From positions 2,311 through 66,310 of the forward strand of contig GG730040.1 in NCBI GenBank assembly GCA_002412065.1: a stretch of DNA of 64,000 nucleotides, written 5' to 3'. This document shows positions 1 through 64,000 of this stretch, piece by piece. Origin of the DNA: Candidatus Parvarchaeum acidiphilum ARMAN-4. GTDB lineage: Archaea > Nanobdellota > Nanobdellia > Parvarchaeales > Parvarchaeaceae. Numbering within the stretch: the first letter of the stretch is position 1; each line of letters opens with the position of its first letter. The notes below the pieces were generated by a model. It was not told where the DNA came from, made no database searches, and saw only the letters and a program-made list of their open reading frames with translations. The position numbers were made by a program, and so were the translations under genes.

Positions 1-1243
1 ATGCATCAAGTGCCCAGAATACCCTAGTTACCCTAAGTGTGTTTTGTGAAACTGGTTCAGATATATCCCCGCCTGGTGGAGATACTGCCCCTATTATTGT
101 TGCTGCGCCGATTTTTCCGCTTAATATCCTAGCTCTACCAGCCCTTTCATAAAATTCACCTACTCTTCTACCTAAATAAGCCGGGTAACCTTCTTCTCCA
201 GGCATCTCTTCCAATCTTCCAGATAATTCTCTTAAAGCTTCTGCCCATCTTGAGGTACTGTCTGCCATTACTGCAACACTGTAGCCCATATCTCTATAAT
301 ATTCAGCAAGTGTTATTCCTGTGTATATGCTTGCTTCTCTTGCAGCTACTGGCATATTTGAAGTGTTTGCAATAAGTATGGTTCTATCCATTAAAGGTTT
401 TCCACTCTTCGGGTCTTTTAACTCTGGGAATGTCGCAAGTATCTCTGTCATTTCATTTCCTCTCTCACCGCATCCTACATAAACTATAACATCTGCATCA
501 GACCATTTTGCAAGTTGGTGCTGGATTACGGTTTTTCCAGATCCGAACGGCCCTGGAACTGCTGCAGTCCCTCCCATTGCAACAGGAAACATTGTGTCTA
601 TCACTCTTTGTCCTGTTAAAAGAGGTATGTTTGGAGAAAGTTTCTCTTTTACTGGCCTTGCAGTTCTTACCGGCCATCTTGTCATAAGCTTGATTTCTTC
701 AGTTTTATTATTATCTTCTAATATTGCAATGTTTTCTTCTATTGTGTAGTCTCCTTCTTCTGCTATCTTTTTTATTACTCCTTTTTTGTTTGCAGGTACG
801 AGAACTTTATGTTTTATTAACGAAGTTTCTTTTACCTCTCCAATCTCCTCTCCAGGTTCAACAATTTTTCCTTCCTCAACTTTTGGTTTGAAATGCCATT
901 TCTTTTCTCTGTCTAATGAATTGACTTTTACTCCGCTGCTTATGAATGTTCCTTCTTTGTCAAGAATCTTATCTAGAGGCCTTTGTATACCATCAAATAT
1001 TGATCCTATCAATCCAGGCCCTAATTCTACAGAAAGAGGTTCATTACTATCAACTGCCTTTTCTCCTATCCTAAGTCCGCTTGTATCTTCATATACCTGT
1101 ATTATAGCGTTTTCACCCTCAATTTTTACAATCTCTCCAACTAGTTCATTGCCCCCTATAAATACAATATTATTCATCTTTGGGTCTTCAAGGCCTGAAA
1201 CCGTTACAACTGAACCAGAAATTCCTATTATTTTTCCTTCCAT
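1..1243 (-). CDS. atpA: A/V-type ATP synthase catalytic subunit A; start codon and N-terminal ~414 aa in window, CDS continues beyond the window start
   Basis: Reverse-strand translation starting at ATG 1243 gives [21 protein letters not shown]... with the P-loop GPFGSGKTV and conserved GERGNEM and [14 protein letters not shown] motifs of the A subunit. It is not in the ORF track because it has no stop inside the window. It sits directly downstream of atpF. Confidence 0.9.
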
Positions 1244-1244
1244 C

Positions 1245-1568
1245 TTATTTTAATTTTGTTATATCCACCCCTAATACTCTTTTTGCTAGGCTTTCTAGCG
1301 ACTCCTTATTTTCCTGTGTTTCCTGTGAAGGTATAAATAGCACCAGTGGGTCAACGCTTAAGTCCAATAAATTGCGTTCATTCTGGTCTGCATAATCTTT
1401 TATATCTTCTTCAGCTATTATAAGATTATATTCTTTGCTTTTTATTAATTTAATTACTTCTGTTAATGCCTCTTTTCCAGATAAATCAATAGAACTTTCA
1501 ATACCTGCAAGTTTTAATCCAAGTGAATCTCTTCTATCTCCTACAAAAATTATTCTTTTAAATTCCAT
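1245..1568 (-). CDS. atpF: A/V-type ATP synthase subunit F
   Basis: ORF 1245..1583. The likely true start is the internal Met ([23 protein letters not shown]), which matches the AtpF N-terminus and leaves only a short overlap with atpC. It is one nucleotide upstream of the atpA ATG. Confidence 0.75.
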
Positions 1569-2598
1569 ATCCAATATCAACAACTTTCTTTTCGATATTA
1601 TAATACTTTTTGAACCAGCTTAACCTTATTATATCCCGCTCTATCTCTGCGCTTATTATAAATGAAAGTGTAGATGCAACTGAAAGAGCATTAGCTCTGA
1701 ATATCTGTAGATATTTGTCATGTATAATCCTTTTTAACTCAACTTCGAAGTTGGCTATAAGCCCATCTTCTCTGTAAAGTTCAAGTGCTTCATTTAAGTC
1801 GTATGGTAAATCCTTTATAAAATCTACAATACTCATTTTTGTCATTTCATTTAATCTGTCGATATTTATTGATCCGCCCTTTATCAAAAGCTCCTTTGCC
1901 GGTTTTTTAAGCTCTATTTCTTTTATAACTGTCATGATATTTCTCAAGTCTATTAAACTCTGTATAAATCTAAGAACCGGGCCCTCATTCCCATTATAAA
2001 ATTTGAAGTTTCTTAGCAGATCCGTATAGTATTCTACGTCAAGCGCCAATGACATGCCCGAGACATCTCTGCTTAGTTCTGCAGATACGGAAAAAGGCAA
2101 TAAAACTCTTCCATAATTGTACCGTGTAAGGTAGTTTATGACTTCTACAATATCTTTTTGTTCTATTATGTTTCTGTATTCTTCTTTGCTGATTAATGAG
2201 CTCGAAAATCCTAGTGGAAAGCTTCTGCCTACCGTTAGTAAATTCTCAGTTATCTCTACATTTTTTCCTATAAGTTTAGCAGCAAGTATAAGTTTTATGT
2301 TTTGTATGTCTATTTTTGATAAGTAACTTCTTATCAATGTTTTTCCTATGCTAGGCAAAACTTGCATAGCAGATATGCAGTTATTTAAAAAATGCGTATT
2401 TATTATTATGTCTATGATATCGGGTTCCTTAAATCTATTGTAGAATTGGTCGATCTCATTTTTGTAGGAAGTATTTGAAAGAACGCTTAAAAATTCATCT
2501 TTCTTAGTTTCTTTTATTCTGTCAATTTCGTCTTTTCTTAAAAGGTTGAGATATAATGCTTTCACATGCCCATAAGCGCCTGCATAAGTAGAATCCAT
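1558..2598 (-). CDS. atpC: A/V-type ATP synthase subunit C (V0 d-like)
   Basis: 346-aa ORF in the canonical position between atpE and atpF. Length and helical composition fit subunit C. Confidence 0.75.
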   Translation of the reverse strand: MDSTYAGAYGHVKALYLNLLRKDEIDRIKETKKDEFLSVLSNTSYKNEIDQFYNRFKEPDIIDIIINTHFLNNCISAMQVLPSIGKTLIRSYLSKIDIQNIKLILAAKLIGKNVEITENLLTVGRSFPLGFSSSLISKEEYRNIIEQKDIVEVINYLTRYNYGRVLLPFSVSAELSRDVSGMSLALDVEYYTDLLRNFKFYNGNEGPVLRFIQSLIDLRNIMTVIKEIELKKPAKELLIKGGSINIDRLNEMTKMSIVDFIKDLPYDLNEALELYREDGLIANFEVELKRIIHDKYLQIFRANALSVASTLSFIISAEIERDIIRLSWFKKYYNIEKKVVDIGYGI

Positions 2599-3159
2599 TT
2601 ATGCCCCCAATTTTTGAATTATCTTTTTTGCTATTTTTTCTTCTAATGATTCTATTGTCTTTTTTAGTGATAAGTCTATGGAAAATTTTCCATCAGAAGA
2701 TTCTGCATAAACTCCAAACATGTTCTTTTTAGTGAGTTTCGCATTTTTTTCCTTTTTTCCAAAAACTTGCAGATCCTCTTTGTTCATGAATAATATTGCA
2801 TCCTCTCCGATTCTTTTTTTAGCCTCTTTTATTAATATTGTCATTAACTTTGAATATTCCTGTGTTTTGCTGAATTCTTCTTCCGAAGAATAAAGATTGT
2901 TCATGCTGTCTTTAAATGCTTCACTTACTGCCTTTTTTATTATCTGATCTTTCTCAACATGTATCTTAGCGTTTTCGATCGTTTCTTTTTCTTCTGTAAG
3001 GATCTCTTTTTTAGCTTGTGCTTCTTTTAGAATTTCTGATATTTTTTTATCAGTTTCTTTATTGGACTCGTTTGCTTTAAGCTGGGCTTCTATGATTATT
3101 TTTTTTACTTTTATATCTGTTTCTTTTTCTATGTGTTCAGCTATTTTCTCAAGACTCAT
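2599..3159 (-). CDS. atpE: A/V-type ATP synthase subunit E
   Basis: 186-aa charged coiled-coil protein (MSLEKIAEHIEKE...) with the typical subunit E profile. It is adjacent to atpK. Confidence 0.75.
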   Translation of the reverse strand: MSLEKIAEHIEKETDIKVKKIIIEAQLKANESNKETDKKISEILKEAQAKKEILTEEKETIENAKIHVEKDQIIKKAVSEAFKDSMNNLYSSEEEFSKTQEYSKLMTILIKEAKKRIGEDAILFMNKEDLQVFGKKEKNAKLTKKNMFGVYAESSDGKFSIDLSLKKTIESLEEKIAKKIIQKLGA

Positions 3160-3175
3160 ATTATCTGCTAATGCC

Positions 3176-3409
3176 TCAAAGTATCTGTAATAGCAATATT
3201 AATCCAAGTACAAATCCTATTATCCACAGCGTTTCAGGTATTACAAAGAAGAACAGTACCTGTCCAAATTTTTCTGGCTTTTCAGCAATGATTCCCATTC
3301 CTGCAGCACCTATTCCTTGCTGTGCCATTCCTGTACCTATTAAACCACCTGCTATTGCTATGGCTGCGGCTATTGCATATAAAGCGCCTGCGTCTGTTGT
3401 AACTACCAT
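3176..3409 (-). CDS. atpK: A/V-type ATP synthase proteolipid subunit K (c subunit)
   Basis: 77-aa two-helix hydrophobic hairpin with Gly/Ala-rich helices and a conserved acidic residue (VIPETLWIIG). It is the first gene of the minus-strand atp cluster. Confidence 0.85.
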   Translation of the reverse strand: MVVTTDAGALYAIAAAIAIAGGLIGTGMAQQGIGAAGMGIIAEKPEKFGQVLFFFVIPETLWIIGFVLGLILLLQIL

Positions 3410-3545
3410 ATTCTCTTACGTTTTTTTCTATTTTTAAGCTTTACTATTGTGCAATTGAATTAAAATCAATTTTTTACTTTAAATTTCAAAGAGAAAGCTT
3501 TAAAAAGGGTAATAAAGCGAAAGGTATTTATACTAGTTCATTCAT

Positions 3546-4049
3546 ATGGTTTATCGTAAACATATGGAAATAAACTCAATACCTGATGATGTAATAGAAT
3601 GCCTCTTTGATGCAATAGAAAAAGATAATAAACTTTATATTATCTTGAAAGAGGACAGCAAAGACAATGAAGAGAAGATAGAAAAAGTGTTTGGAAAAGA
3701 TGTTGAATTTCTAGACATGATGGAAATAATGCAGAGAAAGATGTTTTCAGAACTAATGGATGCAACAAGCGTTTTCGATAATGAGCCTTTCCTGAATAAA
3801 TTGGGCTTCAATGAGATAACCGAGATATTTTATGATCTTACAAAACTAGAGCAAAGCAGAAAAATGCTGTTTAATTATGCTCTTCTTGGTAGAAGGGGAA
3901 AAGAAGGATTATTACAGACTTTAGGAGGGGGTAGGCTAACAAAAAGCGCAATATTTGTACCTTCTGCAAATGAAAAGGGTGCAGAGGACTTTATAAAAAA
4001 GTGGAATGTTGAATACTTGAAAAAAAGAGTATTCATCTTAGGAGGGTAA
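3546..4049 (+). CDS. hypothetical protein (167 aa)
   Basis: Clean ORF immediately upstream of cdc48. No recognisable motif. Confidence 0.5.
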   Translation: MVYRKHMEINSIPDDVIECLFDAIEKDNKLYIILKEDSKDNEEKIEKVFGKDVEFLDMMEIMQRKMFSELMDATSVFDNEPFLNKLGFNEITEIFYDLTKLEQSRKMLFNYALLGRRGKEGLLQTLGGGRLTKSAIFVPSANEKGAEDFIKKWNVEYLKKRVFILGG

Positions 4050-4052
4050 AGT

Positions 4053-6344
4053 ATGGAAGATGATGACAAAATGGAAATAAGTTTGAAGGTTGCAGAAGCA
4101 CAGCAAGATGATATAGGACAAAATTTTGTAAGGATAGGAACGCCTTGGATGAAGCAGATAGGTGTCAGGCCGGGGGAGTTTGTAGAAATCGAAGGGAATA
4201 GAAAGACCGTTGCAAAAGTTGATAGAGCGCATCCTGGTGATTTAGGTTTGAATATAATCAGAATGGATGGTACTACAAGAAAGAATGCAAAAGCGGCCAT
4301 AGGTGAAAATGTAATAGTCAGGAAAGTAGAGGTTTATGAAGCTGATGTACTCAACCTTTCTCCTTTCTCTTCAAAATCTATACGCGGTGCAGAAAATGTG
4401 GTGGGTAGGTTACTTTTAGATAGAGCAATATCGAAGGGAGATATAATAACGCTTGGCAGTGGAGGCAGAAGCTCATTTGCTTCGTTTTTTGGAGATGATA
4501 ATGACATAATGCGTATATTTGAGAATACAGCATTTCCGTCTTTCCAATTCGGTTTCTCAGAGCTTCGTTTTTTGGTTACTTCTACATCACCAAAAGGATT
4601 TGTGATAATAACAGAAAATACTGACATAAACATATCGCCTGAACCTGTTAAACTTTCTGAGGAATCAAGAGTCAAGCATGTAAGCTATGAAGATGTAGGA
4701 GGTTTATCAGATGAAGTTTCAAAGATAAGGGAAATGGTCGAAATGCCATTGAAACACCCTGAGATATTTATGAGGTTGGGGATAACCCCTCCAAGAGGCG
4801 TTTTGCTTTACGGGCCTCCAGGAACAGGTAAAACTTTGCTTGCAAGGGCGGTTGCAGATGAAAGCGAAGCGCATTTCATAACAATAAACGGCCCAGAAGT
4901 AATGAGCAAGTGGGTTGGCGACGCAGAAAAGAAATTAAGAGAGATATTTGATGATGCAGAAAAGAACGCTCCGTCTATTATATTTATAGACGAAATAGAT
5001 GCAATAGCAACAAAAAGAGAGGAAAGCATAGGGGAAGTTGAACATAGAGTCGTATCGCAGCTTCTCACATTAATGGACGGTTTGAGAAGTAGAGGAAAGG
5101 TAATTGTAATAGCTGCTACCAATAGACCAAATGCAATAGACCCAGCATTGCGTAGACCTGGAAGATTTGACAGGGAAATAATGTTTGGAGTTCCAAATGA
5201 AAAAGGAAGACTGGAAATACTAAACATACACACTAGAAACATGCCTCTTGACAAGAATGTTAAACTTGAAGAGATTTCAAAGATAACGCACGGTTTTGTC
5301 GGTGCAGATATAGAGTCGCTTATAAAAGAAGCAGCAATGAATGTAATAAGAAGAAATATAAATGAGTTAAATGTTAAGGAGGGCGATAACATACCAAAGA
5401 CAGTTCTTGAAAAGCTTATAGTAACGATGGATGACTTCAGGGAAGCATTAAGGTTTGTAAGACCAAGTGCAATGCGTGAAGTTTTAGTTGAAAGACCAAG
5501 TGTTGGATGGGCAGATGTTGGTGGCTTAGAACAAGTTAAGGCGCAACTTAAAGAAGCAATAGACTGGCCTTTAAAACATCCAGACTCATTCAGAAGGGTA
5601 GGAATAACCCCGCCAAAAGGGATATTGCTTTACGGGCCTCCAGGAACAGGTAAAACTTTGCTTGCAAGAGCAGTCGCACATGAAACTGAATCGAATTTCA
5701 TTGCAATAAAAGGACCGGAGATATACAATAAATATGTTGGTGAAAGCGAGAAAAGGATAAGAGAAATATTTGATAAGGCAAGGCAGGTTTCTCCATCTAT
5801 CATTTTTATAGATGAGTTGGACAGTATAGCTTCTTCCAGGTCTAACTATGAAGGAAATAATGCAACCGAACAAGTAGTTAATCAATTACTTACAGAGTTG
5901 GATGGAATAGAACCTCTTAATAATGTAATTGTAATTGGAGCTACAAATAGGGTTGATAAGGTGGACTCTGCTATACTAAGAACTGGCAGATTTGATAATA
6001 TTGTGTTTGTTCCTCCTCCAGATGAAGATGGAAGGAAAGACATACTTAAGGTATATCTAAATAAGATGCCTATAGAAGGAGATAAAGAAGCTCTTATCGA
6101 TTACCTTATCAAAAAAACTGAAGGATACGTTGGCTCTGACTTGGAGAGGCTTTCTAAAGAAGCAGGTATGAACGCGCTTAGAAATAGTATCTCTGCAAGT
6201 AAAGTAACGAAAGAAGACTTTGAAAAGGCATTGGATCTAGTAAGGCCAAGCTTGACCACTGAAGACGCAAAGAAATACGAAGAAATGGCAAAGAAACTTT
6301 ACAGTAAAAAAGAGAAGGCGAAGGAGCTTAATTACTTCGGTTGA
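4053..6344 (+). CDS. cdc48: AAA+ ATPase Cdc48/VCP-like (N domain plus two AAA modules)
   Basis: Two Walker A sites ([15 protein letters not shown] twice), Walker B DEID/DELD and second-region-of-homology motifs. The N-terminal double-psi barrel region is present ([23 protein letters not shown]). Confidence 0.95.
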
Positions 6345-6345
6345 G

Positions 6346-7011
6346 ATGGATCACGAAGAAATATACAAGCTTATACTGAATGACGAACTTGGCTGGGAAC
6401 ACCTTATAACCACCATAATAAAGGACGAAGGAATGGATCCGATGGATATAGATCTTATAAAGATCGCCGACAGATTTGCTGCTTTAATCTCTAAAATAAA
6501 TCAAATAGATTTTAGATTTGGAGGCAAATTTGTTTATACTGCTGCGATACTCCTTAAAATGAAGTCTGATACCGTTGTAGATGAAATACTGGAATTAAAC
6601 GTCAAGAAACAGCATGAGGCCCAGCAAAGATACATAAAAGCCGTACCTTTTGATATAGCAGTAACATCAAAACTTCCTATTTTTAGAAGCAGGAAAATAA
6701 CCTTAACAGAATTAATAAATACCATAAGAGAAGCTATGCGCTATAACACAAAACAGAAGATAAACTTTGAATTAAAACTCAAGGAAGTAAAGATAGAAGA
6801 CAGAATAAGAACTCTTCTTTTAAAGTTGGCAAAGCTTTTCAATGCTAAGGAATTAGTATTATTTTCTGAGCTTGTAAATAAAAAGAACGATAGAAAAGAG
6901 ATAATCTACACCCTGCTTCCACTTTTGTTTATATCAAATATGAATAAAGTAGAGATATCGCAAAGCGAACCTTTTGAGGAGATATATATAAAGAGTAGGG
7001 TAAGCAGTTGA
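6346..7011 (+). CDS. scpA: segregation and condensation protein A (kleisin)
   Basis: DPMDIDLIKIADRFAALI...FRFGGKFVYTAAILLKMKSDTVV matches the ScpA N-terminal pattern. It is followed by scpB and lies near smc. Confidence 0.7.
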   Translation: MDHEEIYKLILNDELGWEHLITTIIKDEGMDPMDIDLIKIADRFAALISKINQIDFRFGGKFVYTAAILLKMKSDTVVDEILELNVKKQHEAQQRYIKAVPFDIAVTSKLPIFRSRKITLTELINTIREAMRYNTKQKINFELKLKEVKIEDRIRTLLLKLAKLFNAKELVLFSELVNKKNDRKEIIYTLLPLLFISNMNKVEISQSEPFEEIYIKSRVSS

Positions 7012-7070
7012 AATTTATTTGCTTGTGAACTTTTAAAATCAATAAATGCGACTATTAGTATAGGATTAAC

Positions 7071-7604
7071 ATGGTAAAGATAACTGAATATGTTGAGGCA
7101 CTTATATTCTCGTTCGGTGACGGTATAAGTCTTGAAGAGATTGTAAAAAGAACTAAATCTGACCCAATAATAATCAAAAAGGCAGTTAATGATCTAAATA
7201 AGTCTTATGAGGCTAGAAATAGCGCTTTTTACATATTAACCGAAGGGAATCTTTATAGGATGAGGTTGAGAAGTGATCTTTTGCACCTTGTACAAGATAA
7301 CTTAAGAACAGATATGAGTAAAGGAGTTCTAATGACCCTAAGTTTAATAGTGTTAAATGGGAAGATACCTCAAAGTGAACTTGTTAAAAAGAGAGGTAGC
7401 ATCTCATATCAGCATGTTAAGGAATTGCAGTCCAGGGGTTTAGTATCAGCAGCTATAGAAGATGGCAAAAAAATAATCAGAATTACACCTTTATTTTATG
7501 ACTATTTCGATGTCGATAAAAAAGAGTTCAAAGAAATAAAAGAAACTATCCAGGAAGAAGTAAAAAAAGAAGATGATAAGACTATAGAATATAAGGGGAA
7601 CTAA
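7071..7604 (+). CDS. scpB: segregation and condensation protein B
   Basis: EYVEALIFSFGDGISLEEIVK and a winged-helix repeat architecture fit ScpB. It is downstream of scpA. Confidence 0.7.
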   Translation: MVKITEYVEALIFSFGDGISLEEIVKRTKSDPIIIKKAVNDLNKSYEARNSAFYILTEGNLYRMRLRSDLLHLVQDNLRTDMSKGVLMTLSLIVLNGKIPQSELVKKRGSISYQHVKELQSRGLVSAAIEDGKKIIRITPLFYDYFDVDKKEFKEIKETIQEEVKKEDDKTIEYKGN

Positions 7605-8143
7605 AATACCACAACCTTACGGTTTATATTAATTTGAGGTTTTTCCTCCTTAACAGTGTTGTCTGGCTTTTTTGGCTCTTCAACGGCCTTTTTTTCAGTT
7701 TGTGGCACTTCTGCCGCCTTTACCTTTTCTATTGCTGATTTTATTGCATTTCCTATCGCAGTAAAATCACTTTCTTCCATTTTCTGTGGCTGCCAAACAT
7801 GATTTACAGTATCATCGTTATATCTGGGTATGAGGTGAATTAAAGCATGTGGAGTCACGCTGCCCTTTGTAAGCTCTTTGGTGTAAAGCATCTCTACGTT
7901 ATCTGGAGCTAGTGACAGGAGTATTGCGTATCCAACTGCTCTTGCAACACTTATGTACTGAAGAAACTCGTCCTGCGGCATTTCGTATATATTATTATAA
8001 TGTTTTTTTGGTATCATTATAACATGACCTTTGGAAGCAGGATTAATGTCTAAAACACCCATAACCATCTCATCTTCATATACCTCTTTTGAAGGCACTT
8101 TTTTGTTAGCTATCATGCAAAAAACGCATTTTTCCTCTTCCAT
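7601..8143 (-). CDS. HIT-family (histidine triad) hydrolase with Lys/Glu-rich C-terminal tail
   Basis: CVFCMIANKK...PASKGHVIMIPKKH...HALIHLIPR contains the HxHxHxx histidine triad. Confidence 0.8.
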   Translation of the reverse strand: MEEEKCVFCMIANKKVPSKEVYEDEMVMGVLDINPASKGHVIMIPKKHYNNIYEMPQDEFLQYISVARAVGYAILLSLAPDNVEMLYTKELTKGSVTPHALIHLIPRYNDDTVNHVWQPQKMEESDFTAIGNAIKSAIEKVKAAEVPQTEKKAVEEPKKPDNTVKEEKPQININRKVVVF

Positions 8144-8309
8144 AATTTTATTAAACGTTTAAAGTATTTATTCTTAAGTAAAATATTCTTGTGTTGCTTA
8201 TTATTTTCTTGTGCGATTCATTTATTGTTTATTCTAAAAATATACAATTATACGCTGTGAAAATTACGATTTATAAAAAGCTTTTAAATAACAAAAACTT
8301 TGTAGTATA

Positions 8310-8570
8310 ATGAAAGCAAAAAGCAACTTAAAGTTTGTCGACGAGGAGAAAAGAGCAGTCGATGCGGCGATCGGCCTTATTCTGTTCGGATTAGGAATAA
8401 CCCTTATAGTATTTGGCTTGGTTTCCATACTTTCGACAGCAGTTCTAAGTGGGTATTTCTACAAGACTGTTACAACTCCTCCATCGTCTTACATATACCC
8501 TTTATTTGAGGTAATAATAGGAATAGTAGTGTTTTCCTTCTCAATGTGGGTATTTAAGGCAAAAATATAA
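8310..8570 (+). CDS. small membrane protein (2 predicted TM helices)
   Basis: 86-aa ORF with two hydrophobic stretches and a TATA-like upstream region. Confidence 0.45.
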   Translation: MKAKSNLKFVDEEKRAVDAAIGLILFGLGITLIVFGLVSILSTAVLSGYFYKTVTTPPSSYIYPLFEVIIGIVVFSFSMWVFKAKI

Positions 8571-8669
8571 GCATTATTTTATTTTTTATTTTTTTTACTT
8601 TTATTCTTGGTGAAAAAAGGAAAGATTTATATACTTCTTTATTGCTAAGTATTATGTAGGTGATAAATT

Positions 8670-9467
8670 ATGGCATTATCGTTCAGTGAAGATTATATAG
8701 CAAAAATAAGGAGAATGTTTGGCTTAAACTTATATGAAGCAAAGGTTTGGCTGGCATTGCTTTCTCAAGGCAAGTCTACTTCAGGTAAATTAAGTGAAAT
8801 AGCCAATATACCCAAGTCAAGAGCATACGATATACTAGTTTCGCTTGAAAACGGAGGTTTTATAGTTAGGGATTTAAGCAAGCCTATAAGTTATAGGGCT
8901 ATTCCTCCTCAGGAATTGATAGAAAAACTAGAGGATAAGGCAAAGGAATCACTTGAACAGAAACTTGAAAAATTAAACAAGTTAAAAGGCAGTGCAATGT
9001 TAAATGACCTTCAAAATTTGTATGATAAAGGAATAAAATATGTTGATGAAGGCAAAGTTGCCAACTCATATCAAGGTTTAGATAATATATACTTCAGGAT
9101 AAAGAAAAGCATAAACTCCGCAAAGGGGGAAATTGTATTGATTACAACAGAACAGTCCTTAGAAAGCAAGATAAGTGCACTTGAAAGAGCACTTAAAAAG
9201 GCAAAAGCCAATAATGTGACAGTGCACGTTTATGCTCCAGTAAAGGATGTTAATGAGACATTAATGAATGAGATAAAACAGTTTGGCAAGTTAAACAAAA
9301 CAGACATTGACATAGGCAGATTTGTGATAGTAGACGGAAATGAGATATTTATATTCACTGAAAACGAGAGTGAAACTCATCCAAGTAACGAAGTAGTTCT
9401 TCACATAAAAGGCAAATATCTACCAGAGAAAATGAAAAAGCTGGTGTCCTCGCATGTTGTTAGCTAA
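8670..9467 (+). CDS. TrmB-family transcriptional regulator
   Basis: N-terminal wHTH LYEAKVWLALLSQGKSTSGKLSEIANIPKSRAYDILVSLENGGFIV is typical of TrmB-like sugar regulators. Confidence 0.7.
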   Translation: MALSFSEDYIAKIRRMFGLNLYEAKVWLALLSQGKSTSGKLSEIANIPKSRAYDILVSLENGGFIVRDLSKPISYRAIPPQELIEKLEDKAKESLEQKLEKLNKLKGSAMLNDLQNLYDKGIKYVDEGKVANSYQGLDNIYFRIKKSINSAKGEIVLITTEQSLESKISALERALKKAKANNVTVHVYAPVKDVNETLMNEIKQFGKLNKTDIDIGRFVIVDGNEIFIFTENESETHPSNEVVLHIKGKYLPEKMKKLVSSHVVS

Positions 9468-9529
9468 TGTCGTAAAAAGTCTGTGAATAGTTAGCATTTA
9501 ATATTTAGAATTTTTTTAGATAGTTAAAT

Positions 9530-12500
9530 ATGACTTATATAAAACAGGTAGAACTTGATAACTTTAAGTCCTTTGCAGGACATATAAAGTTTGATTTTGT
9601 AAACGGGTTCAACGCAATAGCTGGTGCAAATGGTTCAGGTAAAAGTAACTTAATTGATGCGCTTCTTTTTGTATTTGGAGGTTCCTCAAAAAAGGAGATG
9701 AGATCAGATATTCTTACAGATCTTATATTCAATGGAGGAAAAAATGGTAGGCAGGCAGAGCACGCCAAAGTCAATGTCATACTAGACAATTCAAAAAAAG
9801 AATTTCACGGAATTGAAGAAAATGAAGTTTCAATAAGCAGAAAGGTCGATAAAAACGGAAAAAGTGTTTACAGGGTAAATGGAAAGGCTTCTACCAGGGA
9901 AGAAGTCTTAAATGTATTATCTTTAGTAAAATTCAGGCAAGATGGATTTAACATAATCCCACAGGGAAGGATATTAGAAGTAGTTGGAACTTCTAATGAG
10001 GATAGGTTGAATCTTATAAATGATCTTTCCGGTATCAGTGTATTTGAAGATAAAAAAAGCAAAGCCATGAACGAAATGAGAAAAGTAGAGAGCAATATAT
10101 CAAAAATTGATACTGTTCTAAATGAAAAACGCAAATTAATGGCCCAACTAGAAAAAGACAAAACAAGAGCCATAGAATTTCAGCAGCTTAAAGAGAGGTA
10201 TTCGGCCCTACTTTCTAAGCAGTCAATGATAAAGAGAGATCTTGCATTTTCAGAGTTACAGTCTATACTTGAGCAACTCAAAGAAGCAGAGAAAGGAAAT
10301 GAAACACTAGCATCAGAAATTGAAAAGTTAAATGATCGTGTGAAAAAGATAAATGAAGAAATAAATGTTATAAACACAAAGGCCGAGGCAGAAGGAGAAA
10401 AAGAAATCCTTGATGCGGAAAACAAAGCAAAAGAATTTGATTCTGAGCTAGCCAGATTGAATGCGGTTCTTAAAAATGATAATGACCAATTGAATAATAT
10501 TATTACATCAATCGATGAATTATCAAAATCCCAAGAAGAGATTAAACAGCAGATAAAAACTGAAGAAAGCGAGAAAAAGAATCTAGAAGAAAAAATAGAT
10601 GCATTAAATTCAAAAAAGCTTCTCCTCATAGAAAGTGAATCGAAAACTCAGAATTATGTTAAAAATAGGAAGTATTAGAGAAGAAAATTTATGATATAGA
10701 TAAAAAAATATACGAGCAGAAAATTGCTCTGGCTAATTATCCAAAAATTGCAGAGATACAGGAGGCACTTACATCTTTTGATTCAAATAAAAATGAAATT
10801 GAGAAAACAATAAAGGAAATGACCTTATCATTTTCGGAGTTAAAGCCAGAAATTGACAAATTAAAAGCACAGGTAAAACGGGAAGCAGATGCAATATACC
10901 TACTCAGAGAGAATCTTTTTAATCAGAGGAATTCTTTGTCGTATCAGAACAAAGTAATTGAGATAGTTAATAGACTCAAAAAGGAAATAAATGGTATCTA
11001 TGGAACAGTCTCAGAGCTTTTCTCACTAAAAAATGAAGAGTACTCTATTCCAGTATTGAGATCAATAGGCAGGCGGTCAGAATTCATAGTTGTAGAAAAT
11101 GAAGAGGTAGCAAGGCAGTGTATAGATAAATTAAAATAAGACAAGCTGGGCTTTTACACATTTATACCTATAACTACAGTGAGAAGTAGTTATAACTTCA
11201 ATAAAATAGATGATACAAGAGTAATTGATTACATTATAAATCTTGTAAATTTCGAGCAAAATTTGCTTCGAGTAATGCAGTTTGTTTTTGGTGATACTAT
11301 ACTTGTAAGAGATTTTGATGCAGCAAAAGAACTTATAAGCAAATATAGGATGGTTTTACAGGACGGAACCGTGTTTGAGAGAACTGGGACTGTATCAGGA
11401 GGCCATTTCGATATACCAAATATCCTAAATGTTAATAAAAAGATAGCTGAGATAACTGCTGAGTTAGACACGCATTCAAAGCTAAAAGAAAAATACGATG
11501 AAGAAGTTATTGAGAAAGAATCAACTTTGAATTCTTTAATGACAGAAATTAAGGTAAGACAGAAAACTCTAGATGAAACAAAAATAAAAATTAATCAGCT
11601 TTTGAAAGAAAAATCAAAATTCACAGGCACAGAATCAGAAATTTCTGACAGCATAAGGGCTCTTGAAGGAGAAAAGACAAATTTAAGTTCAAAATTAGAA
11701 GAGCTTGAAAAAGACAAGCCAGAAAAAATAATAGACCACAAAAAAGAAATAGAAGCTTTGGATAGAGAAGTTAATGAGCTTCAGGTAAAGGTTGCTACTT
11801 CTGGCAACAAACTTTCTGCTGTTTTAATGTCAGAAATAAACAATCTTGAAAAAAGATTTTCGCAGCTTAATAAAGAAAGAGATAAATTTGAAAATGAAAT
11901 TGAAGAGGTACAAAATGCAATAAAAGATACTCAGGAAAACTATGATAAGGCTAGAAAAGAGCTTTCAGCTAGGTCAAATAATCTAAGCATGTTAAGAAAG
12001 AGGAGAAATGAGCTTTCAATTGAACTTGGAACGCTTCAAAAACAACATGACGATATATATAATCGCTCACAGAAGATAGTTTCAGATTTAAATGCTTTAA
12101 AGGTAAAAGAGGCCGGTTCAAAGGTTAAATTTGAAACCGCGGAAGAAGAATATAATAAGTATAAGGTTGATGGGGTAAAAATTGAGGAAGGAGAAACAAT
12201 TGAAAAAATAACAAAAGAGCTAAATCAATTAAACTCAAAGATAAATTCCTTTGGTCCTATAAATGAACTTGCGCTGAAAACATTTATGGAAACTCAGCAG
12301 CAATATGAGGAATTTAACGTAAAGCTAGAGAAATTAAATGAGGAAAAAGGAAGGATACTTGCAGTAATATCCGAGATAGAGCAGAAAAAATTAGAATCTT
12401 TTATGAAAACTTTATCGGATATAAACTCCATTTTTACAAAGGTTTTCAATTCAATTACAAAAGGAAAAGCAGAGCTTGTGCCAGAAGATCCTAATAATGT

Positions 12501-12855
12501 GTTTTCATCAGGTTTGGATATTGCGGTTGAGCTTCCAAATAAACGTGTAAGAAATATAAGAGGGTTAAGCGGAGGAGAACTTTCAGTGCTTGCTATATCT
12601 TTGATAATGGCATTGTCAAAATACACAGACGCAGTTTTCTATGTTCTAGATGAGGTGGATGCAGCTTTGGATGCTATCAATGCAGGAAATTTCTCTGCAC
12701 TTGTCAAGGCATATTCTGATTCATCACAGTTTATAATAATCTCTCACAATGAAACGACTCTTATAAATGCAGATGTAATATACGGTGTAACGATGAATGA
12801 CCAAGGGATAAGTAGGGTTGTACGTGTAAAAATGCCAGAGCAGAGCAATCAATAG
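9530..12855 (+). pseudogene. smc: SMC chromosome segregation ATPase disrupted into three ORFs (9530..10678, 10669/10819..11139, 11140/11179..12855) by a frameshift near 10660-10680 and an in-frame TAA at 11137-11139. May be an assembly error rather than a true pseudogene
   Basis: N-terminal head with Walker A GANGSGKSN. A hinge fragment ends ...ARQCIDKLK, then a TAA, then DKLGFYTFIPITT, which is the GRATFLPL-like hinge motif in the same frame. The C-terminal head has the signature LSGGELSVLAISLIMAL and Walker B FYVLDEVDAALD. The frame-1 reading is open from 10669 once the frame is shifted at the A5 run 10661-10665. Confidence 0.85.
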
Positions 12856-13658
12856 GCTATACTGCTTAGAACATCAGATATCTCAGTTAGTGTAAGTTCT
12901 TTAACTTGTTTATTTCCAATAGATTTAATCTTTTCTGGCAAATCTTGAAATACCTGTTTGCTTTCTTTTTTTGTTTTGGAATTAAGTGAGATAACCGCAT
13001 TCATAAATGCGTTTTTTAATAGCATCTCCCTTCTTCTGAATATCTCTTGGAATATGTCATTTTTTTTCTTTGTGATTTTTATCATCCTACTTGTTACTCT
13101 AGGGACAGGATAAAATGATTCTTTTTTTACTTCTGTTATTTCTTCAAATTTGAAAAATATTTTTTCTATAGAAGAGAATTTTGTTTCATTTTTATCTGAC
13201 AAAAGCTGTTTTGATATTGTATTTGGTATTATCATTACCCCCGAATAAAAATCATAGGAAGATAGTTTGTCAATTATCCTATCAGTAATATTATACGGCG
13301 GATTAGATATTATTTTATTAAATTTAGGGTATATCATCTCTAAAGCATCTGCATTTATAATCTGGACATTTGGATCTATTTCATATTTGTCGATTAAATA
13401 TGAGTAACATTTTATTTCCTTTTCAATTGCAATTATATGGCATTTTTTGCTAACTACGCTTTCTATGCTTCCGAATCCAGCTCCGATATCTAATACAATA
13501 TCAGATGGTTCTAATTTAGCATTTTCTATTTCTTCAGCAAGCACATCTTCATCCACTAAGAAATTCTGCCCGTTTTCATTGTCACTTTTTATTTTATCAT
13601 CTTCAACTAATCTTATTATTAAATCCTTCAATTGTCCCATATCACTTTGAATGACCAC
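12849..13658 (-). CDS. rsmA: 16S rRNA (adenine1518/1519-N6)-dimethyltransferase KsgA/Dim1
   Basis: GQNFLVDEDV, LDIGAGFGSIE (SAM-binding site) and ISNPPYNIT motifs. Confidence 0.9.
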   Translation of the reverse strand: MVIQSDMGQLKDLIIRLVEDDKIKSDNENGQNFLVDEDVLAEEIENAKLEPSDIVLDIGAGFGSIESVVSKKCHIIAIEKEIKCYSYLIDKYEIDPNVQIINADALEMIYPKFNKIISNPPYNITDRIIDKLSSYDFYSGVMIIPNTISKQLLSDKNETKFSSIEKIFFKFEEITEVKKESFYPVPRVTSRMIKITKKKNDIFQEIFRRREMLLKNAFMNAVISLNSKTKKESKQVFQDLPEKIKSIGNKQVKELTLTEISDVLSSIAY

Positions 13659-13920
13659 GGGGAGGTTTCAATCTTTCTACTAAATACTCTTGTCCACAAG
13701 ATTTACAATTAAACACATATTTCTCTTTATTTTTGCCATTTTCTCTGACTTTTTCAATTTTTAATTCTGATTCAAAATCGTTATCTTTTTTGCATTTCGG
13801 GCATTTAAACACATAATGAAAATTAGTTTCCCCGGTTTCTCTGTATATCATTAGTTTCTCACTTTTGTCGTCAAAACTAATAAACGATTTTTTTATAAAA
13901 TTAATTTTGTTTATGTCCAT
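13642..13920 (-). CDS. small zinc-ribbon protein (two CxxC pairs)
   Basis: CPKC...CKSC in a 92-aa basic protein. Confidence 0.5.
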   Translation of the reverse strand: MDINKINFIKKSFISFDDKSEKLMIYRETGETNFHYVFKCPKCKKDNDFESELKIEKVRENGKNKEKYVFNCKSCGQEYLVERLKPPRGHSK

Positions 13921-13954
13921 ACAAGAAAACGTTTTTTTTATTTTATATATCTTT

Positions 13955-14608
13955 TTATTCTATTTTTATACGATTTAATTCTCCGCTTTCTTTTATCCAG
14001 ATAGACCAGCAAAGTTCAGTCTGGCTAATACCATATCTTTTACTTATTTTCATCCCTTCACTTATGCATTCATAAGGGTTTTTTAGAGGTTTAAAATTTC
14101 TGGTTATCCAATTCATTATAACTTTATCTGGCATTATAGTGTCTACTCCACTCTGTATACGGAGGTATTGGAAAGTGCTTAATCCTACTCCTTTTATTCT
14201 TCCGATTTCATCTTCTTTAAATTTAAATGGATCAGCATTTTTGGCCCATTCCTTTAAAGCTTCTATCTCGCTTTTTTTAGGGTCTTTTTTAGATATAACC
14301 TTACATATTTCTTTCATTGCAGCCCATACCCTCTTGTTTTTGAATAATGTGAGCAGCTCATTTTTGTTTATTTTGCTAAAATCAGAGCAGTTTAAAACTT
14401 TCCCACTTTTTATATATTTTTCACGAAAATAATTTACTTTTGGTAGAACTACAGTGAAATAGTTTAATCCAGTGCTGTCTAGGCAGGAATCTAATATAAT
14501 CAAAACGGCATTTCCACCCCACCGTTTACCTTTTTTGCATAGCTTAGCAAATCTTTCAGCTTCGGTTTTTATTTCACTTCCGAAAAGCTTTAATTCATTA
14601 TCTTTCAT
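13955..14608 (-). CDS. HhH-GPD superfamily DNA glycosylase-like protein (AGOG/Ogg/MagIII-like)
   Basis: IGRIKGVGLSTFQYLRIQSGVDTIMPDKVIMNWI fits a helix-hairpin-helix followed by a Gly/Asp loop with a candidate catalytic Asp. Confidence 0.45.
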   Translation of the reverse strand: MKDNELKLFGSEIKTEAERFAKLCKKGKRWGGNAVLIILDSCLDSTGLNYFTVVLPKVNYFREKYIKSGKVLNCSDFSKINKNELLTLFKNKRVWAAMKEICKVISKKDPKKSEIEALKEWAKNADPFKFKEDEIGRIKGVGLSTFQYLRIQSGVDTIMPDKVIMNWITRNFKPLKNPYECISEGMKISKRYGISQTELCWSIWIKESGELNRIKIE

Positions 14609-14654
14609 TATTAAACAATAAATGTAGCTTATATTTATTATATTTAGTTTTTAC

Positions 14655-14690
14655 TACGTGTAAAAATATATATAAAGGTAAAAAGCATAA
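14655..14690 (+). promoter_or_regulatory. TATA-box-like element upstream of the rpl2-rps19-rpl22-rps3-rpl29 operon
   Basis: aaaatatatataaagg lies ~30 nt upstream of the rpl2 ATG in an AT-rich 100-nt spacer. Confidence 0.3.
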
Positions 14691-14711
14691 GTAGAGTATT
14701 ATTTCAATAAT

Positions 14712-15413
14712 ATGAAAGTACCAAGGTCAAGAAGAAGGGGAAAGAGCAGAGTTTTCAGAGTCAACGATTTCAAAGCCATCGGCAAGGTAAAACTCCCAAA
14801 CTCAAGTGAGCCTATGAATGCAAGAGTAATAAAACTTATTCATGATCCTTACAGAACAGCTCCGCTTATGCAGTTAAAATTTGAGAATGGTTCTACATCC
14901 TTTTTGCCCGCATTTGTTGGGGCGTATGAAGGAATGATAATAACTTATATGAAAGGTGACAGTATAAAAGAGGGCTCGGTTTTAAGGCTTGGAGATATGC
15001 CAACCGGTACAAACGTATACAATGTTGAGTTAAAAGCTGGCGATGGCGGTAAATTAATAAGATCTGGTGGTAACAGCGCAAGGATAATGGAAAATAATGG
15101 CAATGAAGTTGCACTTTCGCTTTCAAGCGGCAAGATTCTTAGATTAAAGCAAGACTGCAGAGCAGTTGTTGGTAAAATAGCTAATGCAGGCAGAAAAGAA
15201 AAACCATTTTATAAGGCTGGAAATAAGTATCACCTCATAAAAGCCAGAAGCAAATATTGGCCTATGAATGCGGCAGTTGCAATGAATGCTTATGAACATA
15301 AGTTTGGAGGTAAAAGAAGAAGTACTCAGCACAAGTCTAAGAGCTCTGCAAGGAACTCACCTCCAGGTGCAAAAGTAGGAGCTATCGCCCCTAAGAGGAC
15401 AGGTGTTAGGTAA
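14712..15413 (+). CDS. rpl2: ribosomal protein uL2
   Basis: C-terminal YWPMNAAVAMNAYEHKFGG corresponds to the conserved MNPVDHPHGGG region. Basic N-terminus and the expected position upstream of S19. Confidence 0.9.
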   Translation: MKVPRSRRRGKSRVFRVNDFKAIGKVKLPNSSEPMNARVIKLIHDPYRTAPLMQLKFENGSTSFLPAFVGAYEGMIITYMKGDSIKEGSVLRLGDMPTGTNVYNVELKAGDGGKLIRSGGNSARIMENNGNEVALSLSSGKILRLKQDCRAVVGKIANAGRKEKPFYKAGNKYHLIKARSKYWPMNAAVAMNAYEHKFGGKRRSTQHKSKSSARNSPPGAKVGAIAPKRTGVR

Positions 15414-15799
15414 TGGAAGAGTATAAATTCAGAGGCAAAAGCATAGATGATCTCAAAAAGATGTCAATTCAGGAGCTTATGGTAATAGCGAATGCAGATT
15501 TTAGGAGGGCTTTTAAAAGGGGCTTATCACCTGAAGAAAAGGCATTTTTAAAAAATATGGATAAAAAGTCTGCAAAGTCTAAGAACATAAGAACACATAT
15601 GAGAGAAATGTTTATACTTCCAAGTTTAGTTGGATTGACAATACATGTATACAACGGAAAAGAATTCATACCTATCGAGATAAAACCTTCAATGGTGTTT
15701 CATCGTCTTGGAGAATTTGCATTAAGTACAAAACAGGTTAAACATGGTTCTCCAGGTATGAAAGCTACACGTTCAAGCGGTTTTGTGCCAATTAAGTAA
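15413..15799 (+). CDS. rps19: ribosomal protein uS19
   Basis: FRGKSIDDLKKMS...HVYNGKEFIPIEIKPSMVFHRLGEFALSTK is the S19 signature. Confidence 0.9.
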   Translation: MEEYKFRGKSIDDLKKMSIQELMVIANADFRRAFKRGLSPEEKAFLKNMDKKSAKSKNIRTHMREMFILPSLVGLTIHVYNGKEFIPIEIKPSMVFHRLGEFALSTKQVKHGSPGMKATRSSGFVPIK

Positions 15800-15801
15800 A
15801 T

Positions 15802-16383
15802 ATGATAACGAAATTACAAGTGAAAAGAGAAGGGATGCCGATATCCGTTAAGCATACTCATGAAATAATTGAGGCTGTTAAAGGTAAGGAAATCTCAAAA
15901 GCCACTACTTTTCTAAAAAAAGTACTTCTTAAGGAAGAATATGTCCCATTTAGAAAATACCCTAGTAAAGGACATAAGCATGGTGTACCAGCAGGTTATC
16001 CTCAAAAGGCGACAAAGCAGGTAATCTCAATGCTTCAAGAACTCAAAGCGAATGCAAAGAATATGGGTTTTGATGATTCAAAGATAGTTATAAGCAGTTA
16101 TGCATTAGGAAGAGGAGGTTATCCTAGGTTCTCAAGCGGTACAGTTTATAGACACGGTAAAAGAACTAATCTTACTATCTATTCAATGATTGATCAAGAG
16201 CGAAAGATGCCTCAAAAGAAGGCTGCTGTTGAAAAGAAAACAGAAGAGGATGTTGAGAAGAAAGAAACTAGCACCGAAGTAAAAAATGATAATCCAGAAA
16301 AAATTGAAGAAAAAACAGATAAAGTTGAAGAACAGCAAACTAATAAAAGCGTAGAAAGTAATGATTTGAAGGCGGAGAAATAA
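15802..16383 (+). CDS. rpl22: ribosomal protein uL22 with Lys/Glu-rich C-terminal extension
   Basis: ISVKHTHEIIEAVKGKEISKATTFLKKV...ISSYALGRGG. Position between S19 and S3. Confidence 0.85.
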   Translation: MITKLQVKREGMPISVKHTHEIIEAVKGKEISKATTFLKKVLLKEEYVPFRKYPSKGHKHGVPAGYPQKATKQVISMLQELKANAKNMGFDDSKIVISSYALGRGGYPRFSSGTVYRHGKRTNLTIYSMIDQERKMPQKKAAVEKKTEEDVEKKETSTEVKNDNPEKIEEKTDKVEEQQTNKSVESNDLKAEK

Positions 16384-16384
16384 A

Positions 16385-17056
16385 ATGTTACCGAAAAAAA
16401 TAGTTGCAAATAGAGTTAATGATGAAACAGCTAGGGAATATCTTTTCAAGAAATTTAGCAGGTTTGGAATAAGCGATATAAGAATAGAAAAGACTCCGTT
16501 AGGTATGAAAATTGTTATAAAGACTCCAAAGCCAGGTGCAATAATTACAAGAGCTAATCAAATACTAAGAGAAAGTTCAAAAGAGCTTGGTGAGTATTTC
16601 AATCAAGAATCTCCAAGAATAGAAGTAGAAGGCTCGCAGGATCCTAATCTGGATCCAGCAATAGTTGCAGATTCAATAGCTTTTAAGATAGCTAAATACG
16701 GCCCAATGAAGTACAAAGTGGTTGCTCACAAAGCAATGGACAGTATAATGTCTGCTGGTGCTAGAGGCGTAGAAATAGAGATAGGTGGAGTAATCAAAGA
16801 AAGAGCTGCGCATTTTAAGTTTAGGCCTACTGGAAGTGTTATGCCGAAAACAGGCCAAGTAGAATTTTTCGGCGTCAGAAGCGCTAAAAAGCAATTAGTA
16901 CTTAAAAGAGGATCAATAGGGATAAAAGTTACAATAGTTGTGCCAACTGAAAACATAGGAGGAGTAAAAATAAATGATGGAAGAAAATCTGAAGGACTTG
17001 GAAATGGAACTTCTGAAAATGAACATAAAGAAGACGCAGGGGCTCCAGCCAGCTGA
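16385..17056 (+). CDS. rps3: ribosomal protein uS3
   Basis: KH-domain region FSRFGISDIRIEKTPLGMKIVIKTPKPGAIITRANQ. Operon position. Confidence 0.9.
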   Translation: MLPKKIVANRVNDETAREYLFKKFSRFGISDIRIEKTPLGMKIVIKTPKPGAIITRANQILRESSKELGEYFNQESPRIEVEGSQDPNLDPAIVADSIAFKIAKYGPMKYKVVAHKAMDSIMSAGARGVEIEIGGVIKERAAHFKFRPTGSVMPKTGQVEFFGVRSAKKQLVLKRGSIGIKVTIVVPTENIGGVKINDGRKSEGLGNGTSENEHKEDAGAPAS

Positions 17057-17150
17057 TGCTGGTAAGTACAGGCATTTAAAGAAGAAGGTAGCTCAGCTGA
17101 AGAATGAGCTTAGACAGAAAGAGCTTTTAAGCTCTAAGTCAAGTAAATAG
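16974..17150 (+). CDS. rpl29: ribosomal protein uL29 (58 aa), overlapping the 3' end of rps3 by ~83 nt in another frame
   Basis: MMEENLKDLEMELLKMNIKKTQGLQPADAGKYRHLKKKVAQLKNELRQKELLSSKSSK is a coiled-coil with the KxxKKxIARxxT-like L29 core, in the canonical position after S3. It is missing from the ORF track only because it is under 60 aa. Confidence 0.55.
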   Translation: MMEENLKDLEMELLKMNIKKTQGLQPADAGKYRHLKKKVAQLKNELRQKELLSSKSSK

Positions 17151-17160
17151 TTTTTTATAT
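17151..17160 (+). terminator. oligo-T tract immediately after rpl29 stop (archaeal-type terminator candidate)
   Basis: A TTTTTT run begins one nucleotide after the TAG. Confidence 0.3.
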
Positions 17161-17299
17161 AGTTCCTGCAAAAGCGATGTATCTGTATAATAAGATTATA
17201 GACTTTCTGCAATAGATGGCAAATCAAGTAAATATCTTTTATTTATTTAAAAAAGGCTTTATGTTAGTAAAAAGCTTCTATTCTTATACTAAAAGATAA

Positions 17300-18166
17300 T
17301 TACCCATTTATCAAATCAAATAAAGTATCTAACTGTGCCCTTTTTGCTTCAATCTGTGCCTTCATTTTCTTATATTCATCTTCACTTATTTTACCAGAAA
17401 CAAAATTTCTTTCTAAGTCTGCAGATTCCTTCTCTATCTCTCTTAATTTGGTGTTTAGTTTGGTTGATCCTTGCGGCCCCATCGAAAGACTATTTGACAC
17501 ATTGTTTGCCAATTGTCGTTTATCTAATTTATTTCCATATTTTCTTGACAGTTCACTATACATTTCTGTCATATCTCCTTCCAATTTAGAATATGAGTCT
17601 TTATCCTTGAATTTACAGTCTCCTGCAAGAACTACTCTAACATTTGCGGATTCTTCTGTTGGGTCATAAACACCTATTATTTTTGCCCACAGGAATATTG
17701 GAACAATCTTTTTTATTTCAAAAAACAACAAAGCAAGCACAAAAAACGCTATCATTCCGTAAAGTACTAACGCAGATGACGAATAGCTAAAGTGCGTTAT
17801 ATTAGTGTAGATATTTGTTCTGTATGAGACTAAAAGTAATGCTAAAAGGATTACGCCGATTATAAGGCATGCTTTCCAGGCAATTGGGTATTTTGAGCCT
17901 TTTTTATTATCTTTCGCGCTTTTCAATAGTGCCCTTATAGGTTTTGCGTTTCCTCCGCGAAAGGTTTCTTCTAATTCATTATCTTGGAATTTTGCAAGTT
18001 CATTTAGTAATATCTTATAATCCATATCTGTCATGTATTCAGATACTTGGTTTCTTAATACTTGTGGATCATCACTTTTAATGTAAAGATCATAGAACAC
18101 ATGTCTTTTCTCTAATTCTTGAGTATCAAATTCTTTTTCGTAGTTCTTTATGCTGAAGCCAATCAT
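17300..18166 (-). CDS. membrane protein with C-terminal SHOCT-like motif
   Basis: Two central TM helices. The C-terminal SGKISEDEYKKMKAQIEAKRAQL resembles the SHOCT short C-terminal domain. Confidence 0.5.
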   Translation of the reverse strand: MIGFSIKNYEKEFDTQELEKRHVFYDLYIKSDDPQVLRNQVSEYMTDMDYKILLNELAKFQDNELEETFRGGNAKPIRALLKSAKDNKKGSKYPIAWKACLIIGVILLALLLVSYRTNIYTNITHFSYSSSALVLYGMIAFFVLALLFFEIKKIVPIFLWAKIIGVYDPTEESANVRVVLAGDCKFKDKDSYSKLEGDMTEMYSELSRKYGNKLDKRQLANNVSNSLSMGPQGSTKLNTKLREIEKESADLERNFVSGKISEDEYKKMKAQIEAKRAQLDTLFDLING

Positions 18167-18266
18167 AAAAATATATGATTTCGTTTAAATAAATAAGTAT
18201 TATTTGCATTATAACGTTTGATTATAGCACTAAAACCATTTATTTAAAAAAATACTAACTAATCAA

Positions 18267-18743
18267 ATGGATTTAGGATCTATTGGGTTTTTGGTAATAT
18301 CTGCGCTGCTTATATCTACAGCTATACTTATGGTATCCACTAAAAACCTTATACACTCTCTTTTATACATGTTCATGTTTGTAATCTCTGTAACTGCAAT
18401 GATTCTTTATTTAAATGCAGTCTTTTTAGGTATAGCAGAGCTTATAATATATAATGGAGGAATAGTACTTTTGTTAGCCATTGGCATAAGCTCAATGCCA
18501 GAGGGCACTGTAACAAGGCTAAATTCCAAGCTCTCGTTTGCTCTTCCAGTAATAGTTCTTGCAGTAACATCGTTTCTACTTTTGAAAATGCCTTCTAGTT
18601 CATATTCTTCTAGTTTAAATTACACAAATTTCGGAACATACTTCTTCCAAAATTACGCAGGCTTGCTTCTAGTTCTTGCTTTTACCGCAATAGCGAGTAT
18701 ATTCTCAACAATATATATTATAAGTAAAGGTGAAAAAGTATGA
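18267..18743 (+). CDS. nuoJ: NADH-quinone oxidoreductase (complex I-like) subunit J
   Basis: 158-aa, 5-TM protein with the GIAELIIYNGGIVLL motif. First gene of the J-K-L-M-N order. Confidence 0.7.
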   Translation: MDLGSIGFLVISALLISTAILMVSTKNLIHSLLYMFMFVISVTAMILYLNAVFLGIAELIIYNGGIVLLLAIGISSMPEGTVTRLNSKLSFALPVIVLAVTSFLLLKMPSSSYSSSLNYTNFGTYFFQNYAGLLLVLAFTAIASIFSTIYIISKGEKV

Positions 18744-19042
18744 TACCCGAAGAATATTTCCTGCTGCTTACAAGTATACTTTTTGTTATTGGGATTTACG
18801 GTATATTATCAAGGAGAGAAGGGATATCCATTATCATCTCTTCAGAAATTATAGTTAATGCGGCGATAATAAACTTTGTATCTGCTGCTAATTTTTATTC
18901 AGCATTGAATGGAATAAGCTACGCGTTGATAACTCTAATAATGATAGTATTTGAAACAGTCGTTTTTATCGCTTTAATGGTGATCTTCTCAAGAAAGACA
19001 GGTTCTCTTTCAATATCCAAGTTAGGGAGGTATAAAGGTTAA
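18740..19042 (+). CDS. nuoK: complex I-like subunit K
   Basis: 100-aa 3-TM protein (LFVIGIYGILSRRE...), ND4L-like. Confidence 0.75.
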   Translation: MIPEEYFLLLTSILFVIGIYGILSRREGISIIISSEIIVNAAIINFVSAANFYSALNGISYALITLIMIVFETVVFIALMVIFSRKTGSLSISKLGRYKG

Positions 19043-19043
19043 T

Positions 19044-20795
19044 ATGCTATACTTAATTCTGATACCATTGCTTATTTCTGCCATTTTAATACCCCTACTG
19101 AAGGAAAGGAAGAGGCTAAGTTGGTTAGTTGCTTTGTCTGCAACTTTAGTATCCTTCCTGCTTTCAATTTTCTTCTTTATTTTATATTTTAATAAAAATG
19201 TAATAGAAAGTTATAACTGGTTCTCATTTGGGGGTTTATCTTTCTCCTTGTCATTTATTGGAAACAATCTGACAATTTTCATGGCTTTACTTGTTTCATT
19301 TATATCAATAATGGTTCTTTTGTTTGCAGGCGCTTATATAAAAAAGGAAAAGCAGGCCCGTTTCTATTCTGAGATGTCTTTTTTTATATTTTCTATGCTA
19401 GGTCTAGTTCTATCAAATAGCTTGCTTTTATTTTTTATATTTTGGGAATTTGTAGGCATAACCTCTTATCTTCTTATTGGATTTTGGTATGATCGGGAAG
19501 GGCCGGCTGTATCAAGTAAGAAAGCACTTCTAATAACAAGAGTAGGAGATCTTTCATTCCTCACTGCTATAATAATAATATTTTCTTCGATCAAGACCTT
19601 TTCGATATCAACACTTCTGGTATCGATTTATTCTATGCCCACAACAGTAATAATATTAACCGGATCTCTTTTTACAATTGCAGCGCTTTCAAAAGCCGCT
19701 CAGTTCCCATTTTATACCTGGTTAATAGATGCTAAGGAAGGTCCTACTCCAGTAAGTTCTTTGCTTCATTCTGCTACAATGGTTGCAGCAGGTGCTTACC
19801 TGTTAGTAAGGCTGCTTCCGCTTATTTCTGCAGCCGGCCTTCAGAATCTAATAGTTATTTTAGGATTTGTTACCGCATTTATTGGTGCATTATTAGGTTT
19901 AAGAGAAAGGCATCTGAAAAAGATACTTGCTTATTCAACGATAGAAAGCTTGGCTTTCATGTTTATAGCTATAGGCACTTTGAATGCAGGAGGAGCTATA
20001 TTTTACTTATTTACACATGCAGTTTTCAAGTCAATGCTTTTTGTAATAAGCGGGGCGCTTGCGCTTACATTTGGAACATATGACCTATATGAACTCAGCA
20101 AAAATAAGTTAGGAGGTATCTGGCTTACTATACCTTCTTTTATTGGTTTTGCTTCAATTTCTGCCATCCCTCCCTTTATGAGTTTTTTCGCCCATTCTGC
20201 ACTTACATATAATTTCAATATATTCGAGAATATAGCATTTATTTTTGTAGCGTTTCTCACTGCGCTTTTTTCCTTTAGAGCGTTTTTTGTTATTTTTAGG
20301 ATTAAGGCAACTAAAGGGATAAAAAAAGAATTTAATCTTCTCTTCCCTATAATATTACTTTCGATTATATCTACTATAGGGGGGATCTTCTTGTTCTTTT
20401 TCAAGGATATAATAACTATTGAATACTCATTTGATATTTTCTCATTTATAGCACTTGCTTCAACTTTGTTTGGGGTATTTGTTTCGTATGAGTTCTTTTA
20501 TTTAAAGAAAGGCCAGTCATTTGTATCTAAAATGAATAGTTTAGGGTCAAAGCTTGCAAACTACAGGTATGAAAAATTTATAATCGCCGTAGGGAATGCA
20601 ATTTCAGATTTAGGTTTTTACTTCGGAAAGTTTGATTTTATGTTTTCGAACGCGATGTCCAGAGCTGCAGAATCGACCTTTGTATTATCCTCTAAAACAA
20701 GAGAAATTGAAAATGGAGATTCATTCAGGTATATAACAGCTGTTATTATAGGATTGACTGTTATTATACTAGTTGCGGTGGTTTTTGTATGGTAA
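19044..20795 (+). CDS. nuoL: complex I-like antiporter subunit L
   Basis: WLIDAKEGPTPVSSLLHSATMVAAGAYLLVR is the classic NuoL/MrpA motif. 583 aa. Confidence 0.9.
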   Translation: MLYLILIPLLISAILIPLLKERKRLSWLVALSATLVSFLLSIFFFILYFNKNVIESYNWFSFGGLSFSLSFIGNNLTIFMALLVSFISIMVLLFAGAYIKKEKQARFYSEMSFFIFSMLGLVLSNSLLLFFIFWEFVGITSYLLIGFWYDREGPAVSSKKALLITRVGDLSFLTAIIIIFSSIKTFSISTLLVSIYSMPTTVIILTGSLFTIAALSKAAQFPFYTWLIDAKEGPTPVSSLLHSATMVAAGAYLLVRLLPLISAAGLQNLIVILGFVTAFIGALLGLRERHLKKILAYSTIESLAFMFIAIGTLNAGGAIFYLFTHAVFKSMLFVISGALALTFGTYDLYELSKNKLGGIWLTIPSFIGFASISAIPPFMSFFAHSALTYNFNIFENIAFIFVAFLTALFSFRAFFVIFRIKATKGIKKEFNLLFPIILLSIISTIGGIFLFFFKDIITIEYSFDIFSFIALASTLFGVFVSYEFFYLKKGQSFVSKMNSLGSKLANYRYEKFIIAVGNAISDLGFYFGKFDFMFSNAMSRAAESTFVLSSKTREIENGDSFRYITAVIIGLTVIILVAVVFVW

Positions 20796-22201
20796 ACTTA
20801 ACACTCCTTTTGATTGTTCCAGCATTAGGCATACTCTTAATTATATTAAGAAGATTTTATGAAAAGTTCGTTTCTCCAGAAATAATTGTATTTTCTGTTA
20901 TGGTATTGAATGCCATTTTGTTTGGATTAGGTTTGGTTTTTGGTTTTGGTAATTTTAGTGTAAATATAAACTCAAGTATAAGTTTAGCATTTTCTCTCCA
21001 AGAGAATTTCATAACCATACCATTTCTTTTTCTTGCAACGGTCGTGCCTCTTGCTATACTGTTGTTTGCTGTGAAGGAAATAAAAGAAAGTAAGGATATT
21101 TTCTATATTTTTTATCTTCTTGTTTACCTATCAGTTATATCCGTTTTTATATCCTCTAATCTGTTAATATTCTTTGTTTTTTGGGAGGTCGCAGTTCTAT
21201 CCCTTTTCTTTATTACAGGATTATGGGGAGACAAGAAAAAAGGAAAGAAAGCCGCAATGAAATTTTTAGTGTTTACACAGTTTGGAAGTCTCACTTTACT
21301 TGCAGTCTTTATACTTCTTTTTCTTTACACCGGCAGTTTCAATTTTTCTGTAATTGCATCAAAAATGTCTTTGTTGCCTTCTTATATTGAGTACATCGCA
21401 TTTTTCCTTCTTCTTATAACAGTTATGATAAAGATGCCAATATTTCCGTTGCATGGTTGGCTTTTAGATTCCTACTATTATTCCCCTTCTTCTGGAACAA
21501 TGTTCTTGTCAAGCATGCTTTCAAAATTAGGAGGATTTGCCTTTATTCTATTTGGTTTTGGTCTTTTTAGAAATGTGCTAATTGCCTTTCGTTTGCCGCT
21601 TATTTCTTTAGGAGTTTTTACTGCTGTATACATTGCATTTACAGCTTCTGGTCAAAAGGACCTGAAAAAACTTCTTTCTTATTCAAGTATGTTTTATATG
21701 GCCCTGATTTTTATAGGAGTATCTTCTGGGGTTAATACTGCTATTGCAGGTTCTATTTTATTGATGGTAAGTCATGCTTTCATAATAACGTTGTTGTTTG
21801 GAGTTTCGTATATACTACTAAAGAGGACAGGTACAAATGAGATGGAAAGTATGGGAGGTATTATGTCGAAGATGCCGATACTTTCTTTTTTCTTGGTATT
21901 TGGCATATTTGCAAGTCTAGGCATACCTGGTTTATCTAATTTTCCCGGAGAACTCTTGATATTTATAGGTTCATATAGTGTTGCAGGGATATCTCTTATC
22001 GCTATATTCGGAATAATGCTATCAACTAATTATTATCTAAGGGTTATTAAACAGTCTTTATTTGGGCAATTAAAAAAGACATTTGCAAGTTTGAAGGATA
22101 TATCAAGGGCCGAAGTAATAACTATGGGTTTCTTGTCGTTTTTTATACTTTTAATTGGATTATTCCCTTCATTATTACTAAACACCCTTGGAGGATTATA
22201 A
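20789..22201 (+). CDS. nuoM: complex I-like antiporter subunit M
   Basis: 470-aa polytopic protein with the NuoM/ND4 pattern (HGWLLDSYYYSPSSGTMFLSS). Confidence 0.8.
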   Translation: MVNLTLLLIVPALGILLIILRRFYEKFVSPEIIVFSVMVLNAILFGLGLVFGFGNFSVNINSSISLAFSLQENFITIPFLFLATVVPLAILLFAVKEIKESKDIFYIFYLLVYLSVISVFISSNLLIFFVFWEVAVLSLFFITGLWGDKKKGKKAAMKFLVFTQFGSLTLLAVFILLFLYTGSFNFSVIASKMSLLPSYIEYIAFFLLLITVMIKMPIFPLHGWLLDSYYYSPSSGTMFLSSMLSKLGGFAFILFGFGLFRNVLIAFRLPLISLGVFTAVYIAFTASGQKDLKKLLSYSSMFYMALIFIGVSSGVNTAIAGSILLMVSHAFIITLLFGVSYILLKRTGTNEMESMGGIMSKMPILSFFLVFGIFASLGIPGLSNFPGELLIFIGSYSVAGISLIAIFGIMLSTNYYLRVIKQSLFGQLKKTFASLKDISRAEVITMGFLSFFILLIGLFPSLLLNTLGGL

Positions 22202-23555
22202 AATGGAATACCTAAATCCACAATACGTTTTATTTGCTGGGATACTAGCTATTATACTTCTTGATTTTTTAAGGCATAGTGCAAAAAGTGATAAGAAGGC
22301 CTTTTTGCATTATCTAACTGCCGCTGTTTTTGGCCTTGCATTTATTTTTGATATTTTGTACGGCAATATGGATATAAGCTTGTTTTCGGAAGTTTCTTAT
22401 TCTCAGTTTGTGGTCGGCTTTATGTTATTTATCTCATTTTTTGTATATCTATTTATAATATCAGATAAGAATGATCATAGTATTGCATTAGATATATCCT
22501 ACCTATCTGCTGTTCTTGGTTCAACGCTTGTGGTAATATCAAGCAATTTAATCTCCTTATTTTTATCAATCGAGTTACTATCAATAGCGTCATATGCATT
22601 GGTTTACATGTATAAATCAGGGAATGCACTAGAAGGCGCTGTAAAATATCTTTCAACTGGCATAATCTCAATGGTTATTTTGATCTTTGGAATATCGCTT
22701 ATATATGCTGGGGCAGGTACACTGTCTTTCTCTTCCCTGCACGTAATTTCGTATCTCCCATTTATTGCTGGTGTTGCAATAGTTATAGCAGGGCTTGGAT
22801 TTAAATCAACATTGGTTCCTTTTCACATGTGGGCTCCTGATACTTATGAGGCCTCAAAAAGCTCTGTTACAGCATTTATATCTTCTGTATCCAAAGCAGC
22901 AGGCTTAATTGCAATGATAAGAATATTTTTCTTTGCATTGCCAGTTTCTTCAGCATTTGTAACGGTTCTTTTCCTTTCAATAGCTCTTATAACAATCTTT
23001 TTGAGCGCATTTCTTGCGTCTGTGCAAGACAGGATAAAGAGAATACTTGCGTATTCAAGCATTTCACAGGCAGGTTTTGCATTCATAAGCATAGCAGTTC
23101 TTACAACAAGAGGGATAAATGCTGCAATATTTTATATATTTGCATTTGCAGTAGCAGATGCAATAGTGTTCCTTGCATATGATATGTTTGAGAACAAAAA
23201 GATTATCTATAAAAAACAAAGCAATTCAATTACGCAAGTTTCAAGGATAAGTGCAATAGCTTTTTTTATAGGAATATTGTCACTTGCAGGGTTTCCACCG
23301 ACAATAGGATTTTTTGGAAAGCTTTTAATCTTTTATGCCTTGTTTAGCAGTGGTTACTTTTTAGTTGTTATACTTACATTTTTCGCTCTTCTGGTTTCTA
23401 CTTTCTATTATTTTAATATACTGTCAGAAATGCATGTTGTTGATAAAATAATTAAAAATAAAAATAAAATAAAAATAAAAACCGAACAAAGGATAAAAGA
23501 AACAATCCTAATTATACTTACATTAGCTCTTTTTGTAGGGGTAATATTTGCATAA
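22188..23555 (+). CDS. nuoN: complex I-like antiporter subunit N, with Lys/Asn-rich low-complexity C-terminal insertion
   Basis: PFHMWAPDTYEASKSSVTAFIS is the NuoN/ND2 motif. An A-rich coding repeat at 23441-23500 encodes IIKNKNKIKIKTEQRIKE. Confidence 0.8.
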   Translation: MEDYKMEYLNPQYVLFAGILAIILLDFLRHSAKSDKKAFLHYLTAAVFGLAFIFDILYGNMDISLFSEVSYSQFVVGFMLFISFFVYLFIISDKNDHSIALDISYLSAVLGSTLVVISSNLISLFLSIELLSIASYALVYMYKSGNALEGAVKYLSTGIISMVILIFGISLIYAGAGTLSFSSLHVISYLPFIAGVAIVIAGLGFKSTLVPFHMWAPDTYEASKSSVTAFISSVSKAAGLIAMIRIFFFALPVSSAFVTVLFLSIALITIFLSAFLASVQDRIKRILAYSSISQAGFAFISIAVLTTRGINAAIFYIFAFAVADAIVFLAYDMFENKKIIYKKQSNSITQVSRISAIAFFIGILSLAGFPPTIGFFGKLLIFYALFSSGYFLVVILTFFALLVSTFYYFNILSEMHVVDKIIKNKNKIKIKTEQRIKETILIILTLALFVGVIFA

Positions 23556-23588
23556 GTAAAGAATTATAATTAATATAAATTCTGCTTA

Positions 23589-24293
23589 ATGATTCATATG
23601 GAAATAGAGGACTTTGATTTTAGATTCAAGAAGGGTTCTAGGGCCGTTTTTGTCGGAGATTATGCAATAGTTGGTGATATTCACCTCGGTTTCGAAGAAG
23701 AAATAAACGATTATGGTTACAATATCTGGGAAAAAACCGATGAAATAACTGGTAAATTAACAGCATTAAACTCAAAAAAACTTATTTTGTTAGGGGATAT
23801 CCGTAAAGAGTACACTCAAATAAAACCAAAAGAGGGCGGTGTTCTAATTAAATTTTTCTCGAATTTATCCAACAATTTTGATGAAGTAATTTTAACAAAA
23901 GGAAATCATGATGGTGGAATAGAGAAGATAACTGGCAGGTTTAACAACATTTTTGTTAAAAACGAGTTTATACACAACAAAATCGGTTTTATGCATGGAC
24001 ATGCATTTCCCTCGATGGAATTTATTAATAGTGTAAATACCCTCTGCATGAGCCACATACACCCTTCATTTACTTTTAAAGATTCAAATGGGGTAACATA
24101 CAAAGAAGACTGCTTTTTAATGCTTAAAATAAAGCTGCCAAAAACTGAATATCCTTCATCTAAGCTAAAAAATGCTTTAGTTCTGCCAAAATTTAATCCT
24201 TACATTGGAAGTTCTACAGAAATAAACAACAGGGGAATACTAAAATACTCCAAAATAGAAACAAGAATGACTTTAGATTTGGCAGTATTTTAA
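23589..24293 (+). CDS. calcineurin-like metallophosphoesterase
   Basis: GDIHLG and GNHD metal-binding motifs in the correct order. Confidence 0.7.
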   Translation: MIHMEIEDFDFRFKKGSRAVFVGDYAIVGDIHLGFEEEINDYGYNIWEKTDEITGKLTALNSKKLILLGDIRKEYTQIKPKEGGVLIKFFSNLSNNFDEVILTKGNHDGGIEKITGRFNNIFVKNEFIHNKIGFMHGHAFPSMEFINSVNTLCMSHIHPSFTFKDSNGVTYKEDCFLMLKIKLPKTEYPSSKLKNALVLPKFNPYIGSSTEINNRGILKYSKIETRMTLDLAVF

Positions 24294-24333
24294 AAAGGAA
24301 TGGTTATAAATTAAAACCCTCCTTATAAATAAT

Positions 24334-25265
24334 ATGAGTCCAGGAGAGTTTTGGGTTTTTGTAATTGGTATACTAGCATTTATTGTGCTTTTTCTCTTGA
24401 GCATTTTTATCCCAAGCTTATTTTATGCGTTTATTCTCATTTTTATAATATTGTTAGCAGTAATCTTCTTTATCACTTTTGTAAAAAAATACAGCCAGTT
24501 TGAAAGAGGCATAATATTTAGACTGGGAAAGTTTAATCGTATAGCTGGTCCTGGCTGGGCGATAGTATTACCTTTTTTCGAAGAGGATACAAAAAAGTAG
24601 ATGTAAGAGTTAAAATGATGGAAATAACTTCATCAGACATATTTACTTCTGATGACCTGAAAATTTCCCTAGAAGGTACTATATATTATCAGATTGTGGA
24701 CCCTGAAAAGGCGACTTTGCAGATCGACAATTATGGGCAAGGGTTGTCAAACTTAGTTCAGTCCGCAATAAGGAATGCAATAGCTTCTTTAACTATGAGG
24801 CAGGTTTTTGGCAGCCTTGACAGGCTAAATGACATACTTGCAGATGCAATAAGACATATGACCTGGAAGTGGGGTATAGATGTACCTTCTGTTCAGGTTA
24901 GATCAGTTTCTCCTTCAAATGAGGTTATACAAGCTATGCAGCAGCCGGAGATTGCGGCTAATTTGTTGCAGGCCCAGCGGTTTAAGGCTGAAGCACAGAA
25001 AATAGTTATGGAAGCTATAGGAGAAGGCAGCAAGTCACTGGATGATAAATCCATAGTGTATCTCTATCTTCAGGCCCTTAAGCAGATAGGTGAATCTAGC
25101 TCTTCAAAGATAGTACTACCAATGCAGTTTATGCAAAACGCAGGAAGCATGCTTGGCGGGATAGCAGGTCTTTCTACAACTGCGCTTGCTTCTTTAGGTG
25201 GACAGGAAAATGTTCAGAATGTTATAGATAAAATAAAAGAGAAGATATCTCAAGTAAATTCTTAA
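24334..25265 (+). pseudogene. SPFH/band-7 (stomatin/prohibitin-like) membrane protein split by a frameshift at an A6 run (24591-24596) into ORFs 24334..24600 and 24615..25265. Possible sequencing artefact
   Basis: N-terminal TM plus GIIFRLGKFNRIAGPGWAIVLPFFEE continues in the other frame as KKVDVRVKMMEITSSDIFTSDDLKISLEGTIYYQIVDPEKA, the SPFH core. The reading is uninterrupted when one A is removed. Confidence 0.8.
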
Positions 25266-25321
25266 TTTAATTGATCTAATATTCTATATATCTCTTGTAA
25301 GTTCTCTATTACAAAATCAGG

Positions 25322-25975
25322 TTAACTTTTAGAGATTTTATGTTTTTCTTCGTTGTATTTGTCAAAAAGCACAGTCTTCATACCTGCCGCCTTTGCATTG
25401 TCTATGTCTATTTCTGGAGTATCACCTACAAATAATACCTCATCTATTTTAAGTTTCAGCATTGCAGCTGTTTTTTTAAAAGCATTAGGGTCATGTTTAC
25501 TTTCCAGTATATTATTTCTTGCAATTACCTTTACATCAAACTTTCCATTGTAGTCAAATTTATCTAGAGTTGTTTTTTTAAGGCCAGGGTAAAGACCTTC
25601 TCCCGTTAATATTCCTATCTTTAAATTCCTCTTTTTAAGTCCATTCAATACCTCGTCTACTCCCTCTGTAAACTCCATCCGGTTAATAAGGTGGCTCTCA
25701 AAAATTTCTGAATATATATCTATTTGTTTTGCGTCTATGTCTAAACCACTTTCTTCTGCAAATATCTCATAGAAAAGTCGTTTGTATCTTTTAAGAGGGT
25801 CTACACGATCAAACTTTTTTTGGACTTTTTTCTTTATACTATCAAAGGTTTTCAAATCCATTGTTTTAAAATCTTCTTGCATCTTATTTAAAATTAATTT
25901 ATTAGCGTTGTCTATTGTTTTTGAAGAATTTATCAAGGTGTTATCAAAATCGAATATTATTCCTTTTATTTTCAT
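25322..25975 (-). CDS. HAD-superfamily hydrolase
   Basis: IKGIIFDFDNTLINS (motif I DxDxT) and VLFVGDTPEIDIDNAKAAGMKTVLF (motif IV). Confidence 0.8.
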   Translation of the reverse strand: MKIKGIIFDFDNTLINSSKTIDNANKLILNKMQEDFKTMDLKTFDSIKKKVQKKFDRVDPLKRYKRLFYEIFAEESGLDIDAKQIDIYSEIFESHLINRMEFTEGVDEVLNGLKKRNLKIGILTGEGLYPGLKKTTLDKFDYNGKFDVKVIARNNILESKHDPNAFKKTAAMLKLKIDEVLFVGDTPEIDIDNAKAAGMKTVLFDKYNEEKHKISKS

Positions 25976-25987
25976 ATTATTAAATAA

Positions 25988-26058
25988 GCCTCCGACGGGT
26001 GCTGGCCCCGCGACCTTCTGCTTACAAGGCAGACGCTCTACCGCTGAGCTACGGAGGC
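25988..26058 (-). tRNA. tRNA-Thr (anticodon TGT) with non-canonical T-loop
   Basis: Minus-strand sequence GCCUCCG-U-A-GCUC-AGCGGUA-GAGC-G-UCUGC-CUUGUAA-GCAGA-AGGUC-GCGGG-GCCAGCA-CCCGU-CGGAGGC. The cloverleaf folds, with UGU at positions 34-36 and discriminator U. The T-loop GCCAGCA deviates from the UUCRANY consensus. Confidence 0.7.
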
Positions 26059-26127
26059 TTAATAAATCTAATTTAATAGTCTATTACATTCAAGTAAACT
26101 TATATATTTTATGTTTGTTGTTAATTT

Positions 26128-26757
26128 ATGTTATACATGGAAGAATACGAAGTAATTGAGCATTTAAAATCTAATCCAAAGCTCGCTGAAAATAAATTTT
26201 TGATAGTCGCAATAAATTACAAAGAACCGACTTATATAAAATTTCTAAGCGATTCTGATTTTAAAGTCGGAGATAAGGTAATGGTTGATAACAGTGATGT
26301 TTTTTTAAATCAGAAAAAAATAAGCCAGATATCTGAAGTAAAAAAGGCAAATGACATAAAGATTGATACTAGGTACGACATAAAATATACAGGAGGTTAT
26401 TCAATGGACGGTAAGAAAGTTTACTTGGACGAACATTTCCCTAAAAATATAAATGTTGACGGTAAAACCATTGATACTATAGAAAGTATTGACAGACATC
26501 ATGAAGTTACTGAAAAATGGCTTATAGACGATGCGTATGAGTATGCATATGCGCATGAGATTGCTACTAAAATTGAAAGAGAGTACGTTGAATCCTTAGG
26601 CATAAATTGGGATGATTATTGCAAGGAAGTAAATAAAAATCTGCATGAGGTTTATGCTTCAAAGGCCGAAAAGACTCCCTCCGATTTGGATTTAGCGCCA
26701 TATTTTTACTCAAAAGATGAAAAAGCGTTAAAGGAAATAAGAGAAACCAAAAATTAG
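26128..26757 (+). CDS. hypothetical protein (209 aa)
   Basis: Clean ORF with no recognised motif. Confidence 0.45.
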   Translation: MLYMEEYEVIEHLKSNPKLAENKFLIVAINYKEPTYIKFLSDSDFKVGDKVMVDNSDVFLNQKKISQISEVKKANDIKIDTRYDIKYTGGYSMDGKKVYLDEHFPKNINVDGKTIDTIESIDRHHEVTEKWLIDDAYEYAYAHEIATKIEREYVESLGINWDDYCKEVNKNLHEVYASKAEKTPSDLDLAPYFYSKDEKALKEIRETKN

Positions 26758-26811
26758 TGTGTTTTTATTTTTTGTATTAAAGCATTAATACAATTTAGAG
26801 TTATTTTTAGT

Positions 26812-27561
26812 ATGGATGTAAAATTTATAGATGCACATGCACACATAAGCGATAATTCATTGTTAAGTACTAGAGAGGAGTTTCTAGAAAAGATTTCAGA
26901 TTCTTATATTATACTAAACTCTGGCGAAAATAAGGAAGATAGCAAAAGAATATTAAATGATAGCAAAAATTACAAATTCTTACTGCCTTGTATAGGGTTA
27001 CACCCAAATAAAATAGCATATATGAGTTATGACAAGGCTCAAGAGGAGTTTAATTATATATTAGAAAACATAGACCAGTTTTTTGCAGTTTCTGAAATCG
27101 GTTTGGATTATAAAGGGAAAGATATATACCAAAACGAGCAGGAAAAAGAATTCCTTTACAAGATACTAGAATTATCTGAGGAGAAAAATAAGGTTTGTAT
27201 AATTCATAGTAGAAAGGCAATAGATGATATTTTTGACGCTGTTTCTAGCTTTAAATTAAAGGTAATATTACATAACTTTGAAGGTAACCTAAGACACCTA
27301 AATAAGGCGGATGAATTAGGAATAAACATCAGCATATCCACTGGTTTTATGAAGTTCAAAAAAGACAATATAATTAAAAATGTAAACTTGAGTAGGTTGT
27401 CTACCGAAACTGATTCTCCTGAGTTAAGTCCCGATAATAAGCTAAATACTCCTTTGAATATACAAAAACTATTAAATTATATATCTAGTATAAAAAAGAT
27501 GGGAGTAGAGGATATAAAATCAGCCGTATATAAAAATTTTATGGAGCTATTCTATGATTGA
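26812..27561 (+). CDS. tatD: TatD-family metal-dependent hydrolase
   Basis: FIDAHAHISD, GLHP and EIGLDY motifs of the TatD/amidohydrolase fold. Confidence 0.8.
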   Translation: MDVKFIDAHAHISDNSLLSTREEFLEKISDSYIILNSGENKEDSKRILNDSKNYKFLLPCIGLHPNKIAYMSYDKAQEEFNYILENIDQFFAVSEIGLDYKGKDIYQNEQEKEFLYKILELSEEKNKVCIIHSRKAIDDIFDAVSSFKLKVILHNFEGNLRHLNKADELGINISISTGFMKFKKDNIIKNVNLSRLSTETDSPELSPDNKLNTPLNIQKLLNYISSIKKMGVEDIKSAVYKNFMELFYD

Positions 27562-28467
27562 ATATGTTTTTTTGGGCACAAGCTCAGCTTTCCCAACGGT
27601 AAAAAGAAATCATCCAGGAGTTTATTTAATGATAAACGGGGACAGAATACTTTTAGATTGTGGCGAAGGAATTCAAAGACAAGTAAGAAAAGCAGGGCTG
27701 AGCCCATCTATAGATTATATTTTTATAACTCATTGGCATGGAGATCATTCTCTTGGGTTGGGGGGTATAATCCAAAGCTTAAACATGATGAAAGCAGTAA
27801 AACACTAAAAATATTTGGCCCTCTCAACACAGCTAATAGTGTAAAAAATATTATGCTTGCTTATAAATTTTATAATACTTTAGATTTAAAAGTAATTTCA
27901 TTGAATGCTCCTAAAGAAAAGATAATATTAACGAATAATAATTATGAAGTCTCTGCAATCAATGTAAAGCATTCTGTTAAATGTATTGCTTATAAAATAA
28001 AAGAAAAAGATGTAAGGAATATCTATATAGATAAAATTGCTAAAAAAGGGATAAAACCTGGAAAATTCCTAAGCAAGCTTAAAGAAGGAAAGGATATTGT
28101 GTATAATGGCATTAAATTAAAGTATAAAGAACTTACCTACGTTAAGAGAGGAAAGTCTATTGCTTATGTTACTGATTTAAGGTATAGTCGGGAGATTATT
28201 CCTTTTATAAAAGGAGTGGATACATTGATATTAGAAAGCACGTTTGGTGAGGAATTCAATAAATCTTACGAATTTTTTCATCTTAATATCAAAGAAGCAA
28301 TGTTGCTAGCTAAAAGTTCTGGGGCTAAAGAAGTCCAGTTTGTACATACAAGTCAAAGATATGAAAATGATAATTCAATGGTTAAAAGTGCCGCAGCAAT
28401 TTATTCTAAACTAAAATGCAATTTTAAGTACTCTTTTCCAGATGATTTCGATAAATTTGTAGTATAA
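27554..28467 (+). pseudogene. rnz: ribonuclease Z (tRNA 3' processing metallo-beta-lactamase) split by a frameshift near 27780-27800 into ORFs 27554..27808 and 27658..28467. Possible sequencing artefact
   Basis: LDCGEGIQRQVRKAGLSPSIDYIFITHWHGDHSLGLGGIIQSLNMM carries the HxHxDH motif. The other frame continues SSKTLKIFGPLNTANSVKNI... with the later beta-lactamase motifs. Confidence 0.8.
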
Positions 28468-28534
28468 TCACTGTAGACATTGCTGTTTCCATAATGGAAA
28501 CTTATTTAAATTTAATCCTCTTTATAAAAAAGGT

Positions 28535-29563
28535 ATGAATTCGTTAACAGTAAGTGTTATAGGGCCGTATAGATCTGGAAAATCCACTCTTGTTAATAAA
28601 CTTCAGCAGAGAAAAGGTGCGGAAGAAGATGTATCTTTTTTCTTTTTTAAATATGGCGGAAAGAATGTTACTTTGATAGATACACCTGGGGATATGGATA
28701 ACCCGACTACGTTAGCTTCAGTTCTTACTCTATCTGATAGCATAATCTTCTGTGTTTCTCCCGAAAATGGAGTTAACCTTCAAGTAGGTGAGCAGATAAT
28801 AATGGCCAGCTCCATTGGCATAAAACATGGGTTGATATGCATAACAAAAGCAGACATATCCACATCAGAAGAGATATCCAAACTTGAAAAACAACTTTCT
28901 GCAATTATAAAAGGAACATCCATGGAAAATTTTGAGATTACGGTTATAGATATAAACAATGATCAGAGCATGGCAGATATAAGAGCAAAAATTTCAAGCT
29001 TTCCTTACTACTCAGAAAATATAGAGAAGCCGTTTAAAATTTTTATAGATCATGCTTTTGAATCAAAAGGCATGTCTGTTGCTGTTGGTACTATGCCAAC
29101 TGGTAAGATAGGGATACATTCCGAGGGGGTTATAGCACCAGCACCTTTTACCAAAGATATCTCTATAAATTCTATCCAGATCAATCAGGAAGACATGCAG
29201 TCTGCAGAAGCCGGAGACAGAGTAGGCGTTGCAATAAAAGGTGTGTGGCCCTGGGATCTGCCAAGAGGGGTTGAAATAAGAAAGAAAAGTAGTTTTAGAG
29301 ATATTAATGAAGGGGATTTAACTGTGGATATAAGCCCATTATACAAACAGGAAATAATAAATGATGTAAAGCTTAATTTAATAGTGAATTGGCAGAATAT
29401 TGTCGTTACTCTTAGTAATGTAAAGCGTGAAAATAACAAAGTAACTGCTCATTTTGTTGCTGACAAAAATTTCTGTTTTGATGAAAATGATAAAATGCTA
29501 CTAATAAATAAAGATCTTCCAATAAGGTTTTTGAGAGTAGTTGGCAAAGCTATAATATCCTAA
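28535..29563 (+). CDS. divergent translation-factor-family GTPase (G domain plus beta-barrel domain II, no domain III)
   Basis: G1 GPYRSGKST, G3 DTPGD and G4 TKAD. Domain-II-like GTMPTGKIGIHSEGVIAP...AGDRVGVAIKGV. Confidence 0.55.
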   Translation: MNSLTVSVIGPYRSGKSTLVNKLQQRKGAEEDVSFFFFKYGGKNVTLIDTPGDMDNPTTLASVLTLSDSIIFCVSPENGVNLQVGEQIIMASSIGIKHGLICITKADISTSEEISKLEKQLSAIIKGTSMENFEITVIDINNDQSMADIRAKISSFPYYSENIEKPFKIFIDHAFESKGMSVAVGTMPTGKIGIHSEGVIAPAPFTKDISINSIQINQEDMQSAEAGDRVGVAIKGVWPWDLPRGVEIRKKSSFRDINEGDLTVDISPLYKQEIINDVKLNLIVNWQNIVVTLSNVKRENNKVTAHFVADKNFCFDENDKMLLINKDLPIRFLRVVGKAIIS

Positions 29564-30214
29564 TTAGCCAAGAAGTACATTTTCAATTATCAAAGCTGGA
29601 AGTTTACTTACTGTCTCTTCATCAAAATCTGTTTCTTTTGTTAATAGTTCTCCCATTATCTTTTCAGCATCTTCTTTAGAAATCTTATTTTCGCTCAAAT
29701 CCTTGCTTATCTCCCTGTATCTAACTGAATCTATCATAGGAAAGTTCTCATAGGTTTTTATATAAGCTTCCATCTCTTTTTTGTAATTCTTAGCTTCTTC
29801 AATATCTATGATTTCTTTCCATAATTTGACTTCTTTTTCAGCAGTTTCGTTGCTGTCCGAAGCATGTACTAAATTTATCCCTTTTGTTGTTCCGTATCTT
29901 CCTCTTATCGACAAAGGATCTGCTTTTTCGCACATTGTCTTTCCCAGCAATGTTCTTACCTTCTCAACTACATTATCTCCGCTTGCTATTATTACTGCAA
30001 GTTCAGTAGCCGACATAAAATTCACTAGGTTGTCATAGAAAAATTTCCCTTTATGCTCTACATAATGCTTATCTGATAAAAATTCCTTTTTAGGTTTTAT
30101 AATATTAAAAAATTTTATTTCTAGCTCAAGATCCAATATATTTTTTAATGCTCTTGCACCCGAGTATCTCCTTACTATCCCGTCTGGCTTAAGTAATATT
30201 AACATTTCTTCCAT
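29564..30214 (-). CDS. ndk: nucleoside diphosphate kinase with ~70-aa C-terminal extension
   Basis: LILLKPDGIVRRY...HYVEHKGKFFYDNLVNFMSA...NLVHASDS (catalytic His). Confidence 0.85.
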   Translation of the reverse strand: MEEMLILLKPDGIVRRYSGARALKNILDLELEIKFFNIIKPKKEFLSDKHYVEHKGKFFYDNLVNFMSATELAVIIASGDNVVEKVRTLLGKTMCEKADPLSIRGRYGTTKGINLVHASDSNETAEKEVKLWKEIIDIEEAKNYKKEMEAYIKTYENFPMIDSVRYREISKDLSENKISKEDAEKIMGELLTKETDFDEETVSKLPALIIENVLLG

Positions 30215-30353
30215 TTCCTAATTAATTTTTTATAATATAAATAGATTCTACCCTTTGTTTAAATTTAATGGTGTTATAAATTCATAAAAAATAATTAGTT
30301 AACTTTATTACTGATAATGACTTATTTACTGTAATTAACTAGAGGTTAAAAAT

Positions 30354-32069
30354 ATGAGATCACCAATATGCGCTTTTTTAGGACACGTAGATGCAGGCAA
30401 AACTAGTATAATGGACGCGATAAGAGACACGATGAATGCCTATAAAGAGAGTGGGGGGCTTACTCAAAATATTGGTTCAACAGAGGTTCCAACTGACAGA
30501 ATAAAAGAGATAGCTAGCGATCTTCTCTCAAAATTTAATATAAATATAAAAGTACCAAGTATTCTATTCATTGATTCACCAGGTCATGAGGCTTTTGTTA
30601 CTTTAAGAAAGAGAGGCGCATCAATTGCAGATATAGTAATACTGACAGTAGACATAACAGAAGGTATCCAAAATCAAACAATAGAATCAATAGAGATACT
30701 GAAATCTTATAAGACTCCCTTTCTAATAGCTCTTACAAAAATTGATACAATAAGAGGGTTCTACAAGCAAGAAAATAAGTCTTTTCTAGAGTTTATATCA
30801 AAACAGAATCAGGATTATATTCAAAAGCTTGATGAAAAGATATACAACCTAATTGCTGATTTTTCAATTTATGGTTTTCAGGCTGAAAGATATGATAGGG
30901 TAAAAGAATTCACCAAAGAAATTTCAATAATTCCTCTATCTTCAATTAATAGTATCGGAATAAAAGATTTAATTGTAATGATAATAGGGTTAAGCCAAAG
31001 ATACTTAGAACTAGATAAACAGACCTCAAATAGTGCGGCAATACTTGAGGAAAAGAATGTAAAAGGATTAGGTAAAGTATATGATGCTATAGTTTATTCT
31101 GGCAAGATATCGGTAGGGGATAAAGTGATCGTACAAACTCAGAATGGTACAATTGAAAATAAGATAAAGGGGATTATGCGTCTTATCCCAATGGAAGAAA
31201 GTCGGGAAAATTTTGGTAAATATGATAGCTTATCTTCAATTGAAGCAACAGCTCCAATAAGACTGATTCTGAGAGAGCCGAATGCTATGATAGGCACATC
31301 AATAACTGCTTTTGTTTCAGATGAAGAAAAGAATAAAATAATAGAGGAAATAAACGCAGAAAATGTGGGTTATAACAATGATGAAAGTAAAGGTTTGGTG
31401 GTTTGTGCCGATTCTATAGGCAGTATAGATGCTATAAGGAACATAGCAAAATCATTTGGGATAGAAATTGGAAAGACAAAGATAGGTGAGCCATCAAAAA
31501 TGGATATAACGACCGCTAGTATAAACGGTGGCGCATTGATATGTTTTAATGTTCCTATCTCTAGGCAGACGGAAAGCATGGCAGAAGAATACAGTGTCAA
31601 GATAATAAGTGCAAATTCTATATACACCCTTTTTGATAGCTATAATGAGTTCGAGAAAGAATTAAAGAACATGAATCTAGAAAAAAAATTAGAACGTTTG
31701 AAGTTGCCTTCTAAATTTGTTTTTATTAAAGGAAACATATTCCGTAGATCCAGCCCGTGTGTTTTTGGTGTTGAAGTATTAGGAGGAGAGATAAGACAAA
31801 ATTATCCGATAATAAATGTTAAAGGAGAAAGAGTTGGCAGGATTCTAGATATAGAATCAGATAAGACAAAATTAAACAGGGCAATTATAGGTGATAAGGT
31901 GGCTATAAGCATAGATGACGCAGTTTACGGCAGAAACATAATCGATGGCGATATACTTTATACTGACATAAGTATGCCTGATGTTATGAAGTTTGATGAT
32001 GTGGCAGAGGAACTAACTTCAGACTACAGAGAAGTATTGTCAGAAATACGAAAGATAAAAGGGATTTAG
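30354..32069 (+). CDS. infB: translation initiation factor aIF5B (IF2 homologue)
   Basis: PICAFLGHVDAGKTSIMDAIR (G1), DSPGHEAF (G3) and TKID (G4), plus the C-terminal beta-barrel domains. Confidence 0.85.
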   Translation: MRSPICAFLGHVDAGKTSIMDAIRDTMNAYKESGGLTQNIGSTEVPTDRIKEIASDLLSKFNINIKVPSILFIDSPGHEAFVTLRKRGASIADIVILTVDITEGIQNQTIESIEILKSYKTPFLIALTKIDTIRGFYKQENKSFLEFISKQNQDYIQKLDEKIYNLIADFSIYGFQAERYDRVKEFTKEISIIPLSSINSIGIKDLIVMIIGLSQRYLELDKQTSNSAAILEEKNVKGLGKVYDAIVYSGKISVGDKVIVQTQNGTIENKIKGIMRLIPMEESRENFGKYDSLSSIEATAPIRLILREPNAMIGTSITAFVSDEEKNKIIEEINAENVGYNNDESKGLVVCADSIGSIDAIRNIAKSFGIEIGKTKIGEPSKMDITTASINGGALICFNVPISRQTESMAEEYSVKIISANSIYTLFDSYNEFEKELKNMNLEKKLERLKLPSKFVFIKGNIFRRSSPCVFGVEVLGGEIRQNYPIINVKGERVGRILDIESDKTKLNRAIIGDKVAISIDDAVYGRNIIDGDILYTDISMPDVMKFDDVAEELTSDYREVLSEIRKIKGI

Positions 32070-32887
32070 GGCCAATTTTTAATTGCCTTTTCATATAGTT
32101 CTATACTATCACATGGGAGCCATTTTCCAGAGTAAATAAATCCATCAATTATTCTTTTCTCTACAACCTTCTCAAATACATTTGAAATGTTTGATTCTCC
32201 AGAAGGTATGAAACTTAGAAATGCAGGATTTATAACATATATACCGGCATTCACAAGATGGGAGACCTGTTCTATTTTAGGTTTTTCTATGAATTTTACT
32301 ATCTTGTTGCCTTCCATTTCAACAACCCCGAACTGTGAAACGCCATCCCTAAGAACTAAAGCTATTGTTGCCATTGCTTTTTCTTTTTTATGGAATTCAT
32401 ATATCTTGTTTAAGTCAAAATCAAATAAGTTATCTCCATTTAAAACGATAAAATCCTCCTGGAAAAGGTTCTGATTCTTTTTTATTGCTCCACCTGTGCC
32501 TACAGGAGTAGTTTCTTCAGAGTATCTTATTCTTACCCCAAATTTACTTCCATCCCCGAAGTATTCTTTAATCCTGCTTCCTAAATACCCTATGGAGATT
32601 ATTATATCTACAAATTCAGCTTTTTTTAACTGTTCTATTATATGTTCTAGTATCGGCCGGCCATTCACAAGCATCATAGGCTTTGGTATCTCATATGTAA
32701 GTGGTCTCAGTCTTGTTCCGGATCCTCCAGCAAGTATCAGGGCCATCTTGTTTTTATTCGGCTCAAAATGTTCTTTTATAAAACGCTCAATAGCTATTGA
32801 TCGATTAGGTATATTTATACCATCAACGGTTTTGTCAATTTTTTCTAGAGTTTTTTCGTTTATTGTAATGGTTATCCTTTTCTTCAT
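32066..32887 (-). CDS. sugar-phosphate nucleotidyltransferase with N-terminal ribbon-helix-helix-like extension
   Basis: ALILAGGSGTRLRPLTYEIPKPMM is the NTP-transferase signature. The N-terminal 45 aa (KRITITINEKTLEKIDK...NRSIAIERFIKEH) looks like a CopG/RHH fold. Confidence 0.75.
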   Translation of the reverse strand: MKKRITITINEKTLEKIDKTVDGINIPNRSIAIERFIKEHFEPNKNKMALILAGGSGTRLRPLTYEIPKPMMLVNGRPILEHIIEQLKKAEFVDIIISIGYLGSRIKEYFGDGSKFGVRIRYSEETTPVGTGGAIKKNQNLFQEDFIVLNGDNLFDFDLNKIYEFHKKEKAMATIALVLRDGVSQFGVVEMEGNKIVKFIEKPKIEQVSHLVNAGIYVINPAFLSFIPSGESNISNVFEKVVEKRIIDGFIYSGKWLPCDSIELYEKAIKNWP

Positions 32888-32905
32888 ACTAATTCATACT
32901 TTGTA

Positions 32906-34054
32906 TTATTTATAAGGCTTTTGCATTATTTCATTTACAGTATCATCTAGATTCATTATAAATCTCTTTTCATCATAGACTTTTGATTTTTTAGCGCCTT
33001 CTACAAGTTTAGTGTAAAATTTACGGTTCAATACGCTGTTAAGTGCGTTCGCTATGCTTTTTTCATCTGCATTTACAAGCAGGCCATTTTCTTCATTTTT
33101 TATAAATTCTTTTGGGCCCCCTTCATTTACAGCTATTACTGGTTTTCTGTATGCAAGTGATTCTAAGGGAGTATACCCAGTATCCTCATTTATCGCAAGG
33201 AATAAAGTAACGTAGCACTTTTTATAAAGATCAGTAAGTTCTTTTTCTGAAAGGTTATCTTTTACAATTATATTCGCGCTGCCTAGTTTTTTTATTTCTT
33301 TAAAATATTCTTTGTCTTCCGCGAATCCTCCCAATACTAATTTAAAGCCATGTTTAGGGAGTTCTGACATTTTGAACGCATTTATTGCAAGTTCTTGTCT
33401 TTTATACTTAATAAAACGGCTTGGATAAAATATAATTTTTTCTGTTTTTGAGGTTTTATTTATCTTTGGGTATTTAGCATACGGGCCCAAATTAAATATT
33501 TTTTTATTGTCGATTAAATGGTAACTGACAAGTCTGTTTCTAACCTCCTCACTGAATACAATCGAGTAATCTATTCGTTTCCACGCCAATCTTTCTAATA
33601 TCTTATATACAGATACTGCAAAAGGTAGAATTATTCTATTTTTAATGCTTTCTTTTTTGTAATAATTATACATAGTATGAGCTACTCTTAATGGGGTATG
33701 GCACATAGCTACTGTTCTTTGGTGCTTATTCCTAAATGTTATAATTTCTGATATTCCTGCTGTGGAGATAATAAAAATATCATAGCTTTTCAAGTTAGGG
33801 ATTTTAGCTAGTATAAGCGACTTAAACAAATTAAATCCTCTTGTAACAAATCCGCTTAATTTTGCATTTCCAAGTACATTTATATTATATTTATTAAATT
33901 CATCGAATGTTTGGTTTTTGTCATAAAAAAAGGTAAAAACATCTGTTTGATATCGTTTATCTTCCAGAAACTTAAGGATAACCCTTTCTACCCCTCCCTT
34001 ACTTTTTAGCCATGGCACGAATATTGCCATTTTTATTTTCTTATTTTGTACCAT
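32906..34054 (-). CDS. glycosyltransferase family 4 (GT-B, group 1)
   Basis: C-terminal E-x7-E-like region GYTPLESLAYRKPVIAVNEGGPKEFI. Confidence 0.75.
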   Translation of the reverse strand: MVQNKKIKMAIFVPWLKSKGGVERVILKFLEDKRYQTDVFTFFYDKNQTFDEFNKYNINVLGNAKLSGFVTRGFNLFKSLILAKIPNLKSYDIFIISTAGISEIITFRNKHQRTVAMCHTPLRVAHTMYNYYKKESIKNRIILPFAVSVYKILERLAWKRIDYSIVFSEEVRNRLVSYHLIDNKKIFNLGPYAKYPKINKTSKTEKIIFYPSRFIKYKRQELAINAFKMSELPKHGFKLVLGGFAEDKEYFKEIKKLGSANIIVKDNLSEKELTDLYKKCYVTLFLAINEDTGYTPLESLAYRKPVIAVNEGGPKEFIKNEENGLLVNADEKSIANALNSVLNRKFYTKLVEGAKKSKVYDEKRFIMNLDDTVNEIMQKPYK

Positions 34055-34091
34055 TCAATATTTAATACTTAAACAACCAATATTAATATTT

Positions 34092-34775
34092 ATGTTAGAT
34101 AATCGTAAAGGTCAGTACTCTGTAGAATACACGATAATAATTGGTATTGGACTAAGCATTATTGCAGCATTTTTAATATATATCACCTTTTTTTACGGTT
34201 CTTTTTCATTGAGTTCATCAGCAAGTCAGATAAAAACTTTATCCGATACAATTGCAAATCATGTTAACTATATAGCCTCAGAAGGTCCAGGGTCTATGCA
34301 AACCTTTCCAATAACCCTTCCATTGTTGCAACAACAATATTCTTTTTTCTGTGGGGATATAATAAAATTGCAGACAACTACAGAATTGGGCGTTTCTAAA
34401 CCTGGTGAAAACGTGTCAGGGATGTTACCTTTAACGAGCGGAACATTTGATGCATTTGCACGAGCTGAAAATGGTAGTGCAATAATTGGGCTTCGTTTCT
34501 TAATTTCATATGTTCTTGGGTCTTACTCAGTTTCTTCTAATACCCTGTCTTATTCCCTTTCTTTTTATAACTACTCTGGGGATCTTAAAGGAACGGCTTT
34601 TAATATTTCATTGTTGTCTACAGGGGGGGCTTATATAACAAGTGCAAAGTCATCTACTACTTCAGGTCAGGCCTCAGGCACCCTCACATTGCCTTCTTCA
34701 GCCCCTGTTGAATATGTGCTTGAAGTTACTCCATCCGGATCGGGAGATTATTATTCTACTTGCGTAACGGGGTAA
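34092..34775 (+). CDS. archaeal type IV pilin-like protein (class III signal peptide)
   Basis: N-terminus MLDNRKG|QYSVEYTIIIGIGLSIIAAFLIY is a basic region, then a Gly at -1 and a hydrophobic helix. The mature domain is Ser/Thr-rich. Confidence 0.7.
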   Translation: MLDNRKGQYSVEYTIIIGIGLSIIAAFLIYITFFYGSFSLSSSASQIKTLSDTIANHVNYIASEGPGSMQTFPITLPLLQQQYSFFCGDIIKLQTTTELGVSKPGENVSGMLPLTSGTFDAFARAENGSAIIGLRFLISYVLGSYSVSSNTLSYSLSFYNYSGDLKGTAFNISLLSTGGAYITSAKSSTTSGQASGTLTLPSSAPVEYVLEVTPSGSGDYYSTCVTG

Positions 34776-34873
34776 TCTCTTGCTAATAAACGATTTTAAT
34801 ATTAGATTTTTTATATAAAAACAATAAAAACGAAAGCTTTATATACTACTTAGTTCCATAGTATTTAAATCTT

Positions 34874-35797
34874 ATGAAAGTAGTAACAAGCAAATATAAC
34901 ATCAAATGTCCCTCATGCGGTAGCACTTCAGTAATGTATGATAAGACAACTGGGGAATTAGTCTGCCAAAATTGCGGATATGTGATAGAGAGCGATACTA
35001 TAGACTACGGTAGGGAATGGCGTTCTTTTGAGGATGAAAGAGATGAAGGAAAAGGAAGGATGGGCTCTCCTTTAAGCTATGCAAAGTACGATAAAGGTAC
35101 AAGTACAGTAATTGGAAAAGCAAGTGAATCTATAAAACTCTCAAATGCAAATAGAAGAACTTTTTATAAATTAAGGAAATGGCAGCCTAGGATATCTACA
35201 GCATACGAAAGAAACCTAAAGTTTGCATTGACTGAATTAAGACATGCAAGTAATCGTTTACATGTTTCGAATATAATACAGGAAGAAGCAGCTAAAATGT
35301 ACAGAGAAGCGATAACAAGAAGACTTGTAAGAGGAAGATCAATGGAAAGTGTTATAGCAGGTGCGCTTTATGCCGCTGCAAGAAAACACAATAGACCTAT
35401 TACACTGGATGAGATATCTGAAACTTTTGAAGTTGAAAGAAAAGAAGTAGGGAAGGCTTACAGATTATTGTGCAGGGAACTAGGAATAAAAATATTACCA
35501 AGTTCACCAAGCGATTATATCTATAAATTTGCATCAGAATTAGGGGTTTCGAATAAAACTGTTTCGGATGCTGTAAAACTGCTTAAAGAAGCAGAAGACA
35601 AAGGGCTTACAAGTGGAAAAGGCCCAATGGGAATAGCAGCAGCAGTGCTTTATGTTGCAACTCTTATAAACAAAGAAAAGAAGACACAGAGAGATGCTGC
35701 AAAAGCCGCGGGTATAACGGAAGTTACTATAAGGAACAGGTACAAAGAGCTTTACAGAGTCTTAAACCTAAAAGAACGATTTAAGATAGATGATTAA
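34874..35797 (+). CDS. tfb: transcription initiation factor TFB (TFIIB)
   Basis: Zn ribbon CPSCGS...CQNCG followed by two cyclin-fold repeats. Confidence 0.9.
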   Translation: MKVVTSKYNIKCPSCGSTSVMYDKTTGELVCQNCGYVIESDTIDYGREWRSFEDERDEGKGRMGSPLSYAKYDKGTSTVIGKASESIKLSNANRRTFYKLRKWQPRISTAYERNLKFALTELRHASNRLHVSNIIQEEAAKMYREAITRRLVRGRSMESVIAGALYAAARKHNRPITLDEISETFEVERKEVGKAYRLLCRELGIKILPSSPSDYIYKFASELGVSNKTVSDAVKLLKEAEDKGLTSGKGPMGIAAAVLYVATLINKEKKTQRDAAKAAGITEVTIRNRYKELYRVLNLKERFKIDD

Positions 35798-35843
35798 GCA
35801 CAAGTATTAAAAATCTTTATTAATTGCTTGTATATTTATTGTT

Positions 35844-36923
35844 ATGGAGCTTTTTAATGAAGGTCAGGTTATATTCTATGCAGAAGATAAGCAGCTTAAA
35901 AAGGCAGGAGTATTCTTTAATCCTAAAAGAGAATTTGATAGAGATCTTAATGTTCTTGTAGTGTCATCTTTAATAAGTAATAAATCAGCGGGTTTAGAAC
36001 TATTTTCTGGTAGTGGGATAAGGGGTTTAAGGCTGTGTATAGAAAGTAATAAGTTTAACAAATTTACATTTAATGACATAAAATCATATGATACAGTAAA
36101 AAGAAATCTCGAACTTAATAAGAAAAGATTATTAAGCACTGATAAAACTGTAAATAATACCGATGCGACTTTATTTGAATCAAGCAGTAAATACGATTAT
36201 ATAGACATAGATCCTTTTGGCTCTCCAGTCTTTTACTTAGATTCTGCATTGAATTTATTAAAGAGAGGAGGTGTACTTGCAGTTAGCGCTACTGATACAG
36301 CGGCACTTCTTGGTAGCGCCCAAAAAGCCTGTCTAAGAAAATACGGTTCAGTATCACCTCAAACTTCATACAGCAATGAATTAGGGATAAGGATTCTTAT
36401 AAAGAAAGTAATCGAATATGGATTAAATCATTCTATAAATCTTGTACCTATCCTATTTAATTTTGAAGGCAATTTTATTCGTGTTTACTTTAAGGCAGAT
36501 CCTTCAAAAATTAAACCAAGCATTGGGTATGCTTATCAGTGTTATAAGTGTCCTAATAGGGTAACAAAAGCATTATTGAAGTGTGATTATTGTGGTGGCA
36601 GGATGCATAAAATTGGTCCAATGTGGCTTGGAAGCTTGCACAATGAAAAATATTTAAATAAAATGATTTCATCCTTGAAAAAGAACAGGATGAAATTTTC
36701 AGATAAAGCTTCGCTCAAACTTATGAATTATCTAAATGCAGTTTTGAGCGAATTGCCAGTATTCTCTTATTATACTACAAGTGAGATATCCTCCTTTTTA
36801 AAGCAACCAGAAATAAAGATATCAAAATTTAAGAACAGAACAGTTCTATCCCCAAAAGGTTTTAGAACAAAAAATAGTTTCTCCAATCTTATAGCTACTT
36901 TGGATTCGAAACAATCAGAATAG
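35844..36923 (+). CDS. trm1: tRNA (guanine26-N2)-dimethyltransferase Trm1
   Basis: IDIDPFGSPVFYLDSALNLLKRGGVLAVSATD plus a C-terminal Cys cluster. Confidence 0.8.
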   Translation: MELFNEGQVIFYAEDKQLKKAGVFFNPKREFDRDLNVLVVSSLISNKSAGLELFSGSGIRGLRLCIESNKFNKFTFNDIKSYDTVKRNLELNKKRLLSTDKTVNNTDATLFESSSKYDYIDIDPFGSPVFYLDSALNLLKRGGVLAVSATDTAALLGSAQKACLRKYGSVSPQTSYSNELGIRILIKKVIEYGLNHSINLVPILFNFEGNFIRVYFKADPSKIKPSIGYAYQCYKCPNRVTKALLKCDYCGGRMHKIGPMWLGSLHNEKYLNKMISSLKKNRMKFSDKASLKLMNYLNAVLSELPVFSYYTTSEISSFLKQPEIKISKFKNRTVLSPKGFRTKNSFSNLIATLDSKQSE

Positions 36924-37166
36924 CTTTATTTCTTGATTCATTGCTTGTCCAGGCAATCCTCTTCTAAATCTGATAACTACTCTTCCTTAATCACCGTGCG
37001 CCCTTACAATCACGCCCTTTATAGACGACTTTGAGAATGCAATTTCCACCTTTTTCCCGATGAATTTTTTGGCTTCTTCTCTGCTATTTACCTTTTCTAT
37101 GCTGGCTATAGCCTGATTAACTTTTTGTGTCTTTCTTCCTCTTCTATAAGATAATACTTTTGCCAT
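36915..37166 (-). pseudogene. rpl35ae: ribosomal protein eL33 (L35Ae) with in-frame TAA at 36987-36989. Possible substitution error or genuine pseudogene
   Basis: MAKVLSYRRGRKTQKVNQAIASIEKVNSREEAKKFIGKKVEIAFSKSSIKGVIVRAHGD, then a stop, then GRVVIRFRRGLPGQAMNQEIKLF. The stop sits exactly where the conserved HGN-S-GVVRAKF motif continues. Confidence 0.75.
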
Positions 37167-37167
37167 A

Positions 37168-38271
37168 TCACTCCTCCTTTTGTAGATATTTATCCTTTAT
37201 TTCTTTGTCTGTCTGCTTTAATAAATCTTTATCTATTATAGGTTTTGCCTCGCCCTTAGTTTCTCTTATTTTATCTATTATAGAAGTTATCTTTTCTACT
37301 AAATATTTACTGTCTTTAAGCTTCTTATCAAAGTCCTCTCCAGTTATTGTTTTTACCTCTCCGTGATCTATCTTTTTGAACCATTTCACTATTTCTTCTA
37401 CTTTTTCAGCGTCTTCTTTAGTAAGGACCTTCTCTTTTGTTACTGCTATTTCATCTAATTCTTTTGCTACTTGTTTAGGCACAGGAGGCAGATATCCATA
37501 CTCCATTAAGAGTGCCTGCCCGGCTGAAACTACTGAATTATAAAGATCAAGGCTTAATTTTGTAGTTAATACATTTTCAGCAAGCATTATAAGGCCCTCT
37601 GCGCTTTCTATATTATTGTTTATAGACTCTTGTGTTGGCACTATATTACCAGTTTTATACAGCATTTGTATCGGAACGAAAAAGCCAGTATCATAGACTG
37701 CTACACCGTCTCTTAATAATGTAAGTATAACTGGATTAGGTTTTATTATAGATCCCCAAAATTCTGATAGAGGGTATGCCTGTGCATGTATCTTATCAGA
37801 GAAATCCCTTGCTATCTCTGCCATTTTTGCAAATAATCTGTCCCTTAACTGTTCCAAGGTGAATTTTTGTATGTCTGTGTCATCTACTATAAATGCTATG
37901 TCTATATCAGATGTGCTTGTCATTCCAGTTTTTGTTTTTGAACTGCCGAATATCACAATTGATTTTATGTATCTTCTAAAAAGACTCAATACCCGTAGGA
38001 AATAAGCCCTTATTGAATTGGCGTCTTTAGATGGAAGAACTTTGTTTAGAACATCAAATGATAAGCCAGCAAGCTGTCCTGGAGGTTCTACTGATTCAGC
38101 GTTTTCACCTTCTCCAACTTCTAAGCCTATAAAAGAACCCATGTAATCTACTCTCTCGTTAAGTTCATCTATCTTTGATGATAGTGCGTCTATAGTTGAA
38201 AAAAGCTTGTTTAAAGTTGCTTCTATCGGGTTTATATTCTCAGTTTGATGCATAATACCTCCATTTATCAA
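37168..38271 (-). CDS. Pol-beta-superfamily nucleotidyltransferase domain protein (N-terminal coiled coil, central minimal NTase, helical C-terminal region, KE-rich tail)
   Basis: IVIFGSSKTKTGMTSTSDIDIAFIVDD matches the GS-x(9-13)-DxD NTase motif. Its stop lies 1 nt from the rpl35ae start on the same strand. Confidence 0.6.
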   Translation of the reverse strand: MINGGIMHQTENINPIEATLNKLFSTIDALSSKIDELNERVDYMGSFIGLEVGEGENAESVEPPGQLAGLSFDVLNKVLPSKDANSIRAYFLRVLSLFRRYIKSIVIFGSSKTKTGMTSTSDIDIAFIVDDTDIQKFTLEQLRDRLFAKMAEIARDFSDKIHAQAYPLSEFWGSIIKPNPVILTLLRDGVAVYDTGFFVPIQMLYKTGNIVPTQESINNNIESAEGLIMLAENVLTTKLSLDLYNSVVSAGQALLMEYGYLPPVPKQVAKELDEIAVTKEKVLTKEDAEKVEEIVKWFKKIDHGEVKTITGEDFDKKLKDSKYLVEKITSIIDKIRETKGEAKPIIDKDLLKQTDKEIKDKYLQKEE

Positions 38272-38416
38272 ACTATAACGCTGATTATTTATAAGCCTTT
38301 GCTAAAATTTTTATAATCCTAGTATTAATAAACAAATTTTTATAAAAAATACAATTTTTCTGCTTAAATCTGTAATTTGTATATATTATTTAAATTAGTA
38401 GTATCTAATAAGATTT
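38272..38416. promoter_or_regulatory. AT-rich divergent intergenic region with TATA-like elements (candidate promoters for 37168..38271 and 38417..40147)
   Basis: tttataatc and tatatatta elements within ~30-40 nt of the flanking start codons. Confidence 0.3.
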
Positions 38417-40147
38417 ATGAACGTAAGAGAAATAAGTCAAATAGCAAAAAAATTTGCAGAGCCATCTACAAATGTTGGTTATCTAGAGCAATGGATAAGG
38501 GAATTAGAAGCCAGAGCCTCTAGTAGCGATTCTCATTATAGAGGAGAAATAGACTTTAGGTACGCTTCTCAGGAAGAATTACCGGATCCGGGGTTTGTTG
38601 GAAATGCAGCAGGTTATCATTTCACTAAGGATATACTAAAAAGATACCATTTTCAGCCAGAGTATTACTCTGTAATGCAGATGTTCGCAGCAATAGGTTA
38701 TAAACCACTTAGACTTGCAGAATCAGTAGATCCATCAGCTTTATCAAGCTTGATGAGTATGGCATTTGAAAAGCGAAAAAATCTAGAAGACAGGGTTATG
38801 CAGCTTTTAGGAACTATAAATACAATCTTAAAATCTCTCGTTTCCACAATTAATTCGCTTACAGAGCTTGATAGAAATCTTTATTTTTATGATGAATTAA
38901 AAGACCATGATAAAGAGAAATCGGAAGCAGCAGAATTGGCATTAAAAAGGATATTCCTTGATGTTGTTGACGCTAGAAAAGGGGGAGCAAGTCTTTCGGC
39001 ACTTTCAAGATCTCCTACACAAAGTCAGGGTGGCCCGGGTTTCATAGATATAATGTCAGTTTTCTATCAGGTAAAAAGCCTTAAGGATATTCAGCAGATT
39101 GATAGAAATGAACAGTACAAAAATATACTTAAGAACAGGTATATAGAATATGAAAAATGGAAGGAGATAAACGGAAATGAACTTCGACGCAGGAAATCGC
39201 TTTATTTAGAGTATCTTAAGAGCCAGATGGGTTCATTTAATCTATATGTGGATTGGTGTTCTAGTTATCTTTCAATTCTTTCAAAAATGGGCTGGAATAC
39301 GATTACTAAGGCAAAGGATTACTTTAATAAGGCTTCAAAGCCGGATATATTCGAAAATCAAAGCTTTTCCGTTACGGCGTTTGCATATAAATCAATTTAT
39401 GCAGGAGAGTACACAGCGGAATATGTAAAGCTGTTTAAAAGTAAAGGCCCGGAAATCCCTATACATGTAGAACCTAAAAGTCTGGCAGGCAATCTTAGCG
39501 CAAGAGGGTACGAGGAGCATAAAAGGTCCTTTATTTATGACAGGATAAAAAAATATGGGCCTCTTGTTATAGCAGGTGTAAAGCTACAGATGGATTTTAA
39601 AGAAAAACCAAGTAAGGAGCCAATACAACCGCCTTACGAAGGGACTATTTACTTTAATCTATTTCCGTATTGTTTTACTCCCGAAGAATTTTATCTTTAT
39701 AAGAAAGCTCAAATATCAAAGATACAGAAGACTGTATTCGCTTCTGTTGACCAGACCGTTTTTAATTCTTTAAGCGTCATAAAAAAGGATCTAGACAAGT
39801 ACGTTAAAGAAGCCGAGGAAGAAGAAAAAGCAAAGTCAAAGGAGAAAAAGCCGCAAAAGGATTACGCTTTCTTAGATATTTATAGGGCCTTTAAAGATGA
39901 TATCTCAGGCGTTTCAAAGTCTTTTTCAAGTATTGCTCCCTCAGAAAAGCATAAAACCAGATTTGACGAAGACCAGGCAGAGATATATGAAATGCTTGTT
40001 AATTCCAAACGTTTTGGTAGTATAAGTATTAAAAGAGCGCTTGAAATGGGTTTATTTATCTCAAATAGCGATTCAACATATATATACGATGAGCTTAAGA
40101 GAAGAGTTGGTCTGCTTAATTGGAAGGCCCCTTTTTCGGTGAATTAA
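38417..40147 (+). CDS. large hypothetical protein (576 aa), no recognisable domain. First gene of a cluster of small pilin-like genes
   Basis: Clean ORF with no P-loop, TM helix or signal peptide. Followed directly by 4 tiny membrane/pilin-like ORFs. Confidence 0.55.
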   Translation: MNVREISQIAKKFAEPSTNVGYLEQWIRELEARASSSDSHYRGEIDFRYASQEELPDPGFVGNAAGYHFTKDILKRYHFQPEYYSVMQMFAAIGYKPLRLAESVDPSALSSLMSMAFEKRKNLEDRVMQLLGTINTILKSLVSTINSLTELDRNLYFYDELKDHDKEKSEAAELALKRIFLDVVDARKGGASLSALSRSPTQSQGGPGFIDIMSVFYQVKSLKDIQQIDRNEQYKNILKNRYIEYEKWKEINGNELRRRKSLYLEYLKSQMGSFNLYVDWCSSYLSILSKMGWNTITKAKDYFNKASKPDIFENQSFSVTAFAYKSIYAGEYTAEYVKLFKSKGPEIPIHVEPKSLAGNLSARGYEEHKRSFIYDRIKKYGPLVIAGVKLQMDFKEKPSKEPIQPPYEGTIYFNLFPYCFTPEEFYLYKKAQISKIQKTVFASVDQTVFNSLSVIKKDLDKYVKEAEEEEKAKSKEKKPQKDYAFLDIYRAFKDDISGVSKSFSSIAPSEKHKTRFDEDQAEIYEMLVNSKRFGSISIKRALEMGLFISNSDSTYIYDELKRRVGLLNWKAPFSVN

Positions 40148-40149
40148 TT

Positions 40150-40323
40150 ATGAACAGCAAAGGACAAATGCCAACAACTGAGATTATAGCAATAATACTT
40201 GCCATAATAGTACTTTCAGCAGGTATTGTAATAGCAATTCTATTTAAAGGGGCTGGAGCGACAATCTCTAAGGATATGACTAATGTTTTTTCCTTCAGCT
40301 GGCTTTACGGTAAGGGCATATGA
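40150..40323 (+). CDS. small pilin-like protein (class III signal peptide)
   Basis: Starting at the internal Met: MNSKG|QMPTTEIIAIILAIIVLSAGIVIAILF. Confidence 0.5.
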   Translation: MNSKGQMPTTEIIAIILAIIVLSAGIVIAILFKGAGATISKDMTNVFSFSWLYGKGI

Positions 40324-40490
40324 GCGAAAAAGGAGTTGTAAGCGGTATTTTTCTTTATATTATATTGATAATAATCGGTATATTACTAATAATCTTTTTT
40401 CTAGAGATCTTTACACCTTACAAGTTTACAGATCTTTTTAAGGCGTTTATATCAAAGTCAAACACCTTGAATGTGAGTAATTATGATTAA
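40320..40490 (+). CDS. small pilin-like/membrane protein (56 aa)
   Basis: MSEKG|VVSGIFLYIILIIIGILLIIFFLE. The ATG overlaps the previous stop (ATGA). Absent from the ORF track because it is under 60 aa. Confidence 0.45.
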   Translation: MSEKGVVSGIFLYIILIIIGILLIIFFLEIFTPYKFTDLFKAFISKSNTLNVSNYD

Positions 40491-40632
40491 TATGAATAAA
40501 AAAGGGGTAGAAAGCTACATTTTGCTTGTTATAATAACATTAATAGTACTGATTCTAATAGTTATATTCTACCTTTTTCTTTTCTCTCCAGGTACACTGC
40601 ATAAACTCATTCCTTCGGTGCCAATTATATAA
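40483..40632 (+). CDS. small pilin-like/membrane protein (49 aa)
   Basis: MINMNKKG|VESYILLVIITLIVLILIVIFYLF. Confidence 0.45.
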   Translation: MINMNKKGVESYILLVIITLIVLILIVIFYLFLFSPGTLHKLIPSVPII

Positions 40633-40633
40633 C

Positions 40634-40795
40634 ATGGAAGCAATTTGGTTTTATGTAATTGCTATTATCCTAGGGATAACTTTAGTTATCGTTTATATCC
40701 TGTTTGTAGGGCCTTCTGCATTGTCAAAAGATATCTCCGGGTTTTTTACAAGTATAAGCTCATCGATAACATCGGGATTTAAGAACGCATATTAA
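40634..40795 (+). CDS. small membrane protein (53 aa)
   Basis: MEAIWFYVIAIILGITLVIVYILFVG is a single TM helix followed by a Ser-rich tail. Confidence 0.4.
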   Translation: MEAIWFYVIAIILGITLVIVYILFVGPSALSKDISGFFTSISSSITSGFKNAY

Positions 40796-40827
40796 CATTT
40801 TTATACTTTCGATAGCTATTAGGGATT

Positions 40828-41403
40828 ATGATTACTTATAGTGAATTTCTTAGAATAAGAAGACAGGAACAGGAAGACAGCAGAACTCTTACAAAGTTCA
40901 CGGATGAAATGCTAGAAGAGATGAAAGAGTACATTGCAATAAATAAAAACTCACTGGAAGAAGCAAAGAAAATGAATGATGAGAAGAAGACTGAAGAAAT
41001 ATCTACACAGATAAAAAATGCAATATCTACCCTAGAACAAATAATAAATTTAAGGTTGCTTAAAATTGCAAGCATGTCAATATTAGATGCGGATAGTGAG
41101 CAGGCAAAAGCAAACATGCTTTCAAAGGAGATAATCCTATTTGATAATCTACTTGTTTTGTCTAAAGAACATAAAGCTGGAATAATAAACGAATTAAAAT
41201 TTATAGAGCCAAAAAAGCTGCAGAAAGTAGAAAGCGAGGATAGTGATGGCGAAAAAGTGGTAATAAAAATTCTTTCGGATATACCTAAATTTGTATGGAG
41301 AAATGATAAGTCCTATGGCCCATTCAGTTTTCCAAATATAATTGAAATAGACAAGGATGTAGCACAGATATTGATAAAAAGCGGTAAAGCCGAGAGTGCA
41401 TAA
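40828..41403 (+). CDS. GINS subunit (Gins51/Gins15-like)
   Basis: Helical N-terminal A-domain, then a beta-rich C-terminal B-domain (VVIKILSDIPKFVWRNDKSYGPFSFPNIIEIDKDVAQILIKSGKAE). Confidence 0.55.
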   Translation: MITYSEFLRIRRQEQEDSRTLTKFTDEMLEEMKEYIAINKNSLEEAKKMNDEKKTEEISTQIKNAISTLEQIINLRLLKIASMSILDADSEQAKANMLSKEIILFDNLLVLSKEHKAGIINELKFIEPKKLQKVESEDSDGEKVVIKILSDIPKFVWRNDKSYGPFSFPNIIEIDKDVAQILIKSGKAESA

Positions 41404-42930
41404 ATGACATTTTTCAAGGAAGAAATAGAGAATAGAGAATACCAAACTAAAATATTTGAAACAGCAAAGACGGGTAATACACTTGTAGTGTTGCCAACCG
41501 GTCTAGGTAAAACAATAATAAGTGCAATGCTAGCAAATTATCGTTTGGAAAAGTACCCCTCATCTAAAGTGCTTTTTCTGGCCCCTACAAAACCTCTTGC
41601 AAATCAGCATTACAGAACCTTCTCTTCATTGCTTTCGCTTAAACAAGGTATGGCCAGCGGTTCCGTTTCAAGTAGTAGTAGAGGAAAAATCTATGAAGAT
41701 GCTCAGATAATATTTGCAACACCACAGACAATCGAGAATGACATGGAAAAAAAAGTTATAGATTTTTCTGATTTTAGCCTTTTAATAGTTGACGAAGCAC
41801 ATCATGCAATAGGAAATTATTCATATGTTAAAATCGCAAAATTGTACTCAGAACAGTCCTTTCATCCGCTTTTGTTGGGTCTTACTGCTTCCCCAGCATC
41901 AGATAGAGAAAAAATAAAGACAATATGTAGTAATCTTCATATAGCAAATGTTGAGATTCGCTCAGATGATGATCAGGATGTTATACCTTATATACAAAAA
42001 AAGGAAATAAACGAAATAAAAGTTGATTTACCCCCAAAATTAATTGAATTGTCTAATGATATAAAACTTCTCATTAGCGAGTCAATAAGTGAGTTACAAG
42101 AAACAGGGTTGCTAAAAAACACACAGAAAAGCAGAATAAATAAGGTGACTATTCTTTTACTTCAAAAAAGCCTTCAAAGGCAAATGTTGAGTGGTAAAAG
42201 AAATTATTATCTTATCAGAGGGATAATAATTACCTCCAAGCTTTTGAAGCTTTATCATGCTTATAACCTGCTTTCAACTCAAAGTCTTACTGCTTTTCTT
42301 AATTTTTTGGAAAAGATACAAAAAGGAAAAGCAAAGACAGATAAAGAGCTTTCATCTAATAGCAGGTTTATTGAAATAACTAAACGAACTTCTGAATTAG
42401 TAGAGCAAGGAATTGAACATCCAAAATTAAAGCAGCTTGAATCAATTTTTTCTAATTACTTCAATGAAGAGAAAAAAGCGATAATCTTTGCGCAGTATCG
42501 TGACACAGTGGATGTTATATGCAATAGTATATCAAATCTACCAGGGGTAAGGCCTATAAAATTTATAGGACAAGGTAAAGGAGGGCTATCACAAAAAGAG
42601 CAGGTAAATATAATAAAGGATTTTGAGTCGGGAGTATACAATGTTCTTGTTTCCACCAGCGTTAGTGAAGAGGGCATGTCAATAAAAGGCGTGGATATTG
42701 CAATTTTTTACGAAACCATACCTAGTGCGATAAGAAACATACAAAGAAGAGGGAGGGTTGGCAGATTTTCAGCAGGCAGTATCTTTATACTAATAACCAG
42801 AGGCACCAACGATGAAGGCTATTATTGGCTTTCTAAAAAAAGAGAAAAGACAATGAAAAATATAATAAAGAACATAAAAGAAAATCCAAACACAATAAAA
42901 CAAGATGGGACACTACACCCTTTTATTTAA
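41404..42930 (+). CDS. hef: Hef/FANCM-like superfamily 2 helicase (helicase domains only, no ERCC4 nuclease domain)
   Basis: REYQTKIFETAKTGNTLVVLPTGLGKT (Q motif and Walker A), DEAH box LIVDEAHHAIGN, SAT-like LGLTASP, and helicase C-terminal motifs QRRGRVGR. Confidence 0.8.
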   Translation: MTFFKEEIENREYQTKIFETAKTGNTLVVLPTGLGKTIISAMLANYRLEKYPSSKVLFLAPTKPLANQHYRTFSSLLSLKQGMASGSVSSSSRGKIYEDAQIIFATPQTIENDMEKKVIDFSDFSLLIVDEAHHAIGNYSYVKIAKLYSEQSFHPLLLGLTASPASDREKIKTICSNLHIANVEIRSDDDQDVIPYIQKKEINEIKVDLPPKLIELSNDIKLLISESISELQETGLLKNTQKSRINKVTILLLQKSLQRQMLSGKRNYYLIRGIIITSKLLKLYHAYNLLSTQSLTAFLNFLEKIQKGKAKTDKELSSNSRFIEITKRTSELVEQGIEHPKLKQLESIFSNYFNEEKKAIIFAQYRDTVDVICNSISNLPGVRPIKFIGQGKGGLSQKEQVNIIKDFESGVYNVLVSTSVSEEGMSIKGVDIAIFYETIPSAIRNIQRRGRVGRFSAGSIFILITRGTNDEGYYWLSKKREKTMKNIIKNIKENPNTIKQDGTLHPFI

Positions 42931-43397
42931 TTGCCAGTTATCTCAGTCTCGCAAGTTCCACCAGCAGAGTATTTTACTCCGTCTATAGAAACATTGCTAC
43001 CAGAGGTATTACCTATTATTATAGTATTAATACTTGGGTCTTTAATGGTGAAATCACCTGAGAATGAATTAATTCCTGCGGTATAATTACCTATTCTGTA
43101 TATATTAGAAGGGTTGCCATTTAAGTTACTTGCAAATACACTGTAGACTAATCCTGGGCTCCCATCTGATACAACTATCTTGAATCTATTTTGTTGAGAT
43201 GATGTGCTTATATTTGTTACATTAGCGTTGCATGGTGCAGGAGATCCGCTTCCACTATTTACTATTCCAGAGGGTAATATAGCAAAATGAAATACTGAGC
43301 TGGCTATAACTACTCCTATTATTAAAAATGAGATTAAAAGAATTATAACTATGAAATAATCAACCAAACTTGTACCTTTTAATTTGTTACTGCGCAT
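42927..43397 (-). CDS. pilin-like protein (class III signal peptide); last gene of a surface-protein operon
   Basis: From the internal Met: MRSNKLKG|TSLVDYFIVIILLISFLIIGVVIASS. The mature part is Gly/Ser/Asn-rich with a single Cys pair. Confidence 0.6.
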   Translation of the reverse strand: MRSNKLKGTSLVDYFIVIILLISFLIIGVVIASSVFHFAILPSGIVNSGSGSPAPCNANVTNISTSSQQNRFKIVVSDGSPGLVYSVFASNLNGNPSNIYRIGNYTAGINSFSGDFTIKDPSINTIIIGNTSGSNVSIDGVKYSAGGTCETEITGN

Positions 43398-44863
43398 ATA
43401 TAAACTAAATTTCTCCCCAAAAAGTTTGGTTTTGATATCCCTATCTGCTGAGGCAGGGAAGCAACGAAGTAGATTAAAGACTGTGCACATTGCTCTAATC
43501 CTGTAGCGTACAAAGCCGAATAAGCAATTTTGCCGGCATATGTAACTGCGTTAGGTGCAATATCATCCTTACATATAGAGTTATTAAAGCATTCTGCAGT
43601 TCCGAATCCTGCAAGTCCTATTCCTACTAGCAATCCAGGATTTGATGGCGCAAGAAGATCAGCGCCTATTCCCGATGCAACTGCTCTTGAACATTCATCT
43701 TCTATCCCCGAACTAGGGTAATTGTTAAGGAATGTAGCAGGTTCACATTCACTTGGCAAGCTTATTGAACTAGGAGGGAGTCTTGTGCCAGCAAGAGAAT
43801 TTAAATAGACTATGTATATCTGGGCTTTGTTGATTGATTTGCTGCTGTTCGGAAGCACAAATCCACTGCTGCTTGCGTTGCTCAAATTTTTATAGCTGAA
43901 TATAAGATTATCTCCAGGTCTTAAGTAAGTCGCATATGATTCATTTACTATAGAAGTGCTTTTTACTGGCTCAGTCAAAACACAGGAAGATGGTGCTTCA
44001 TATGAATTTGTAGTACTGTCATACCCTACAGTACAATTATTTCCATTACAGAAGTTAGTATACAGGTCTGTACAAGAATCAGTTTTACCGCTAATTGTTG
44101 AACATGTGTCCAAGGTGGTGTTAAAGGAACAGCCTTGTGATTCTTCGCATAAATCACTAGATATATTCATTGCAGCTGTAGGGGGTTTTGAACCATTTAA
44201 AGGAATATACTTTGTTGCAGTATATCCTTGTGTAAATGGCTGGTAACCAGGTTCGCTTCTACAGTTAAAATAATTAGATGACTGGGCCTCGCATATACTA
44301 GGATTGCTTAAATCACATGTAAATCCGTTTAAATTTGTGCTAGTTAAAGGATCAGAGCAGGACTGCACTGAAGTATGATTAAGGCAACTAACTTCAGTAG
44401 TATAAGCATTGCTTTCAAGATAAGTTGTAAGGTTATTTATTGTAAAGTTTTTATTTATATTTACATTAATAGCTGCACATGTTGCAGGGGAACTAGTAAG
44501 TACAGTCAAACCTTGGTTTGCACCATACTGGTTCCAACAGCTGGCTAAATCAGTTGCTACTGTTGAGAATACTTGAGATGGCTGGGCGCTAGGCCCATAA
44601 CCGGAAGTTGAAGTAGTGCATCCGAAAAGAGGAGGAGCTATTCCCAGAGCCTTAAGTGTACCACTTAAACAAAAGAATTTTGATACGCAAAGCCCGTTAT
44701 AATAAAAATTAGTGAATTCAGAACTTGCATAGCATATACCGCTGTTTGAAAGCGTTATTCCTACTATTAAAAGATAGCCGGCAATTGCTACTATTACAAC
44801 TATGAATATTACTGCTAAGATTATAAATAAAATACTCTCTCCAGGTGTTTCTGCCATAATCAA
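43379..44863 (-). CDS. large membrane-anchored Ser/Thr/Cys-rich surface protein (494 aa)
   Basis: N-terminal TM anchor (ILFIILAVIFIVVIVAIAGYLLIVGI), ~25 Cys, many N-x-S/T sequons and low-complexity Ser/Thr/Asn. Confidence 0.65.
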   Translation of the reverse strand: MIMAETPGESILFIILAVIFIVVIVAIAGYLLIVGITLSNSGICYASSEFTNFYYNGLCVSKFFCLSGTLKALGIAPPLFGCTTSTSGYGPSAQPSQVFSTVATDLASCWNQYGANQGLTVLTSSPATCAAINVNINKNFTINNLTTYLESNAYTTEVSCLNHTSVQSCSDPLTSTNLNGFTCDLSNPSICEAQSSNYFNCRSEPGYQPFTQGYTATKYIPLNGSKPPTAAMNISSDLCEESQGCSFNTTLDTCSTISGKTDSCTDLYTNFCNGNNCTVGYDSTTNSYEAPSSCVLTEPVKSTSIVNESYATYLRPGDNLIFSYKNLSNASSSGFVLPNSSKSINKAQIYIVYLNSLAGTRLPPSSISLPSECEPATFLNNYPSSGIEDECSRAVASGIGADLLAPSNPGLLVGIGLAGFGTAECFNNSICKDDIAPNAVTYAGKIAYSALYATGLEQCAQSLIYFVASLPQQIGISKPNFLGRNLVYICAVTN

Positions 44864-44920
44864 TTAGTGTTTTTATTTAATAAATTAATATCTTGTTCAA
44901 TAATTTCACTCAAATTGTTT

Positions 44921-45811
44921 TTATTGTCCGGGTATACAAACGAATACTCTGCTTTGGCTGTATATCATGTAATTGCTTAATTTGCCACATAAAGGCACAT
45001 AATAGTCACACCCACTCGTTTCATTTACTACATTTAAAGAGGGGTTGCCATTACTAAGCGAGCTTACGGTTTCCCTAGTTTGGTTTGTAGTCTCATTTGA
45101 GTATGCGCATATAGCTAAGTTGTTTATTTCAGGTTGTTGGTATCTTGCAACGTATTTGCATTGGTCTGTAAAGCTTATATCGCAGTTTTTAATTCCATTT
45201 GAAGGATAACCAAAGTAAGTTACAGTATAACTTGAGTTTGAAAGGTTATCAGAAGGATTGATATAAGCAGCGTTTCCATTGCTTCCGTTTGTTATAAACA
45301 CCATTTGGAGAGGATAATTTCCATTGTAATTACTGTCGATATCACTTATAATAGATGAATAATTTAAATTTTTACTTTGGCTGATAATTGACCCTTTGTA
45401 ACAGTTAAATATTTGGTCTAGATTACTAGCTGATAGAATTTGAGACCCTATTACAGCGTTACTACCTGAGAATAAACTAAAACAGGAAGAGGCTTCAGTA
45501 TAAAATAAAGATGCAAAATTTGTGCTACCCTGTTCGTCTATATTTGAGGACTGGAGACATTCTTTTTGTACTTGTGCGGACTGCGTTGGGCTTACTAATA
45601 TATTCGAAAGCCCAAAAAATGAAGCTGCACTAGTTAGAGGAGATAAAAACGTGTTTACTATCTTATACTGTGTAAATGCCGTAAAGCAACTTAATCCAAA
45701 GTTCAATGTCCCGAAGGAAGTAATAAGGGAAAAAGATACAACTGCAAGTACTATACCCGCCACTATAACAAGTATAACAAAAGCTATTGTTAATAGGATG
45801 CCCTCCTCCAT
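44921..45811 (-). CDS. membrane-anchored Ser/Asn-rich, Cys-containing surface protein (296 aa)
   Basis: N-terminal TM (ILLTIAFVILVIVAGIVLAVVSF), multiple Cys and N-glycosylation sequons. Confidence 0.6.
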   Translation of the reverse strand: MEEGILLTIAFVILVIVAGIVLAVVSFSLITSFGTLNFGLSCFTAFTQYKIVNTFLSPLTSAASFFGLSNILVSPTQSAQVQKECLQSSNIDEQGSTNFASLFYTEASSCFSLFSGSNAVIGSQILSASNLDQIFNCYKGSIISQSKNLNYSSIISDIDSNYNGNYPLQMVFITNGSNGNAAYINPSDNLSNSSYTVTYFGYPSNGIKNCDISFTDQCKYVARYQQPEINNLAICAYSNETTNQTRETVSSLSNGNPSLNVVNETSGCDYYVPLCGKLSNYMIYSQSRVFVCIPGQ

Positions 45812-45972
45812 TACGAGCCACCGCCCAGCAGATTTCCAAAATATGCAAATGGAGAACTACTATGAGAACTTGCATAAAATAGGATTATCACTAGTCCTAT
45901 GATAGCTACAGCTGTTATTATAACTAGAATCAACCATATAATCCTCCATTCTACGCTTCCTTTATTATTCAT
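45811..45972 (-). CDS. micro membrane protein (53 aa) with class III-like N-terminus
   Basis: MNNKG|SVEWRIIWLILVIITAVAIIGLVIILFY. Its stop overlaps the next ATG (TAATG). Tightly packed between 45974..46483 and 44921..45811. Confidence 0.4.
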   Translation of the reverse strand: MNNKGSVEWRIIWLILVIITAVAIIGLVIILFYASSHSSSPFAYFGNLLGGGS

Positions 45973-45973
45973 A

Positions 45974-46483
45974 TTACTGTCCTATGCATGCTGCACAATA
46001 AGGCCCGTCCCCAGATATGCATGCAGGCACATTTATTGCACAGTTTTGTATGTCTGTTGCGTTGTTTGCTACTATCGTACTCTCAGAACAACTAAATAAA
46101 TCGGCCGTATTAGTTGGAGATACAACACTACATGCGCTTGTTATATTTGCAGGAGGGCTGGCCATGCACGATTCTACTAAAGAGGTGTTCCCTTGTCCAT
46201 TAACCCAATAATCATAATAACACCAATGTCGGATACAGGTCTGCACTGCTGTAGCCGCGTTGAAACATGCATTTTCATCATAGCAACGAAAAAGTGCTGT
46301 ACCCTCCATCCTATTTGGATATCCATATTCTGCGCTTGTGAACTGGTTCTGTAGTAAAGCGGTGGAAGTATCGCATCCTACTGGGAAAATAGAGGAATAA
46401 TTATTGTAAAACAGAAAGAACATAGTAAGTGCTATAACTATCCCGATAATGACTTCAAAGAATAGAAACTGTTCAACATCCAT
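45974..46483 (-). CDS. membrane-anchored cysteine-rich protein (169 aa, ~18 Cys)
   Basis: N-terminal TM (FFEVIIGIVIALTMFFLFY), then a Cys-dense domain (CYDENACFNAATAVQTCIRHWCYYDYW...CAACIGQ). Confidence 0.6.
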   Translation of the reverse strand: MDVEQFLFFEVIIGIVIALTMFFLFYNNYSSIFPVGCDTSTALLQNQFTSAEYGYPNRMEGTALFRCYDENACFNAATAVQTCIRHWCYYDYWVNGQGNTSLVESCMASPPANITSACSVVSPTNTADLFSCSESTIVANNATDIQNCAINVPACISGDGPYCAACIGQ

Positions 46484-46554
46484 TTCATTCTTAGAAGGTG
46501 TTAATTTAAATTGTTTTTACATTCCCAGTCTTTAATTAATAACGGCTTTAAAAA

Positions 46555-46962
46555 TTACAATCTTTCCTTATCCGCCATTATTATCTCAAACCATTTATTT
46601 TTACCGTCTTCTATAAGAAAATACGATCCAATGACTTGCATATTTTTGTAAACTTTCAAAGCTCTGTTTCTTGCGATTTTTTCCTTGCTAATTTCTAATT
46701 TATAATATAATCCACTTTTACTTGGTCTTCTAGCATGGTTAGGTCTTGGTCTTCTAAAATCCCCCTTGCTCACTCTAACTCTTACAACTATATAACCCTG
46801 TTTGGCCTTGTATCCTACCGTTTTGGCCTTTGCTATCTTTGTAGGTCTTTCTATTCTTTGTGTTATAGGCTGATTTCTTACTGCCTGTAAGATTTCTTTT
46901 TTTCTATTATCGTTTTTGTATAATGCCATCTCATTAGCATGTATATATTTATATGATCCCAT
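46555..46962 (-). CDS. rpl15e: ribosomal protein eL15 (L15e), C-terminally short (135 aa)
   Basis: MGSYKYIHANEMALYKN...VGYKAKQGYIVVRVRVSKGDFRRPRPNHARRPSKSG...WFEII aligns with the L15e core (MGAYKYI...GYKAKQGYVIYRIRVRRG...). Confidence 0.8.
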   Translation of the reverse strand: MGSYKYIHANEMALYKNDNRKKEILQAVRNQPITQRIERPTKIAKAKTVGYKAKQGYIVVRVRVSKGDFRRPRPNHARRPSKSGLYYKLEISKEKIARNRALKVYKNMQVIGSYFLIEDGKNKWFEIIMADKERL

Positions 46963-47006
46963 AAGGGATAAATTAAAATCTGTAAGTATAAATATCTAAC
47001 GTTATC

Positions 47007-47444
47007 TCAATTGATTATATTTCCGTTTGATGCTATGACTGGAGAGTATGAAATATTAGTTGGGGTATAATATATATAGCCGTTTCCACTGAAAGAACTT
47101 CCTAATGAGACCGAAGTTAAATTGCATTCTGTAGACTCTAAAGCAGGAAGATATGTTTTTGAGCATACAAAGTTGGTGTAATTTACTCCGGATATTATCA
47201 TTGATATCCCATCTATTTTTATATTCTCATTTAACAGGTTTTGGAATTCAATATAAAATGTAGATTTTGAAGGGATATAACCCTGCTGCAATACACGGAA
47301 ACCGGAGAATCCTGAATAACTTGGAGTTGATGTAGTCCCTGTCAGAGACGGGAAAAAAGTAAATATTATGTAAAAGATTGATGCTATTACTATTATAGCT
47401 ATCCCATACATTAGCACCATCTCAAGTGATTCCTGTGCTCTCAT
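47007..47444 (-). CDS. pilin-like protein (class III-type signal peptide)
   Basis: MRA|QESLEMVLMYGIAIIVIASIFYIIFTFF followed by a Ser/Thr/Asn/Tyr-rich beta-type domain. Confidence 0.55.
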   Translation of the reverse strand: MRAQESLEMVLMYGIAIIVIASIFYIIFTFFPSLTGTTSTPSYSGFSGFRVLQQGYIPSKSTFYIEFQNLLNENIKIDGISMIISGVNYTNFVCSKTYLPALESTECNLTSVSLGSSFSGNGYIYYTPTNISYSPVIASNGNIIN

Positions 47445-47519
47445 ACTTGTTTTATTGGTTTTTAAAATATAAGTATGTCTCTTTGATTATTAGAAAGATA
47501 TTTTAGTCACTTTAGATTA

Positions 47520-47590
47520 GCCTTGGGTGGGTTTCGAACCCACAACCTCCTGCTTACGAAGCAGACGCTCTGCCATTGAGCTACCAAGGC
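47520..47590 (-). tRNA. tRNA-Thr (anticodon CGT)
   Basis: Minus strand GCCUUGG-U-A-GCUC-AAUGGCA-GAGC-G-UCUGC-UUCGUAA-GCAGG-AGGUU-GUGGG-UUCGAAA-CCCAC-CCAAGGC. Canonical cloverleaf and T-loop. Confidence 0.9.
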
Positions 47591-47721
47591 ATAACATTAA
47601 AATTAATACTTAACATAAATGTATTTAATACGGGTAAATTTATTATTTTTAAGACTTACTTTTAGATAGCAAATGGCCTATAAAAATGAAAAATAATTTA
47701 ATTTAAAGCAAGTATCGTCAT

Positions 47722-47907
47722 TTAAGTCGTGAATGTTTTAAATTCCGCTTGCTTTTTGTTGATGTCTTTTTTATAAGTTTCATTGCTTACTGTATGGTTT
47801 TTAACCGTGAATGTCCTCCCGCAATAGAAGCATTTTACTTCTTTTAAAGCAGAAGTTTTTCTGTATTTACCGCATTTAGGGCACTTAACAATCCTGTAAA
47901 CAGTCAT
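47722..47907 (-). CDS. small zinc-ribbon protein (61 aa)
   Basis: CPKC...CFYC in a basic protein. Translationally coupled to the upstream minD-like gene (ATGA overlap). Confidence 0.5.
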   Translation of the reverse strand: MTVYRIVKCPKCGKYRKTSALKEVKCFYCGRTFTVKNHTVSNETYKKDINKKQAEFKTFTT

Positions 47908-48623
47908 ATTTTTATTAATTGCTTTGCTAGATTAGTTATATCCTTAGCAGCAAAGCTTTTTGGAGAAGACAAAACTAAAGGAACACCTATTTTTAATGCA
48001 TTATACACCTTTTTGTCATCCCTAATCCTCCATACGTTTTTTATTTCCATAAGGTCCTTTGTTTCTTTTTCTGTCATTTGATCTTTTATTCTGTTATTTA
48101 CTTTGTTTATTACAAGTCCAATTATATTGATATTTGCGTTTTCTAGTTCTTCTTTTAGTTTTTTAGCTTCTATTATAGAGGTTATATCCGGATTAGACAC
48201 TATAAGACTGCTGGCATTTTTGATTAGTTTTATAAAATTTATCTCATAAGACGGTCTTGAGTCTATTATTATGAAATCATATCTATCTTCAATCTTTTCA
48301 ATGTAACGGTTTATGTTTATTAGTTTGTTTGGCAGTCTGCTCTCTTCGGTTCTTGTTACCCTTGAAGGTAAAATGTGGAATTTGGGGTTATCTCCCATGT
48401 ATATGGCATTTTCAATTTCGGTTCTACCGTTCAATACATCTTCTAATGAGTACTTAAACCCAACAAAGCCATAATAAATCGCGACATGTGGAGTTTCTAG
48501 GTTTGCGTCTATAAGTAAGGCACTTTTATTTAATTCAGAAATAGCTGTAGCTAAGTTCACAGATGTAGTTGTTTTTCCTACACCGCCTTTTGGGCTCATC
48601 ACTACTATAATCTTAGCCGACAT
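47904..48623 (-). CDS. minD: MinD/ParA-family P-loop ATPase
   Basis: Deviant Walker A IVVMSPKGGVGKTTTSVNLA. Walker B-like FIIIDSRP. Confidence 0.85.
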   Translation of the reverse strand: MSAKIIVVMSPKGGVGKTTTSVNLATAISELNKSALLIDANLETPHVAIYYGFVGFKYSLEDVLNGRTEIENAIYMGDNPKFHILPSRVTRTEESRLPNKLININRYIEKIEDRYDFIIIDSRPSYEINFIKLIKNASSLIVSNPDITSIIEAKKLKEELENANINIIGLVINKVNNRIKDQMTEKETKDLMEIKNVWRIRDDKKVYNALKIGVPLVLSSPKSFAAKDITNLAKQLIKI

Positions 48624-48655
48624 ATTAATAATAAAAGATGAACTAATTAATATTT

Positions 48656-49180
48656 ATGGATACTGAGAAAAAGTGCGTAATTTGTGGCCGAGAGGCAGTT
48701 TTTTACTCAGCATACCTAAAGCAGGATCTTTGTAAAAAACACTTTGAAAGAATGCTGATAAAAAGAGTTAAGTCAAACATGAATTCATATAAAATAAAAA
48801 ATCAGAATTTTAAATTAGGCAGCGAAAACAAATGTGGAAAAGAATTTTTAAAATTTGTTTTTAGGGGCATGGAAAGTGAGAATGGAAAAGAGTTATGTTC
48901 TTATACTCTGGAGGATTTTGCGATTTCAGTTATGAGCTTTTTTCTTTTTCATGAACCTTCTAATAAAAAAATAGAAGGCAATGAAAAGTTTGATCCGCTG
49001 TTTAATGTTTCTGAGAAAGAAATAATTAGCTTTTTTAGGCTAAAAAAAATCAAATTAAATGAAATAAAAAGGAACAAGAAGGAAGAAACGGTTCTCTCAT
49101 TTTTAAGAGACATAGAAGAACGTCGTCCAGGGGGCATGATTTCTTTAGTAAAAGCAGGGATAAACTTAGGAATTATTTAG
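48656..49180 (+). CDS. hypothetical protein with N-terminal Cys-x2-Cys (174 aa)
   Basis: MDTEKKCVICGRE...LCKKHF; otherwise unrecognised. Confidence 0.4.
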   Translation: MDTEKKCVICGREAVFYSAYLKQDLCKKHFERMLIKRVKSNMNSYKIKNQNFKLGSENKCGKEFLKFVFRGMESENGKELCSYTLEDFAISVMSFFLFHEPSNKKIEGNEKFDPLFNVSEKEIISFFRLKKIKLNEIKRNKKEETVLSFLRDIEERRPGGMISLVKAGINLGII

Positions 49181-49445
49181 CTTTATAATACCTTTTATTT
49201 ACTGTGTTACCCCAACTAAAATTTCCAATTTCATTTTTATTCTCAACTGTCACCTTTCCCTCCTTTAATGCAAGGTACAAATAATGGTAGACAAGCCTGC
49301 TTGAAATTTTTCTCCCTGTTTTTTTGAGCGTTTTATATATCTCATAACCGGTTTTGTTGCCATTTGATAGCTCGGCTAATATTGCTTCCATAAGCTCTTT
49401 GTCTATTTTTCTTACCATTTTAGCTACATTGTGGCATCGATTCAT
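49173..49445 (-). CDS. small winged-helix transcriptional regulator (PadR/ArsR-like)
   Basis: LMEAILAELSNGNKTGYEIYKTLKKTGRKISSRLVYHYLYLALKEGKV is a typical recognition helix and wing. Confidence 0.5.
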   Translation of the reverse strand: MNRCHNVAKMVRKIDKELMEAILAELSNGNKTGYEIYKTLKKTGRKISSRLVYHYLYLALKEGKVTVENKNEIGNFSWGNTVNKRYYKAK

Positions 49446-49926
49446 TTATAGAAAGGCATATGTACTTTAATATATCATTATAAGCAGTTTGATTGTTTGC
49501 GAATCCGCCAACCTTATAGTACTTTCCATTAAATATGATCATCGGAACGCGGTTTATCCCTACCTGATTAAATATTGAAACTGCTGAATCTGGCAAGTTA
49601 TCAGTTGTATTGCTATTGTATGCAGATATATTAAATTTCCAAGCACAAAAATACCCACTGTAAAATGTATTGTTTCCCCATAAACCAAAAAGGGAAGTTA
49701 CATTTTGAAATGAATTCACAGTATCTGTGCAAGTTCTGCAATTATCAGCATAATAAATAATTAATGAAGGCTCATTCTGTGAGCATAGCCCTGACATGTT
49801 TAAGTTAGTTTCATGAAATGAATAAAAGTTGTTTAATGAATAAGTTTGGTAATAAAAGAATATCGCTATTATTAAAAGCACAACGATTATAACAGTATAC
49901 AAATAATATCTAAATCTAGTTAGCAT
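49420..49926 (-). CDS. membrane-anchored thioredoxin-fold protein with CxxC (extracytoplasmic thiol-disulfide oxidoreductase candidate)
   Basis: N-terminal TM (YLYTVIIVVLLIIAIFFYY), then LIIYYADNCRTCTD (CxxC) and RVPMIIFNGKYY (thioredoxin-fold cis-Pro region). Several N-x-S/T sequons. Confidence 0.6.
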   Translation of the reverse strand: MLTRFRYYLYTVIIVVLLIIAIFFYYQTYSLNNFYSFHETNLNMSGLCSQNEPSLIIYYADNCRTCTDTVNSFQNVTSLFGLWGNNTFYSGYFCAWKFNISAYNSNTTDNLPDSAVSIFNQVGINRVPMIIFNGKYYKVGGFANNQTAYNDILKYICLSINESMPQCS

Positions 49927-50215
49927 AAAATGAAATGTTTAATTTTTCTATTTCGTTTTGGCTGCAGCTGTTTCCTTTATTGACTATGCATATGTTAGTG
50001 TAATTGCCTAAATCCTTATAGACATAACTGTAGGCGGGGGATGAAAAATAAGAAGGATCAACTATAAGATTGAATATTTTTGAATAGCTACAGGAAGTTG
50101 CATTTATAAGTCTATAAACTTGAAATTGAAAAGGGCTGTATATCCCAGTTTCATTGTTATAATTGAAGATATGCCCGTTTCCCTTAAAAACAATGTTTAT
50201 AGTCATCTGTTTCAT
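49916..50215 (-). CDS. hypothetical small protein (99 aa), Cys- and N-sequon-containing
   Basis: ORF in the operon with flanking secreted proteins. No TM. Confidence 0.3.
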   Translation of the reverse strand: MKQMTINIVFKGNGHIFNYNNETGIYSPFQFQVYRLINATSCSYSKIFNLIVDPSYFSSPAYSYVYKDLGNYTNICIVNKGNSCSQNEIEKLNISFYAN

Positions 50216-50240
50216 TTTTAATAAGGAGTTTATTATATCA

Positions 50241-50811
50241 CTATAATTTGTGCTCCCTTTTGAATAAATTTAAGTCATATTTCAGTGGATTAACGATCGA
50301 ATAATTCTGTAATCCAGATGCGGCTATCTCAGAATAATATGCCTTCATCTGTGAATAAGTGATATTAAAAAGTTGTATTATCTCAGTAGAGTTAAGTTTA
50401 TTATCTATAAATTGGTAAAGCTGGCTTTCTGCAGCAGTGCAGTTTGTGTAATTTTCAACACTGCACATTGATACAAGAGAGATATCTCTTAATATATCGC
50501 TGTATTCTTTTTGTACTTCTGACGAATTTATGGGTATTGTCGGAGCAAGAGGTTCCATTTCATAAGTACACTCATTAAACGATTGAGTTGTTTGATAATC
50601 CCCCATAGAAATAGTATAAGTCTTTGTCCGATAGCATACTTAAATTTATATTGTAACTGGAAATAAAATCCCCAAGTTTTATGCTGTTTGAGAGATTTTG
50701 AGGCTTGTTTATAAAAGTCGGCTTAAAGGGGTAAACATACAATATTGCAGTAAAAGCTGCAAGTAATATAACCAATACAATTAGTACTTTTATTACGCCA
50801 TTACTTTCCAT
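50241..50811 (-). CDS. membrane-anchored small secreted protein, probably one gene split at a G5 run (50581-50585) into ORFs 50575..50811 and 50241..50606
   Basis: The upstream ORF gives a TM anchor (VIKVLIVLVILLAAFTAILYVY) ending ...YYFYGGLSNNSIV*. Removing one G fuses it to YQTTQSFNECTYEMEP..., a 4-Cys N-sequon-rich domain. Confidence 0.4.
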
Positions 50812-51598
50812 CAGCTAATTTTTCGCTTATTTTCTTTGCGGTTTCTTCTGGTGAATAATTTATTCTGTTTATTCCTAGAATATCAATAGGATCAATATTT
50901 CCAGACATAACTTCTATCTCAAAGTGTTCTGCTCCTGACTGTTTTATACAAAAAGTTATGTCCTTTTTGATTTTTTTAGTTATTTTAATCAAAAAGTTTG
51001 CTATATCAAACGCCAAAACATTATCTATTTCCTCTGCAGGAGTGTGTTTTATAGTCGTTATCCTGAGAAGCTCGTTCTTTTTCGGTGAAAATGGAGTATA
51101 AGCTATTAATTTCTCTGTTTTGTATACTTCTCTGTTGCCAGTATAGTTTAAGCTTTCACATACATGGCATTTTTCGGTATTATGCATTGGTACCGGCAAA
51201 ACAACTAAATCCCAGTAATCATGACCATTAACATACCTGCTTACAGAGATGTTCTTCCCTAAGTCGTAATTTTTCAATTCGTTAAGTCTCTCGCTTATTA
51301 TTATCAAAAGTTTCTCTATATCATCAGCAGAATAGCTTAAAAAGTTTGAAGAATGCTTTTCATTTTCTACAATTAATTCTTCGTATCCGTGTGCATTGGA
51401 GTGTTTAAAAAATGTTCCTTCCAACTGGTATTTAGAAGGCTGTACTCTATCTTTCACTTCATATATCTTTATATATCCTCCTTTAAACTCTATTGATTTT
51501 ATGCTATTTTTTAGCGGCATACATTCCCTGCAGCCAGCTTTTTCATTGCTTAGCAGGTCAAATGTCAGATCTACTGGGTCTAACCTAAACTCTTCCAT
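50801..51598 (-). CDS. hypothetical protein, possible GalT/HIT-like nucleotidyltransferase fold
   Basis: Cys pairs GCRECMP and CHVCES, and a His-containing FKHSNAHGYEELIVENEKH. The match is weak. Confidence 0.25.
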   Translation of the reverse strand: MEEFRLDPVDLTFDLLSNEKAGCRECMPLKNSIKSIEFKGGYIKIYEVKDRVQPSKYQLEGTFFKHSNAHGYEELIVENEKHSSNFLSYSADDIEKLLIIISERLNELKNYDLGKNISVSRYVNGHDYWDLVVLPVPMHNTEKCHVCESLNYTGNREVYKTEKLIAYTPFSPKKNELLRITTIKHTPAEEIDNVLAFDIANFLIKITKKIKKDITFCIKQSGAEHFEIEVMSGNIDPIDILGINRINYSPEETAKKISEKLADGK

Positions 51599-53176
51599 TT
51601 AGCCCTCCAATCTCCCGATTATTCTTGCGTATGCTGGCCTTGTAATGAGCAAACCTATTAATGAAGCCAATATTGTGGTAAGTGCGAATCCTGCGAATAA
51701 ACTTGCAGTTGAAAACAGCAATGGGAACATTATCGCTGCGAAGGAAAAGAAGGAAACAAATATTATGAAAAAGGCCCTACTTATTCTCTTTTTAGTAACA
51801 GCATACTCTATTTGGGAAGAACCCCTTCTCATTTCATCAGTTATTATTATCTGGTCATCAACCGAGATACCTATGCTTGCTATTATACCTGCCATGCTTG
51901 GTATATCTAAAGTCCAATGTATTACTGCAGCTACGCCGATAACTATGAATATTTCCGTTATACTTGTTATAAGTATTAATGAAGATATCTTATAATCCCT
52001 ATATCTCAAAAATATTACTACACTTACAAGTATGAATGCAATTAAAAGTAAAACATATATCTGCTTTATAAATTGGCTGCCCGCAGTTGGCGAAACCGAG
52101 CTTATTGAAACTATTTTTAATGGGACTGGAAGGCTTCCAGATTGCATGACTGCTTGTAGGGTTTTCATGTCTGCAGTAGCCTGTTGTTGGTCTGTGCCGC
52201 TTCCTTCTATTGTTATTGCACCGTTAAAGTTTGTTAATATATTCTCCGAGATTAAGAGTGGTTGGCCCTGCTCTACCCCGTTTAGATATAAATGTATTCT
52301 TTTATTGAAGTAACCTGGGTTAGTAGTAGATGGCTTTAATGCTTTTACCGCATCTTCAAAGTTCTTTGCTGCGCCTGAAGCAAGCTGTATACCAAACTGG
52401 AATTGGTAGCCGTTTGATGCGCTTGGAGGTTGGTAAACCCCAAATGGACAGCCAGAAGAAAGACACACGTCTAATATGCTATCGCTTGAATTGCTACTGT
52501 TAAACACTGTAACATTTCCTATGGTTGCATAGAATTTACCCTGATTCTGTATCAATGATAAAGCCTGGCTTTCTCCTATATTTGGCATGCTTACCATTAT
52601 AAATGAATTTCCAGAAAGAGCTTGTACTGTGCTGACAGTAGTACCGCTTATGCCATATACATCCAATCTTTTTGAAAGAGTAGTTTCCAAGTTTGAAATA
52701 ATCGTAGAATTATAGCTTGTAGAGTTTGGGACCACCTCTATCTGTGTACCGCCTATTATGTCTAGCCCATAGTTCAAGTGGGTGTATGGAACGTTTTCTG
52801 TTTGTATTGTTGATGAATTAAAGGTTGTGTTCGGTTCTACGAATATGTGTGTTGTATTGCTTATAAGAATATACGGGAAAATCTCATTTTCATAGGTTAA
52901 ACTCAATGAAGTATTGACTATTGCGCTTTTGTTCAATTGTGCGTAGAATTGCTGGATGTTATGTACTGGAACTCCGTCTACAGCAGTTATTATAGACCCT
53001 GTTTGCAAACCTATAACACCTCTTGAACTCAAATTTCCTATGTATGAGTTGACAGGCATATACACTACCTGTGCACCATTAACATTTGTAAGATTTGGCT
53101 GTATTGCAAGGAAAGATACTACTACCAATACAATCATTAATATTATCCTCCAGTCATAAAAGATCGATTTTACCAT
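51599..53176 (-). CDS. secD: protein-export membrane protein SecD
   Basis: N-terminal TM, a large extracytoplasmic domain, then six C-terminal TM helices (ISVDDQIIITDEMRRG...). Immediately downstream of secF. Confidence 0.75.
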   Translation of the reverse strand: MVKSIFYDWRIILMIVLVVVSFLAIQPNLTNVNGAQVVYMPVNSYIGNLSSRGVIGLQTGSIITAVDGVPVHNIQQFYAQLNKSAIVNTSLSLTYENEIFPYILISNTTHIFVEPNTTFNSSTIQTENVPYTHLNYGLDIIGGTQIEVVPNSTSYNSTIISNLETTLSKRLDVYGISGTTVSTVQALSGNSFIMVSMPNIGESQALSLIQNQGKFYATIGNVTVFNSSNSSDSILDVCLSSGCPFGVYQPPSASNGYQFQFGIQLASGAAKNFEDAVKALKPSTTNPGYFNKRIHLYLNGVEQGQPLLISENILTNFNGAITIEGSGTDQQQATADMKTLQAVMQSGSLPVPLKIVSISSVSPTAGSQFIKQIYVLLLIAFILVSVVIFLRYRDYKISSLILITSITEIFIVIGVAAVIHWTLDIPSMAGIIASIGISVDDQIIITDEMRRGSSQIEYAVTKKRISRAFFIIFVSFFSFAAIMFPLLFSTASLFAGFALTTILASLIGLLITRPAYARIIGRLEG

Positions 53177-53177
53177 A

Positions 53178-54113
53178 TCACACCTTAGCTACCTGTTTTT
53201 CTACCTCTTTAAATTTCAAGCCGTATAACTGAGTAGAACCATTTAATATCCAGACTGTAAAGTCATCAAATATAACTCCTATTATCAGTATTATTGCTAT
53301 TTCATGAAGAGTCGAATTAGTTGTTCCTAGGAACAGAATAAGAAATGTTACCAAAGCTGCAGCATCCATGGTAAGTGAAGTTTTTATGGTTTTAGCTAAA
53401 CGATAATGCATACTTGCTTCCTCTCTTTTCAATATGTTTGTTGCCAATATTATATTTCGATCTGCAGAATAACCCATTATCATAAGTATTCCTGCAATAG
53501 AAGCAGTTGAAAAGCTAAATCCTATAATGTCAAGAACCCCCACAATATTGATTACATCACTTATTATACTTATTACATTTGAAAATGCCTGCCACATGCT
53601 TCTAAAGTAGAAAAGAGAAACAGCTGCTACAAGCACGAATGCTATACCTAGCAATATCAAAGAGCTGTAAAGAGAGCTTTGAGCAAGCGTTGCACTTACA
53701 AAGTCTACGCTTGAATCTTTGCTGTTTACAGGTATTTTAAGTACGCTTGAAATGCTGTTTTCCAATAAAGTTGTATTTACATTCTTTCCAACGGTTATTG
53801 AATACCCTGTTATAGTATTTGTAAACGGCGCTTTTACGACGCTTACCGTGACGCTTTGTTTAAGATCTGTTCCCAAAGAGCTTGCTATCAGCGTAGGAGA
53901 AATACTTTGGTTTGTACTAATTACTATGTTTGTCCCTCCCGCTAGTGATATTCCTTCATTCACAATTTGGCCGTGAACATGGTAATAATAGCCTATAAAT
54001 GAAGCAAAAAATATAACGAAAATTATGGGTATAAATATCATTTTTCTATAGTTCTTAAGATAATATTCAACTACATTATCTATCGTTTTGCTCACCTCAT
54101 TTCTTATACCCAT
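53178..54113 (-). CDS. secF: protein-export membrane protein SecF
   Basis: 311 aa, N-terminal TM plus periplasmic domain, then a 5-TM bundle (GILMIMGYSADRNIIL). Confidence 0.75.
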   Translation of the reverse strand: MGIRNEVSKTIDNVVEYYLKNYRKMIFIPIIFVIFFASFIGYYYHVHGQIVNEGISLAGGTNIVISTNQSISPTLIASSLGTDLKQSVTVSVVKAPFTNTITGYSITVGKNVNTTLLENSISSVLKIPVNSKDSSVDFVSATLAQSSLYSSLILLGIAFVLVAAVSLFYFRSMWQAFSNVISIISDVINIVGVLDIIGFSFSTASIAGILMIMGYSADRNIILATNILKREEASMHYRLAKTIKTSLTMDAAALVTFLILFLGTTNSTLHEIAIILIIGVIFDDFTVWILNGSTQLYGLKFKEVEKQVAKV

Positions 54114-54178
54114 AAAGAATTTCTAAGCTCTGATTTTATTAATTCTTAATGTATTTGCGCTTTTAAAGGCTTTTTGTT

Positions 54179-54913
54179 CTATTTTTTAAAGTAGTATCCG
54201 TCATATAAAGCGTTGGCTTTTTCCTTGTCCTGTAGTGTGTAATACAACTGTAACATTACCCTTTTTAAAGGCTTTTTCCAGAGATTTTTTCCCTTTGTAA
54301 GATTGTAATCCAATAAAAATTCTTTATCATCATCATTTTTACAGTAGCTCCATATATTGTCTTTAAGCATGTAGATTTTGTATAATTCAACATCACCATT
54401 GTACTTTTTATCTTTCTCCTGTGTTATTGTCCTGCTTATAGCCCTTGCAACTTTATACCTTTCGTTCTCTGTCAAATGAGCAGCGTTTATCGAAAGAGAA
54501 AACCTTACCTCATCTAGGCCATTAAATATCTCATTTAGTTTAAATGAATTATATGCGTTTTCAACTATGTTTATTTTCTTTAGTATGTTCTTTTTTCTGT
54601 GTTTGAGTAACTCATCGGCCCTTGCTGTCTCCACCTCAATTATCTCACACACATTTTTGCCGTTATCGTTGTAAAGTAAAATAATGTCTGCGTTCCAACA
54701 ATCTATTCCGGGTTCCGTTAATAATTTTTTATTTTTGTAGTGTTTTCTTTCTTTATTATAAAGTCTCAATGGGTATTCTCCATCTGCATAATCTATATCT
54801 TTCTTTTTTTCGATATAAGAAAAAGTTGAAACCTGCATTAATTTATGGATTATAGAGGGATTTTGGTCTATAGTATTCGTTATCAGTAACTCTTCAAGTC
54901 CTCTCTTCCCCAC
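54179..54913 (-). CDS. hypothetical protein (244 aa, Lys/Tyr/Asn-rich)
   Basis: Clean ORF with no motif recognised. Confidence 0.4.
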   Translation of the reverse strand: MGKRGLEELLITNTIDQNPSIIHKLMQVSTFSYIEKKKDIDYADGEYPLRLYNKERKHYKNKKLLTEPGIDCWNADIILLYNDNGKNVCEIIEVETARADELLKHRKKNILKKINIVENAYNSFKLNEIFNGLDEVRFSLSINAAHLTENERYKVARAISRTITQEKDKKYNGDVELYKIYMLKDNIWSYCKNDDDKEFLLDYNLTKGKNLWKKPLKRVMLQLYYTLQDKEKANALYDGYYFKK

Positions 54914-54964
54914 ATGTAAAATAGACCATAAATAGTATAAATATCCTCTGCTTTTAATCTAAAT

Positions 54965-55618
54965 ATGAAAGGCCAGTTTTCATTTGAATTCATGATAGAT
55001 GTTGCATTTGTTTTAGTTCTAATAGCCTTCATAGCAGTTTTCTTTGCGCATATCTCCGCTGGAAATCCAACGGTTTCAGATATGAATGGGATTTGTTATG
55101 AGATGGCCGATTCAATAAATTCCATGGCAAACTCCAATGGTTTTCAAACTATACAGTACTTGCCGTTACTTACATTTACAAAACAGGAGAATTACACAAT
55201 AAACGTTTCAAATGGAATAATAATAATATATGAAAAGTCACTTTATGGAGGAAAATTACTTGCAGGGCAGGATTTAACTTCATGCGGTGCAGATACTGCG
55301 CTCACAGAAAATGAATCATTTGGTTTATCAAATCTTGTTTTGTATACAAACCAAACAAACATTGCATTGGCCTATGCTTATGCCAATTACTCCGGCAACC
55401 TCCCAAATTACATCTTTGTAGGCGGATTTACAGGTGCGGTTAATTTGTCATTGGACTATTCAAATGGTACTATCACTACATTAGATGTTCAGAATTCGCC
55501 ATTTACATACTTTGCAGATACAAAATCTATTCCATTACCGGCTGGTGTTTATAATTTTGTAGCAACTAGCGTGGCCTCTCCTGACATTTACGTCGATTTG
55601 CCTTTTTCAGTCGGTTAA
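54965..55618 (+). CDS. archaeal type IV pilin-like protein (class III signal peptide)
   Basis: MKG|QFSFEFMIDVAFVLVLIAFIAVFFAHI. The mature domain is Asn/Thr/Tyr-rich. Confidence 0.7.
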   Translation: MKGQFSFEFMIDVAFVLVLIAFIAVFFAHISAGNPTVSDMNGICYEMADSINSMANSNGFQTIQYLPLLTFTKQENYTINVSNGIIIIYEKSLYGGKLLAGQDLTSCGADTALTENESFGLSNLVLYTNQTNIALAYAYANYSGNLPNYIFVGGFTGAVNLSLDYSNGTITTLDVQNSPFTYFADTKSIPLPAGVYNFVATSVASPDIYVDLPFSVG

Positions 55619-55685
55619 TTTTATTTTTTTACTTTTTTAAAAGGTAAACATAAAGCTTAAATATGATTATTTTTTAATGTAACCT

Positions 55686-56162
55686 ATGGCAAAAGGACAG
55701 TCAGCATTAGAATACATGATGACTTATGGTTGGGCAATACTAATCATAGTTATCGTAGCTGTAATCTTGTATTCTATGGGAATTTTCAACCCTAGAGCAA
55801 GTGTAACTGCAACAAGTAGTGGGTTCAGCCCATTCGCAGCAAGTGCAGCAGTCTGCAGTAGCAGTAGTAGTAAATTAACAGTAGCTTTTACTGTTGGTGG
55901 ACTACCTAACGGAGCTTCTTCTGCAACCATAACTGGAGCAAGTTACTCGTCTGGAAGTGGAATTAGTCCGGCTATTAACTCTGGCACAGCAAGCCCAACG
56001 GTGGTGTCTTCTGGTAGCAGCTTTAATGTAACCTTCAGCACTGTAACATGTACACCAGGGGTTGGATTTAGTGCTTCTGGTGTAGTGAACTACTCCGTTA
56101 CAACAGCAGCAGGTACTGCAACTTACTCTGCAACAGGAACAATAGCAGGAACAGGCAGCTAA
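55686..56162 (+). CDS. archaeal type IV pilin-like protein (class III signal peptide), Ser/Thr/Ala/Gly-rich
   Basis: MAKG|QSALEYMMTYGWAILIIVIVAVILYS, then a low-complexity S/T/A/G domain. Confidence 0.7.
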   Translation: MAKGQSALEYMMTYGWAILIIVIVAVILYSMGIFNPRASVTATSSGFSPFAASAAVCSSSSSKLTVAFTVGGLPNGASSATITGASYSSGSGISPAINSGTASPTVVSSGSSFNVTFSTVTCTPGVGFSASGVVNYSVTTAAGTATYSATGTIAGTGS

Positions 56163-56169
56163 AAATGAT

Positions 56170-56205
56170 TTGATTTTTTATTTTTTTATTTAATTTTTAT
56201 TGCCT
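56170..56205 (+). terminator. T-rich tract after the pilin gene (candidate archaeal terminator)
   Basis: Begins 8 nt after the stop: gatttgattttttatttttttatttaatttttattg. Confidence 0.25.
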
Positions 56206-56224
56206 TGTTGATGTAACTGTTAAT

Positions 56225-56899
56225 CTAGTATTTTTGTTTTACACCGTACAGTATGCTTGTTTTAAAGTGGCTATCCAGTTTTTTCAAGTATTGTTCTGTT
56301 TTACTTTTAATTTTTCCCATGTTTTCAGAGGATAGCTTGAAATTGCTTATAGCATTAACAGGATCTCTTTTTTTCTTGTCGTTTATAGCTGAATTCGAAA
56401 AATAGCTAGAAAAGCTTTCTAAGGCCTCATTGACTTCATTTTTGTAAATAAAACTTGATATTGCGGTTATCCCTGCAATAGCTTCGATATAATTTTTTGA
56501 TTTAGATAATGCATACCTTGTGGCTTCAGATTCGGGGAAGGTTTTTGTAATGGAATAGTAATCTTTACTTATTTCAAGCAGTTTATAAAAATAATCGTTA
56601 ACGTTCTTATTTTTGTAGTTTATGCCGTGAGAATGGCCTAATTCATGATAAATTATAAATTTACAGCCTTCTTCTAATTCATTTAAATTCTTGTTTTCTA
56701 ATATAAAATACATCATGCGTTTCATTTTATTGGATATCCATATATTGTTATTTCCTAAAGAATACGCAATAGAATCACTGCAGTTTGGCAGCAAATTCCT
56801 GATAATTTTAAAGTCCTCCTCTATTCCAAGTTTTTTTGATATAAAATTACGATATTCCAAGTTATCTTTTAGCAAATTTGAAAGACTCTTGTTTTTCAT
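56225..56899 (-). CDS. hypothetical protein with HExxH zinc-metallopeptidase-like motif
   Basis: FIIYHELGHSHGINY contains HELGH. No signal peptide. Confidence 0.4.
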   Translation of the reverse strand: MKNKSLSNLLKDNLEYRNFISKKLGIEEDFKIIRNLLPNCSDSIAYSLGNNNIWISNKMKRMMYFILENKNLNELEEGCKFIIYHELGHSHGINYKNKNVNDYFYKLLEISKDYYSITKTFPESEATRYALSKSKNYIEAIAGITAISSFIYKNEVNEALESFSSYFSNSAINDKKKRDPVNAISNFKLSSENMGKIKSKTEQYLKKLDSHFKTSILYGVKQKY

Positions 56900-57171
56900 T
56901 TGTTTTTTAGATTTAAACTGGTATAAAAATGTTTATTTTGCAATTAGAACTAAAAAGAACTTAGTATATAATTTATAAAATACTAAATAGCTTTTATAAA
57001 AGGAGAAATAATTTACAGTTATTTTTATGCTTTTCCCGATGATAGTTATACTTCTGTTTGTTATTGAAATAATATTGATAATACTGCCTTTTTATAAATA
57101 ATGCTTTTTTTATTAAAATTCTTAATTAAATTTGGAAAAGTTTAATAAGAATGATTAGTTTTAGATAATTA
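56900..57171. promoter_or_regulatory. 272-nt AT-rich divergent intergenic region (candidate promoters for 56225..56899 and the HAD gene)
   Basis: Multiple TATA-like tracts (ttttataaa, tttataaata). No ORF. Confidence 0.25.
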
Positions 57172-57900
57172 ATGTTTACTACTAACAGAATAGATATCAA
57201 AGGAGTAGTGTTTGATTTTGATAACACTTTGGTTGATACAAAAACTACAATATATGAGGGTTATAAATTAGTTTTCTTTGAAATAGCTAAAAAATTTAAT
57301 ATAGATAAAGAAAGTTTAATTTCCTCTGCAAATCATTTTCAGGAAGAAAGAATCAAGGTATTAACAAGGTCTAAAGTCTCTTACGATCATGCAGAGTGGA
57401 TAAGTTTAATAGCAGAAAATGCAGGGATAAAATTAAATCAGGATGAAAATGAATATTACAAAAAGCTTTTTTATAATTATGTCTTGAATAATCAGAGATT
57501 CTCAAACAAAACAGATGAGCTTCTAACTCAACTTAAAAAAGAAGGGAAAAAATTAGCATTGTTGAGCGAAAAAGACTCAGTACCGGGTTTAAAGGCTGAA
57601 AGAATAAGCAAAGTGCCATTTCACAGTTATTTTGATTTAATAGTAATAGCAGGCGAAACAATTCCTTTTACAAAGTCAAAAGATGGTTCTAGGGTATTTA
57701 CAGAAACTGCAAAACTTTTGGGTTTAAATCCAAACGAGATAGTAATGGTGGGAGACAGGTTGGATTTAGACATACAAAACGCAAAGGAATCTGGAATGAA
57801 TGCAATTTTATTCACAGGCTACATAAAATCAGAGGAAAAAAGTAAATATAAACCAGATTTTGTAGTAGATAATCTGTTAAATCTAAGTAGTATTATATAA
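57172..57900 (+). CDS. HAD-superfamily hydrolase (paralogue of 25322..25975)
   Basis: IKGVVFDFDNTLVDT and MVGDRLDLDIQNAKESGMNAILF. Confidence 0.8.
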   Translation: MFTTNRIDIKGVVFDFDNTLVDTKTTIYEGYKLVFFEIAKKFNIDKESLISSANHFQEERIKVLTRSKVSYDHAEWISLIAENAGIKLNQDENEYYKKLFYNYVLNNQRFSNKTDELLTQLKKEGKKLALLSEKDSVPGLKAERISKVPFHSYFDLIVIAGETIPFTKSKDGSRVFTETAKLLGLNPNEIVMVGDRLDLDIQNAKESGMNAILFTGYIKSEEKSKYKPDFVVDNLLNLSSII

Positions 57901-57939
57901 TTTATTATATAATATTCAATAATTTGAAAATCTGGACTT

Positions 57940-58929
57940 TTAAAGCATTATTATGATTCTTCCGCTCTTTTCTTTGTTGTTGATCTCTTTGAATGCTTCC
58001 TTTGCTTCCTGAAAATTGAATTTTTTCCAAGTTTTTACTTTTAGGTCTCCTGATTTATTTACTACCTCAGAAAATTGCTTGATTGAACCTCCAGTTGAGC
58101 CCAATATGCTTAGCTGTTTGCTATAAAGCTGCGAAATATCTATCTGTGCATTACTCCCAGTTTCTGTTCCGAATGTAACCATTCTTCCATTTTTACCTAA
58201 AAGGGAATAACCCAAATCCCATAATTTCGTACCTATAGAATCAATCACTACATCTACCATTTTTGAATCTGTTATCTTTTTTACTTCTTCTAATGCGTTT
58301 TCGTATCCAACTACGTAATCAGCACCAAAATCTTTAACCCAATCCTTACTTGAAATTGCAATTGTCTTTGCACCAAACATTTTAGCAAATTGAAGTGCAA
58401 ATATTCCCGTATTACCAGAAGCTCCAACTACAGCGATAAATTCATCTTTTCTAATATTAGCCCTATTTAATGCATTGTAAGACGTAAGAGCAGCTACTGG
58501 CAAGCTAGCAGCTAATTCAAAACTTGTAGAATCTGGTATCTTAAAAGCATTCTTTTGATTTATTACTGCGTATTCTGTTAAGCCGCCATTAGATCCAATG
58601 CTAAATATATATCCATTATCGCAAAGCATTTCCTCTCCGCTTAAGCAATAATGGCACGTTCCATCAAAATATCTATTATAAACGCTTACCCTATCTCCTT
58701 TTTTGAGTGCCTTTACTTCTTCTCCAACCTCTTCTATTTCTCCTGCAAATTCCGCTCCAGGGATTATTTCAGATTTTACTGGTATCAAATCAATTACCAT
58801 TGAGTCAATGGGGTTTAGTCCAATTGCCTTTACCTTTACAAGGACTTCATCATGTTTTAATTTTGGTCTGTTTATTTCCTTTAAATTTAAGTTGTCTATT
58901 CCGTTTTTGCTTAAAACCCATGCTTTCAT
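57940..58929 (-). CDS. zinc-dependent medium-chain dehydrogenase/reductase (alcohol dehydrogenase-like)
   Basis: GAEFAGEIEEVGEEVKALKKGDRV, CHYC...C structural-zinc-like Cys cluster, and Rossmann AVVGASGNTGIFALQFAK. Confidence 0.8.
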   Translation of the reverse strand: MKAWVLSKNGIDNLNLKEINRPKLKHDEVLVKVKAIGLNPIDSMVIDLIPVKSEIIPGAEFAGEIEEVGEEVKALKKGDRVSVYNRYFDGTCHYCLSGEEMLCDNGYIFSIGSNGGLTEYAVINQKNAFKIPDSTSFELAASLPVAALTSYNALNRANIRKDEFIAVVGASGNTGIFALQFAKMFGAKTIAISSKDWVKDFGADYVVGYENALEEVKKITDSKMVDVVIDSIGTKLWDLGYSLLGKNGRMVTFGTETGSNAQIDISQLYSKQLSILGSTGGSIKQFSEVVNKSGDLKVKTWKKFNFQEAKEAFKEINNKEKSGRIIIML

Positions 58930-59076
58930 ATCGTATAAGATATATTTGATAATATAAAAACTTTTTAGTTTAAGACTTATTATAGTCTTTACAAGGAAGG
59001 CTTATTTTAGTTATAATAACTACAATTAAGTGGCTTTTAATTTAATTATATATACTACCTATAATCTTAAAGTAAG

Positions 59077-60840
59077 ATGAAACTTGAAGAAACTCTTTCA
59101 AATGAGGATTACTTAAAAAATGTTATTCATAAAGTGAGTATTTTAGGTCCAGACATAATACCTACAATAGAAAATACCGTTTCAAAATATAATGGATATG
59201 CAGCTAAGTCAGTTGCTTTCAGTTTGCTAAATCTTGCTTATTACAAAAAAGATAAGGACATAACCTTAGAGATATTGCACACTATTGACAATTATAGCGG
59301 AGTTGTAGGAGAATATATGCTAGATCATATTGTCCGTTTCGCAAATATTATCCAAGATAAAAATACAATAATAAATTTTGCTAGAATAATGTCGCTTAAA
59401 AAGGTAGTAAATACGCTAAATATGTATAAGAGCAATGCTTCTGAAATCATCGTTTGGAATTCTTTAAAACTGGCTAAAGACATGGTTTTATACAAATCAG
59501 AAGTTAGTAATCTAAACTATAATTTAAGTGATCCGACATTGCAAGCCTTTAATTTTAATAACTTTATTGATATAATGTCAGATCAAACTATAGTTGATAC
59601 TATTGAAAAATATAAAGGAGAAAATATAAAAGAAGTTGCAAAAGAATTAGTAAAAATTGCTTTTAGGACTAGATCTACTGGAGCGGTTATTGCTGCTTGT
59701 AATATAGCAAAAACTGTGGGGTTGAATGCTTTTGAATTTCTTTCATCACGCGATTTTATCACTATATCTGAGGAAGGATTAGATAAACTTATTAATGACA
59801 CAAAAAGTTTTGATTCTGTATTGCCTTATCTAAAATCTAATGGTGAACTTCCAAAGCCTACTAAGTACAATATAAATAAATACCAGGACATAGCTAATGA
59901 ATACCTTTCAAGTTCTTATAACATAAATAAAAAACTTAATTTAAATCAGATACTTATGCTGTTTTCAGTTAATGATCATGATAGAAAAGATGTAATAAAT
60001 CTTGTGAATAACTCAATAGAAACAAACTCAAAACTTTATTCTTTAGTTAGTGGGGGGGATCCAAAATTGGATATAGATAAAGAAAAATTGTCATATCTAT
60101 TGTTGATAGCAGTAACTGGCTCAAGGGACAAAAATATAGAGCAAGAAGCTTTTAATTTTCTTTCTAAAATAGTTGGAGAGAGCGTTGTTAGAAAAGCTAA
60201 GCATTCTTTTAATTCTCAATATAAAGCAAAATTAATTGGTGATATCTCAAATTATGTTAAGAATGGAGATGTAAACAGCGCAATAAACCTGTTAAAAGAT
60301 ACTAAAGATGAAAGTATAAACGATATTTTATCTGTAGCAGGGTATAAAGACGGAGATTTAATTATTGCCGGGAAAAATACTGTCTTGTCTACGCAAAGCA
60401 ACAATCCATTAGATTACGACAGCAGATTACAAATTGCATGTGTTTATCTTCCAAGTGATTATGAAGGAGGCATAGAAGCATACTGTAAAGACAAAAGGTT
60501 TAATCTCATAAGATATGATATAAACGGTAAAAGTTTAGGCAGCGCAATTTGTTACCTTGAAAATGGAGTTTTTCTTGTTGACTCTGTAGAAGGACATAGG
60601 ACATTTCGAAAACCTAATGTATTCTCTATAGTTTATCAAGATTTAATAGATAGAGCTAAAGAGAACAGGGCAAAACAGATTATATTCAACACAACAGGCA
60701 GAAATGAAACCCCTCAAGAATTTATAAATTACGTTAAAAAAATAAATTTTAATAAAGGCAATACAAAAATGAACTTAAATACCAATGGTAACCTAGAAGC
60801 AAAAAGGTCTTTTGTATCCGGTTATATTGTAAACTTATAA
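59077..60840 (+). CDS. large hypothetical protein (587 aa)
   Basis: Clean ORF, Asn/Lys/Ile-rich, with no motif recognised. Confidence 0.45.
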   Translation: MKLEETLSNEDYLKNVIHKVSILGPDIIPTIENTVSKYNGYAAKSVAFSLLNLAYYKKDKDITLEILHTIDNYSGVVGEYMLDHIVRFANIIQDKNTIINFARIMSLKKVVNTLNMYKSNASEIIVWNSLKLAKDMVLYKSEVSNLNYNLSDPTLQAFNFNNFIDIMSDQTIVDTIEKYKGENIKEVAKELVKIAFRTRSTGAVIAACNIAKTVGLNAFEFLSSRDFITISEEGLDKLINDTKSFDSVLPYLKSNGELPKPTKYNINKYQDIANEYLSSSYNINKKLNLNQILMLFSVNDHDRKDVINLVNNSIETNSKLYSLVSGGDPKLDIDKEKLSYLLLIAVTGSRDKNIEQEAFNFLSKIVGESVVRKAKHSFNSQYKAKLIGDISNYVKNGDVNSAINLLKDTKDESINDILSVAGYKDGDLIIAGKNTVLSTQSNNPLDYDSRLQIACVYLPSDYEGGIEAYCKDKRFNLIRYDINGKSLGSAICYLENGVFLVDSVEGHRTFRKPNVFSIVYQDLIDRAKENRAKQIIFNTTGRNETPQEFINYVKKINFNKGNTKMNLNTNGNLEAKRSFVSGYIVNL

Positions 60841-61006
60841 TCTCTGTATCGCTCAGTATTACAATTTTTTGATTTTTAACATTATATTTCGTTAGTAAAT
60901 TTTAAACTAATATATAAAAATCCTACTAAAGGATTCGCAAGCAATTTTAATCTACATAACTAAATTACTTAATTTAAAGAGATAAGAGATATTACTAATT
61001 AAAGCA

Positions 61007-61079
61007 TGCCCCGACCGGGATTTGAACCCGGGTTTCCGCCTCGAAAGGGCGATGTCCTTGGCCTCTAGACTATCGGGGC
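61007..61079 (-). tRNA. tRNA-Glu (anticodon TTC)
   Basis: Minus strand GCCCCGA-UA-GUCU-AGAGGCCAAG-GAC-A-UCGCC-CUUUCGA-GGCGG-AAAC-CCGGG-UUCAAAU-CCCGG-U-CGGGGC-A. Canonical fold. Confidence 0.9.
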
Positions 61080-61133
61080 ATACCTCATTTAAAAACTATT
61101 TAAACATTTAAAGTTTGGTGCGTTTAAATAAGT

Positions 61134-62354
61134 ATGCCAAATGTTACATTTTATTTTGAAGTACACCAGCCTTACAGACTAAAAAGAGTATATTCCTTTA
61201 TAGAGAACAAGGAATTTATAGACCTGGACAAAAACACGGAAATATTCAGCAAGGTTGCAGATAAGTGCTATATACCAATGACCAAATTGCTTATAGATCT
61301 TGTAAAGGAATACCAAGAATTTAAGGTAAGTTTTTCCTTGACAGGGGTGTTTATGGAGCAGGCAGAGACATTCAAGCCGGAAGTAATTCAGCTTTTTCAG
61401 CAGTTATTTGATACAGGAAATATGGAATTGCTAGATGAAACCTATTATCATTCTCTTTCGTCTCTAATAAGCAAAGATGAGTTCATAGAGCAAGTAAAGC
61501 AGCACAAATCGTTGATGTATAAATATTTTAAATTTCACCCCAAAGTTTTTAGAAATACAGAAGCTATGTATTCAAATGAAATCGCTGACACAGTTTCAAA
61601 GATGGGCTACAAAGGAATAATCTCAGAGGGCTGGGATAGAGTACTGGGTTGGCGTTCTCCAAACTATGTATATACCGATCCAACAGAAAAAATAAAAGTC
61701 CTTATGAGAAATTACAAGTTGAGTGATGATATTGCTTTTAGGTTTTCAACCCCAACTTGGAATGAATTTCCTTTAACAGGTGAGAAATATTCAAATTGGA
61801 TTGCAAACAATGAAGGTGAGACAATAAATCTATTTATGGACTATGAAACTTTCGGGGAGCATCAATGGAAAGAAACTGGCATATTTGATTTTATGAAAGA
61901 TCTGCCCGGCAAGCTTATAAGTAAGGGAATAGGTTTCAGTACTGTATCAGAAGCTATAAAACAAAAAGCAGTAGGGGTGGTTGACGTTCCATATTATCTC
62001 TCTTGGGCAGATATGGATAGAGATTTGTCAGCATGGCTAGGGAATCAAATGCAGGATGCTGCTTTCCAGAAACTCAAATCTATGGAGAAAGAGGTTATGC
62101 TTACTGGGAGTGAAGAATTGATAAAGAGATGGAGACTACTGCAAACATCCGATAACTTTTATTATATGTGCACAAAATGGTTTTCTGATGGAGATATCCA
62201 CAAATATTTTAATGCTTATTCCTCTCCTTACGTTGCTTATTTAAATTATATGAATATAATCTCACAGCTTGATTCAATGGTTAAAACCTTTTTAAAGCTG
62301 CATCATAAGCCTGGAGATAAACCGGAAGAAATTTTTCCCAACCAAATTGATTAG
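61134..62354 (+). CDS. glycoside hydrolase family 57-like alpha-glucan-active enzyme
   Basis: N-terminal VTFYFEVHQPYRL resembles the GH57 motif. Adjacent to a glycogen synthase gene. Confidence 0.55.
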   Translation: MPNVTFYFEVHQPYRLKRVYSFIENKEFIDLDKNTEIFSKVADKCYIPMTKLLIDLVKEYQEFKVSFSLTGVFMEQAETFKPEVIQLFQQLFDTGNMELLDETYYHSLSSLISKDEFIEQVKQHKSLMYKYFKFHPKVFRNTEAMYSNEIADTVSKMGYKGIISEGWDRVLGWRSPNYVYTDPTEKIKVLMRNYKLSDDIAFRFSTPTWNEFPLTGEKYSNWIANNEGETINLFMDYETFGEHQWKETGIFDFMKDLPGKLISKGIGFSTVSEAIKQKAVGVVDVPYYLSWADMDRDLSAWLGNQMQDAAFQKLKSMEKEVMLTGSEELIKRWRLLQTSDNFYYMCTKWFSDGDIHKYFNAYSSPYVAYLNYMNIISQLDSMVKTFLKLHHKPGDKPEEIFPNQID

Positions 62355-64000
62355 CTAGATCATTTGCCGAAATTTTCAATTTAAGTAGATCATCTTCACT
62401 CATAAGCGCTATTTTTATCATGTCTTCTGCTATATTTGTAATAACTGCGTCTCTTTTCTTGCCAAGCATGTTTTCAACGAAAACACCTTTGTATCCTTTC
62501 CCATAATCTTTTAGTAAATATTGTCCGAATCCACTGAAATCAGAGGTAAATGAAATTGACATGTAAGCTGCGGCCTCTAAAGGAGTATATCCAAAGGGTT
62601 CGTATTTTGACAAGAAAAAGCCTGCAGTTGAAAGTGCTAGCATCTCATAATAAGTCAGATTTAAAAGTTCATCACCTACTGCAAGGTATTTTGGATAGAA
62701 TATAACTTTTACATGGTTTTCTGCTGAGTTTTCAAGTTTATTTTCGTGTAGTTTGTTTAGTATTGCATCATTATTTTCAGGATATGACAGTATAAAAGGA
62801 GTAAGTGGTGGATTTGTAGGCTTAGGTCTTCTAAGCTGCTTAATAAGCCTTTTTGAATCATTTATAATCTTGCTGTAGGCTTTGTCAACTGTATCTTCTT
62901 CAACTTCAACCGAAGACGATATTACTGAATCAAAGTTTTTTACATCTTCATCTAATGCAGATTTTGCGCTTACGTAAGTAAGGTAGTTTGCGACTACATC
63001 ATTTCTCACGCCGATAGTACCGGAAGGAACCGCTATAAGCGCTATTACATAATTGCCATCTGTCATCATTTTATCAAGTTTTCCTAGGGCATCTATAAAA
63101 ACATCATATCCTTTGTCATAAAATTCATACCTACCGCTAGTTACAAAGACTTTTAGATTGCTAGGGTTAATGTCATAATAAGGAAGGAAATAGGCATTAA
63201 CAAAATTATCAAGTTTCTTCTTAGCATTAACTCTCATAGAAGTCAGTTCTTCAGCCTTTGGTAAATCAGATGTATCTATTCCATTTATTGTTACAAAATC
63301 CGGCTTCTTCCCAAGTATTACACTAGCTTCTTTGGAAACTACGCTACTTACTGCTGTGAATATTGTTGCATTGAATGCCCCTGCTTTTTCAGTGAAATGT
63401 TTTGCTGCTACCCCATATTTGTAAGGCATATCTGGAGTTATTCCAGTATTAGAAATAACATAAACATTCGTGTTTCCCCCAGAATATGAGATAGCTCTCC
63501 CTAGAACAGTGGCATGAACAGTAAATACTGTGGGTACTTTAACATTTTTATATTTTAGATAAAGTATTGAACCGGCTGAAAGCCATTCATGTACCTGTAC
63601 AACTAAAGGCTGCTTAATAGTTTTGCTCAATGCTTCTATCACTGTTCCTGCTGCATATGACCATGCCAATGGTTCATTGTAATCCGATGGTGAATTTAAA
63701 GAGTCAATTTTGAAATTGTCCCAAAAGTCCTTTTTTACTTCATTTAAATGCTTGTTTTCAAATTCCTTTGCGTCGATTAATATCAAGTTTACATCATTTG
63801 CAGAAGACCATTTTCCAAAGTACATTTTAACCCATCAATTTTTATATTTCCCACGGCATCTTTTATGTATTGCGGAGGAGGGCTTTCTATGAATTCTACT
63901 GCGGCTTGATTTGGGTTGTAAAAACCTATTGCTAAATAATTTTCTCCAAATTGTTTTTTGATATATGCCGATTTTGAGGTTAAAACAGTCCATATTCCAC
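62281..64000 (-). pseudogene. glycogen(starch) synthase-like GT-B glycosyltransferase (GT3-like). N-terminal exon-like part is in another frame upstream of 63825 (frameshift at a T/A4 run 63825-63828) and continues past the window end
   Basis: The ORF 62281..63825 starts MYFGKWSSANDVNLILIDAKEF...HEWLSAGSILYLK...TVHATVLGR. The +1 frame upstream reads ...GIWTVLTSKSAYIKKQFGENYLAIGFYNPNQAAVEF...NIKIDGLK, the GGIYTVLKSKAP-type N-terminus, with no stop up to position 64000. Adding one A restores ...DGLKMYFGKW. Confidence 0.7.

Follow-up and report, generated by a model that had tools for sequence, protein, structure and literature searches.

Drafts assembled from low-coverage Sanger reads carry consensus errors of a recognizable kind, i.e. 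isolated one-base indels and substitutions at ~1 per kb, as well as short patches of them. These errors fall at random among the codon positions, and the split or truncated CDSs that they create vanish on re-sequencing. ORF-breaking single-base indels in AT-rich genomes are also typical of the homopolymer errors of 454, Ion Torrent and nanopore sequencing. Biological precedents exist as well. Frameshifts and premature stops mark the pseudogenes of Mycobacterium leprae and of recent endosymbionts, and in DPANN archaea such as Nanoarchaeum equitans and the ARMAN lineages some proteins are encoded by more than one ORF. In genuine split genes of this type, the parts are found at separate loci, each with a start of its own, and the arrangement is conserved in the lineage.

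We analysed a stretch of 64,000 nt (hereafter 'the window') that belongs to an 89.5-kb scaffold (89,508-bp contig) of the Candidatus Parvarchaeum acidiphilum ARMAN-4 draft (GenBank ADCE01). Several of its conserved genes are interrupted by frameshifts or in-frame stops. These lesions are very probably consensus-error artefacts of a low-coverage draft rather than the products of gene decay, recoding or stop-codon reassignment. The initial annotation of the window, made from the letters alone, had proposed a low-coverage, metagenome-derived source, and this proved correct: the ARMAN-4 assembly comes from the 'UBA filtrate' sample and comprises 0.81 Mb at 8x coverage (PMC2745766). In the study that lists it, ~3-kb clones were Sanger-sequenced and processed with phred/phrap/consed, and multiple displacement amplification (MDA) is named in the legend of the workflow figure (PMC2745766).

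For comparison, we collected 28 conspecific contig segments that are 99.2-99.9% identical to the window from Logan, ENA, JGI and NCBI assemblies. Their independence of the original Sanger reads is assumed, based on their sources and on contig naming. Together they make ~62 kb of the window comparable, with a single comparator for positions 14049-16128. Cross-species controls were 29 Parvarchaeota loci identified by a nuoL contig scan (best match 88%).

Nine lesions in seven genes

The initial annotation had estimated about one disrupted gene per 10 kb. The phenomenon is real and the figure slightly too low: nine gene-breaking lesions, namely six one-base indels and three AAA->TAA changes, affect seven of the ~80 genes of the window, i.e. 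~1 broken gene per 9 kb or ~9% of genes, whereas the rate is zero in most conspecific assemblies. All seven genes are intact in every comparator segment except one, an N-padded MAG that has its own breaks elsewhere. In addition, the SMC, SPFH and RNase Z genes are single-frame in at least 11 other Parvarchaeum species. The ORF splits that had been described in SMC, SPFH, rnz and glycogen synthase were all confirmed, as were the in-frame TAA codons of the SMC hinge and of L35Ae.

The SMC gene (9530-12855, plus strand) codes for 1108 residues in conspecifics; five contigs (P0001, L103, L104, L106 and L107) harbour it as a single ORF with PF02463 and PF06470 matches. In the window it is divided into three ORFs, the first of which was deposited as the 382-residue EEZ93177.1. 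The frameshift, at the junction of the ORFs 9530-10678 and 10669-11139, results from a missing A at 10666-10667 (AA->A; consensus AAAAATAAGG, window AAAAATAGG), and the additional A is present in six of six conspecifics. The in-frame TAA of the hinge (11137-11139) is an A->T change within an A7 run, and the codon is AAA (Lys) in all conspecifics.

In the SPFH/band-7 gene (24334-25265, plus strand; 310 residues when intact), an A is likewise missing at 24586-24587 (AA->A; consensus GAGGAATAC, window GAGGATAC). This site is flanked by a T6 run and an A6 run and is part of neither. The ORFs extend from 24334 to 24600 and from 24537 to 25265, and they were deposited as EEZ93194.1 (88 residues) and EEZ93195.1 (216 residues). 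At the site of the lesion, the motif FFEEEYKK is found in six of six conspecifics and in six other Parvarchaeum species. The gene of a HAD hydrolase (25262-25975, minus strand; 237 residues) has lost its last 20 codons to an AAA->TAA change at 25322-25324, and the product was deposited as the 217-residue EEZ93196.1; position 25324 is A in the window and T in the consensus of six of six conspecifics. This third premature TAA had not been noted in the initial annotation.

The RNase Z gene rnz (27554-28467, plus strand) codes for 304 residues when intact and matches NF000801 with 254 bits for a cut-off of 252. It lacks an A at 27790-27791 (A4->A3; ATGAAAAGC -> ATGAAAGC), which splits it into the ORFs 27554-27808 and 27658-28467. 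The gene of ribosomal protein L35Ae (36915-37166, minus strand; 83 residues) was deposited as the 59-residue EEZ93208.1. Its AAA->TAA change at 36987-36989 is part of a private patch of three substitutions (36989, 37003 and 37011), and AAA is found in eight of eight conspecifics.

A hypothetical gene of 297 codons (49916-50811, minus strand), with no Pfam or NCBIfam match, appears in the window as ORFs of 99, 121 and 78 residues. A frameshift had been suspected there at a G5 run (C5 at 50600-50604), where the ORFs overlap. The gene is indeed broken, but the run itself is unchanged and the cause lies in two other patches. The first, at 50255-50258, combines one inserted base with two substitutions (consensus GCT-GTTTTTG, window GCTCCCTTTTG), and the second, at 50566-50577, combines one inserted base with four substitutions (consensus AATTACAACCA-AAAACG, window AAGTACACTCATTAAACG). 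Thus, this gene harbours a second frameshift beyond the one initially suspected.

Lastly, the glycogen synthase gene glgA (PF05693; 62281-64000, minus strand) codes for 589 residues when intact, with its start ~49 nt past the end of the window. A patch at 63823-63830 with one deleted base (T5->T4 or C4->C3) and two substitutions (consensus GTAAATTTTTACCCCATC, window GTACATTTTAACCCATC) divides it into the ORFs 63789-64000 and 62281-63825, and it was deposited as the 514-residue EEZ93243.1.

The window fragments are identical to the six deposited ARMAN-4 proteins cited above. In a collection of 15 billion proteins, these fragment proteins are found on a single contig (that of 89,508 bp), whereas as many as 37 contigs carry the intact forms; no lesion allele was detected on any other contig of this collection. 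Exact-match look-ups of the window versions of cdc48 and TFB, both of which carry window-private missense errors, returned no contigs, while look-ups of this kind for other genes did. The frameshifts are not reported in the papers that mention ARMAN-4, a set that does not include the genome description by Baker et al. 2010.

Window-private differences

Eight contig segments from six assemblies represent the same genotype: L081, L096 and L092 (Logan SRR5036985), L104 (JGI 3300030242), L087 and L090 (JGI), and L088 and L093 (NCBI MAGs). They differ from the window at the window-private sites, with only 0-1 other differences per 7-20 kb, and they are devoid of every lesion. This bears out the artefact reading that the initial annotation had offered as one of two possibilities. 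Based on these sequences, the organism itself most likely has intact SMC, SPFH, HAD hydrolase, RNase Z, L35Ae and glycogen synthase genes, as well as an intact gene for the 297-residue hypothetical protein.

The window-private differences amount to 47 substitutions and seven one-base indels, which corresponds to an error rate of ~0.9 per kb. A total of 25 ORFs are affected, among them cdc48, TFB, nuo genes and the gene of ribosomal protein L35Ae. Some belong to the same class of errors as the lesions without breaking a gene, such as an extra A in an intergenic region (position 3453), four substitutions within 26 nt in cdc48 (4350-4375, plus strand), which remains open, and a patch of four substitutions in nuoJ (18514-18569, plus strand).

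The spectrum of these differences is distinct from that of real polymorphisms. Transitions and transversions number 11:36 among private substitutions and 364:83 among polymorphisms (p = 1e-15); even at 4-fold degenerate and intergenic polymorphic sites, the population shows 131:36 (a ratio of 3.6, compared with 0.31 for the private set; p = 7e-12). The proportion of transitions in the private set does not differ significantly from one-third (p = 0.17). Nonsynonymous and stop changes relate to synonymous ones as 33:12 in the private set and as 116:318 among polymorphisms (p = 1e-9). The private changes comprise 29 nonsynonymous, four stop and 12 synonymous ones (64%, 9% and 27%), while uniform random replacement would give 74%, 5% and 21% (chi-square p = 0.28), and they affect codon positions 1, 2 and 3 in 9, 19 and 17 cases. 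In every other assembly, taken as a control, transitions and synonymous changes abound among the private differences. A damage spectrum of the mutT-like or depurination type was considered and rejected because the A:T-site changes are spread over all three possible bases (16, 12 and 9). The private differences therefore behave as noise, and neither selection nor mutation bias has left a signature in them. One slight trend that pure randomness would not predict is the deletion of a plus-strand A in four of the six indels that break a frame.

The differences are also strongly clustered. A neighbour at 30 nt or less was found for 29 of 56 private differences; the expectation is 2.9, and none of 2000 simulations gave more than 14. 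The patches contain two to five errors within 30 nt or less, with substitutions and indels mixed.

Origin of the lesions

The physical cause is probably poor base-calling at low local coverage rather than damage during amplification or cloning. The ARMAN-4 draft is a composite consensus at ~8x from the Iron Mountain 'UBA filtrate', produced in a phred/phrap Sanger study, and the patches most likely mark places where this consensus depended on just one or two stretches of poor read quality. Short patches with several errors are typical of such stretches. As the errors fall at random, genes are struck in proportion to coding density. Six of the indels shift reading frames and three A->T errors turn AAA into TAA, from which gene callers made truncated or split CDSs in the seven genes.

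Among the alternatives, the one that fares best, although it is very unlikely, is that of physical mutations with a non-biological origin, which arose by MDA of an acid-damaged template or by cloning. The appearance of MDA in the workflow figure and the predominance of transversions at A:T sites are consistent with it. However, the error rates of polymerases and of cloning are orders of magnitude below 1e-3. Furthermore, abasic sites read by the 'A-rule' would yield changes to T, whereas we found 16 A>C changes, and groups of three to five changes in ~15 nt that include indels resemble poor trace stretches.

A homopolymer-prone platform such as 454, Ion Torrent or nanopore, with under- or over-calling of runs, was put forward in the initial annotation, which had located the lesions mostly at homopolymers. 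That every indel is single-base, that rnz shows A4->A3 and glgA possibly T5->T4, and that the SMC TAA is within an A7 run could be taken in its favour. Nevertheless, substitutions far outnumber indels (47 versus 7), and the deletions in SMC and SPFH are mere AA->A events. The window has 221 runs of at least 6 nt, all of them without a private indel, and 659 runs of at least 5 nt, of which one at most contains such an indel; the private indels are at runs of 1 to 5 nt. Indels also occur together with several substitutions in patches, and Sanger sequencing of ~3-kb clones was used in the study that lists ARMAN-4 (PMC2745766). The location of the lesions mostly at homopolymers is thus not confirmed, and we consider a platform artefact of this kind to be largely refuted and quite improbable.

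It is very improbable that a minority of the lesion alleles are real low-frequency variants, for instance from single clones of defective or dying cells that were enriched in the <0.45-µm filtrate and became fixed in the composite consensus. If they were, the ARMAN-4 draft would partly record the mutational load of a population of ultrasmall cells and not only base-calling noise.

We give hardly any credence to genuine gene decay, in which the ARMAN-4 lineage, or rare defective cells that passed through the 0.45-µm filter, would truly carry the lesions. DPANN archaea do have reduced genomes, the SMC gene has two lesions as expected of a dead gene, and a composite of single reads can catch rare alleles. 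Nevertheless, decay, the other possibility raised in the initial annotation, is rejected because the transition bias seen even at the population's neutral sites is absent from the private changes. The lesion-free state of the identical genotype in other assemblies, the spread of the changes over genes such as cdc48 and L35Ae, the tight patches and the confinement of the lesion alleles to one contig all argue against it as well.

Recoding, i.e. programmed -1 frameshifting combined with TAA readthrough or stop-codon reassignment, has a negligible probability: the four frameshifts first described all require the same shift, the window being short by 1 nt, and the frames are open and conserved on either side of each lesion, but the conspecific DNA refutes it, with the additional base or an AAA codon at each of these sites. 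Among the true stops, TAA is the most frequent (43 of 64 long window ORFs, with 11 TAG and 10 TGA), and the two frameshifts of the 297-residue gene require the opposite shift. No -1 slippery heptamer was found at the SMC and SPFH junctions. The exclusion of reassignment in the initial annotation thus holds, as each of the three in-frame TAA codons corresponds to AAA in all conspecifics, and the stops it quoted (TAA for atpF, TGA for cdc48 and TAG for the first SMC fragment) are correct. Rescue by transcriptional slippage at poly(A) was also rejected, because the lesions are outside long tracts and the DNA of the same genotype is intact.

Consequences and comparison with known systems

These lesions reveal no new biology; their value is in alerting curators to errors in a DPANN reference genome that is in wide use. 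ARMAN-4 (ADCE01) has long served as a Parvarchaeota/DPANN reference for phylogenomic work, for tables of gene presence and absence and for UniProt. In the window, SMC, RNase Z, ribosomal protein L35Ae and glycogen synthase are among the seven genes deposited in truncated or split form, and ~18 further ORFs have spurious substitutions, most of which change amino acids. By extrapolation, wrong bases in the 0.8-Mb draft could number several hundred, and broken CDSs ~100. If so, gene counts and 'small gene' statistics would be slightly inflated, and some genes would be falsely called 'absent' or 'partial'. The comparison of private differences with population polymorphism, in terms of ts:tv, nonsynonymous:synonymous ratio and clustering, provides a reusable test of error versus decay that can be applied wherever conspecific assemblies exist, even without reads.

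With respect to the split genes of N. equitans and ARMAN, the window shares the DPANN context and proteins encoded by more than one ORF. However, its fragments lie next to each other and overlap in different reading frames, all relatives have them fused into single ORFs, and no start codon was found after the junctions. The ~9% of genes with a frameshift or a premature stop are reminiscent of the M. leprae and endosymbiont pseudogenes, but the lesions are missing from the same genotype elsewhere, their spectrum is noise-like and essential genes are struck as often as others. Unlike in 454, Ion Torrent or nanopore data, the errors are mostly substitutions and the indels avoid long runs. The closest likeness is to low-coverage Sanger drafts, from which the window differs in nothing material; what is added here is an exact definition of the set of errors, made possible by the many re-assemblies of the same genotype.

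Broken genes and their intact counterparts

The window is archaeal, with 33% GC and ~80 tightly packed genes. They code for V-type ATPase subunits, cdc48, ScpA/B and SMC, the ribosomal proteins L2, S19, L22 and S3, nuoJKLMN, band-7/SPFH, TatD, RNase Z, aIF5B, TFB, Trm1 and L35Ae proteins, a Hef-like helicase, SecDF, many pilin-like proteins, a GH57 enzyme and glycogen synthase. Exact look-ups identified the ORF products as the deposited ARMAN-4 proteins of an 89,508-bp scaffold of ADCE01. Among the latter are fragments of an SMC domain protein (EEZ93177.1, 382 aa), Band-7 (EEZ93194.1, 88 aa, and EEZ93195.1, 216 aa), HAD hydrolase (EEZ93196.1, 217 aa), L35Ae (EEZ93208.1, 59 aa) and glycogen synthase (EEZ93243.1, 514 aa). 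By the same look-ups, each deposited fragment occurs on one contig only; the intact counterparts, for instance those of 310, 237 and 83 aa, were found on up to 37 contigs.

Exact-protein look-ups provided 28 contig segments that share 99.2-99.9% identity with the window. They originate from Logan (assemblies of SRR5036985 and SRR33270657), ENA (about ten MEGAHIT assemblies), JGI (four metagenomes) and NCBI (six MAGs). Together they span all 64 kb, with a single comparator at 14049-16128. Seven genes broken in the window are single ORFs in all 28 segments, bar one N-padded MAG (GCA_002505075.1, see below). Their intact lengths are 1108 aa for SMC, 310 aa for Band-7/SPFH, 237 aa for the HAD hydrolase, 304 aa for RNase Z (NF000801, 254 bits vs a cut-off of 252), 83 aa for L35Ae, 589 aa for glycogen synthase and 297 aa for a hypothetical protein. 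A search with the reconstructed SMC returned a full-length protein (1106-1108 aa) from every relative, under the names Candidatus Parvarchaeum or Parvarchaeota; one of them, P0001, is 99% identical. SMC, SPFH and RNase Z are single-frame in at least 11 other Parvarchaeum species.

Placed as changes from the conspecific consensus to the window, the lesions number nine in seven genes. The pattern of disrupted genes described in the initial annotation is real and was slightly understated. Six-frame translation showed the frameshifts that it had listed in SMC, SPFH, RNase Z and glycogen synthase (one frame change in each of the last three), as well as its in-frame TAA codons in SMC and L35Ae. SMC is broken into three pieces by a frame change near 10666 (AAAAATAAGG to AAAAATAGG at 10666/7, AA losing one A) and by AAA to TAA at 11137 (in-frame TAA at 11137-11139). 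SPFH changes from GAGGAATAC to GAGGATAC at 24586/7, RNase Z from A4 to A3 at 27790/1, and glycogen synthase carries one deletion and two substitutions at 63823-63830. In L35Ae, AAA becomes TAA at 36989 (36987-36989, minus strand), and two further substitutions private to the window lie at distances of 14 and 22 nt. A lesion that had been overlooked, AAA to TAA at 25324 (minus strand), removes 20 codons from the HAD hydrolase. Two patches disrupt the 297-aa gene, one at 50255-50258 (1-nt insertion, two substitutions) and one at 50566-50577 (1-nt insertion, four substitutions). The suggested 'G5 candidate' corresponds to a C5 run at 50600-50604; it does lie in the ORF overlap of this broken gene, but the run itself is unchanged. 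An extra A in a spacer at 3453 is harmless. The normal stop codons quoted in the initial annotation are correct, TAA being the commonest genuine stop (43 of 64 long ORFs).

Other features of the window were also noted. Two genes, GH57 (61134-62354, plus strand) and glycogen synthase (62281 to ~64049, minus strand), converge with a 74-nt overlap (62281-62354). As it is unchanged across all conspecific gene calls, this overlap is a real feature of a compact genome. Four very small ORFs (67, 56, 49 and 53 aa) lie in a row at 40120-40795. A single hydrophobic helix is predicted in each; most conspecific contigs have these ORFs among their gene calls, and no family hits are on record for them. Clusters of Cys/Ser/Thr/Asn-rich secreted and pilin-like proteins are found at 42927-47444 and 54965-56162, with N-termini resembling archaeal class III signal peptides (e.g. 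MAKGQSALEYMMTYGWAILII); the conspecific calls record no family hits for them. A 342-aa GTP_EFTU-family GTPase (28535-29563) adjoins RNase Z. ARMAN-4 is mentioned in an article about SelB-like elongation factors of archaea (PMC3037878).

The same genotype and the spectrum of private differences

The very genotype of ARMAN-4 has been re-assembled elsewhere with every lesion gone, since six independent assemblies supply eight contig segments that differ from the window solely at the window-private sites, apart from 0-1 other differences over 7-20 kb. The comparison amounts to polishing in silico. The segments come from Logan SRR5036985 (L081, L096, L092), JGI 3300030242 (L104), 3300038731 and 3300030082 (L087 and L090), and GCA_002503995.1 and GCA_002503305.1 (L088 and L093). 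Other strains of the species show 30-150 differing sites over equal spans. The artefact reading in the initial annotation was thus right, and real gene decay, its alternative, is rejected by the outcome that it had itself named as refuting pseudogenisation.

All conspecific contigs were piled up on the window, ~62 kb of which have at least four comparators. Differences were considered shared polymorphisms if at least one other assembly has the window allele (447 sites), and window-private otherwise (47 substitutions and seven one-base indels). Transitions to transversions are 11:36 in the private set vs 364:83 among shared polymorphisms (Fisher p = 1e-15), and nonsynonymous, stop and synonymous changes 29:4:12 vs 115:1:318 (N/S, Fisher p = 1e-9). 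Private changes fall 9, 19 and 17 times at first, second and third codon positions; 71% of shared polymorphisms are at third positions. Relaxed selection cannot explain the private spectrum, because the latter also differs from the 131:36 transitions to transversions at neutral sites of the population (4-fold degenerate and intergenic; p = 7e-12). The private set fits uniform random base replacement, which in the window coding sequence predicts 74% nonsynonymous, 5% stop and 21% synonymous changes (chi-square p = 0.28; transition fraction vs 1/3, p = 0.17), and private changes at A:T sites are distributed 16, 12 and 9 among the three alternative bases. By way of control, transitions and synonymous changes abound among the private differences of each of the other assemblies.

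Private differences are also strongly clumped, 29 of 56 having a neighbour within 30 nt (expected 2.9; maximum 14 in 2000 simulations). In cdc48, for example, a stretch of 26 nt (4350-4375) contains four substitutions, and the 12 nt of 50566-50577 contain five changes. This points to stretches of poor base-calling rather than independent mutations. Private differences are dense at 16-37 kb and 48-51 kb and absent from long stretches (37012-44423 and 53962-59325), an unevenness that would fit uneven read depth.

Two variants among strains were noted separately. In the SMC coiled coil (12164-12275), 11 substitutions in 110 nt relative to strain L001, far denser than elsewhere, look like a tract of inter-strain recombination. 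In one conspecific contig (L094), the GH57 gene lacks 6 nt in frame (62035-62040); this deletion looks like a natural, frame-preserving indel, unlike the frame-breaking indels of the window.

Source of the lesions and comparison with split genes

The homopolymer mechanism proposed in the initial annotation proved wrong. The window has 659 runs of at least 5 nt, and none of its 221 runs of at least 6 nt harbours a private indel. Those indels are at runs of 1, 2, 2, 4 and 4-5 nt or within messy patches, and substitutions outnumber them by ~7:1. This pattern agrees with the Sanger sequencing that the source study describes and not with a run-length-sensitive platform. ARMAN-4 is listed as a 0.81-Mb composite genome, covered ~8x and derived from the 'UBA filtrate' sample, in a study whose methods describe Sanger sequencing of ~3-kb clones with phred/phrap/consed (PMC2745766). 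The workflow figure of that study includes multiple displacement amplification. Base-calling error is the likelier source of the lesions, damage during amplification or cloning a formal alternative. Either way, the lesions are not features of the organism.

The error rate of the window is ~0.9 per kb. If this is typical of ADCE01, the draft would contain several hundred erroneous bases, and its broken CDSs would number on the order of 100. Statements on gene presence or absence, gene length or pseudogenes based on ARMAN-4 alone need checking in newer assemblies of the species.

Errors of this kind also occur in records other than that of ARMAN-4. The same-species MAG GCA_002505075.1 (DAUI01000006.1, aligned to 1148-64000), with NN-padded patches, has its own broken genes at sites other than those of ARMAN-4: SMC in four ORFs, RNase Z in 222+55 aa, a glycosyltransferase in 155+227 aa and ADH in 91+228 aa. 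In GCA_027316865.1, a 1-nt deletion (C3 to C2) at window position 52766 splits secD into 378+124 aa. SMC changes frame at residue 110 in a more distant Parvarchaeota MAG (DAHXLI010000001.1, 2732-6047).

Recoding, whether by -1 frameshifting or by readthrough of TAA, is excluded, as conspecific DNA has the missing base or AAA, the SMC and SPFH junctions show no slippery site and two of the frameshifts require the opposite shift. Split genes of the DPANN type are excluded too: the window fragments have no starts of their own and are fused into single ORFs in all relatives.

Follow-up and report, generated by a model that had tools for sequence, protein, structure and literature searches.

Two interruptions of the smc gene in the Candidatus Parvarchaeum acidiphilum ARMAN-4 record are very probably errors of the draft consensus

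In the deposited sequence of Candidatus Parvarchaeum acidiphilum ARMAN-4 the smc gene is interrupted twice, once by a frameshift and once by an in-frame stop codon, which raises the question of whether the organism is losing its SMC protein or whether the record is wrong. A sequence-only reading of this DNA identified the gene and put forward both explanations, decay and assembly error, as having different meanings for chromosome segregation in this organism. The DNA analysed here, referred to as the window, is a stretch of 64,000 nucleotides of contig GG730040.1, and all positions are counted from its first letter. The features of the gene are as follows.

9530-12855, + strand: smc gene, encoding an archaeal-type SMC of 1108 amino acids after the changes private to this record are reverted; two interruptions in the ARMAN-4 record
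9530-10678, + strand: first piece, an ORF of 382 amino acids covering the head lobe with Walker A and the ascending coiled coil, stop codon TAG at 10676-10678
10664-10669, + strand: frameshift site, AATAGG in the window versus AATAAGG in six of the six other assemblies that cover it, one A short
10669-11139, + strand: second piece, in frame +2, with coiled coil and the first half of the hinge, ending at TAA 11137-11139
11137-11139, + strand: in-frame TAA; AAA (Lys), within an A7 run, in all near-identical assemblies
11140-12855, + strand: third piece, with the remainder of the hinge, followed by the descending coiled coil and the C-terminal head (LSGGE, Walker B and D-loop)
10159, + strand: private substitution A>C, Glu to Asp, identified by comparison with the other assemblies
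12823, + strand: private substitution A>C, Ser to Arg, identified by the same comparison

Both interruptions are present in the sequence as they had been described. Frame 0 is open from the ATG at 9530 to the TAG at 10676-10678. The sole frame in which smc continues is frame +2, which has a TAG of its own at 10666-10668, is open from 10669 to the TAA at 11137-11139 and, after this TAA, reads from 11140 to the stop codon at 12853-12855. The TAA is immediately 5′ of the codons for DKLGFYTFIPI and inside the hinge, as the sequence-only reading had placed it, and the Pfam SMC_hinge profile (PF06470) is divided exactly at this codon, with profile positions 2-49 on the second piece and 53-115 on the third, both matches exceeding the cut-off.

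The frame break had been located near 10661-10680 and ascribed to a run of five A residues (10661-10665); the break is real but it is not in this run. A change in the length of the run cannot restore the smc frame, because the frame-2 TAG at 10666-10668 is situated between the run and the downstream opening, and an indel inside the run is ruled out by the same intervening codon. The deleted base is instead an A at 10666/10667, which converts AATAAGG to AATAGG.

The first ATG of the middle frame is at 10819, and the first start after the TAA is the GTG at 11179, which is downstream of the conserved hinge motif GFYTFIPI. From this GTG to 12855 the third piece encodes 558 residues, all of which (558/558) are identical to GenBank entry EEZ93179.1, an ARMAN-4 protein annotated as 'SMC domain protein' (ADCE01), and the match includes the private Ser-to-Arg change. 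The stop codon of smc overlaps the 3′ end of a convergent gene (− strand) for a KsgA/Dim1-type rRNA dimethylase by 7 bp (12849-12855), an overlap that is common to all near-identical assemblies.

The three pieces together have the features of one SMC protein. Pfam SMC_N matches the first piece (E = 2.7e-32) and the C-terminal part of the same profile matches the third, with SMC_hinge between them, and so alignment of the three fragments to SMC profiles, proposed earlier as a check, shows them to be colinear. The motifs, read on the consensus-corrected protein, are in canonical order: Walker A GANGSGKS (residue 32), the hinge motif GFYTFIPI, the signature LSGGE (residue 1013), Walker B VFYVLDE (residue 1036) and the D-loop DEVDAALD (residue 1041). 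The earlier statement that all SMC landmarks are present and colinear is thus confirmed both by the Pfam matches over the three pieces and by the motif scan. A 99% identical SMC (P0001) aligns with the NCBIfam model TIGR02169 from residue 3 to 1101, covering model positions 1-1164 of 1165 (E = 2.8e-198); its score is 661 bits against a curated cut-off of 729, and this is the best-scoring family by far.

The genes for the two SMC partners are found upstream.

6346-7011, + strand: scpA (kleisin), 221 amino acids, intact; Pfam SMC_ScpA 54 bits against a cut-off of 24.6
7071-7604, + strand: scpB, 177 amino acids, intact; Pfam SMC_ScpB 86 bits against a cut-off of 27.4

Both are intact, as had been stated, but they do not adjoin smc, being about 2 kb upstream with three genes between: an HIT gene on the minus strand, a gene for a small membrane protein of 86 amino acids and trmB. 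The order cdc48-scpA-scpB-HIT-x-trmB-smc-ksgA (x being the small membrane protein) is kept in the near-identical assemblies, and across the SMC-ScpAB locus the alignment with relatives at about 77-86% DNA identity is colinear. This is a standard archaeal condensin locus of the SMC-ScpAB kind, and Candidatus Parvarchaeum acidiphilum ARMAN-4 has the complete, conventional set of these proteins. By homology, the 1108-residue SMC would dimerise through its hinge, with its ATPase heads bridged by ScpA and ScpB, and its predicted activity would be ATP-dependent DNA loop extrusion or compaction of the chromosome.

Sixteen stretches from independent assemblies were gathered by exact look-up of the intact neighbouring proteins. 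They come from ENA megahit assemblies, the Logan assembly of SRR5036985, JGI metagenomes (33000387xx) and the NCBI MAGs DAIT01, DASV01 and DAICMP01, and are 99.0-99.94% identical to the window in BLAST alignments. All five of the independent assemblies that are gap-free over the locus (99.6-99.94% identical) encode SMC in a single intact gene of 1108 codons. In a sixth (L014) SMC is fragmented by scaffold gaps, yet the A and the AAA are present at the two lesion sites. The smc lesions are therefore found in none of the six other assemblies that cover both sites, a comparison that, as these assemblies represent other samples, strictly shows the lesions to be absent from sister populations and not from the cells sampled for the record. 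A changed number of A residues at 10661-10665 together with a sense codon at 11137 had been named in advance as the marks of an assembly artefact; in substance this is what every other assembly has, with the extra A at 10667, outside the run.

The wider comparison gives the same picture. The codon at 11137-11139 is AAG, AAT or ACT in more distant Parvarchaeum relatives. A protein search with the stitched SMC returned the SMCs of Candidatus Parvarchaeum and Parvarchaeota (1106-1108 amino acids, 69-99% identity); nearly all relatives at 69-93% identity have a full-length SMC of 1106-1108 amino acids, and there is no break at either site among the full-length relatives listed (30-99% identity). 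When the private changes are reverted, the ARMAN-4 SMC is identical over 1108 residues to a protein (P0121) found on 15 contigs of the NCBI, JGI, Logan and ENA collections. By exact look-up in the gene-position index, the 382-residue product of the first piece corresponds to no other gene on record, and the 558-residue third piece is also absent from that index but present in the protein cluster table as EEZ93179.1. Two exact scans of JGI metagenome contigs, one with a pattern spanning both lesion sites with either allele allowed and the other with a conserved 37-mer between the sites, gave no match and are evidence neither way.

Two of the comparison assemblies have irregularities of their own in smc. 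In L014, a UBA MAG of the same strain (GCA_002505075.1, DAUI01000006.1, locus 6861-10185), SMC is called as pieces of 141, 366, 79 and 438 amino acids, because the scaffold has short gaps filled with NN in which bases are missing; L2 and a second neighbouring gene show the same damage. The fragmentation in L014 is a second, independent assembly artefact at smc. In L011 (ENA ERZ27237493), a segment of about 110 bp in the SMC coiled coil (locus 4893-5004, window 12164-12275) has nine differences, among them a CAC-for-AAA run, and most of them alter the protein; recombination over this tract or a local fault of the assembly may be the cause.

Since other assemblies of the same strain carry the intact gene, the breaks are best read as artefacts, and the differences private to the window as a whole bear on the choice between error and decay. 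These were counted over the 55,619 bp of the window in which each base is covered by at least three other assemblies. Of the 48 private differences, 42 are substitutions and six are one-base indels. In the nearest assemblies (L016/L018, L026 and L027) no private differences were counted, so that all of the divergence is on the window's branch, and outside smc the window's allele at a private site is found in none of the 3-6 assemblies that cover it.

The spectrum of these differences is distinct from that of the population. The private substitutions comprise 11 transitions and 31 transversions, versus 204 and 60 among the control singletons, drawn from the 16 other assemblies (Fisher p = 2e-10). 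Silent, missense and nonsense changes number 10, 27 and 3, respectively, versus 184, 68 and 0 for the control singletons (p = 9e-9). A silent share of 25% is about the expectation for random base changes, by estimate rather than by computation. On the + strand, 24 of the changes produce a C and six a G (binomial p = 0.0014), irrespective of gene orientation, and this bias towards C opposes the strand's own excess of G over C. All three private nonsense changes are AAA>TAA. The private sites are also clustered: 15 of the 47 gaps between them are 30 bp or shorter, versus 1.2 expected; clusters of mixed indels and substitutions are found at 50255-50257 and 50566-50576; and the sites lie in patches of about 0.5-4 kb with clean stretches of 3-7 kb between. 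The majority interrupt or shorten homopolymer runs. Within cdc48, at 4350-4375, there are four private substitutions in 26 bp (G>C, T>C, G>C and T>A), three of them protein-altering, and this cluster looks like a poor-quality read end taken into the consensus. Being transversion-rich, mostly protein-altering, strand-biased, clustered and homopolymer-associated, the private changes look unlike natural variation.

The damage is not confined to smc. Eight disabling lesions are found in six of the 68 window genes, smc included, and three to six other assemblies carry intact copies of the five others, listed below.

24334-25265, + strand: Band_7/stomatin-family gene, 310 amino acids elsewhere; frameshift by a private one-base deletion at 24586
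25262-25975, − strand: HAD-family hydrolase gene, 237 amino acids elsewhere; shortened by a private AAA>TAA at 25324
27554-28467, + strand: metallo-beta-lactamase-fold gene, 304 amino acids elsewhere; frameshift by a private one-base deletion at 27790 (AAAA to AAA)
36915-37166, − strand: ribosomal protein L35Ae gene, 83 amino acids elsewhere; private AAA>TAA at 36989, giving a stop at codon 60
49916-50811, − strand: gene for a 297-residue protein with no assigned function; two private one-base insertions (50257 and 50576) inside substitution clusters

No gene of the window is longer than smc, and with 0.53 lesions expected in it (P of two or more about 0.10) two hits are unremarkable; the lesions are not specific to SMC. 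Disabling errors are found at a rate of about one per 7 kb of the window. The interval 40147-40828, between the gene for a 576-residue protein without a Pfam match and the GINS gene, contains only very small ORFs (49-67 amino acids in the gene calls of other assemblies).

Both smc lesions are private to the window and belong to the 48-difference set with its error-like spectrum, which favours error over decay, and we consider it very probable that the two interruptions are sequence artefacts of the draft consensus and not part of the organism's DNA. The window record is the 2009/2010 Sanger composite draft of ARMAN-4, a composite genome of 0.81 Mb derived from the sample 'UBA filtrate', for which Sanger reads of clones of about 3 kb were assembled with phred/phrap/consed at an estimated depth of about 8x (PMC2745766). 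The comparison with the other assemblies points to base calling or assembly as the most likely cause: an A would have been dropped from the consensus at 10666/10667, the TAA would be an A-to-T miscall at 11137 that turned AAA into TAA, and the true gene would encode one SMC of 1108 residues. A mean depth of 8x normally gives a cleaner Sanger consensus, and so this explanation needs locally thin or poor-quality stretches. Also counted against it are the bias towards C and the restriction of the nonsense changes to AAA>TAA, which are without a mechanistic account.

Real and recent decay is the alternative that survives best, although we judge it improbable. On this view the sampled ARMAN-4 clone came from a mutator lineage, or one that had passed through a bottleneck, in which mutations built up without selection and SMC and five further genes were genuinely lost. 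The lesions are, after all, present in the deposited sequence, the private changes look wholly unselected (25% silent), as in a lineage without effective selection, and most of the broken genes may well be dispensable. Set against this are the branch asymmetry of 48 to 0 relative to the sister assemblies and the absence of the lesions from every other assembly. Spontaneous mutation in prokaryotes is biased to transitions and towards A/T. The private spectrum is transversion-rich and directed towards G/C, whereas among variants of the population itself transitions outnumber transversions 204 to 60. The 24:6 excess of C over G on one strand whatever the gene direction, the tight clusters in which indels and substitutions lie within 3-30 bp of each other, and the truncation of a ribosomal protein gene (L35Ae) also argue against decay. 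For the deposited sequence to be correct, the ARMAN-4 of Richmond Mine would have to be a hypermutating, selection-free clone with a strand-asymmetric A/T-to-C spectrum in which SMC, a ribosomal protein and four other genes had just been inactivated within 56 kb, with the sister populations intact, and this we regard as very unlikely. Of the two explanations offered by the sequence-only reading, consensus error is therefore the one supported and decay is left without support; the implied consequence for chromosome segregation does not follow from lesions that are assigned to draft errors.

Programmed recoding, in which ribosomes would slip by −1 near 10669-10675 and the TAA would be read through or reassigned to give a full-length SMC, accounts for the perfect colinearity of the pieces with a single event per break, but it is hardly credible. 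Neither site is conserved, the relatives having the extra A and a sense codon (AAA, AAG, AAT or ACT). A programmed frameshift is ruled out by this and by the sequence of the only segment open in both frames, GAAGTAT at 10669-10675, in which there is no slippery X XXY YYZ heptamer; reassignment of TAA is ruled out by its use as the terminator of 46 of the 68 window genes. We give next to no credence to a naturally split SMC whose two or three polypeptides reassemble, since, although at least the C-terminal piece is annotated in GenBank as a separate 'SMC domain protein', the middle frame has its first ATG only at 10819, the GTG available after the TAA lies past GFYTFIPI, and the full-length orthologues listed (30-99% identity) are unbroken at both sites, so that a functional split is contradicted. 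Searches of the literature on pseudogenes or split genes of ARMAN organisms turned up nothing that bears on SMC.

The interruptions of smc, very probably consensus errors and not a real feature of the organism, are of value chiefly as a warning about a reference record. A scan of the species-representative collection gave no match to this SMC above 93% identity, despite the many assemblies of the strain, which suggests that the ARMAN-4 draft is itself the species-representative record, one outside the collection scanned. Its SMC was deposited in separate pieces named 'SMC domain protein', EEZ93179.1 being one. Surveys of gene presence, absence or splitting in DPANN archaea that use this record might list SMC as missing or split by mistake, and the same risk applies to the Band_7 protein, the HAD hydrolase, the MBL-fold enzyme, L35Ae and one gene of unknown function. 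With about one disabling error per 7 kb in the window, pseudogene counts from the ARMAN-4 assembly should not be read as genome decay.

Compared with known systems, the locus resembles SMC-ScpAB condensin with an archaeal-type SMC (TIGR02169, SMC_prok_A) in its canonical motif order, its end-to-end alignment with the model and the presence of scpA and scpB nearby. It departs from the SMC_prok_A model in that the protein, at about 1108 residues, is slightly shorter than the 1165 model positions, scores below the curated cut-off (661 versus 729 bits) and is encoded by a gene that is broken in one record. A frameshift and a nonsense codon in one gene, with more broken genes nearby, are also features of true pseudogenes in reduced or decaying genomes; unlike these, the ARMAN-4 lesions are shared with no sister assembly, their spectrum differs from that of the population, and there is zero divergence outside the anomalous sites. 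The closer likeness is to the false pseudogenes of low-coverage draft and metagenome assemblies, in which, as in the comparison made here, the lesions are private to one record, homopolymer-linked, clustered, unselected and strand-biased, and affect several genes.

Follow-up and report, generated by a model that had tools for sequence, protein, structure and literature searches.

The window, as we call the whole 64,000-nucleotide stretch of DNA analysed here, carries at least five genuine type IV pilin genes that were previously without annotation, and several further genes that probably encode mini-pilins without a globular domain. We consider it very likely that these proteins are class III precursors of type IV filament subunits, assembled by machinery encoded outside the window. 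The source is a tiny acid-mine archaeon, Candidatus Parvarchaeum (ARMAN-4/5-like DPANN). The first-pass annotation, made from the sequence alone, had rightly placed the DNA in an episymbiotic small-genome archaeon: this DPANN lineage is reported to be host-dependent and joined to Thermoplasmatales by pili-like structures (PMC5864196, PMC10134863).

Results

All nine prepilin-like N-termini listed in the first-pass annotation are present at the positions given there, each with a [K/R][G/A] junction immediately preceding a hydrophobic helix and with exactly one hydrophobic segment after the junction. The claim that they are class III signal peptides holds strongly for five proteins and is only plausible for the other four, which are about 50 aa long. 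For the five, the evidence comprises a junction that is conserved, a leader that varies while the mature end stays invariant, an extracellular composition, and a pilin-like fold whose best PDB matches are Sulfolobus pilins. These five are as follows (proteins are named by their first coordinate; a slash marks the predicted junction):

34092–34775, plus strand: 227-aa pilin-like protein, MLDNRKG/QYSVEY (orthologue junction, sub-threshold PF04021)
42927–43394, minus strand: 155-aa pilin, paralogue of 55686, MRSNKLKG/TSLVDY (orthologue junction, BLASTP)
47007–47444, minus strand: 145-aa pilin, paralogue of 55686, MRA/QESLEM (A, not G, at −1)
54965–55618, plus strand: 217-aa pilin-like protein, MKG/QFSFEF (orthologue junction)
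55686–56162, plus strand: 158-aa pilin, MAKG/QSALEY (family, AF2 fold, Foldseek)

A class-III-style rule (K/R at −2, G/A/S at −1 and a hydrophobic core without charge) matches 9 of the 77 genes but none of the 143 non-gene ORFs of ≥45 aa. Seven of the nine listed proteins satisfy it; 54965 misses it solely through an Asp in the helix, and 42927 solely because the ORF caller took an upstream ATG. It lacks specificity: an 86-aa two-TM protein at 8310 is selected too, as is SecD, plainly a false positive. In orthologues from 11–15 related species the −1 residue is exclusively G or A, and it is still G in a relative with a 44%-identical 576-aa protein; across relatives of a control N-terminal anchor (297-aa gene, 49916–50811) the corresponding position is G, A or K. 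The −2 residue is not always charged, being N or S in 40320 orthologues and A or I in distant orthologues of 34092 and 42927. Glu +5 persists across relatives in all five solid pilins (as an acidic D/E in 42927) and Gln at +1 in four, with T/A/S at +1 in 42927. Charged residues make up 8–10% of the candidates versus a background of 25%, N-glycosylation sequons are 2–4.5-fold up and Cys counts are even. Purifying selection acts on the small ORFs (dN/dS 0.04–0.35). Among family profiles, which are not rule-based predictors like FlaFind, PF04021 (Class_IIIsignal) found one protein only, 34092, below the cut-off (14.7 bits versus 23.7; E 0.031), and no NCBIfam profile matched any of these N-termini.

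It is barely conceivable that the pattern is a chance product of AT-rich coding, in which many Lys and Ile/Leu-rich segments fall at protein starts. The G+C content of the window (31–39%) and the selection of SecD by so simple a rule would fit such an origin, but the absence of matches among non-gene ORFs, the junction kept across species, dN/dS values far below 1, and the fold and family evidence do not, and the conservation data refute it.

The family of 55686 has 242 members, none annotated. Leaders differ in length and sequence (MAKG, MVRKG, MVKRA, MKTKA, ...KSKRS, MSRQKS), and the mature end is near-invariant from Gln +1 onward (QSALEYMMTYGWAILII..., QSALEYMMTYGWAILIIVIVAVILYSMGIFNP). The AF2 model of 55686 (pLDDT 82.5) has a helix at 7–30 and a beta-sandwich. 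Foldseek places two Sulfolobus structures at the top of its PDB matches: 6w8x, the pilus of S. solfataricus (E 8.9e-4), and 8q30, the Aap pilin of S. acidocaldarius. The TM-scores are low (~0.3), since solved pilins hold the helix at another angle to the domain. The protein is short and S/T-rich, has one Cys pair and the most conserved helix, and is tandemly duplicated in sister species; it is the best candidate for the major pilin subunit. Searching with a profile built from the pilin module gave 5,416 representatives (E ≤ 1e-3), and all named members are Parvarchaeota. In a set of 100 long members, Laminin_G_3 is present in 37 and DUF2341 in 22, and others have beta-propellers. A DUF2341-bearing protein with the same N-terminus is encoded some 8 kb upstream of the window.

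The other solid pilins show the same kind of junction. In 12 orthologues of 34092 it reads KK[GA]/QYS.EY, where −1 may be either G or A and Glu +5 is retained, and in a distant orthologue AAG/QFTTEY. The protein is rich in S/T (26%), with 9.7% charged residues and 2 Cys, and an identical protein is named 'UPF0333 family' by JGI. Orthologues of 54965, which lies immediately upstream of 55686 in all assemblies, read M[KR]G/QFSFEF; it has 7 sequons, 2 Cys and 9.7% charged residues. For 42927 (5 sequons, 2 Cys, 9% charged) the pattern is K.[KN]G/[TAS]S..[DE][YT], keeping an acidic +5, with IG/STTVEK in a distant relative, and BLASTP with 55686 finds its orthologues over ~150 aa with E down to 3.6e-6. 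For 47007 it is M[KR][GA]/Q[EQ]..E, keeping Gln +1 and Glu +5, with KRG/QATLE in a distant relative, and hhalign matches it to the 55686 family with 93.7% probability over 122 columns. As judged by sequence comparison, 47007 and 42927 are full-length homologues (paralogues) of 55686, and both are likely minor pilins.

The less certain candidates include an operon on the plus strand, made up of a 576-aa gene, three of the mini-proteins and a leaderless fourth, and one further mini-protein on the minus strand:

38417–40147, plus strand: 576-aa cytoplasmic protein, first gene of the operon (no TM segment, signal peptide or Walker A)
40150–40323, plus strand: 57-aa mini-pilin-like protein, MNSKG/QMPTTE (orthologues)
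40320–40490, plus strand: 56-aa mini-pilin-like protein, MSEKG/VVSG (orthologues, hhalign)
40483–40632, plus strand: 49-aa mini-pilin-like protein (probably 46 aa, start 40492), (MIN)MNKKG/VESY (orthologues, hhalign)
40634–40795, plus strand: 53-aa leaderless mini-protein paralogue, ME[AS][IV]W... (hhalign)
45811–45972, minus strand: 53-aa mini-pilin-like protein, MNNKG/SVEW (in a five-gene cluster)

The four listed mini-proteins (40150, 40320, 40483 and 45811; 49–57 aa) are real genes in which K-G is kept, save for the variable −2 in 40320, and their Glu is at +2, +3 or +6, not +5. KGQMP[IT]TE is invariant in 15 orthologues of 40150 (dN/dS 0.04–0.11), and a distant relative has RKG/EMPITE. 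In 40320 orthologues −1 is always G or A while −2 is K, N or S, and the distant relative has KKG/SIQS. N[KN]KG/[VL]ESYILL is kept in 15 orthologues of 40483, the majority beginning MNKKG (KKG/ATDY in the distant relative), and 45811 orthologues read [NK]K[GA]/SVEWR (KKG/AVEW in the distant relative; dN/dS 0.04–0.07). By hhalign, 40320 pairs with 40483 (95.7% probability), 40483 with 45811 (90.5%) and 40634 with 40150 (90%). Parvarchaeum 40634 (MEAIWFYVIAI; dN/dS ~0.07) starts at about +2 of the mature sequence of its distant orthologue, which has a full leader, MGIFNKKG/VTEATIYYIIAI. The four ~50-aa proteins are most likely pilins of the EpdE/Flp type without a globular domain.

The 576-aa protein of the operon is cytoplasmic, as it has neither a signal peptide nor a TM segment. 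It had no match in Pfam, PDB sequences, PHROG or PADLOC, and its AF2 model (pLDDT 73.5; long helical hairpins and a beta domain) had no fold match in the PDB. All named members of its 44-member family are DPANN, to which, judged from sequence, the protein is specific. In 15 Parvarchaeum relatives, as in the 44%-identical one, the four small genes come directly after the 576-aa gene; no small TM genes were found after a distant homologue from Nanoarchaeota. The start of 40150 lies 3 nt past the stop of the 576-aa gene, and the start of 40320 overlaps the stop of 40150.

Further candidates lie beyond the nine: 40634 and three Cys-rich proteins, which sit with 42927 and 45811 in the five-gene cluster at 42927–46483. 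The three are listed here with a neighbouring ATPase:

43379–44857, minus strand: 492-aa Cys-rich surface protein with N-terminal helix, MAETPG/ES... (invariant N-terminus)
44921–45811, minus strand: 296-aa Cys-rich surface protein, MEEG/ILLT (invariant N-terminus)
45974–46483, minus strand: 169-aa Cys-rich protein with N-terminal helix, first gene of the cluster (cluster member, not counted as a pilin)
47904–48623, minus strand: MinD/ParA/FleN-type P-loop ATPase, not an assembly ATPase (Pfam AAA_31, CbiA, ParA)

The N-terminus of 43379, MAET[PA]G/E[ST]F, is invariant, distant relative included; the protein has 24 Cys, 12 sequons and 10% charged residues, and may be a minor pilin or tip protein, a weak assignment because −2 is not basic. 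In 44921 (10 Cys, 7 sequons) ME[EQ]G/ILL is likewise invariant in all relatives, the distant one included, and satisfies a relaxed rule; it is a possible minor pilin. Pfam searches of both proteins gave no match. Orthologues of 45974 (12 Cys) conserve MDVEQFLFFEV, in which no G, A or S junction or recognisable cleavage motif was found. The stop of 45811–45972 shares one base with the start of 44921–45811. The cluster probably forms a tip or base sub-complex. The location of the MinD-like ATPase near the pilin cluster is conserved, and clade 1 archaeal type IV pilus loci are accompanied by FleN/MinD ATPases (PMC4858521), which suggests a possible link to pili as a regulatory accessory.

As the first-pass annotation had observed, the 64 kb hold no prepilin peptidase, assembly ATPase or platform gene. 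PF00437, PF00482 and PF01478 were not found in precomputed Pfam data from about −9 kb (−8.8 kb) to +66 kb, nor was the machinery found in our scans of unannotated genes. Nuo and SecDF are the only polytopic membrane proteins of the window, and a Walker A motif was found only in V-ATPase A, CDC48, SMC, two GTPases and TrmB; the MinD-like ATPase is known from Pfam. Assembly genes adjoin none of six pilin loci inspected. That the machinery is encoded elsewhere, as had been proposed, agrees with Table S6 of PMC10134863, a genus-level table rather than one for this MAG, on which its presence here is based. The table gives one arCOG01818 ATPase and one FlaK (K07991) in every Parvarchaeum genome (ARMAN-4, ARMAN-5 and UBA MAGs), one arCOG01812 TadC in most and two in ARMAN-5, and FleN (arCOG00589) in all except UBA506. 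Pilin arCOGs are absent from almost all of them; the missing pilins are simply unannotated.

Discussion

The closest likeness is to the Epd pili of Methanococcus maripaludis and the clade 1 or System 1 pili (Makarova 2016; Sivabalasarma and Albers 2026); System 1 is also reported in DPANN. Shared traits are the [KR][GA]/Q junction with Glu +5, by which EppA substrates are recognised; a system with numerous minor pilins and a major pilin that may lack a globular domain; DUF2341 adhesin domains on class III proteins; a FleN/MinD ATPase nearby; and stand-alone pilin loci distant from the machinery (PMC4371748, PMC4858521, bioRxiv 10.64898/2026.04.22.720090). However, the Parvarchaeum pilins match no Pfam or NCBIfam models of those pilins, the peptidase, tabulated as FlaK K07991, may be of the EppA or the FlaK type, System 1 typically has two platform genes whereas most Parvarchaeum genomes have the single TadC, and housekeeping genes (L15e, GINS, Hef, SecDF) lie between the pilin genes, which do not form one pilus operon.

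Sulfolobus adhesive pili (6W8X; Aap 8Q30), the best two full-length matches to the 55686 model, share the N-terminal helix followed by an Ig-like beta-sandwich and, in an acidophile, glycosylated low-charge subunits (glycosylation here being predicted sequons), but identity is only 15–18% at the low TM-scores given above and their RA/LS junction is processed by PibD. Haloferax volcanii PilA1-6 are likewise paralogous pilins with a near-identical hydrophobic N-terminal domain and differing leaders and globular parts, none encoded beside assembly genes; they differ in their [DR]A/VS junction, halophilic lineage and lack of lectin-like fusions. Saccharibacteria (CPR) are also ultrasmall, reduced-genome episymbionts that keep type IV pili, used for host attachment (PMC9894109, PMC11623550), although with bacterial machinery and pilins, so that the analogy is one of lifestyle, with homology not beyond the superfamily level.

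The larger proteins could be uncleaved, signal-anchored surface glycoproteins, for example cell-wall- or S-layer-associated, and not filament subunits. Each has a single N-terminal TM segment and an extracellular composition, none matches a curated pilin profile and no assembly genes were found nearby; the idea has most to recommend it for 43379, 44921 and 45974, where a basic −2 residue or any junction is missing. An anchor, however, needs no invariant G/A, no Gln +1 or Glu +5 and no freely varying leader beside an invariant helix, the control anchor in the window does not keep its −1 position, and the 55686 model matches archaeal pilins best in the PDB; this reading is very unlikely. It is also rather unlikely that, instead of long pili, the class III substrates build a short pseudopilus or a bindosome-like structure to present lectin/adhesin domains at the cell surface. 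Display of binding proteins with class III signals through type IV filament machineries is known from archaea (bioRxiv 10.64898/2026.04.22.720090), and fusions of the pilin module to Laminin_G_3, DUF2341 and beta-propellers are very frequent, but the most conserved members (55686, 47007 and 42927) are short pilins without extra domains that resemble filament subunits, and pili-like structures between ARMAN and Thermoplasmatales cells have been reported (PMC5864196).

For the mini-proteins of the operon (the three listed and 40634) a further alternative is possible, though doubtful: they may be subunits, each crossing the membrane once, of a complex specific to Parvarchaeales in which the 576-aa protein anchors or organises them. 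K-G might then merely reflect the positive-inside rule and a helix-capping glycine, and 45811, of the same paralogous family, may share that nature. The tight coupling to the gene of a cytoplasmic partner, with overlapping or abutting start and stop codons, speaks for it, as do the five-gene unit kept in 15 species and the 44%-identical relative, the variable −2 in 40320, a Glu that is not at +5, one entirely leaderless member and the lack of any profile match. Yet −1 is invariably G/A in all orthologues, distant ones included, 45811 lies in a pilin-like cluster and does not adjoin the 576-aa gene, the leaderless variant starts about where cleavage would leave the mature protein, pilins of ~50–60 aa without a globular domain are known (EpdE/Flp), and the distant 576-aa homologue is not followed by small TM genes.

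For the preferred reading, class III pilin precursors, we infer a pathway from the established type IV filament pathway. Sec would insert each precursor, and a FlaK/PibD/EppA-type aspartyl prepilin peptidase encoded elsewhere would cleave after the G/A at −1, stripping the short basic leader to expose a new N-terminus, usually Gln with Glu +5, as in EppA substrates. Two components encoded beyond the window, a single secretion-type ATPase (arCOG01818) and a TadC-like platform (arCOG01812), would then draw the hydrophobic N-terminal helix from the membrane into the filament core. Type IV pilins themselves are not new, and the genes add members to a well-known kind of surface fibre; the fusions of the pilin module to lectin-like, DUF2341 and beta-propeller domains would place adhesins on that fibre for contact with the Thermoplasmatales host.

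Results

The first-pass annotation had described about ten class III (prepilin-like) signal peptides in the window, nine of them at candidate pilin genes that are named here by window coordinate (34092, 40150, 40320, 40483, 42927, 45811, 47007, 54965 and 55686). All nine N-termini are present in the window sequence, each with a short leader, a charged residue at -2 and G or A at -1 of the predicted prepilin cleavage site (K-G in eight, R-A in 47007), followed by Q, V, S or T at +1 and, by hydropathy, one hydrophobic segment. A class III rule of our own (K/R at -2; G, A or S at -1; a 16-residue core of mean hydropathy >= 2.0 starting within +8; no charge from +8 to +20) matches 9 of 77 genes but 0 of 143 other ORFs. 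It also selects SecD, a false positive, and a protein at 8310 with two transmembrane segments. Because the rule is unspecific, the weight of the argument rests on other evidence.

The 86-aa protein at 8310-8570 (+) has an EKRA/VDAAIG motif (the slash marks the predicted cleavage site throughout) and was rejected for its two transmembrane segments and lack of supporting evidence; no similarity to Peptidase_A24 was found. A HIT-family gene adjoins it, and in the PWUQ01 MAG a FlaK peptidase gene adjoins a HIT-family gene (supplement to PMC10134863). Also rejected were a 168-aa gene at 49420, for lack of a junction, and a 297-aa gene at 49916-50811, given that its -1 position is not conserved.

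Orthologues were taken from 15 syntenic loci in organisms named Candidatus Parvarchaeum, Candidatus Parvarchaeota, ARMAN-5 and 'Nanoarchaeota archaeon', with species-representative genomes scanned using the 576-aa protein encoded at 38417-40147. In every candidate family position -1 is G or A only, compared with G, A or K at the matching position of the 297-aa gene, the control anchor. Position -2 is mostly K/R, but some orthologues of 40320 have N or S there, and distant ones of 34092 and 42927 have A or I. The EppA-type signature of Gln at +1 and Glu at +5 is kept in 34092 (KK[GA]/QYS.EY), 47007 ([KR][GA]/Q...E), 54965 ([KR]G/QFSFEF) and 55686, and 42927 orthologues read G/[TAS]S..[DE], with an acidic residue (D or E) at +5 and T, A or S at +1. 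The mini-proteins (40150, 40320, 40483, 40634 and 45811) do not fit this signature: only 40150 has the Q at +1, and its E is at +6. A distant relative, in which the 576-aa protein is 44% identical, retains the entire gene order and the junction glycine. The small ORFs show dN/dS of 0.04-0.35 with saturated synonymous sites and are therefore genuine genes.

The window has a G+C content of 31-39% and carries housekeeping genes for a V-type ATPase, CDC48, SMC/ScpAB, ribosomal proteins including L15e, NuoJKLMN, TFB, Trm1, GINS, Hef and SecDF. An exact-protein look-up found near-identical contigs in several assemblies (99.2-99.9% identity to the window), including GCA_002503995.1 (DASV01000012.1, 140 kb) and JGI 3300038731 Ga0188182_0001 (207 kb). 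Compared with other assemblies of the same population (99.6-99.9% identical), the window has single-base indels at 3453, 10666-10667, 24586, 50255, 50575 and 63830. They leave three ORFs each in place of SMC (9530-12855) and the 297-aa membrane protein (49916-50811), two in place of a Band_7 gene (24334-25265), and a shortened glycogen synthase. The probable cause is error in sequencing or assembly, not pseudogene formation, and all pilin candidates are free of such indels. A 288-aa protein at 17300-18166 (-) with two transmembrane segments has a sub-threshold CdvA-like coiled-coil match (PF18822, E 3.6e-4).

The 55686 family provides the strongest single argument. Its 242 homologues are all 'hypothetical', none has a Pfam domain, and the named ones all belong to Parvarchaeota. 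Their leaders vary in length and sequence (MAKG, MVKG, MVRKG, MVKRA, MKTKA, MKRKA, MSRQKS; long ones end in KSKRS or TKRRS), but from Gln +1 onwards QSALEYMMTYGWAILIIVIVAVILYSMGIFNP is near-invariant, and the hydrophobic helix of about 20 residues after the site is more conserved than the leader across the 242 members. A variable leader, [KR][GAS]/Q and an invariant helix together have the look of a cleaved class III signal, as read from sequence.

An AlphaFold2 model of 55686 from a 52-sequence alignment (mean pLDDT 82.5) shows a helix (residues 7-30) joined through a short linker to an eight-strand beta-sandwich. In a Foldseek search of the PDB its first match was a Sulfolobus solfataricus pilus subunit (6w8x, E 8.9e-4, probability 1.00) and its second the S. 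acidocaldarius Aap pilin (8q30, E 4e-3, probability 0.97), with generic Ig-like folds ranking after both; TM-scores are low (about 0.3) because the orientation of helix and domain differs. A beta-rich globular domain like that of solved pilins is thus predicted by modelling for 55686 alone, and would extend by homology to 47007, which aligns to the family profile over 122 columns (hhalign 93.7%), and to 42927, the orthologues of which are matched by 55686 in BLASTP over about 150 residues. Candidates 34092 and 54965 form separate families with weak mutual similarity in the first 64 columns only.

Sister species carry a tandem pair of 55686-type pilins at the syntenic site (L028:10001-11146, L029:10001-11010), where the window has one. 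In two species the 34092 orthologue (L015:4642-6348, L025:4651-6396) is 568-581 aa long rather than about 227 aa, which suggests that it carries an added domain at the C-terminus or is fused to the gene that follows.

The 55686 profile was run against 1.84 billion cluster representatives and matched 5,416 proteins with E <= 1e-3, of which 1,226 had E <= 1e-10. Many of the best 150 matches are long proteins (330-1,012 aa) that begin with the pilin module, and their named members are all Parvarchaeota. Among 100 long matches, 37 carry Laminin_G_3 and 22 DUF2341, and fewer have lactonase, NHL or YncE-type beta-propellers. One DUF2341 protein (468-502 aa) with a 55686-like N-terminus, …TKRRS/QSALEYMMTYGW…, is encoded about 8 kb upstream of the window at L027:17705-19201 (-) and also occurs at loci L010 and L026. 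For archaeal clade 1 loci, DUF2341 proteins with class III signals have been suggested to act as adhesins at the pilus tip (PMC4858521).

On the 207-kb contig the leader region of the DUF2341 protein (…LTLLTKRRS/QSALEY) offers no start codon (ATG, GTG or TTG) downstream of the preceding stop, and another strain has the gene in two pieces (113 + 356 aa). What lies beyond this locus depends on the strain, being either NFACT or an Exo_endo_phos protein plus a fragment of a KaiC/FlaH-like PF06745 ATPase. Four 55686 homologues from other Parvarchaeota (P0076, P0077, P0082 and P0100) have the pilin globular domain after a longer N-terminus with several hydrophobic segments and no class III leader.

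The composition of the candidates with globular parts is as would be expected from sequence for secreted, disulfide-bonded, glycosylated proteins of an acidophile. Charged residues make up 8-10% (2.5% in 55686) versus 25% in the rest of the window, Ser plus Thr 16-32% versus 12.7%, and N-glycosylation sequons number 1.3-3.2 per 100 residues versus 0.7; Cys counts are even throughout (2, 2, 24, 10, 12, 2, 2, 2). No candidate scored over threshold in Pfam or NCBIfam. For PF04021 (Class_IIIsignal/DUF361/UPF0333) the only hit was 34092, whose 14.7 bits fall short of the 23.7 cut-off; the JGI label for the identical protein is 'UPF0333 family'.

A cluster at 42927-46483 consists of five co-directional minus-strand genes with overlapping ends, in transcription order:

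Gene 1 (-): 169-aa protein, 12 Cys
Gene 2 (-): 53-aa mini-protein
Gene 3 (-): 296-aa protein, 10 Cys, MEEG/ILL
Gene 4 (-): 492-aa protein, 24 Cys, MAETPG/ES
Gene 5 (-): 155-aa pilin

Order and N-termini are retained even in the distant relative. By analogy with the minor-pilin sets of other type IV filaments, the cluster probably encodes a tip or base sub-complex.

The remaining four mini-proteins lie downstream of the 576-aa gene, with stops and starts that abut or overlap:

38417-40147 (+): 576-aa cytoplasmic protein without a transmembrane segment
40150: 57-aa mini-protein
40320: 56-aa mini-protein
40483: 49-aa mini-protein (probably 46)
40634: 53-aa mini-protein

Profile comparison shows these four and 45811, from the five-gene cluster, to be mutually paralogous. 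Proteins of the operon and the cluster have no viral or defence match in PHROGs or PADLOC. In all Parvarchaeum species 40634 begins MEAIWFYVIAI, but the orthologue of the distant relative has the sequence MGIFNKKG/VTEATIYYIIAI, so that the leaderless start falls close to the first residue expected of the mature protein after cleavage. This 'natural experiment' points in the same direction as the 55686-family leaders.

Pilins without a globular domain are known, namely EpdE and Flp (bioRxiv 10.64898/2026.04.22.720090), and the mini-proteins are probably of this type. The size and architecture of EpdE/Flp-type pilins (about 45-65 aa, a helix and a short tail) fit 40150, 40320, 40483 and 45811. 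However, the mini-proteins have their acidic residue at +2, +3 or +6, or none, in contrast to the G/xxxxE[YF]-like junction of that type, and they match no Flp or Epd profile in Pfam or NCBIfam. It is possible, though we consider it the less likely reading, that the mini-proteins are instead membrane partners of the 576-aa cytoplasmic protein. The four genes directly follow that of the 576-aa protein; 45811, their paralogue, sits in the five-gene cluster, and in a distant Nanoarchaeota genome the gene after the 576-aa homologue does not encode a small transmembrane protein.

No match to the 576-aa protein was found in Pfam, PDB sequences, PHROGs or PADLOC. Its AlphaFold2 model (pLDDT 73.5), with long helical hairpins and a beta domain, has no fold match in the PDB. 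The protein belongs to a family of 44, in which every named member is DPANN (Parvarchaeota, Acidifodinimicrobium, distant Nanoarchaeota and Woesearchaeota). The gene always adjoins L35Ae and a nucleotidyltransferase, including in the distant Nanoarchaeota genome. A bolder reading, which we regard as improbable, is that the operon at 38417-40795 is an undescribed Parvarchaeales-specific membrane module, in which the 576-aa coiled-coil protein would organise or drive four pilin-like subunits of about 50 aa independently of the canonical ATPase and platform. If true, it could underlie the cell-to-cell connections between ARMAN and Thermoplasmatales. Being EpdE/Flp-type pilins remains the probable assignment for the mini-proteins.

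The first-pass annotation had also reported no assembly machinery in the 64 kb, and this holds for the window and about 10 kb of flank. Precomputed Pfam annotation shows no secretion-type ATPase, TadC/FlaJ platform or A24 peptidase from about -8.8 kb to +66 kb, nor did our own scans of the unannotated genes find any. The polytopic membrane proteins in the window are Nuo subunits and SecDF only, and the sole P-loop protein close to the pilins is a MinD/ParA/FleN-type ATPase (47904-48623). ATPase, platform and peptidase genes were likewise not found in the pilin neighbourhoods searched elsewhere: those of the 55686 paralogues P0056 and P0106 (one and the same syntenic site, with tandem copies), the DUF2341-pilin locus of another Parvarchaeota genome and the 44%-identical relative.

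The inference that the machinery is encoded elsewhere agrees with a published table for the genus (Table S6, PMC10134863), given that this table has machinery in all Parvarchaeum genomes scored (ARMAN-4, ARMAN-5 and eight UBA MAGs). Each has one arCOG01818 ATPase, one or two arCOG01812 TadC and one K07991 FlaK, and all except UBA506 have one arCOG00589 FleN, but pilin arCOGs 02420 and 03871 are zero in almost all (Table S6, PMC10134863). FlaK (K07991) is the only peptidase in the table, and EppA (arCOG02300) is absent from the supplementary text (PMC10134863). ARMAN genomes are outside the coverage of Makarova 2016 and its supplements (PMC4858521).

Discussion

Junction conservation, the leaders of the 55686 family and the pilin-like model fold support the class III reading of the first-pass annotation and, with it, the assignment of the candidates as new, unannotated archaeal type IV pilins, a well-known kind of protein, as predicted from sequence and model. 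In junction type they are closest to Epd/System 1 pilins, and in fold to Sulfolobus adhesive pilins. These DPANN pilins are wholly missed by current profile libraries.

Judged by its syntenic loci, the window belongs to an ARMAN-4/5-like DPANN archaeon of acid mine drainage, a group described as host-dependent and joined to Thermoplasmatales via pili-like structures (PMC5864196; PMC10134863). Published gene tables credit Parvarchaeum (ARMAN-4/5; PMC10134863) with a pilus ATPase, a platform and a peptidase, yet with hardly any pilin, and hence the filaments between ARMAN and Thermoplasmatales had no candidate subunits. The pilins, not the machinery, are the part previously missed in Parvarchaeum. 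This 'missing pilin' gap is now filled with concrete subunit candidates: a likely major pilin family (242 members), several likely minor pilins, the five-gene cluster and the mini-pilin candidates. Processed N-termini can now be sought in existing acid-mine metaproteomes, and the models could be docked into cryo-EM maps of ARMAN filaments.

Two further points are of interest, the operon pairing a novel cytoplasmic protein with four mini-pilin-like genes and the wide lineage expansion of pilin-module and adhesin-like fusions. Across Parvarchaeota, the fusions of the pilin module to lectin-like, DUF2341 and beta-propeller domains may plausibly constitute a host-recognition toolkit.

Follow-up and report, generated by a model that had tools for sequence, protein, structure and literature searches.

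The DNA analysed here (the window, a stretch of 64 kb) comes from Candidatus Parvarchaeum, an acid-mine nano-archaeon of the DPANN. As the original prediction had described, positions 38417-40795 hold a 576-aa ORF, whose product we call HOM, followed by four tightly coupled micro-genes, m1 to m4. These and the other genes considered are as follows (arrows in the motifs mark the candidate class III site).

37168-38253, minus strand: NTase, a minimal nucleotidyltransferase (MNT-type), ~361 aa from the conserved MHQTEN start, divergent from HOM
38417-40147, plus strand: HOM, the 576-aa protein, of a DPANN-wide family and outside the micro-protein module
40150-40323, plus strand: m1, 57 aa, MNSKG↓QMPTTE..., H-domain, conserved FSFSWLYG tail
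40320-40490, plus strand: m2, 56 aa, MSEKG↓VVSG..., H-domain, conserved FTPYKF motif
40483-40632, plus strand: m3, 49-aa ORF, NKKG↓VESY, H-domain, conserved FSP...P tail
40634-40795, plus strand: m4, 53 aa, starting MEAIWFY, conserved (V/A)GP...DISxFF tail
40828-41403, plus strand: GINS, with a Gins51_C match; housekeeping context, not a module member
41404-42930, plus strand: Hef helicase, with a Hef match; housekeeping context, not a module member
42927-43397, minus strand: w157, ~156 aa, MRSNKLKG↓TSLVD, H-domain, Ig-like ectodomain; just upstream of m1 in the proposed ancestral order
43379-44857, minus strand: w494, ~492 aa, Cys-rich ectodomain with an N-terminal anchor, array member
44921-45811, minus strand: w296, 296 aa, ectodomain with an N-terminal anchor, array member
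45811-45972, minus strand: w53, 53 aa, NNKG↓SVEW, H-domain, PF.YF tail; a fifth micro-protein and the first array gene

Only 2 nt separate the HOM stop codon from the m1 ATG in the window, and the same gap measures 2-7 nt across 25 Parvarchaeum-type loci. The m1 and m2 genes overlap by ATGA, m2 and m3 overlap or abut, and 1 nt lies between m3 and m4. Because its orthologues begin MNNKG or MNKKG, m3 more likely starts at the second ATG, at 40492, which would give a product of 46 aa. All four micro-genes, and not three as originally counted, fall below 60 aa (46-57 aa).

Conservation and kinship of the micro-genes

The original prediction staked itself on conservation of the micro-ORFs in related genomes, and conserved they are: the four families occur in identical order at 25 loci (~25 species-level genomes), over which HOM identity falls from 79% to 44%. 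The m1 family comprises 45 clusters of 48-67 aa, all from Parvarchaeota plus one from Rehaiarchaeum. It might be supposed that such short, hydrophobic, low-complexity frames, none of which has a Pfam or NCBIfam match, are chance open frames in an AT-rich spacer between HOM and GINS rather than genes. However, median dN/dS is 0.17 for m1, 0.11 for m2, 0.22 for m3 and 0.10 for m4, and synonymous sites are close to saturated (mean pS ~0.7). Moreover, family-specific motifs persist where HOM identity has fallen to 44%, and also in Rehaiarchaeum, gene order and coupling survive the inversion considered below, and several annotation pipelines, including the gene callers at locus L001, call the micro-genes independently. 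We thus give the chance-frame reading almost no weight, and regard it as already refuted by the conservation data. The expectation that annotation would usually miss these genes was also not borne out, as NCBI records carry them as hypothetical proteins (e.g., ARMAN-5 BJBARM5_0302, M1494_02640).

Comparison by hhalign matched m4 to m1, m2 and m3 with a probability of 95-97%, and w53 to m2 and m3 with 91-93%. The N-terminal module of m1-m4 is common to w53 and w157, that is, to micro-proteins and larger proteins alike. Judged from their sequences, m1-m4 are real, paralogous and conserved single-helix membrane micro-proteins.

Gene order around m1-m4

At L031 (a Parvarchaeota MAG), L086/L087 and L088/L089, genes for w53, a protein of ~300 aa, one of ~495 aa, one of ~140-150 aa, m1-m4 and GINS follow one another on one strand. 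This co-directional array, in which neighbouring genes overlap or have gaps of up to ~100 nt, is seen in Rehaiarchaeum, in Acidifodinimicrobium-type genomes and in the MAG. In the Parvarchaeum window the upstream four array genes lie on the minus strand (42927-45972), convergent with m1-m4. By blastp, orthologues at the same array position were found for w494 (L086, 38% identity, E 5e-103; L088, 31%, E 2e-44), w296 (L086, E 2e-53; L088, E 7e-22) and w53 (L086, E 1e-14; L088, E 9e-7), while the orthology of w157 was assigned from cluster membership and position. Neither w494 nor w296 has a Pfam match.

GINS directly follows m4 in L031, L086 and L088, and Hef follows as well in L031 and L088. 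The two genes move with m1-m4 as a single block, and in L031 the [m1-m4, GINS, Hef] block lies in inverted orientation with respect to HOM. As the outgroup, Rehaiarchaeum branches outside the group formed by Acidifodinimicrobium and Parvarchaeum (PMC10134863), and both non-Parvarchaeum genera show the co-directional order. Because the outgroup gene order is co-directional, the adjacency of HOM and m1 is derived. We suggest that the ancestral array ran in one direction as w53, w296, w494, w157, m1, m2, m3, m4, and that inversion of [m1-m4, GINS, Hef] in the Parvarchaeum lineage split it into two convergent halves and set m1 2 nt behind HOM. A single inversion can produce a misleading "operon", as it appears to have done for HOM and m1-m4.

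We interpret m1-m4 together with w53, w296, w494 and w157 as an array of eight genes, specific to Parvarchaeales, for surface proteins with an N-terminal anchor. This is one part of a joint explanation that we favour and cautiously regard as probable; its other parts are a class III, pilin-like mechanism and an unrelated HOM that belongs to an NTase housekeeping module.

The 576-aa protein and its conserved partners

The statement that the 576-aa protein lacks a recognisable domain held in Pfam and NCBIfam, and the search by remote homology and structure that the original prediction recommended matched it to no known family or fold, with no detectable homologue in the sequence or structure libraries. 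The sole recurrent Pfam match, to the helical bundle T6PP_N in 13 of 33 family members, had E>=0.05 and was treated as noise. HOM is cytoplasmic and largely helical, and its family is DPANN-wide, with 652 clusters in at least 148 species. An NTase adjoins it in 52 of 83 loci (the window NTase falls in the same cluster) and an AP2-like TIM barrel in 42 of the 83; in other DPANN, HOM also has as partners an acidic protein of ~200 aa and a xylose-isomerase-like TIM-barrel protein of ~630 aa. The window NTase gives weak Polbeta and NTP_transf_2 matches, below the cutoff, and shares 32% identity with its Nanoarchaeota orthologue (E 2e-27). Most likely, HOM works with the NTase, acidic and TIM-barrel proteins in a housekeeping module, and not with the micro-proteins; the housekeeping role is read from the gene neighbourhood.

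Several further identifications were tried. Searches of the window by tblastn with the AP2-like, acidic and coiled-coil families gave no match, and a 587-aa ORF at 59077-60840 (no Pfam match), considered as the missing AP2-like TIM barrel, was without similarity in BLASTP. In Parvarchaeales the NTase carries an N-terminal extension of ~75 residues; the idea that this extension derives by fusion from a small coiled-coil protein, which other DPANN encode upstream of HOM, was rejected (hhalign probability 8-10%). A defence system made up of HOM, NTase and TIM barrel was likewise rejected: PADLOC misses HOM, the acidic protein and the TIM barrel, and on the NTases only NTase/cyclase-type candidate-system models match, the window NTase with E >= 5e-4.

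The original proposal was that HOM is a dedicated cytoplasmic accessory of m1-m4 (an assembly factor, chaperone or motor adaptor), so that the five genes form one functional operon. It is tempting to retain this idea, since the gap of 2-7 nt at the 25 Parvarchaeum-type loci implies co-transcription and translational coupling, and since m1-m4 are still with HOM in L021 and L029 though GINS and Hef are gone. However, the DPANN-wide spread of HOM contrasts with that of the micro-genes, which were found beside it nowhere outside Parvarchaeales, and more than 50 loci of Woese-, Pace- and Nanoarchaeia have HOM without them. HOM also lies apart from m1-m4 in L031, sits on another scaffold than the array in the Acidifodinimicrobium-type genome GCA_025920305 (HOM on scaffold 11, L030; array on scaffold 8, L087) and is missing from the array loci of Rehaiarchaeum. 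Judged by the outgroup gene order the adjacency is derived, the conserved partners of HOM are instead the NTase and the TIM-barrel protein, and, if the micro-proteins are N-in, only ~5 cytoplasmic residues would be available for contact. The recommended co-occurrence check thus went against the pairing, as HOM occurs across DPANN without the micro-genes and the array occurs apart from HOM. We consider the accessory role very improbable, and already largely refuted by the comparative data.

Two DPANN "dark matter" families with a housekeeping context resemble the proteins of the preferred HOM module (Makarova, Wolf & Koonin 2019, PMC6393860): cls.004259/NEQ050, an MNT fused to HEPN, whose description the window NTase fits, and cls.004340/NEQ484, an alpha-helical protein. 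HOM, compared with the latter by description only, is likewise largely helical, DPANN-restricted, in a housekeeping context and functionally enigmatic. However, no HOM-NTase-TIM-barrel operon is described there. The functional inference for HOM is hereby corrected: its conserved partners are identified as an MNT-type nucleotidyltransferase, a TIM-barrel protein and an acidic protein, and its family is among the few DPANN-wide ones without a fold or function.

Signals and possible assembly of the micro-proteins

Class III sites were judged by the criteria stated in PMC4371748, which are G, A or S at -1, a charged residue at -2, and a position before an N-terminal hydrophobic domain of ~20 residues. 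Where an array member has a leader, [K/R][G/A/S] generally stands right in front of a long hydrophobic helix (mostly >20 residues), which agrees at the level of the motif with class III (type IV prepilin) signals. Every m1, m2 and m3 orthologue, the leader-bearing m4 orthologues and w53 have G or A at -1; w157 has G or S there, Rehaiarchaeum included (MKG, MRG, MKA, MRS). At -2, K or R is present in 22 of 22 m1 sequences, in nearly all m3 sequences, in w53 and in w157; the m1 site reads [KR][GA]↓[QE]MPx[TS]E in 22/22 unique orthologues, and [KR][GA] is found in all but one of the 25 unique m3 sequences (the exception being NQG). About 5 of 24 m2 sequences are without a charged -2 and have N, Q, H or S there (DNG, KQG, KHG, ESG). 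In the window, the basic-Gly N-terminus originally ascribed to each micro-protein is present in m1, m2 and m3 and missing from m4, which begins MEAIWFY. In an alignment of 25 m4 orthologues, those from deeper clades carry NKKG-VTEAT, and the ME[A/S] start of the window m4 could itself serve as a [DE][AS] site.

In all four m families the leader has 3-8 residues and the uncharged stretch 19-33; the maximal Kyte-Doolittle 17-mer mean of the micro-proteins is 2.9-3.9, and the charge bias across the helix is modest. The +1 residue of m1 is Q or E, as in EppA substrates. An acidic residue occurs at +2 to +6 in most array sequences, always at +5 in w157 and not in most m2. The N-termini of w296 and w494 are non-canonical for class III.

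The window also encodes four canonical QxSxE class III proteins, which suggests that a class III processing pathway is in use. As predicted, canonical pilus machinery is missing: Pfam scans of most larger ORFs of the window found no PilB/FlaI, PilC/FlaJ or A24 peptidase, tblastn of the L086 A24 protein against the 64-kb window gave no match, and no assembly ATPase or platform protein is close to the array at any locus examined. An A24 peptidase (PF01478 E 3e-9; weaker Arc_PepC, E 2.6e-4) is encoded ~4 kb from the array in L086/L087. Pilin genes were reported for every genome studied by Rao et al. 2023, and further structural genes of the pilus/archaellum, flaHIJ among them, for at least some MAGs of Parvarchaeales and Jingweiarchaeales.

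Curated class III HMMs miss the micro-proteins, with no PF04021 or NCBIfam match even at E<=10, but this test is weak because the canonical QxSxE proteins of the window also fail or score E 0.03, the PF04021 HMM failing on three of the four. In profile comparisons, m1-m4 score 0.2-53% against the canonical class III proteins of the window, no higher than the 0.2-55% obtained with unrelated-TM controls. The DUF361 QxSxE signature is also absent, as m1 has Q/E at +1 but its acidic residue at +6, and m2-m4 are without a +1 Q. The low-confidence model of w157 (pLDDT 66) consists of a helix and an Ig-like sandwich with fold matches to generic Ig/FN3 domains, not pilins; so generic a sandwich speaks neither for nor against a pilin fold. 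Because profile scores match those of the TM controls and the fold matches are generic, we hold the pilin identity to be plausible only. A class III, minor-pilin-like set, the part of the original proposal that survives, is our leading hypothesis for the micro-proteins, plausible but unproven.

By the most likely mechanism, the five micro-proteins and w157 would be class III-signal, type IV-pilin-like proteins, inserted via Sec with a short cytoplasmic leader, to be removed after [K/R][G/A/S] by an A24 prepilin peptidase. The processed micro-proteins would be subunits of 41-52 aa, made up of an assembly helix, a tail of 15-25 residues and little more. From such subunits a thin pilus or a short pseudopilus-like surface structure would be built, or its assembly primed, and the ectodomains of w157, w296 and w494 would be displayed on it.

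The closest known proteins are the EppA-dependent (Epd) short pilins of Methanococcus maripaludis (MMP1685/EpdE, MMP0528, MMP0903, MMP1283) and, by size, bacterial Flp/Tad pilins. The Epd pilins, too, are tiny proteins with a short G-ending leader, an H-domain and a brief tail; their EppA sites KGQV and KGQI resemble the KG↓Q of m1, with an early acidic residue, and several paralogues occur per genome, away from ATPase and platform genes and alongside larger pilin-like proteins (PMC3875500; PMC4371748). The shortest characterised archaeal pilins, whose genes lie apart from those for the ATPase and the platform protein, have 54-63 aa when mature (PMC3875500), whereas 41-52 aa are predicted for the mature micro-proteins. 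Their acidic residue lies at +2, +3 or +6 rather than at the canonical +5, the Q-M-P-x-[TS]-E of m1 is one residue longer than QxSxE, and a DUF361 (PF04021) match or profile similarity above controls is lacking. Also, most array members have no N-glycosylation sequon. A second comparison is with the minor-pilin and pseudopilin sets known from type IV filament systems, such as archaeal clade-1 T4P loci, which have at least 5 minor pilins and large adhesins (Makarova, Koonin & Albers 2016). Like these, the array combines tandem small class III-like proteins with larger secreted ectodomain proteins, its sequences are fast-evolving and lineage-specific, and a MinD/FleN-type ATPase and an A24 peptidase occur in its wider neighbourhood. 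It differs in that PilB/FlaI and PilC/TadC were not found at any array locus examined, that 5/8 members are essentially without a globular domain, and that the two largest are without canonical class III sites.

The micro-proteins might instead be unprocessed bitopic proteins that form a membrane complex with the Cys-rich w157, w296 and w494, or serve as assembly or anchoring factors for them, in a Parvarchaeales-specific envelope or host-contact complex without type IV machinery. A stoichiometric complex would account just as well for the array membership and the tight coupling, and the separate C-terminal motif of each family (FSFSWLYG, FTPYKF, FSP..P, GP..DISxFF) suggests four specific, non-interchangeable partners. 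The missing PilB/PilC near the array, the profile similarities that do not exceed controls and the m4 of the window's clade, with no basic leader, point the same way. However, a plain signal anchor needs no K/R and near-invariant G/A/S right before the H-domain, a pattern kept from Parvarchaeum to Rehaiarchaeum. The acidic residue conserved early in the helix, the A24 peptidase near the array in one lineage and the fact that short pilins are already an established class also speak against unprocessed proteins, to which we assign an appreciable but clearly minority chance. At the other extreme, the pilin-like reading can be extended: the array would encode a Parvarchaeales-specific minimal type IV filament built from the smallest pilins of any organism (41-52 aa mature, a bare assembly helix), which would display the Cys-rich w157, w296 and w494 for host attachment of the ultrasmall acidophilic ARMAN-4/5-type archaea, while HOM would have a novel fold and form the centre of an MNT/TIM-barrel module found across DPANN. 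This combination is speculative, and taken as a whole we think it rather unlikely.

If the micro-proteins are processed pilins, the lower size limit of type IV filament subunits would drop below that of the characterised Methanococcus Epd short pilins. DPANN archaea need to touch their host cells, and few of the surface structures that make this contact have been described. Five micro-proteins and three ectodomain proteins, strictly conserved and lineage-specific, provide a concrete and testable candidate for such a contact structure in Parvarchaeales.

The micro-genes and their conservation

The window is AT-rich and archaeal (GC content ~33%), and genes for TFB, Trm1, ribosomal protein L35Ae, GINS and the Hef helicase are among the neighbors of the micro-genes. 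The original prediction placed a 576-aa ORF, here called HOM, at 38417-40147 and micro-ORFs, here m1-m4 or the cassette, at 40150-40795, and both positions are exact. The stop codon of HOM lies 2 nt from the ATG of m1, which a GGTGA motif precedes by 8 nt; m1 and m2 overlap by ATGA, m2 and m3 overlap or abut, and a gap of 1 nt separates m3 from m4. Orthologue alignment points to the second ATG, 40492 (MNKKG...), as the start of m3, which would give 46 aa.

A genome scan in which each GTDB species was represented by a single genome gave 80 loci (other genomes' loci carry L-numbers here). Co-occurrence across related genomes bore out the micro-ORFs: m1-m4 follow directly 3' of HOM, in identical order, in 24 Parvarchaeum-type loci and in the window, an arrangement that is kept while HOM identity falls from 79% to 44%. 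Each family has its own signature, namely [KR][GA]|[QE]MPx[TS]E...SFSWL(Y/F)G in m1 ("|" marks the cut site), ...FTPYK(F/I)... in m2, ...F(S/A)P...P..P in m3 and ...(V/A)GP...DISxFF in m4. The median pairwise dN/dS values are 0.17, 0.11, 0.22 and 0.10 for m1 to m4, respectively, and synonymous sites are close to saturated. The four families are related to one another (95-97% in hhalign, figures inflated by transmembrane (TM) composition), and an m1 profile search returned 45 clusters, all of Parvarchaeota plus one of Rehaiarchaeum. We are practically certain that the micro-genes are real. The original prediction held that three of them are usually missed by annotation; in fact, several pipelines already call them (e.g., BJBARM5_0302 in ARMAN-5).

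Elsewhere in the window, SMC apparently lies in two to three successive ORFs on the plus strand (9530-10678, N-terminal head part; 10819-11139, a 106-aa piece; 11179-12855, hinge and C-terminal head part), which could reflect a genuinely split gene, a frameshift or a faulty assembly; upstream, at 6346-7604, both ScpA and ScpB are intact. A double AAA ATPase of the CDC48 type, whose tail is Vps4_C-like, is found at 4053-6344 (+), a weak CdvA-like coiled-coil match below cutoff (E 4e-4) at 17300-18166 (-), and a third tRNA, detected by Rfam (58.6 bits) without an ARAGORN call, at 25987-26058 (-).

The ancestral array and the inversion

The original prediction saw in HOM a dedicated accessory protein of the micro-genes. 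HOM has no cassette downstream in three Parvarchaeota loci (L003, L030 and L031). In L031 the cassette is on the opposite strand, in the co-directional order w494-like gene, w157-like gene, m1, m2, m3, m4, GINS, Hef, with 7 nt between the w157-like gene and the start of m1 and with Hef convergent with HOM. One inversion of the segment m1-m4, GINS and Hef turns this order into that of the window, where the w-genes lie as follows.

Array genes on the minus strand of the window
45811-45972, minus: w53, BLASTP orthologue of an upstream array gene
44921-45811, minus: w296, BLASTP orthologue of an upstream array gene
43379-44857, minus: w494, BLASTP orthologue of an upstream array gene
42927-43397, minus: w157, assigned by cluster membership and position

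The m1 profile search gave loci with the cassette that were anchored independently of HOM. Four of them, L086 and L087 (two assemblies, Acidifodinimicrobium-type order) and L088 and L089 (Rehaiarchaeum fermentans), share one common order, in which genes for proteins of 48-52 aa, ~300 aa, ~495 aa and 137-147 aa are followed by m1, m2, m3, m4 and GINS; orthology of w53, w296 and w494 to the upstream genes is supported by BLASTP E values from 1e-7 to 1e-103. In assembly GCA_025920305, HOM is on scaffold 11 (L030) and the array on scaffold 8 (L087). The cassette is separable from GINS and Hef too (L021 and L029). Because the common ancestors named by Rao et al. 2023 imply the tree (Rehaiarchaeum, (Acidifodinimicrobium, Parvarchaeum)), the co-directional array is ancestral by parsimony and the adjacency of HOM and m1 is derived in Parvarchaeum. 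Given this array order, and given that the cassette occurs elsewhere without HOM, the apparent accessory role of HOM is best seen as a by-product of the inversion, and the micro-genes very probably belong with the w53-w157 array rather than with HOM.

Convergent 3' overlaps are found at both types of inversion junction, of 4 nt between Hef and w157 in the window (41404-42930 (+) and 42927-43397 (-)) and of 8 nt between HOM and Hef in L031 (3588-5297 (+) and 5290-6819 (-)), so that terminators have no room there. The products of w494, w296 and an adjoining gene for a 169-aa protein (45974-46483 (-)), which lies outside the array in L086 and L088, are Cys-rich proteins with Asn/Ser/Thr-rich ectodomains; they carry numerous N-X-S/T sequons and have no recognized domain. 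A MinD/ParA ATPase is encoded at 47904-48623 (-), and its orthologue flanks the array in L086 too.

HOM and its partners in DPANN archaea

Neither HOM nor m1-m4 had a match in Pfam, NCBIfam or PDB sequences; a member-by-member Pfam scan of the HOM family was empty, and PADLOC matched none of HOM and the two operon partners described below as the acidic protein and the TIM barrel. The near homologues of HOM are without exception labeled "hypothetical" and come from Candidatus Parvarchaeota or Parvarchaeum (ARMAN-4/5 group). When a HOM profile was run against 1.84 billion representatives, 652 clusters matched (443 at E<=1e-10), and the genome scan found HOM in at least 148 species, those listed being annotated as Parvarchaeota, Woesearchaeota, Pacearchaeota, Nanoarchaeota/Nanoarchaeia or unclassified archaea. 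Outside Parvarchaeales the homologue has ~500 aa, and micro-TM genes are never 3' of it in the loci of the scan.

Neighbor clustering, which took in 85 loci, identified a minimal nucleotidyltransferase gene as the most conserved neighbor of HOM (52 of 83 loci).

Nucleotidyltransferase gene of the window
37168-38253 or 37168-38271, minus: NTase, neighbor-cluster member, divergent from HOM

Its product is 32% identical to a Nanoarchaeota NTase (E 2e-27), and the R-x5-H stretch of the L002 orthologue (YRDLLMLH; 10370-11233) aligns with VKWF of the window protein. In Parvarchaeales, NTase carries an N-terminal extension of ~75 residues with a conserved coiled-coil-like segment, LNKLFSTIDALSSKIDELNERVDYM, absent from the other DPANN orthologues. 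The operon order in non-Parvarchaeales DPANN (L002 5566-11233, L004 6001-11560, L045 4731-10185 and most of L034-L085) is a small divergent coiled-coil protein (77-147 aa; its amphipathic/basic MGxFxFFKKK head is followed by an acidic linker and, at the C-terminus, a coiled coil), HOM, an acidic protein of ~200 aa, a xylose-isomerase-like TIM barrel (~630 aa, PF01261 E 1e-10, with a long helical insert) and the NTase, which is MNT-type. This operon appears to be undescribed as a unit. NTase fits the first of two DPANN families described in the literature (cls.004259/NEQ050), and HOM may be the second (cls.004340/NEQ484). From gene neighborhood, the chances seem evenly balanced that HOM acts together with the NTase/TIM-barrel module.

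The AF2 model of HOM (33-sequence MSA, pLDDT 72.6, pTM 0.56) contains a hairpin of two ~50-residue helices (111-161 and 232-291) with small helices in between, plus beta-sheets at 67-105 and 316-420. The most conserved element, the loop VDxxKGGxS (D182, D185, K188, G189, S192), lies between the long helices. HOM is a DPANN-wide protein without a recognized fold.

Class III signals and comparison with known pilins

Several observations suggest that the micro-proteins resemble class III-signal proteins. The general class III criteria (PMC4371748) describe all 22 unique m1 sequences, with Q or E at +1, and nearly all m3 sequences; in m2, -1 is always G or A, and -2 is without charge in ~5 of 24. 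Beyond the general criteria, EppA substrates have Q at +1 and E at +5. The N-terminus of m4 (40634-40795 in the window; orthologues in L001 8228-8416, L019 and L023-L029) is polymorphic, M..NKKG-VTEAT-IYY in deeper clades (leaders NKKG, EKA or KDA) and ME(A/S)(I/V)WFY in the window clade, whose start aligns exactly with TEA of the longer form. Either the leader was lost in the window clade, or the true site follows E-[AS]; the ME(A/S) start is compatible with a [DE][AS] site. The criteria also fit w53 (KG|SVEW) and w157 (KG|TSLVD, where +5 is invariably D or E), including the three-residue Rehaiarchaeum leaders MKG, MRG, MKA and MRS. Against the micro-families, w53 and the N-terminus of w157 score 82-93% in hhalign, compared with mostly <12% for unrelated TM controls (outliers 27%, 35% and 55%). 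Moreover, in L086 (8539-12006; likewise L087) the array and GINS are followed by two class III-like proteins of 317 aa (MHANKG|ASGG...) and 293 aa (MFNRKA|AGAG...) and then by an archaeal A24 prepilin peptidase (PF01478 and Arc_PepC); the 64-kb window has no counterpart of the three. It does encode four canonical proteins with class III signals of the EppA/DUF361 type, which suggests that the processing pathway is in use in this archaeon.

Canonical QxSxE class III proteins of the window
34092-34775, plus: KG|QYSVE
47007-47444, minus: RA|QESLE
54965-55618, plus: KG|QFSFE
55686-56162, plus: KG|QSALEY; N-terminus shares 60% identity across 48 aa with a protein of Rehaiarchaeum (L088 11340-11885)

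On the other side, the curated class III HMMs do not match the micro-proteins, and they barely detect the canonical proteins themselves (PF04021 E 0.03 for one, none for the other three). Profile similarity of the micro-families to these canonical proteins is not above that of the TM controls, PilB and PilC are absent near every array locus examined, and the two sides of the helix differ modestly in charge. Previous work on Methanococcus maripaludis found a major pilin, MMP1685, of 74 aa (62 aa mature) and three more pilin-like proteins of 67-76 aa (54-63 aa mature), all Flp-sized; the pilin genes occupy at least four loci, separate from those for the ATPase and the platform protein (Nair et al. 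2013; PMC3875500). The Parvarchaeales micro-proteins would be shorter still if matured (41-52 aa); we do not assign them to the DUF361 family because their signature deviates from that of the QxSxE/DUF361 proteins. They are best described as putatively processed class III-signal/minimal pilin-like proteins of a new, lineage-specific kind. The chances that they are A24-processed pilin-like subunits seem about even. A pilin-like micro-gene set, as originally proposed, is plausible; the accessory role given to HOM is not. From these computational results, we put the array forward as a concrete candidate: it may encode a surface structure of DPANN archaea or one for contact with the host.
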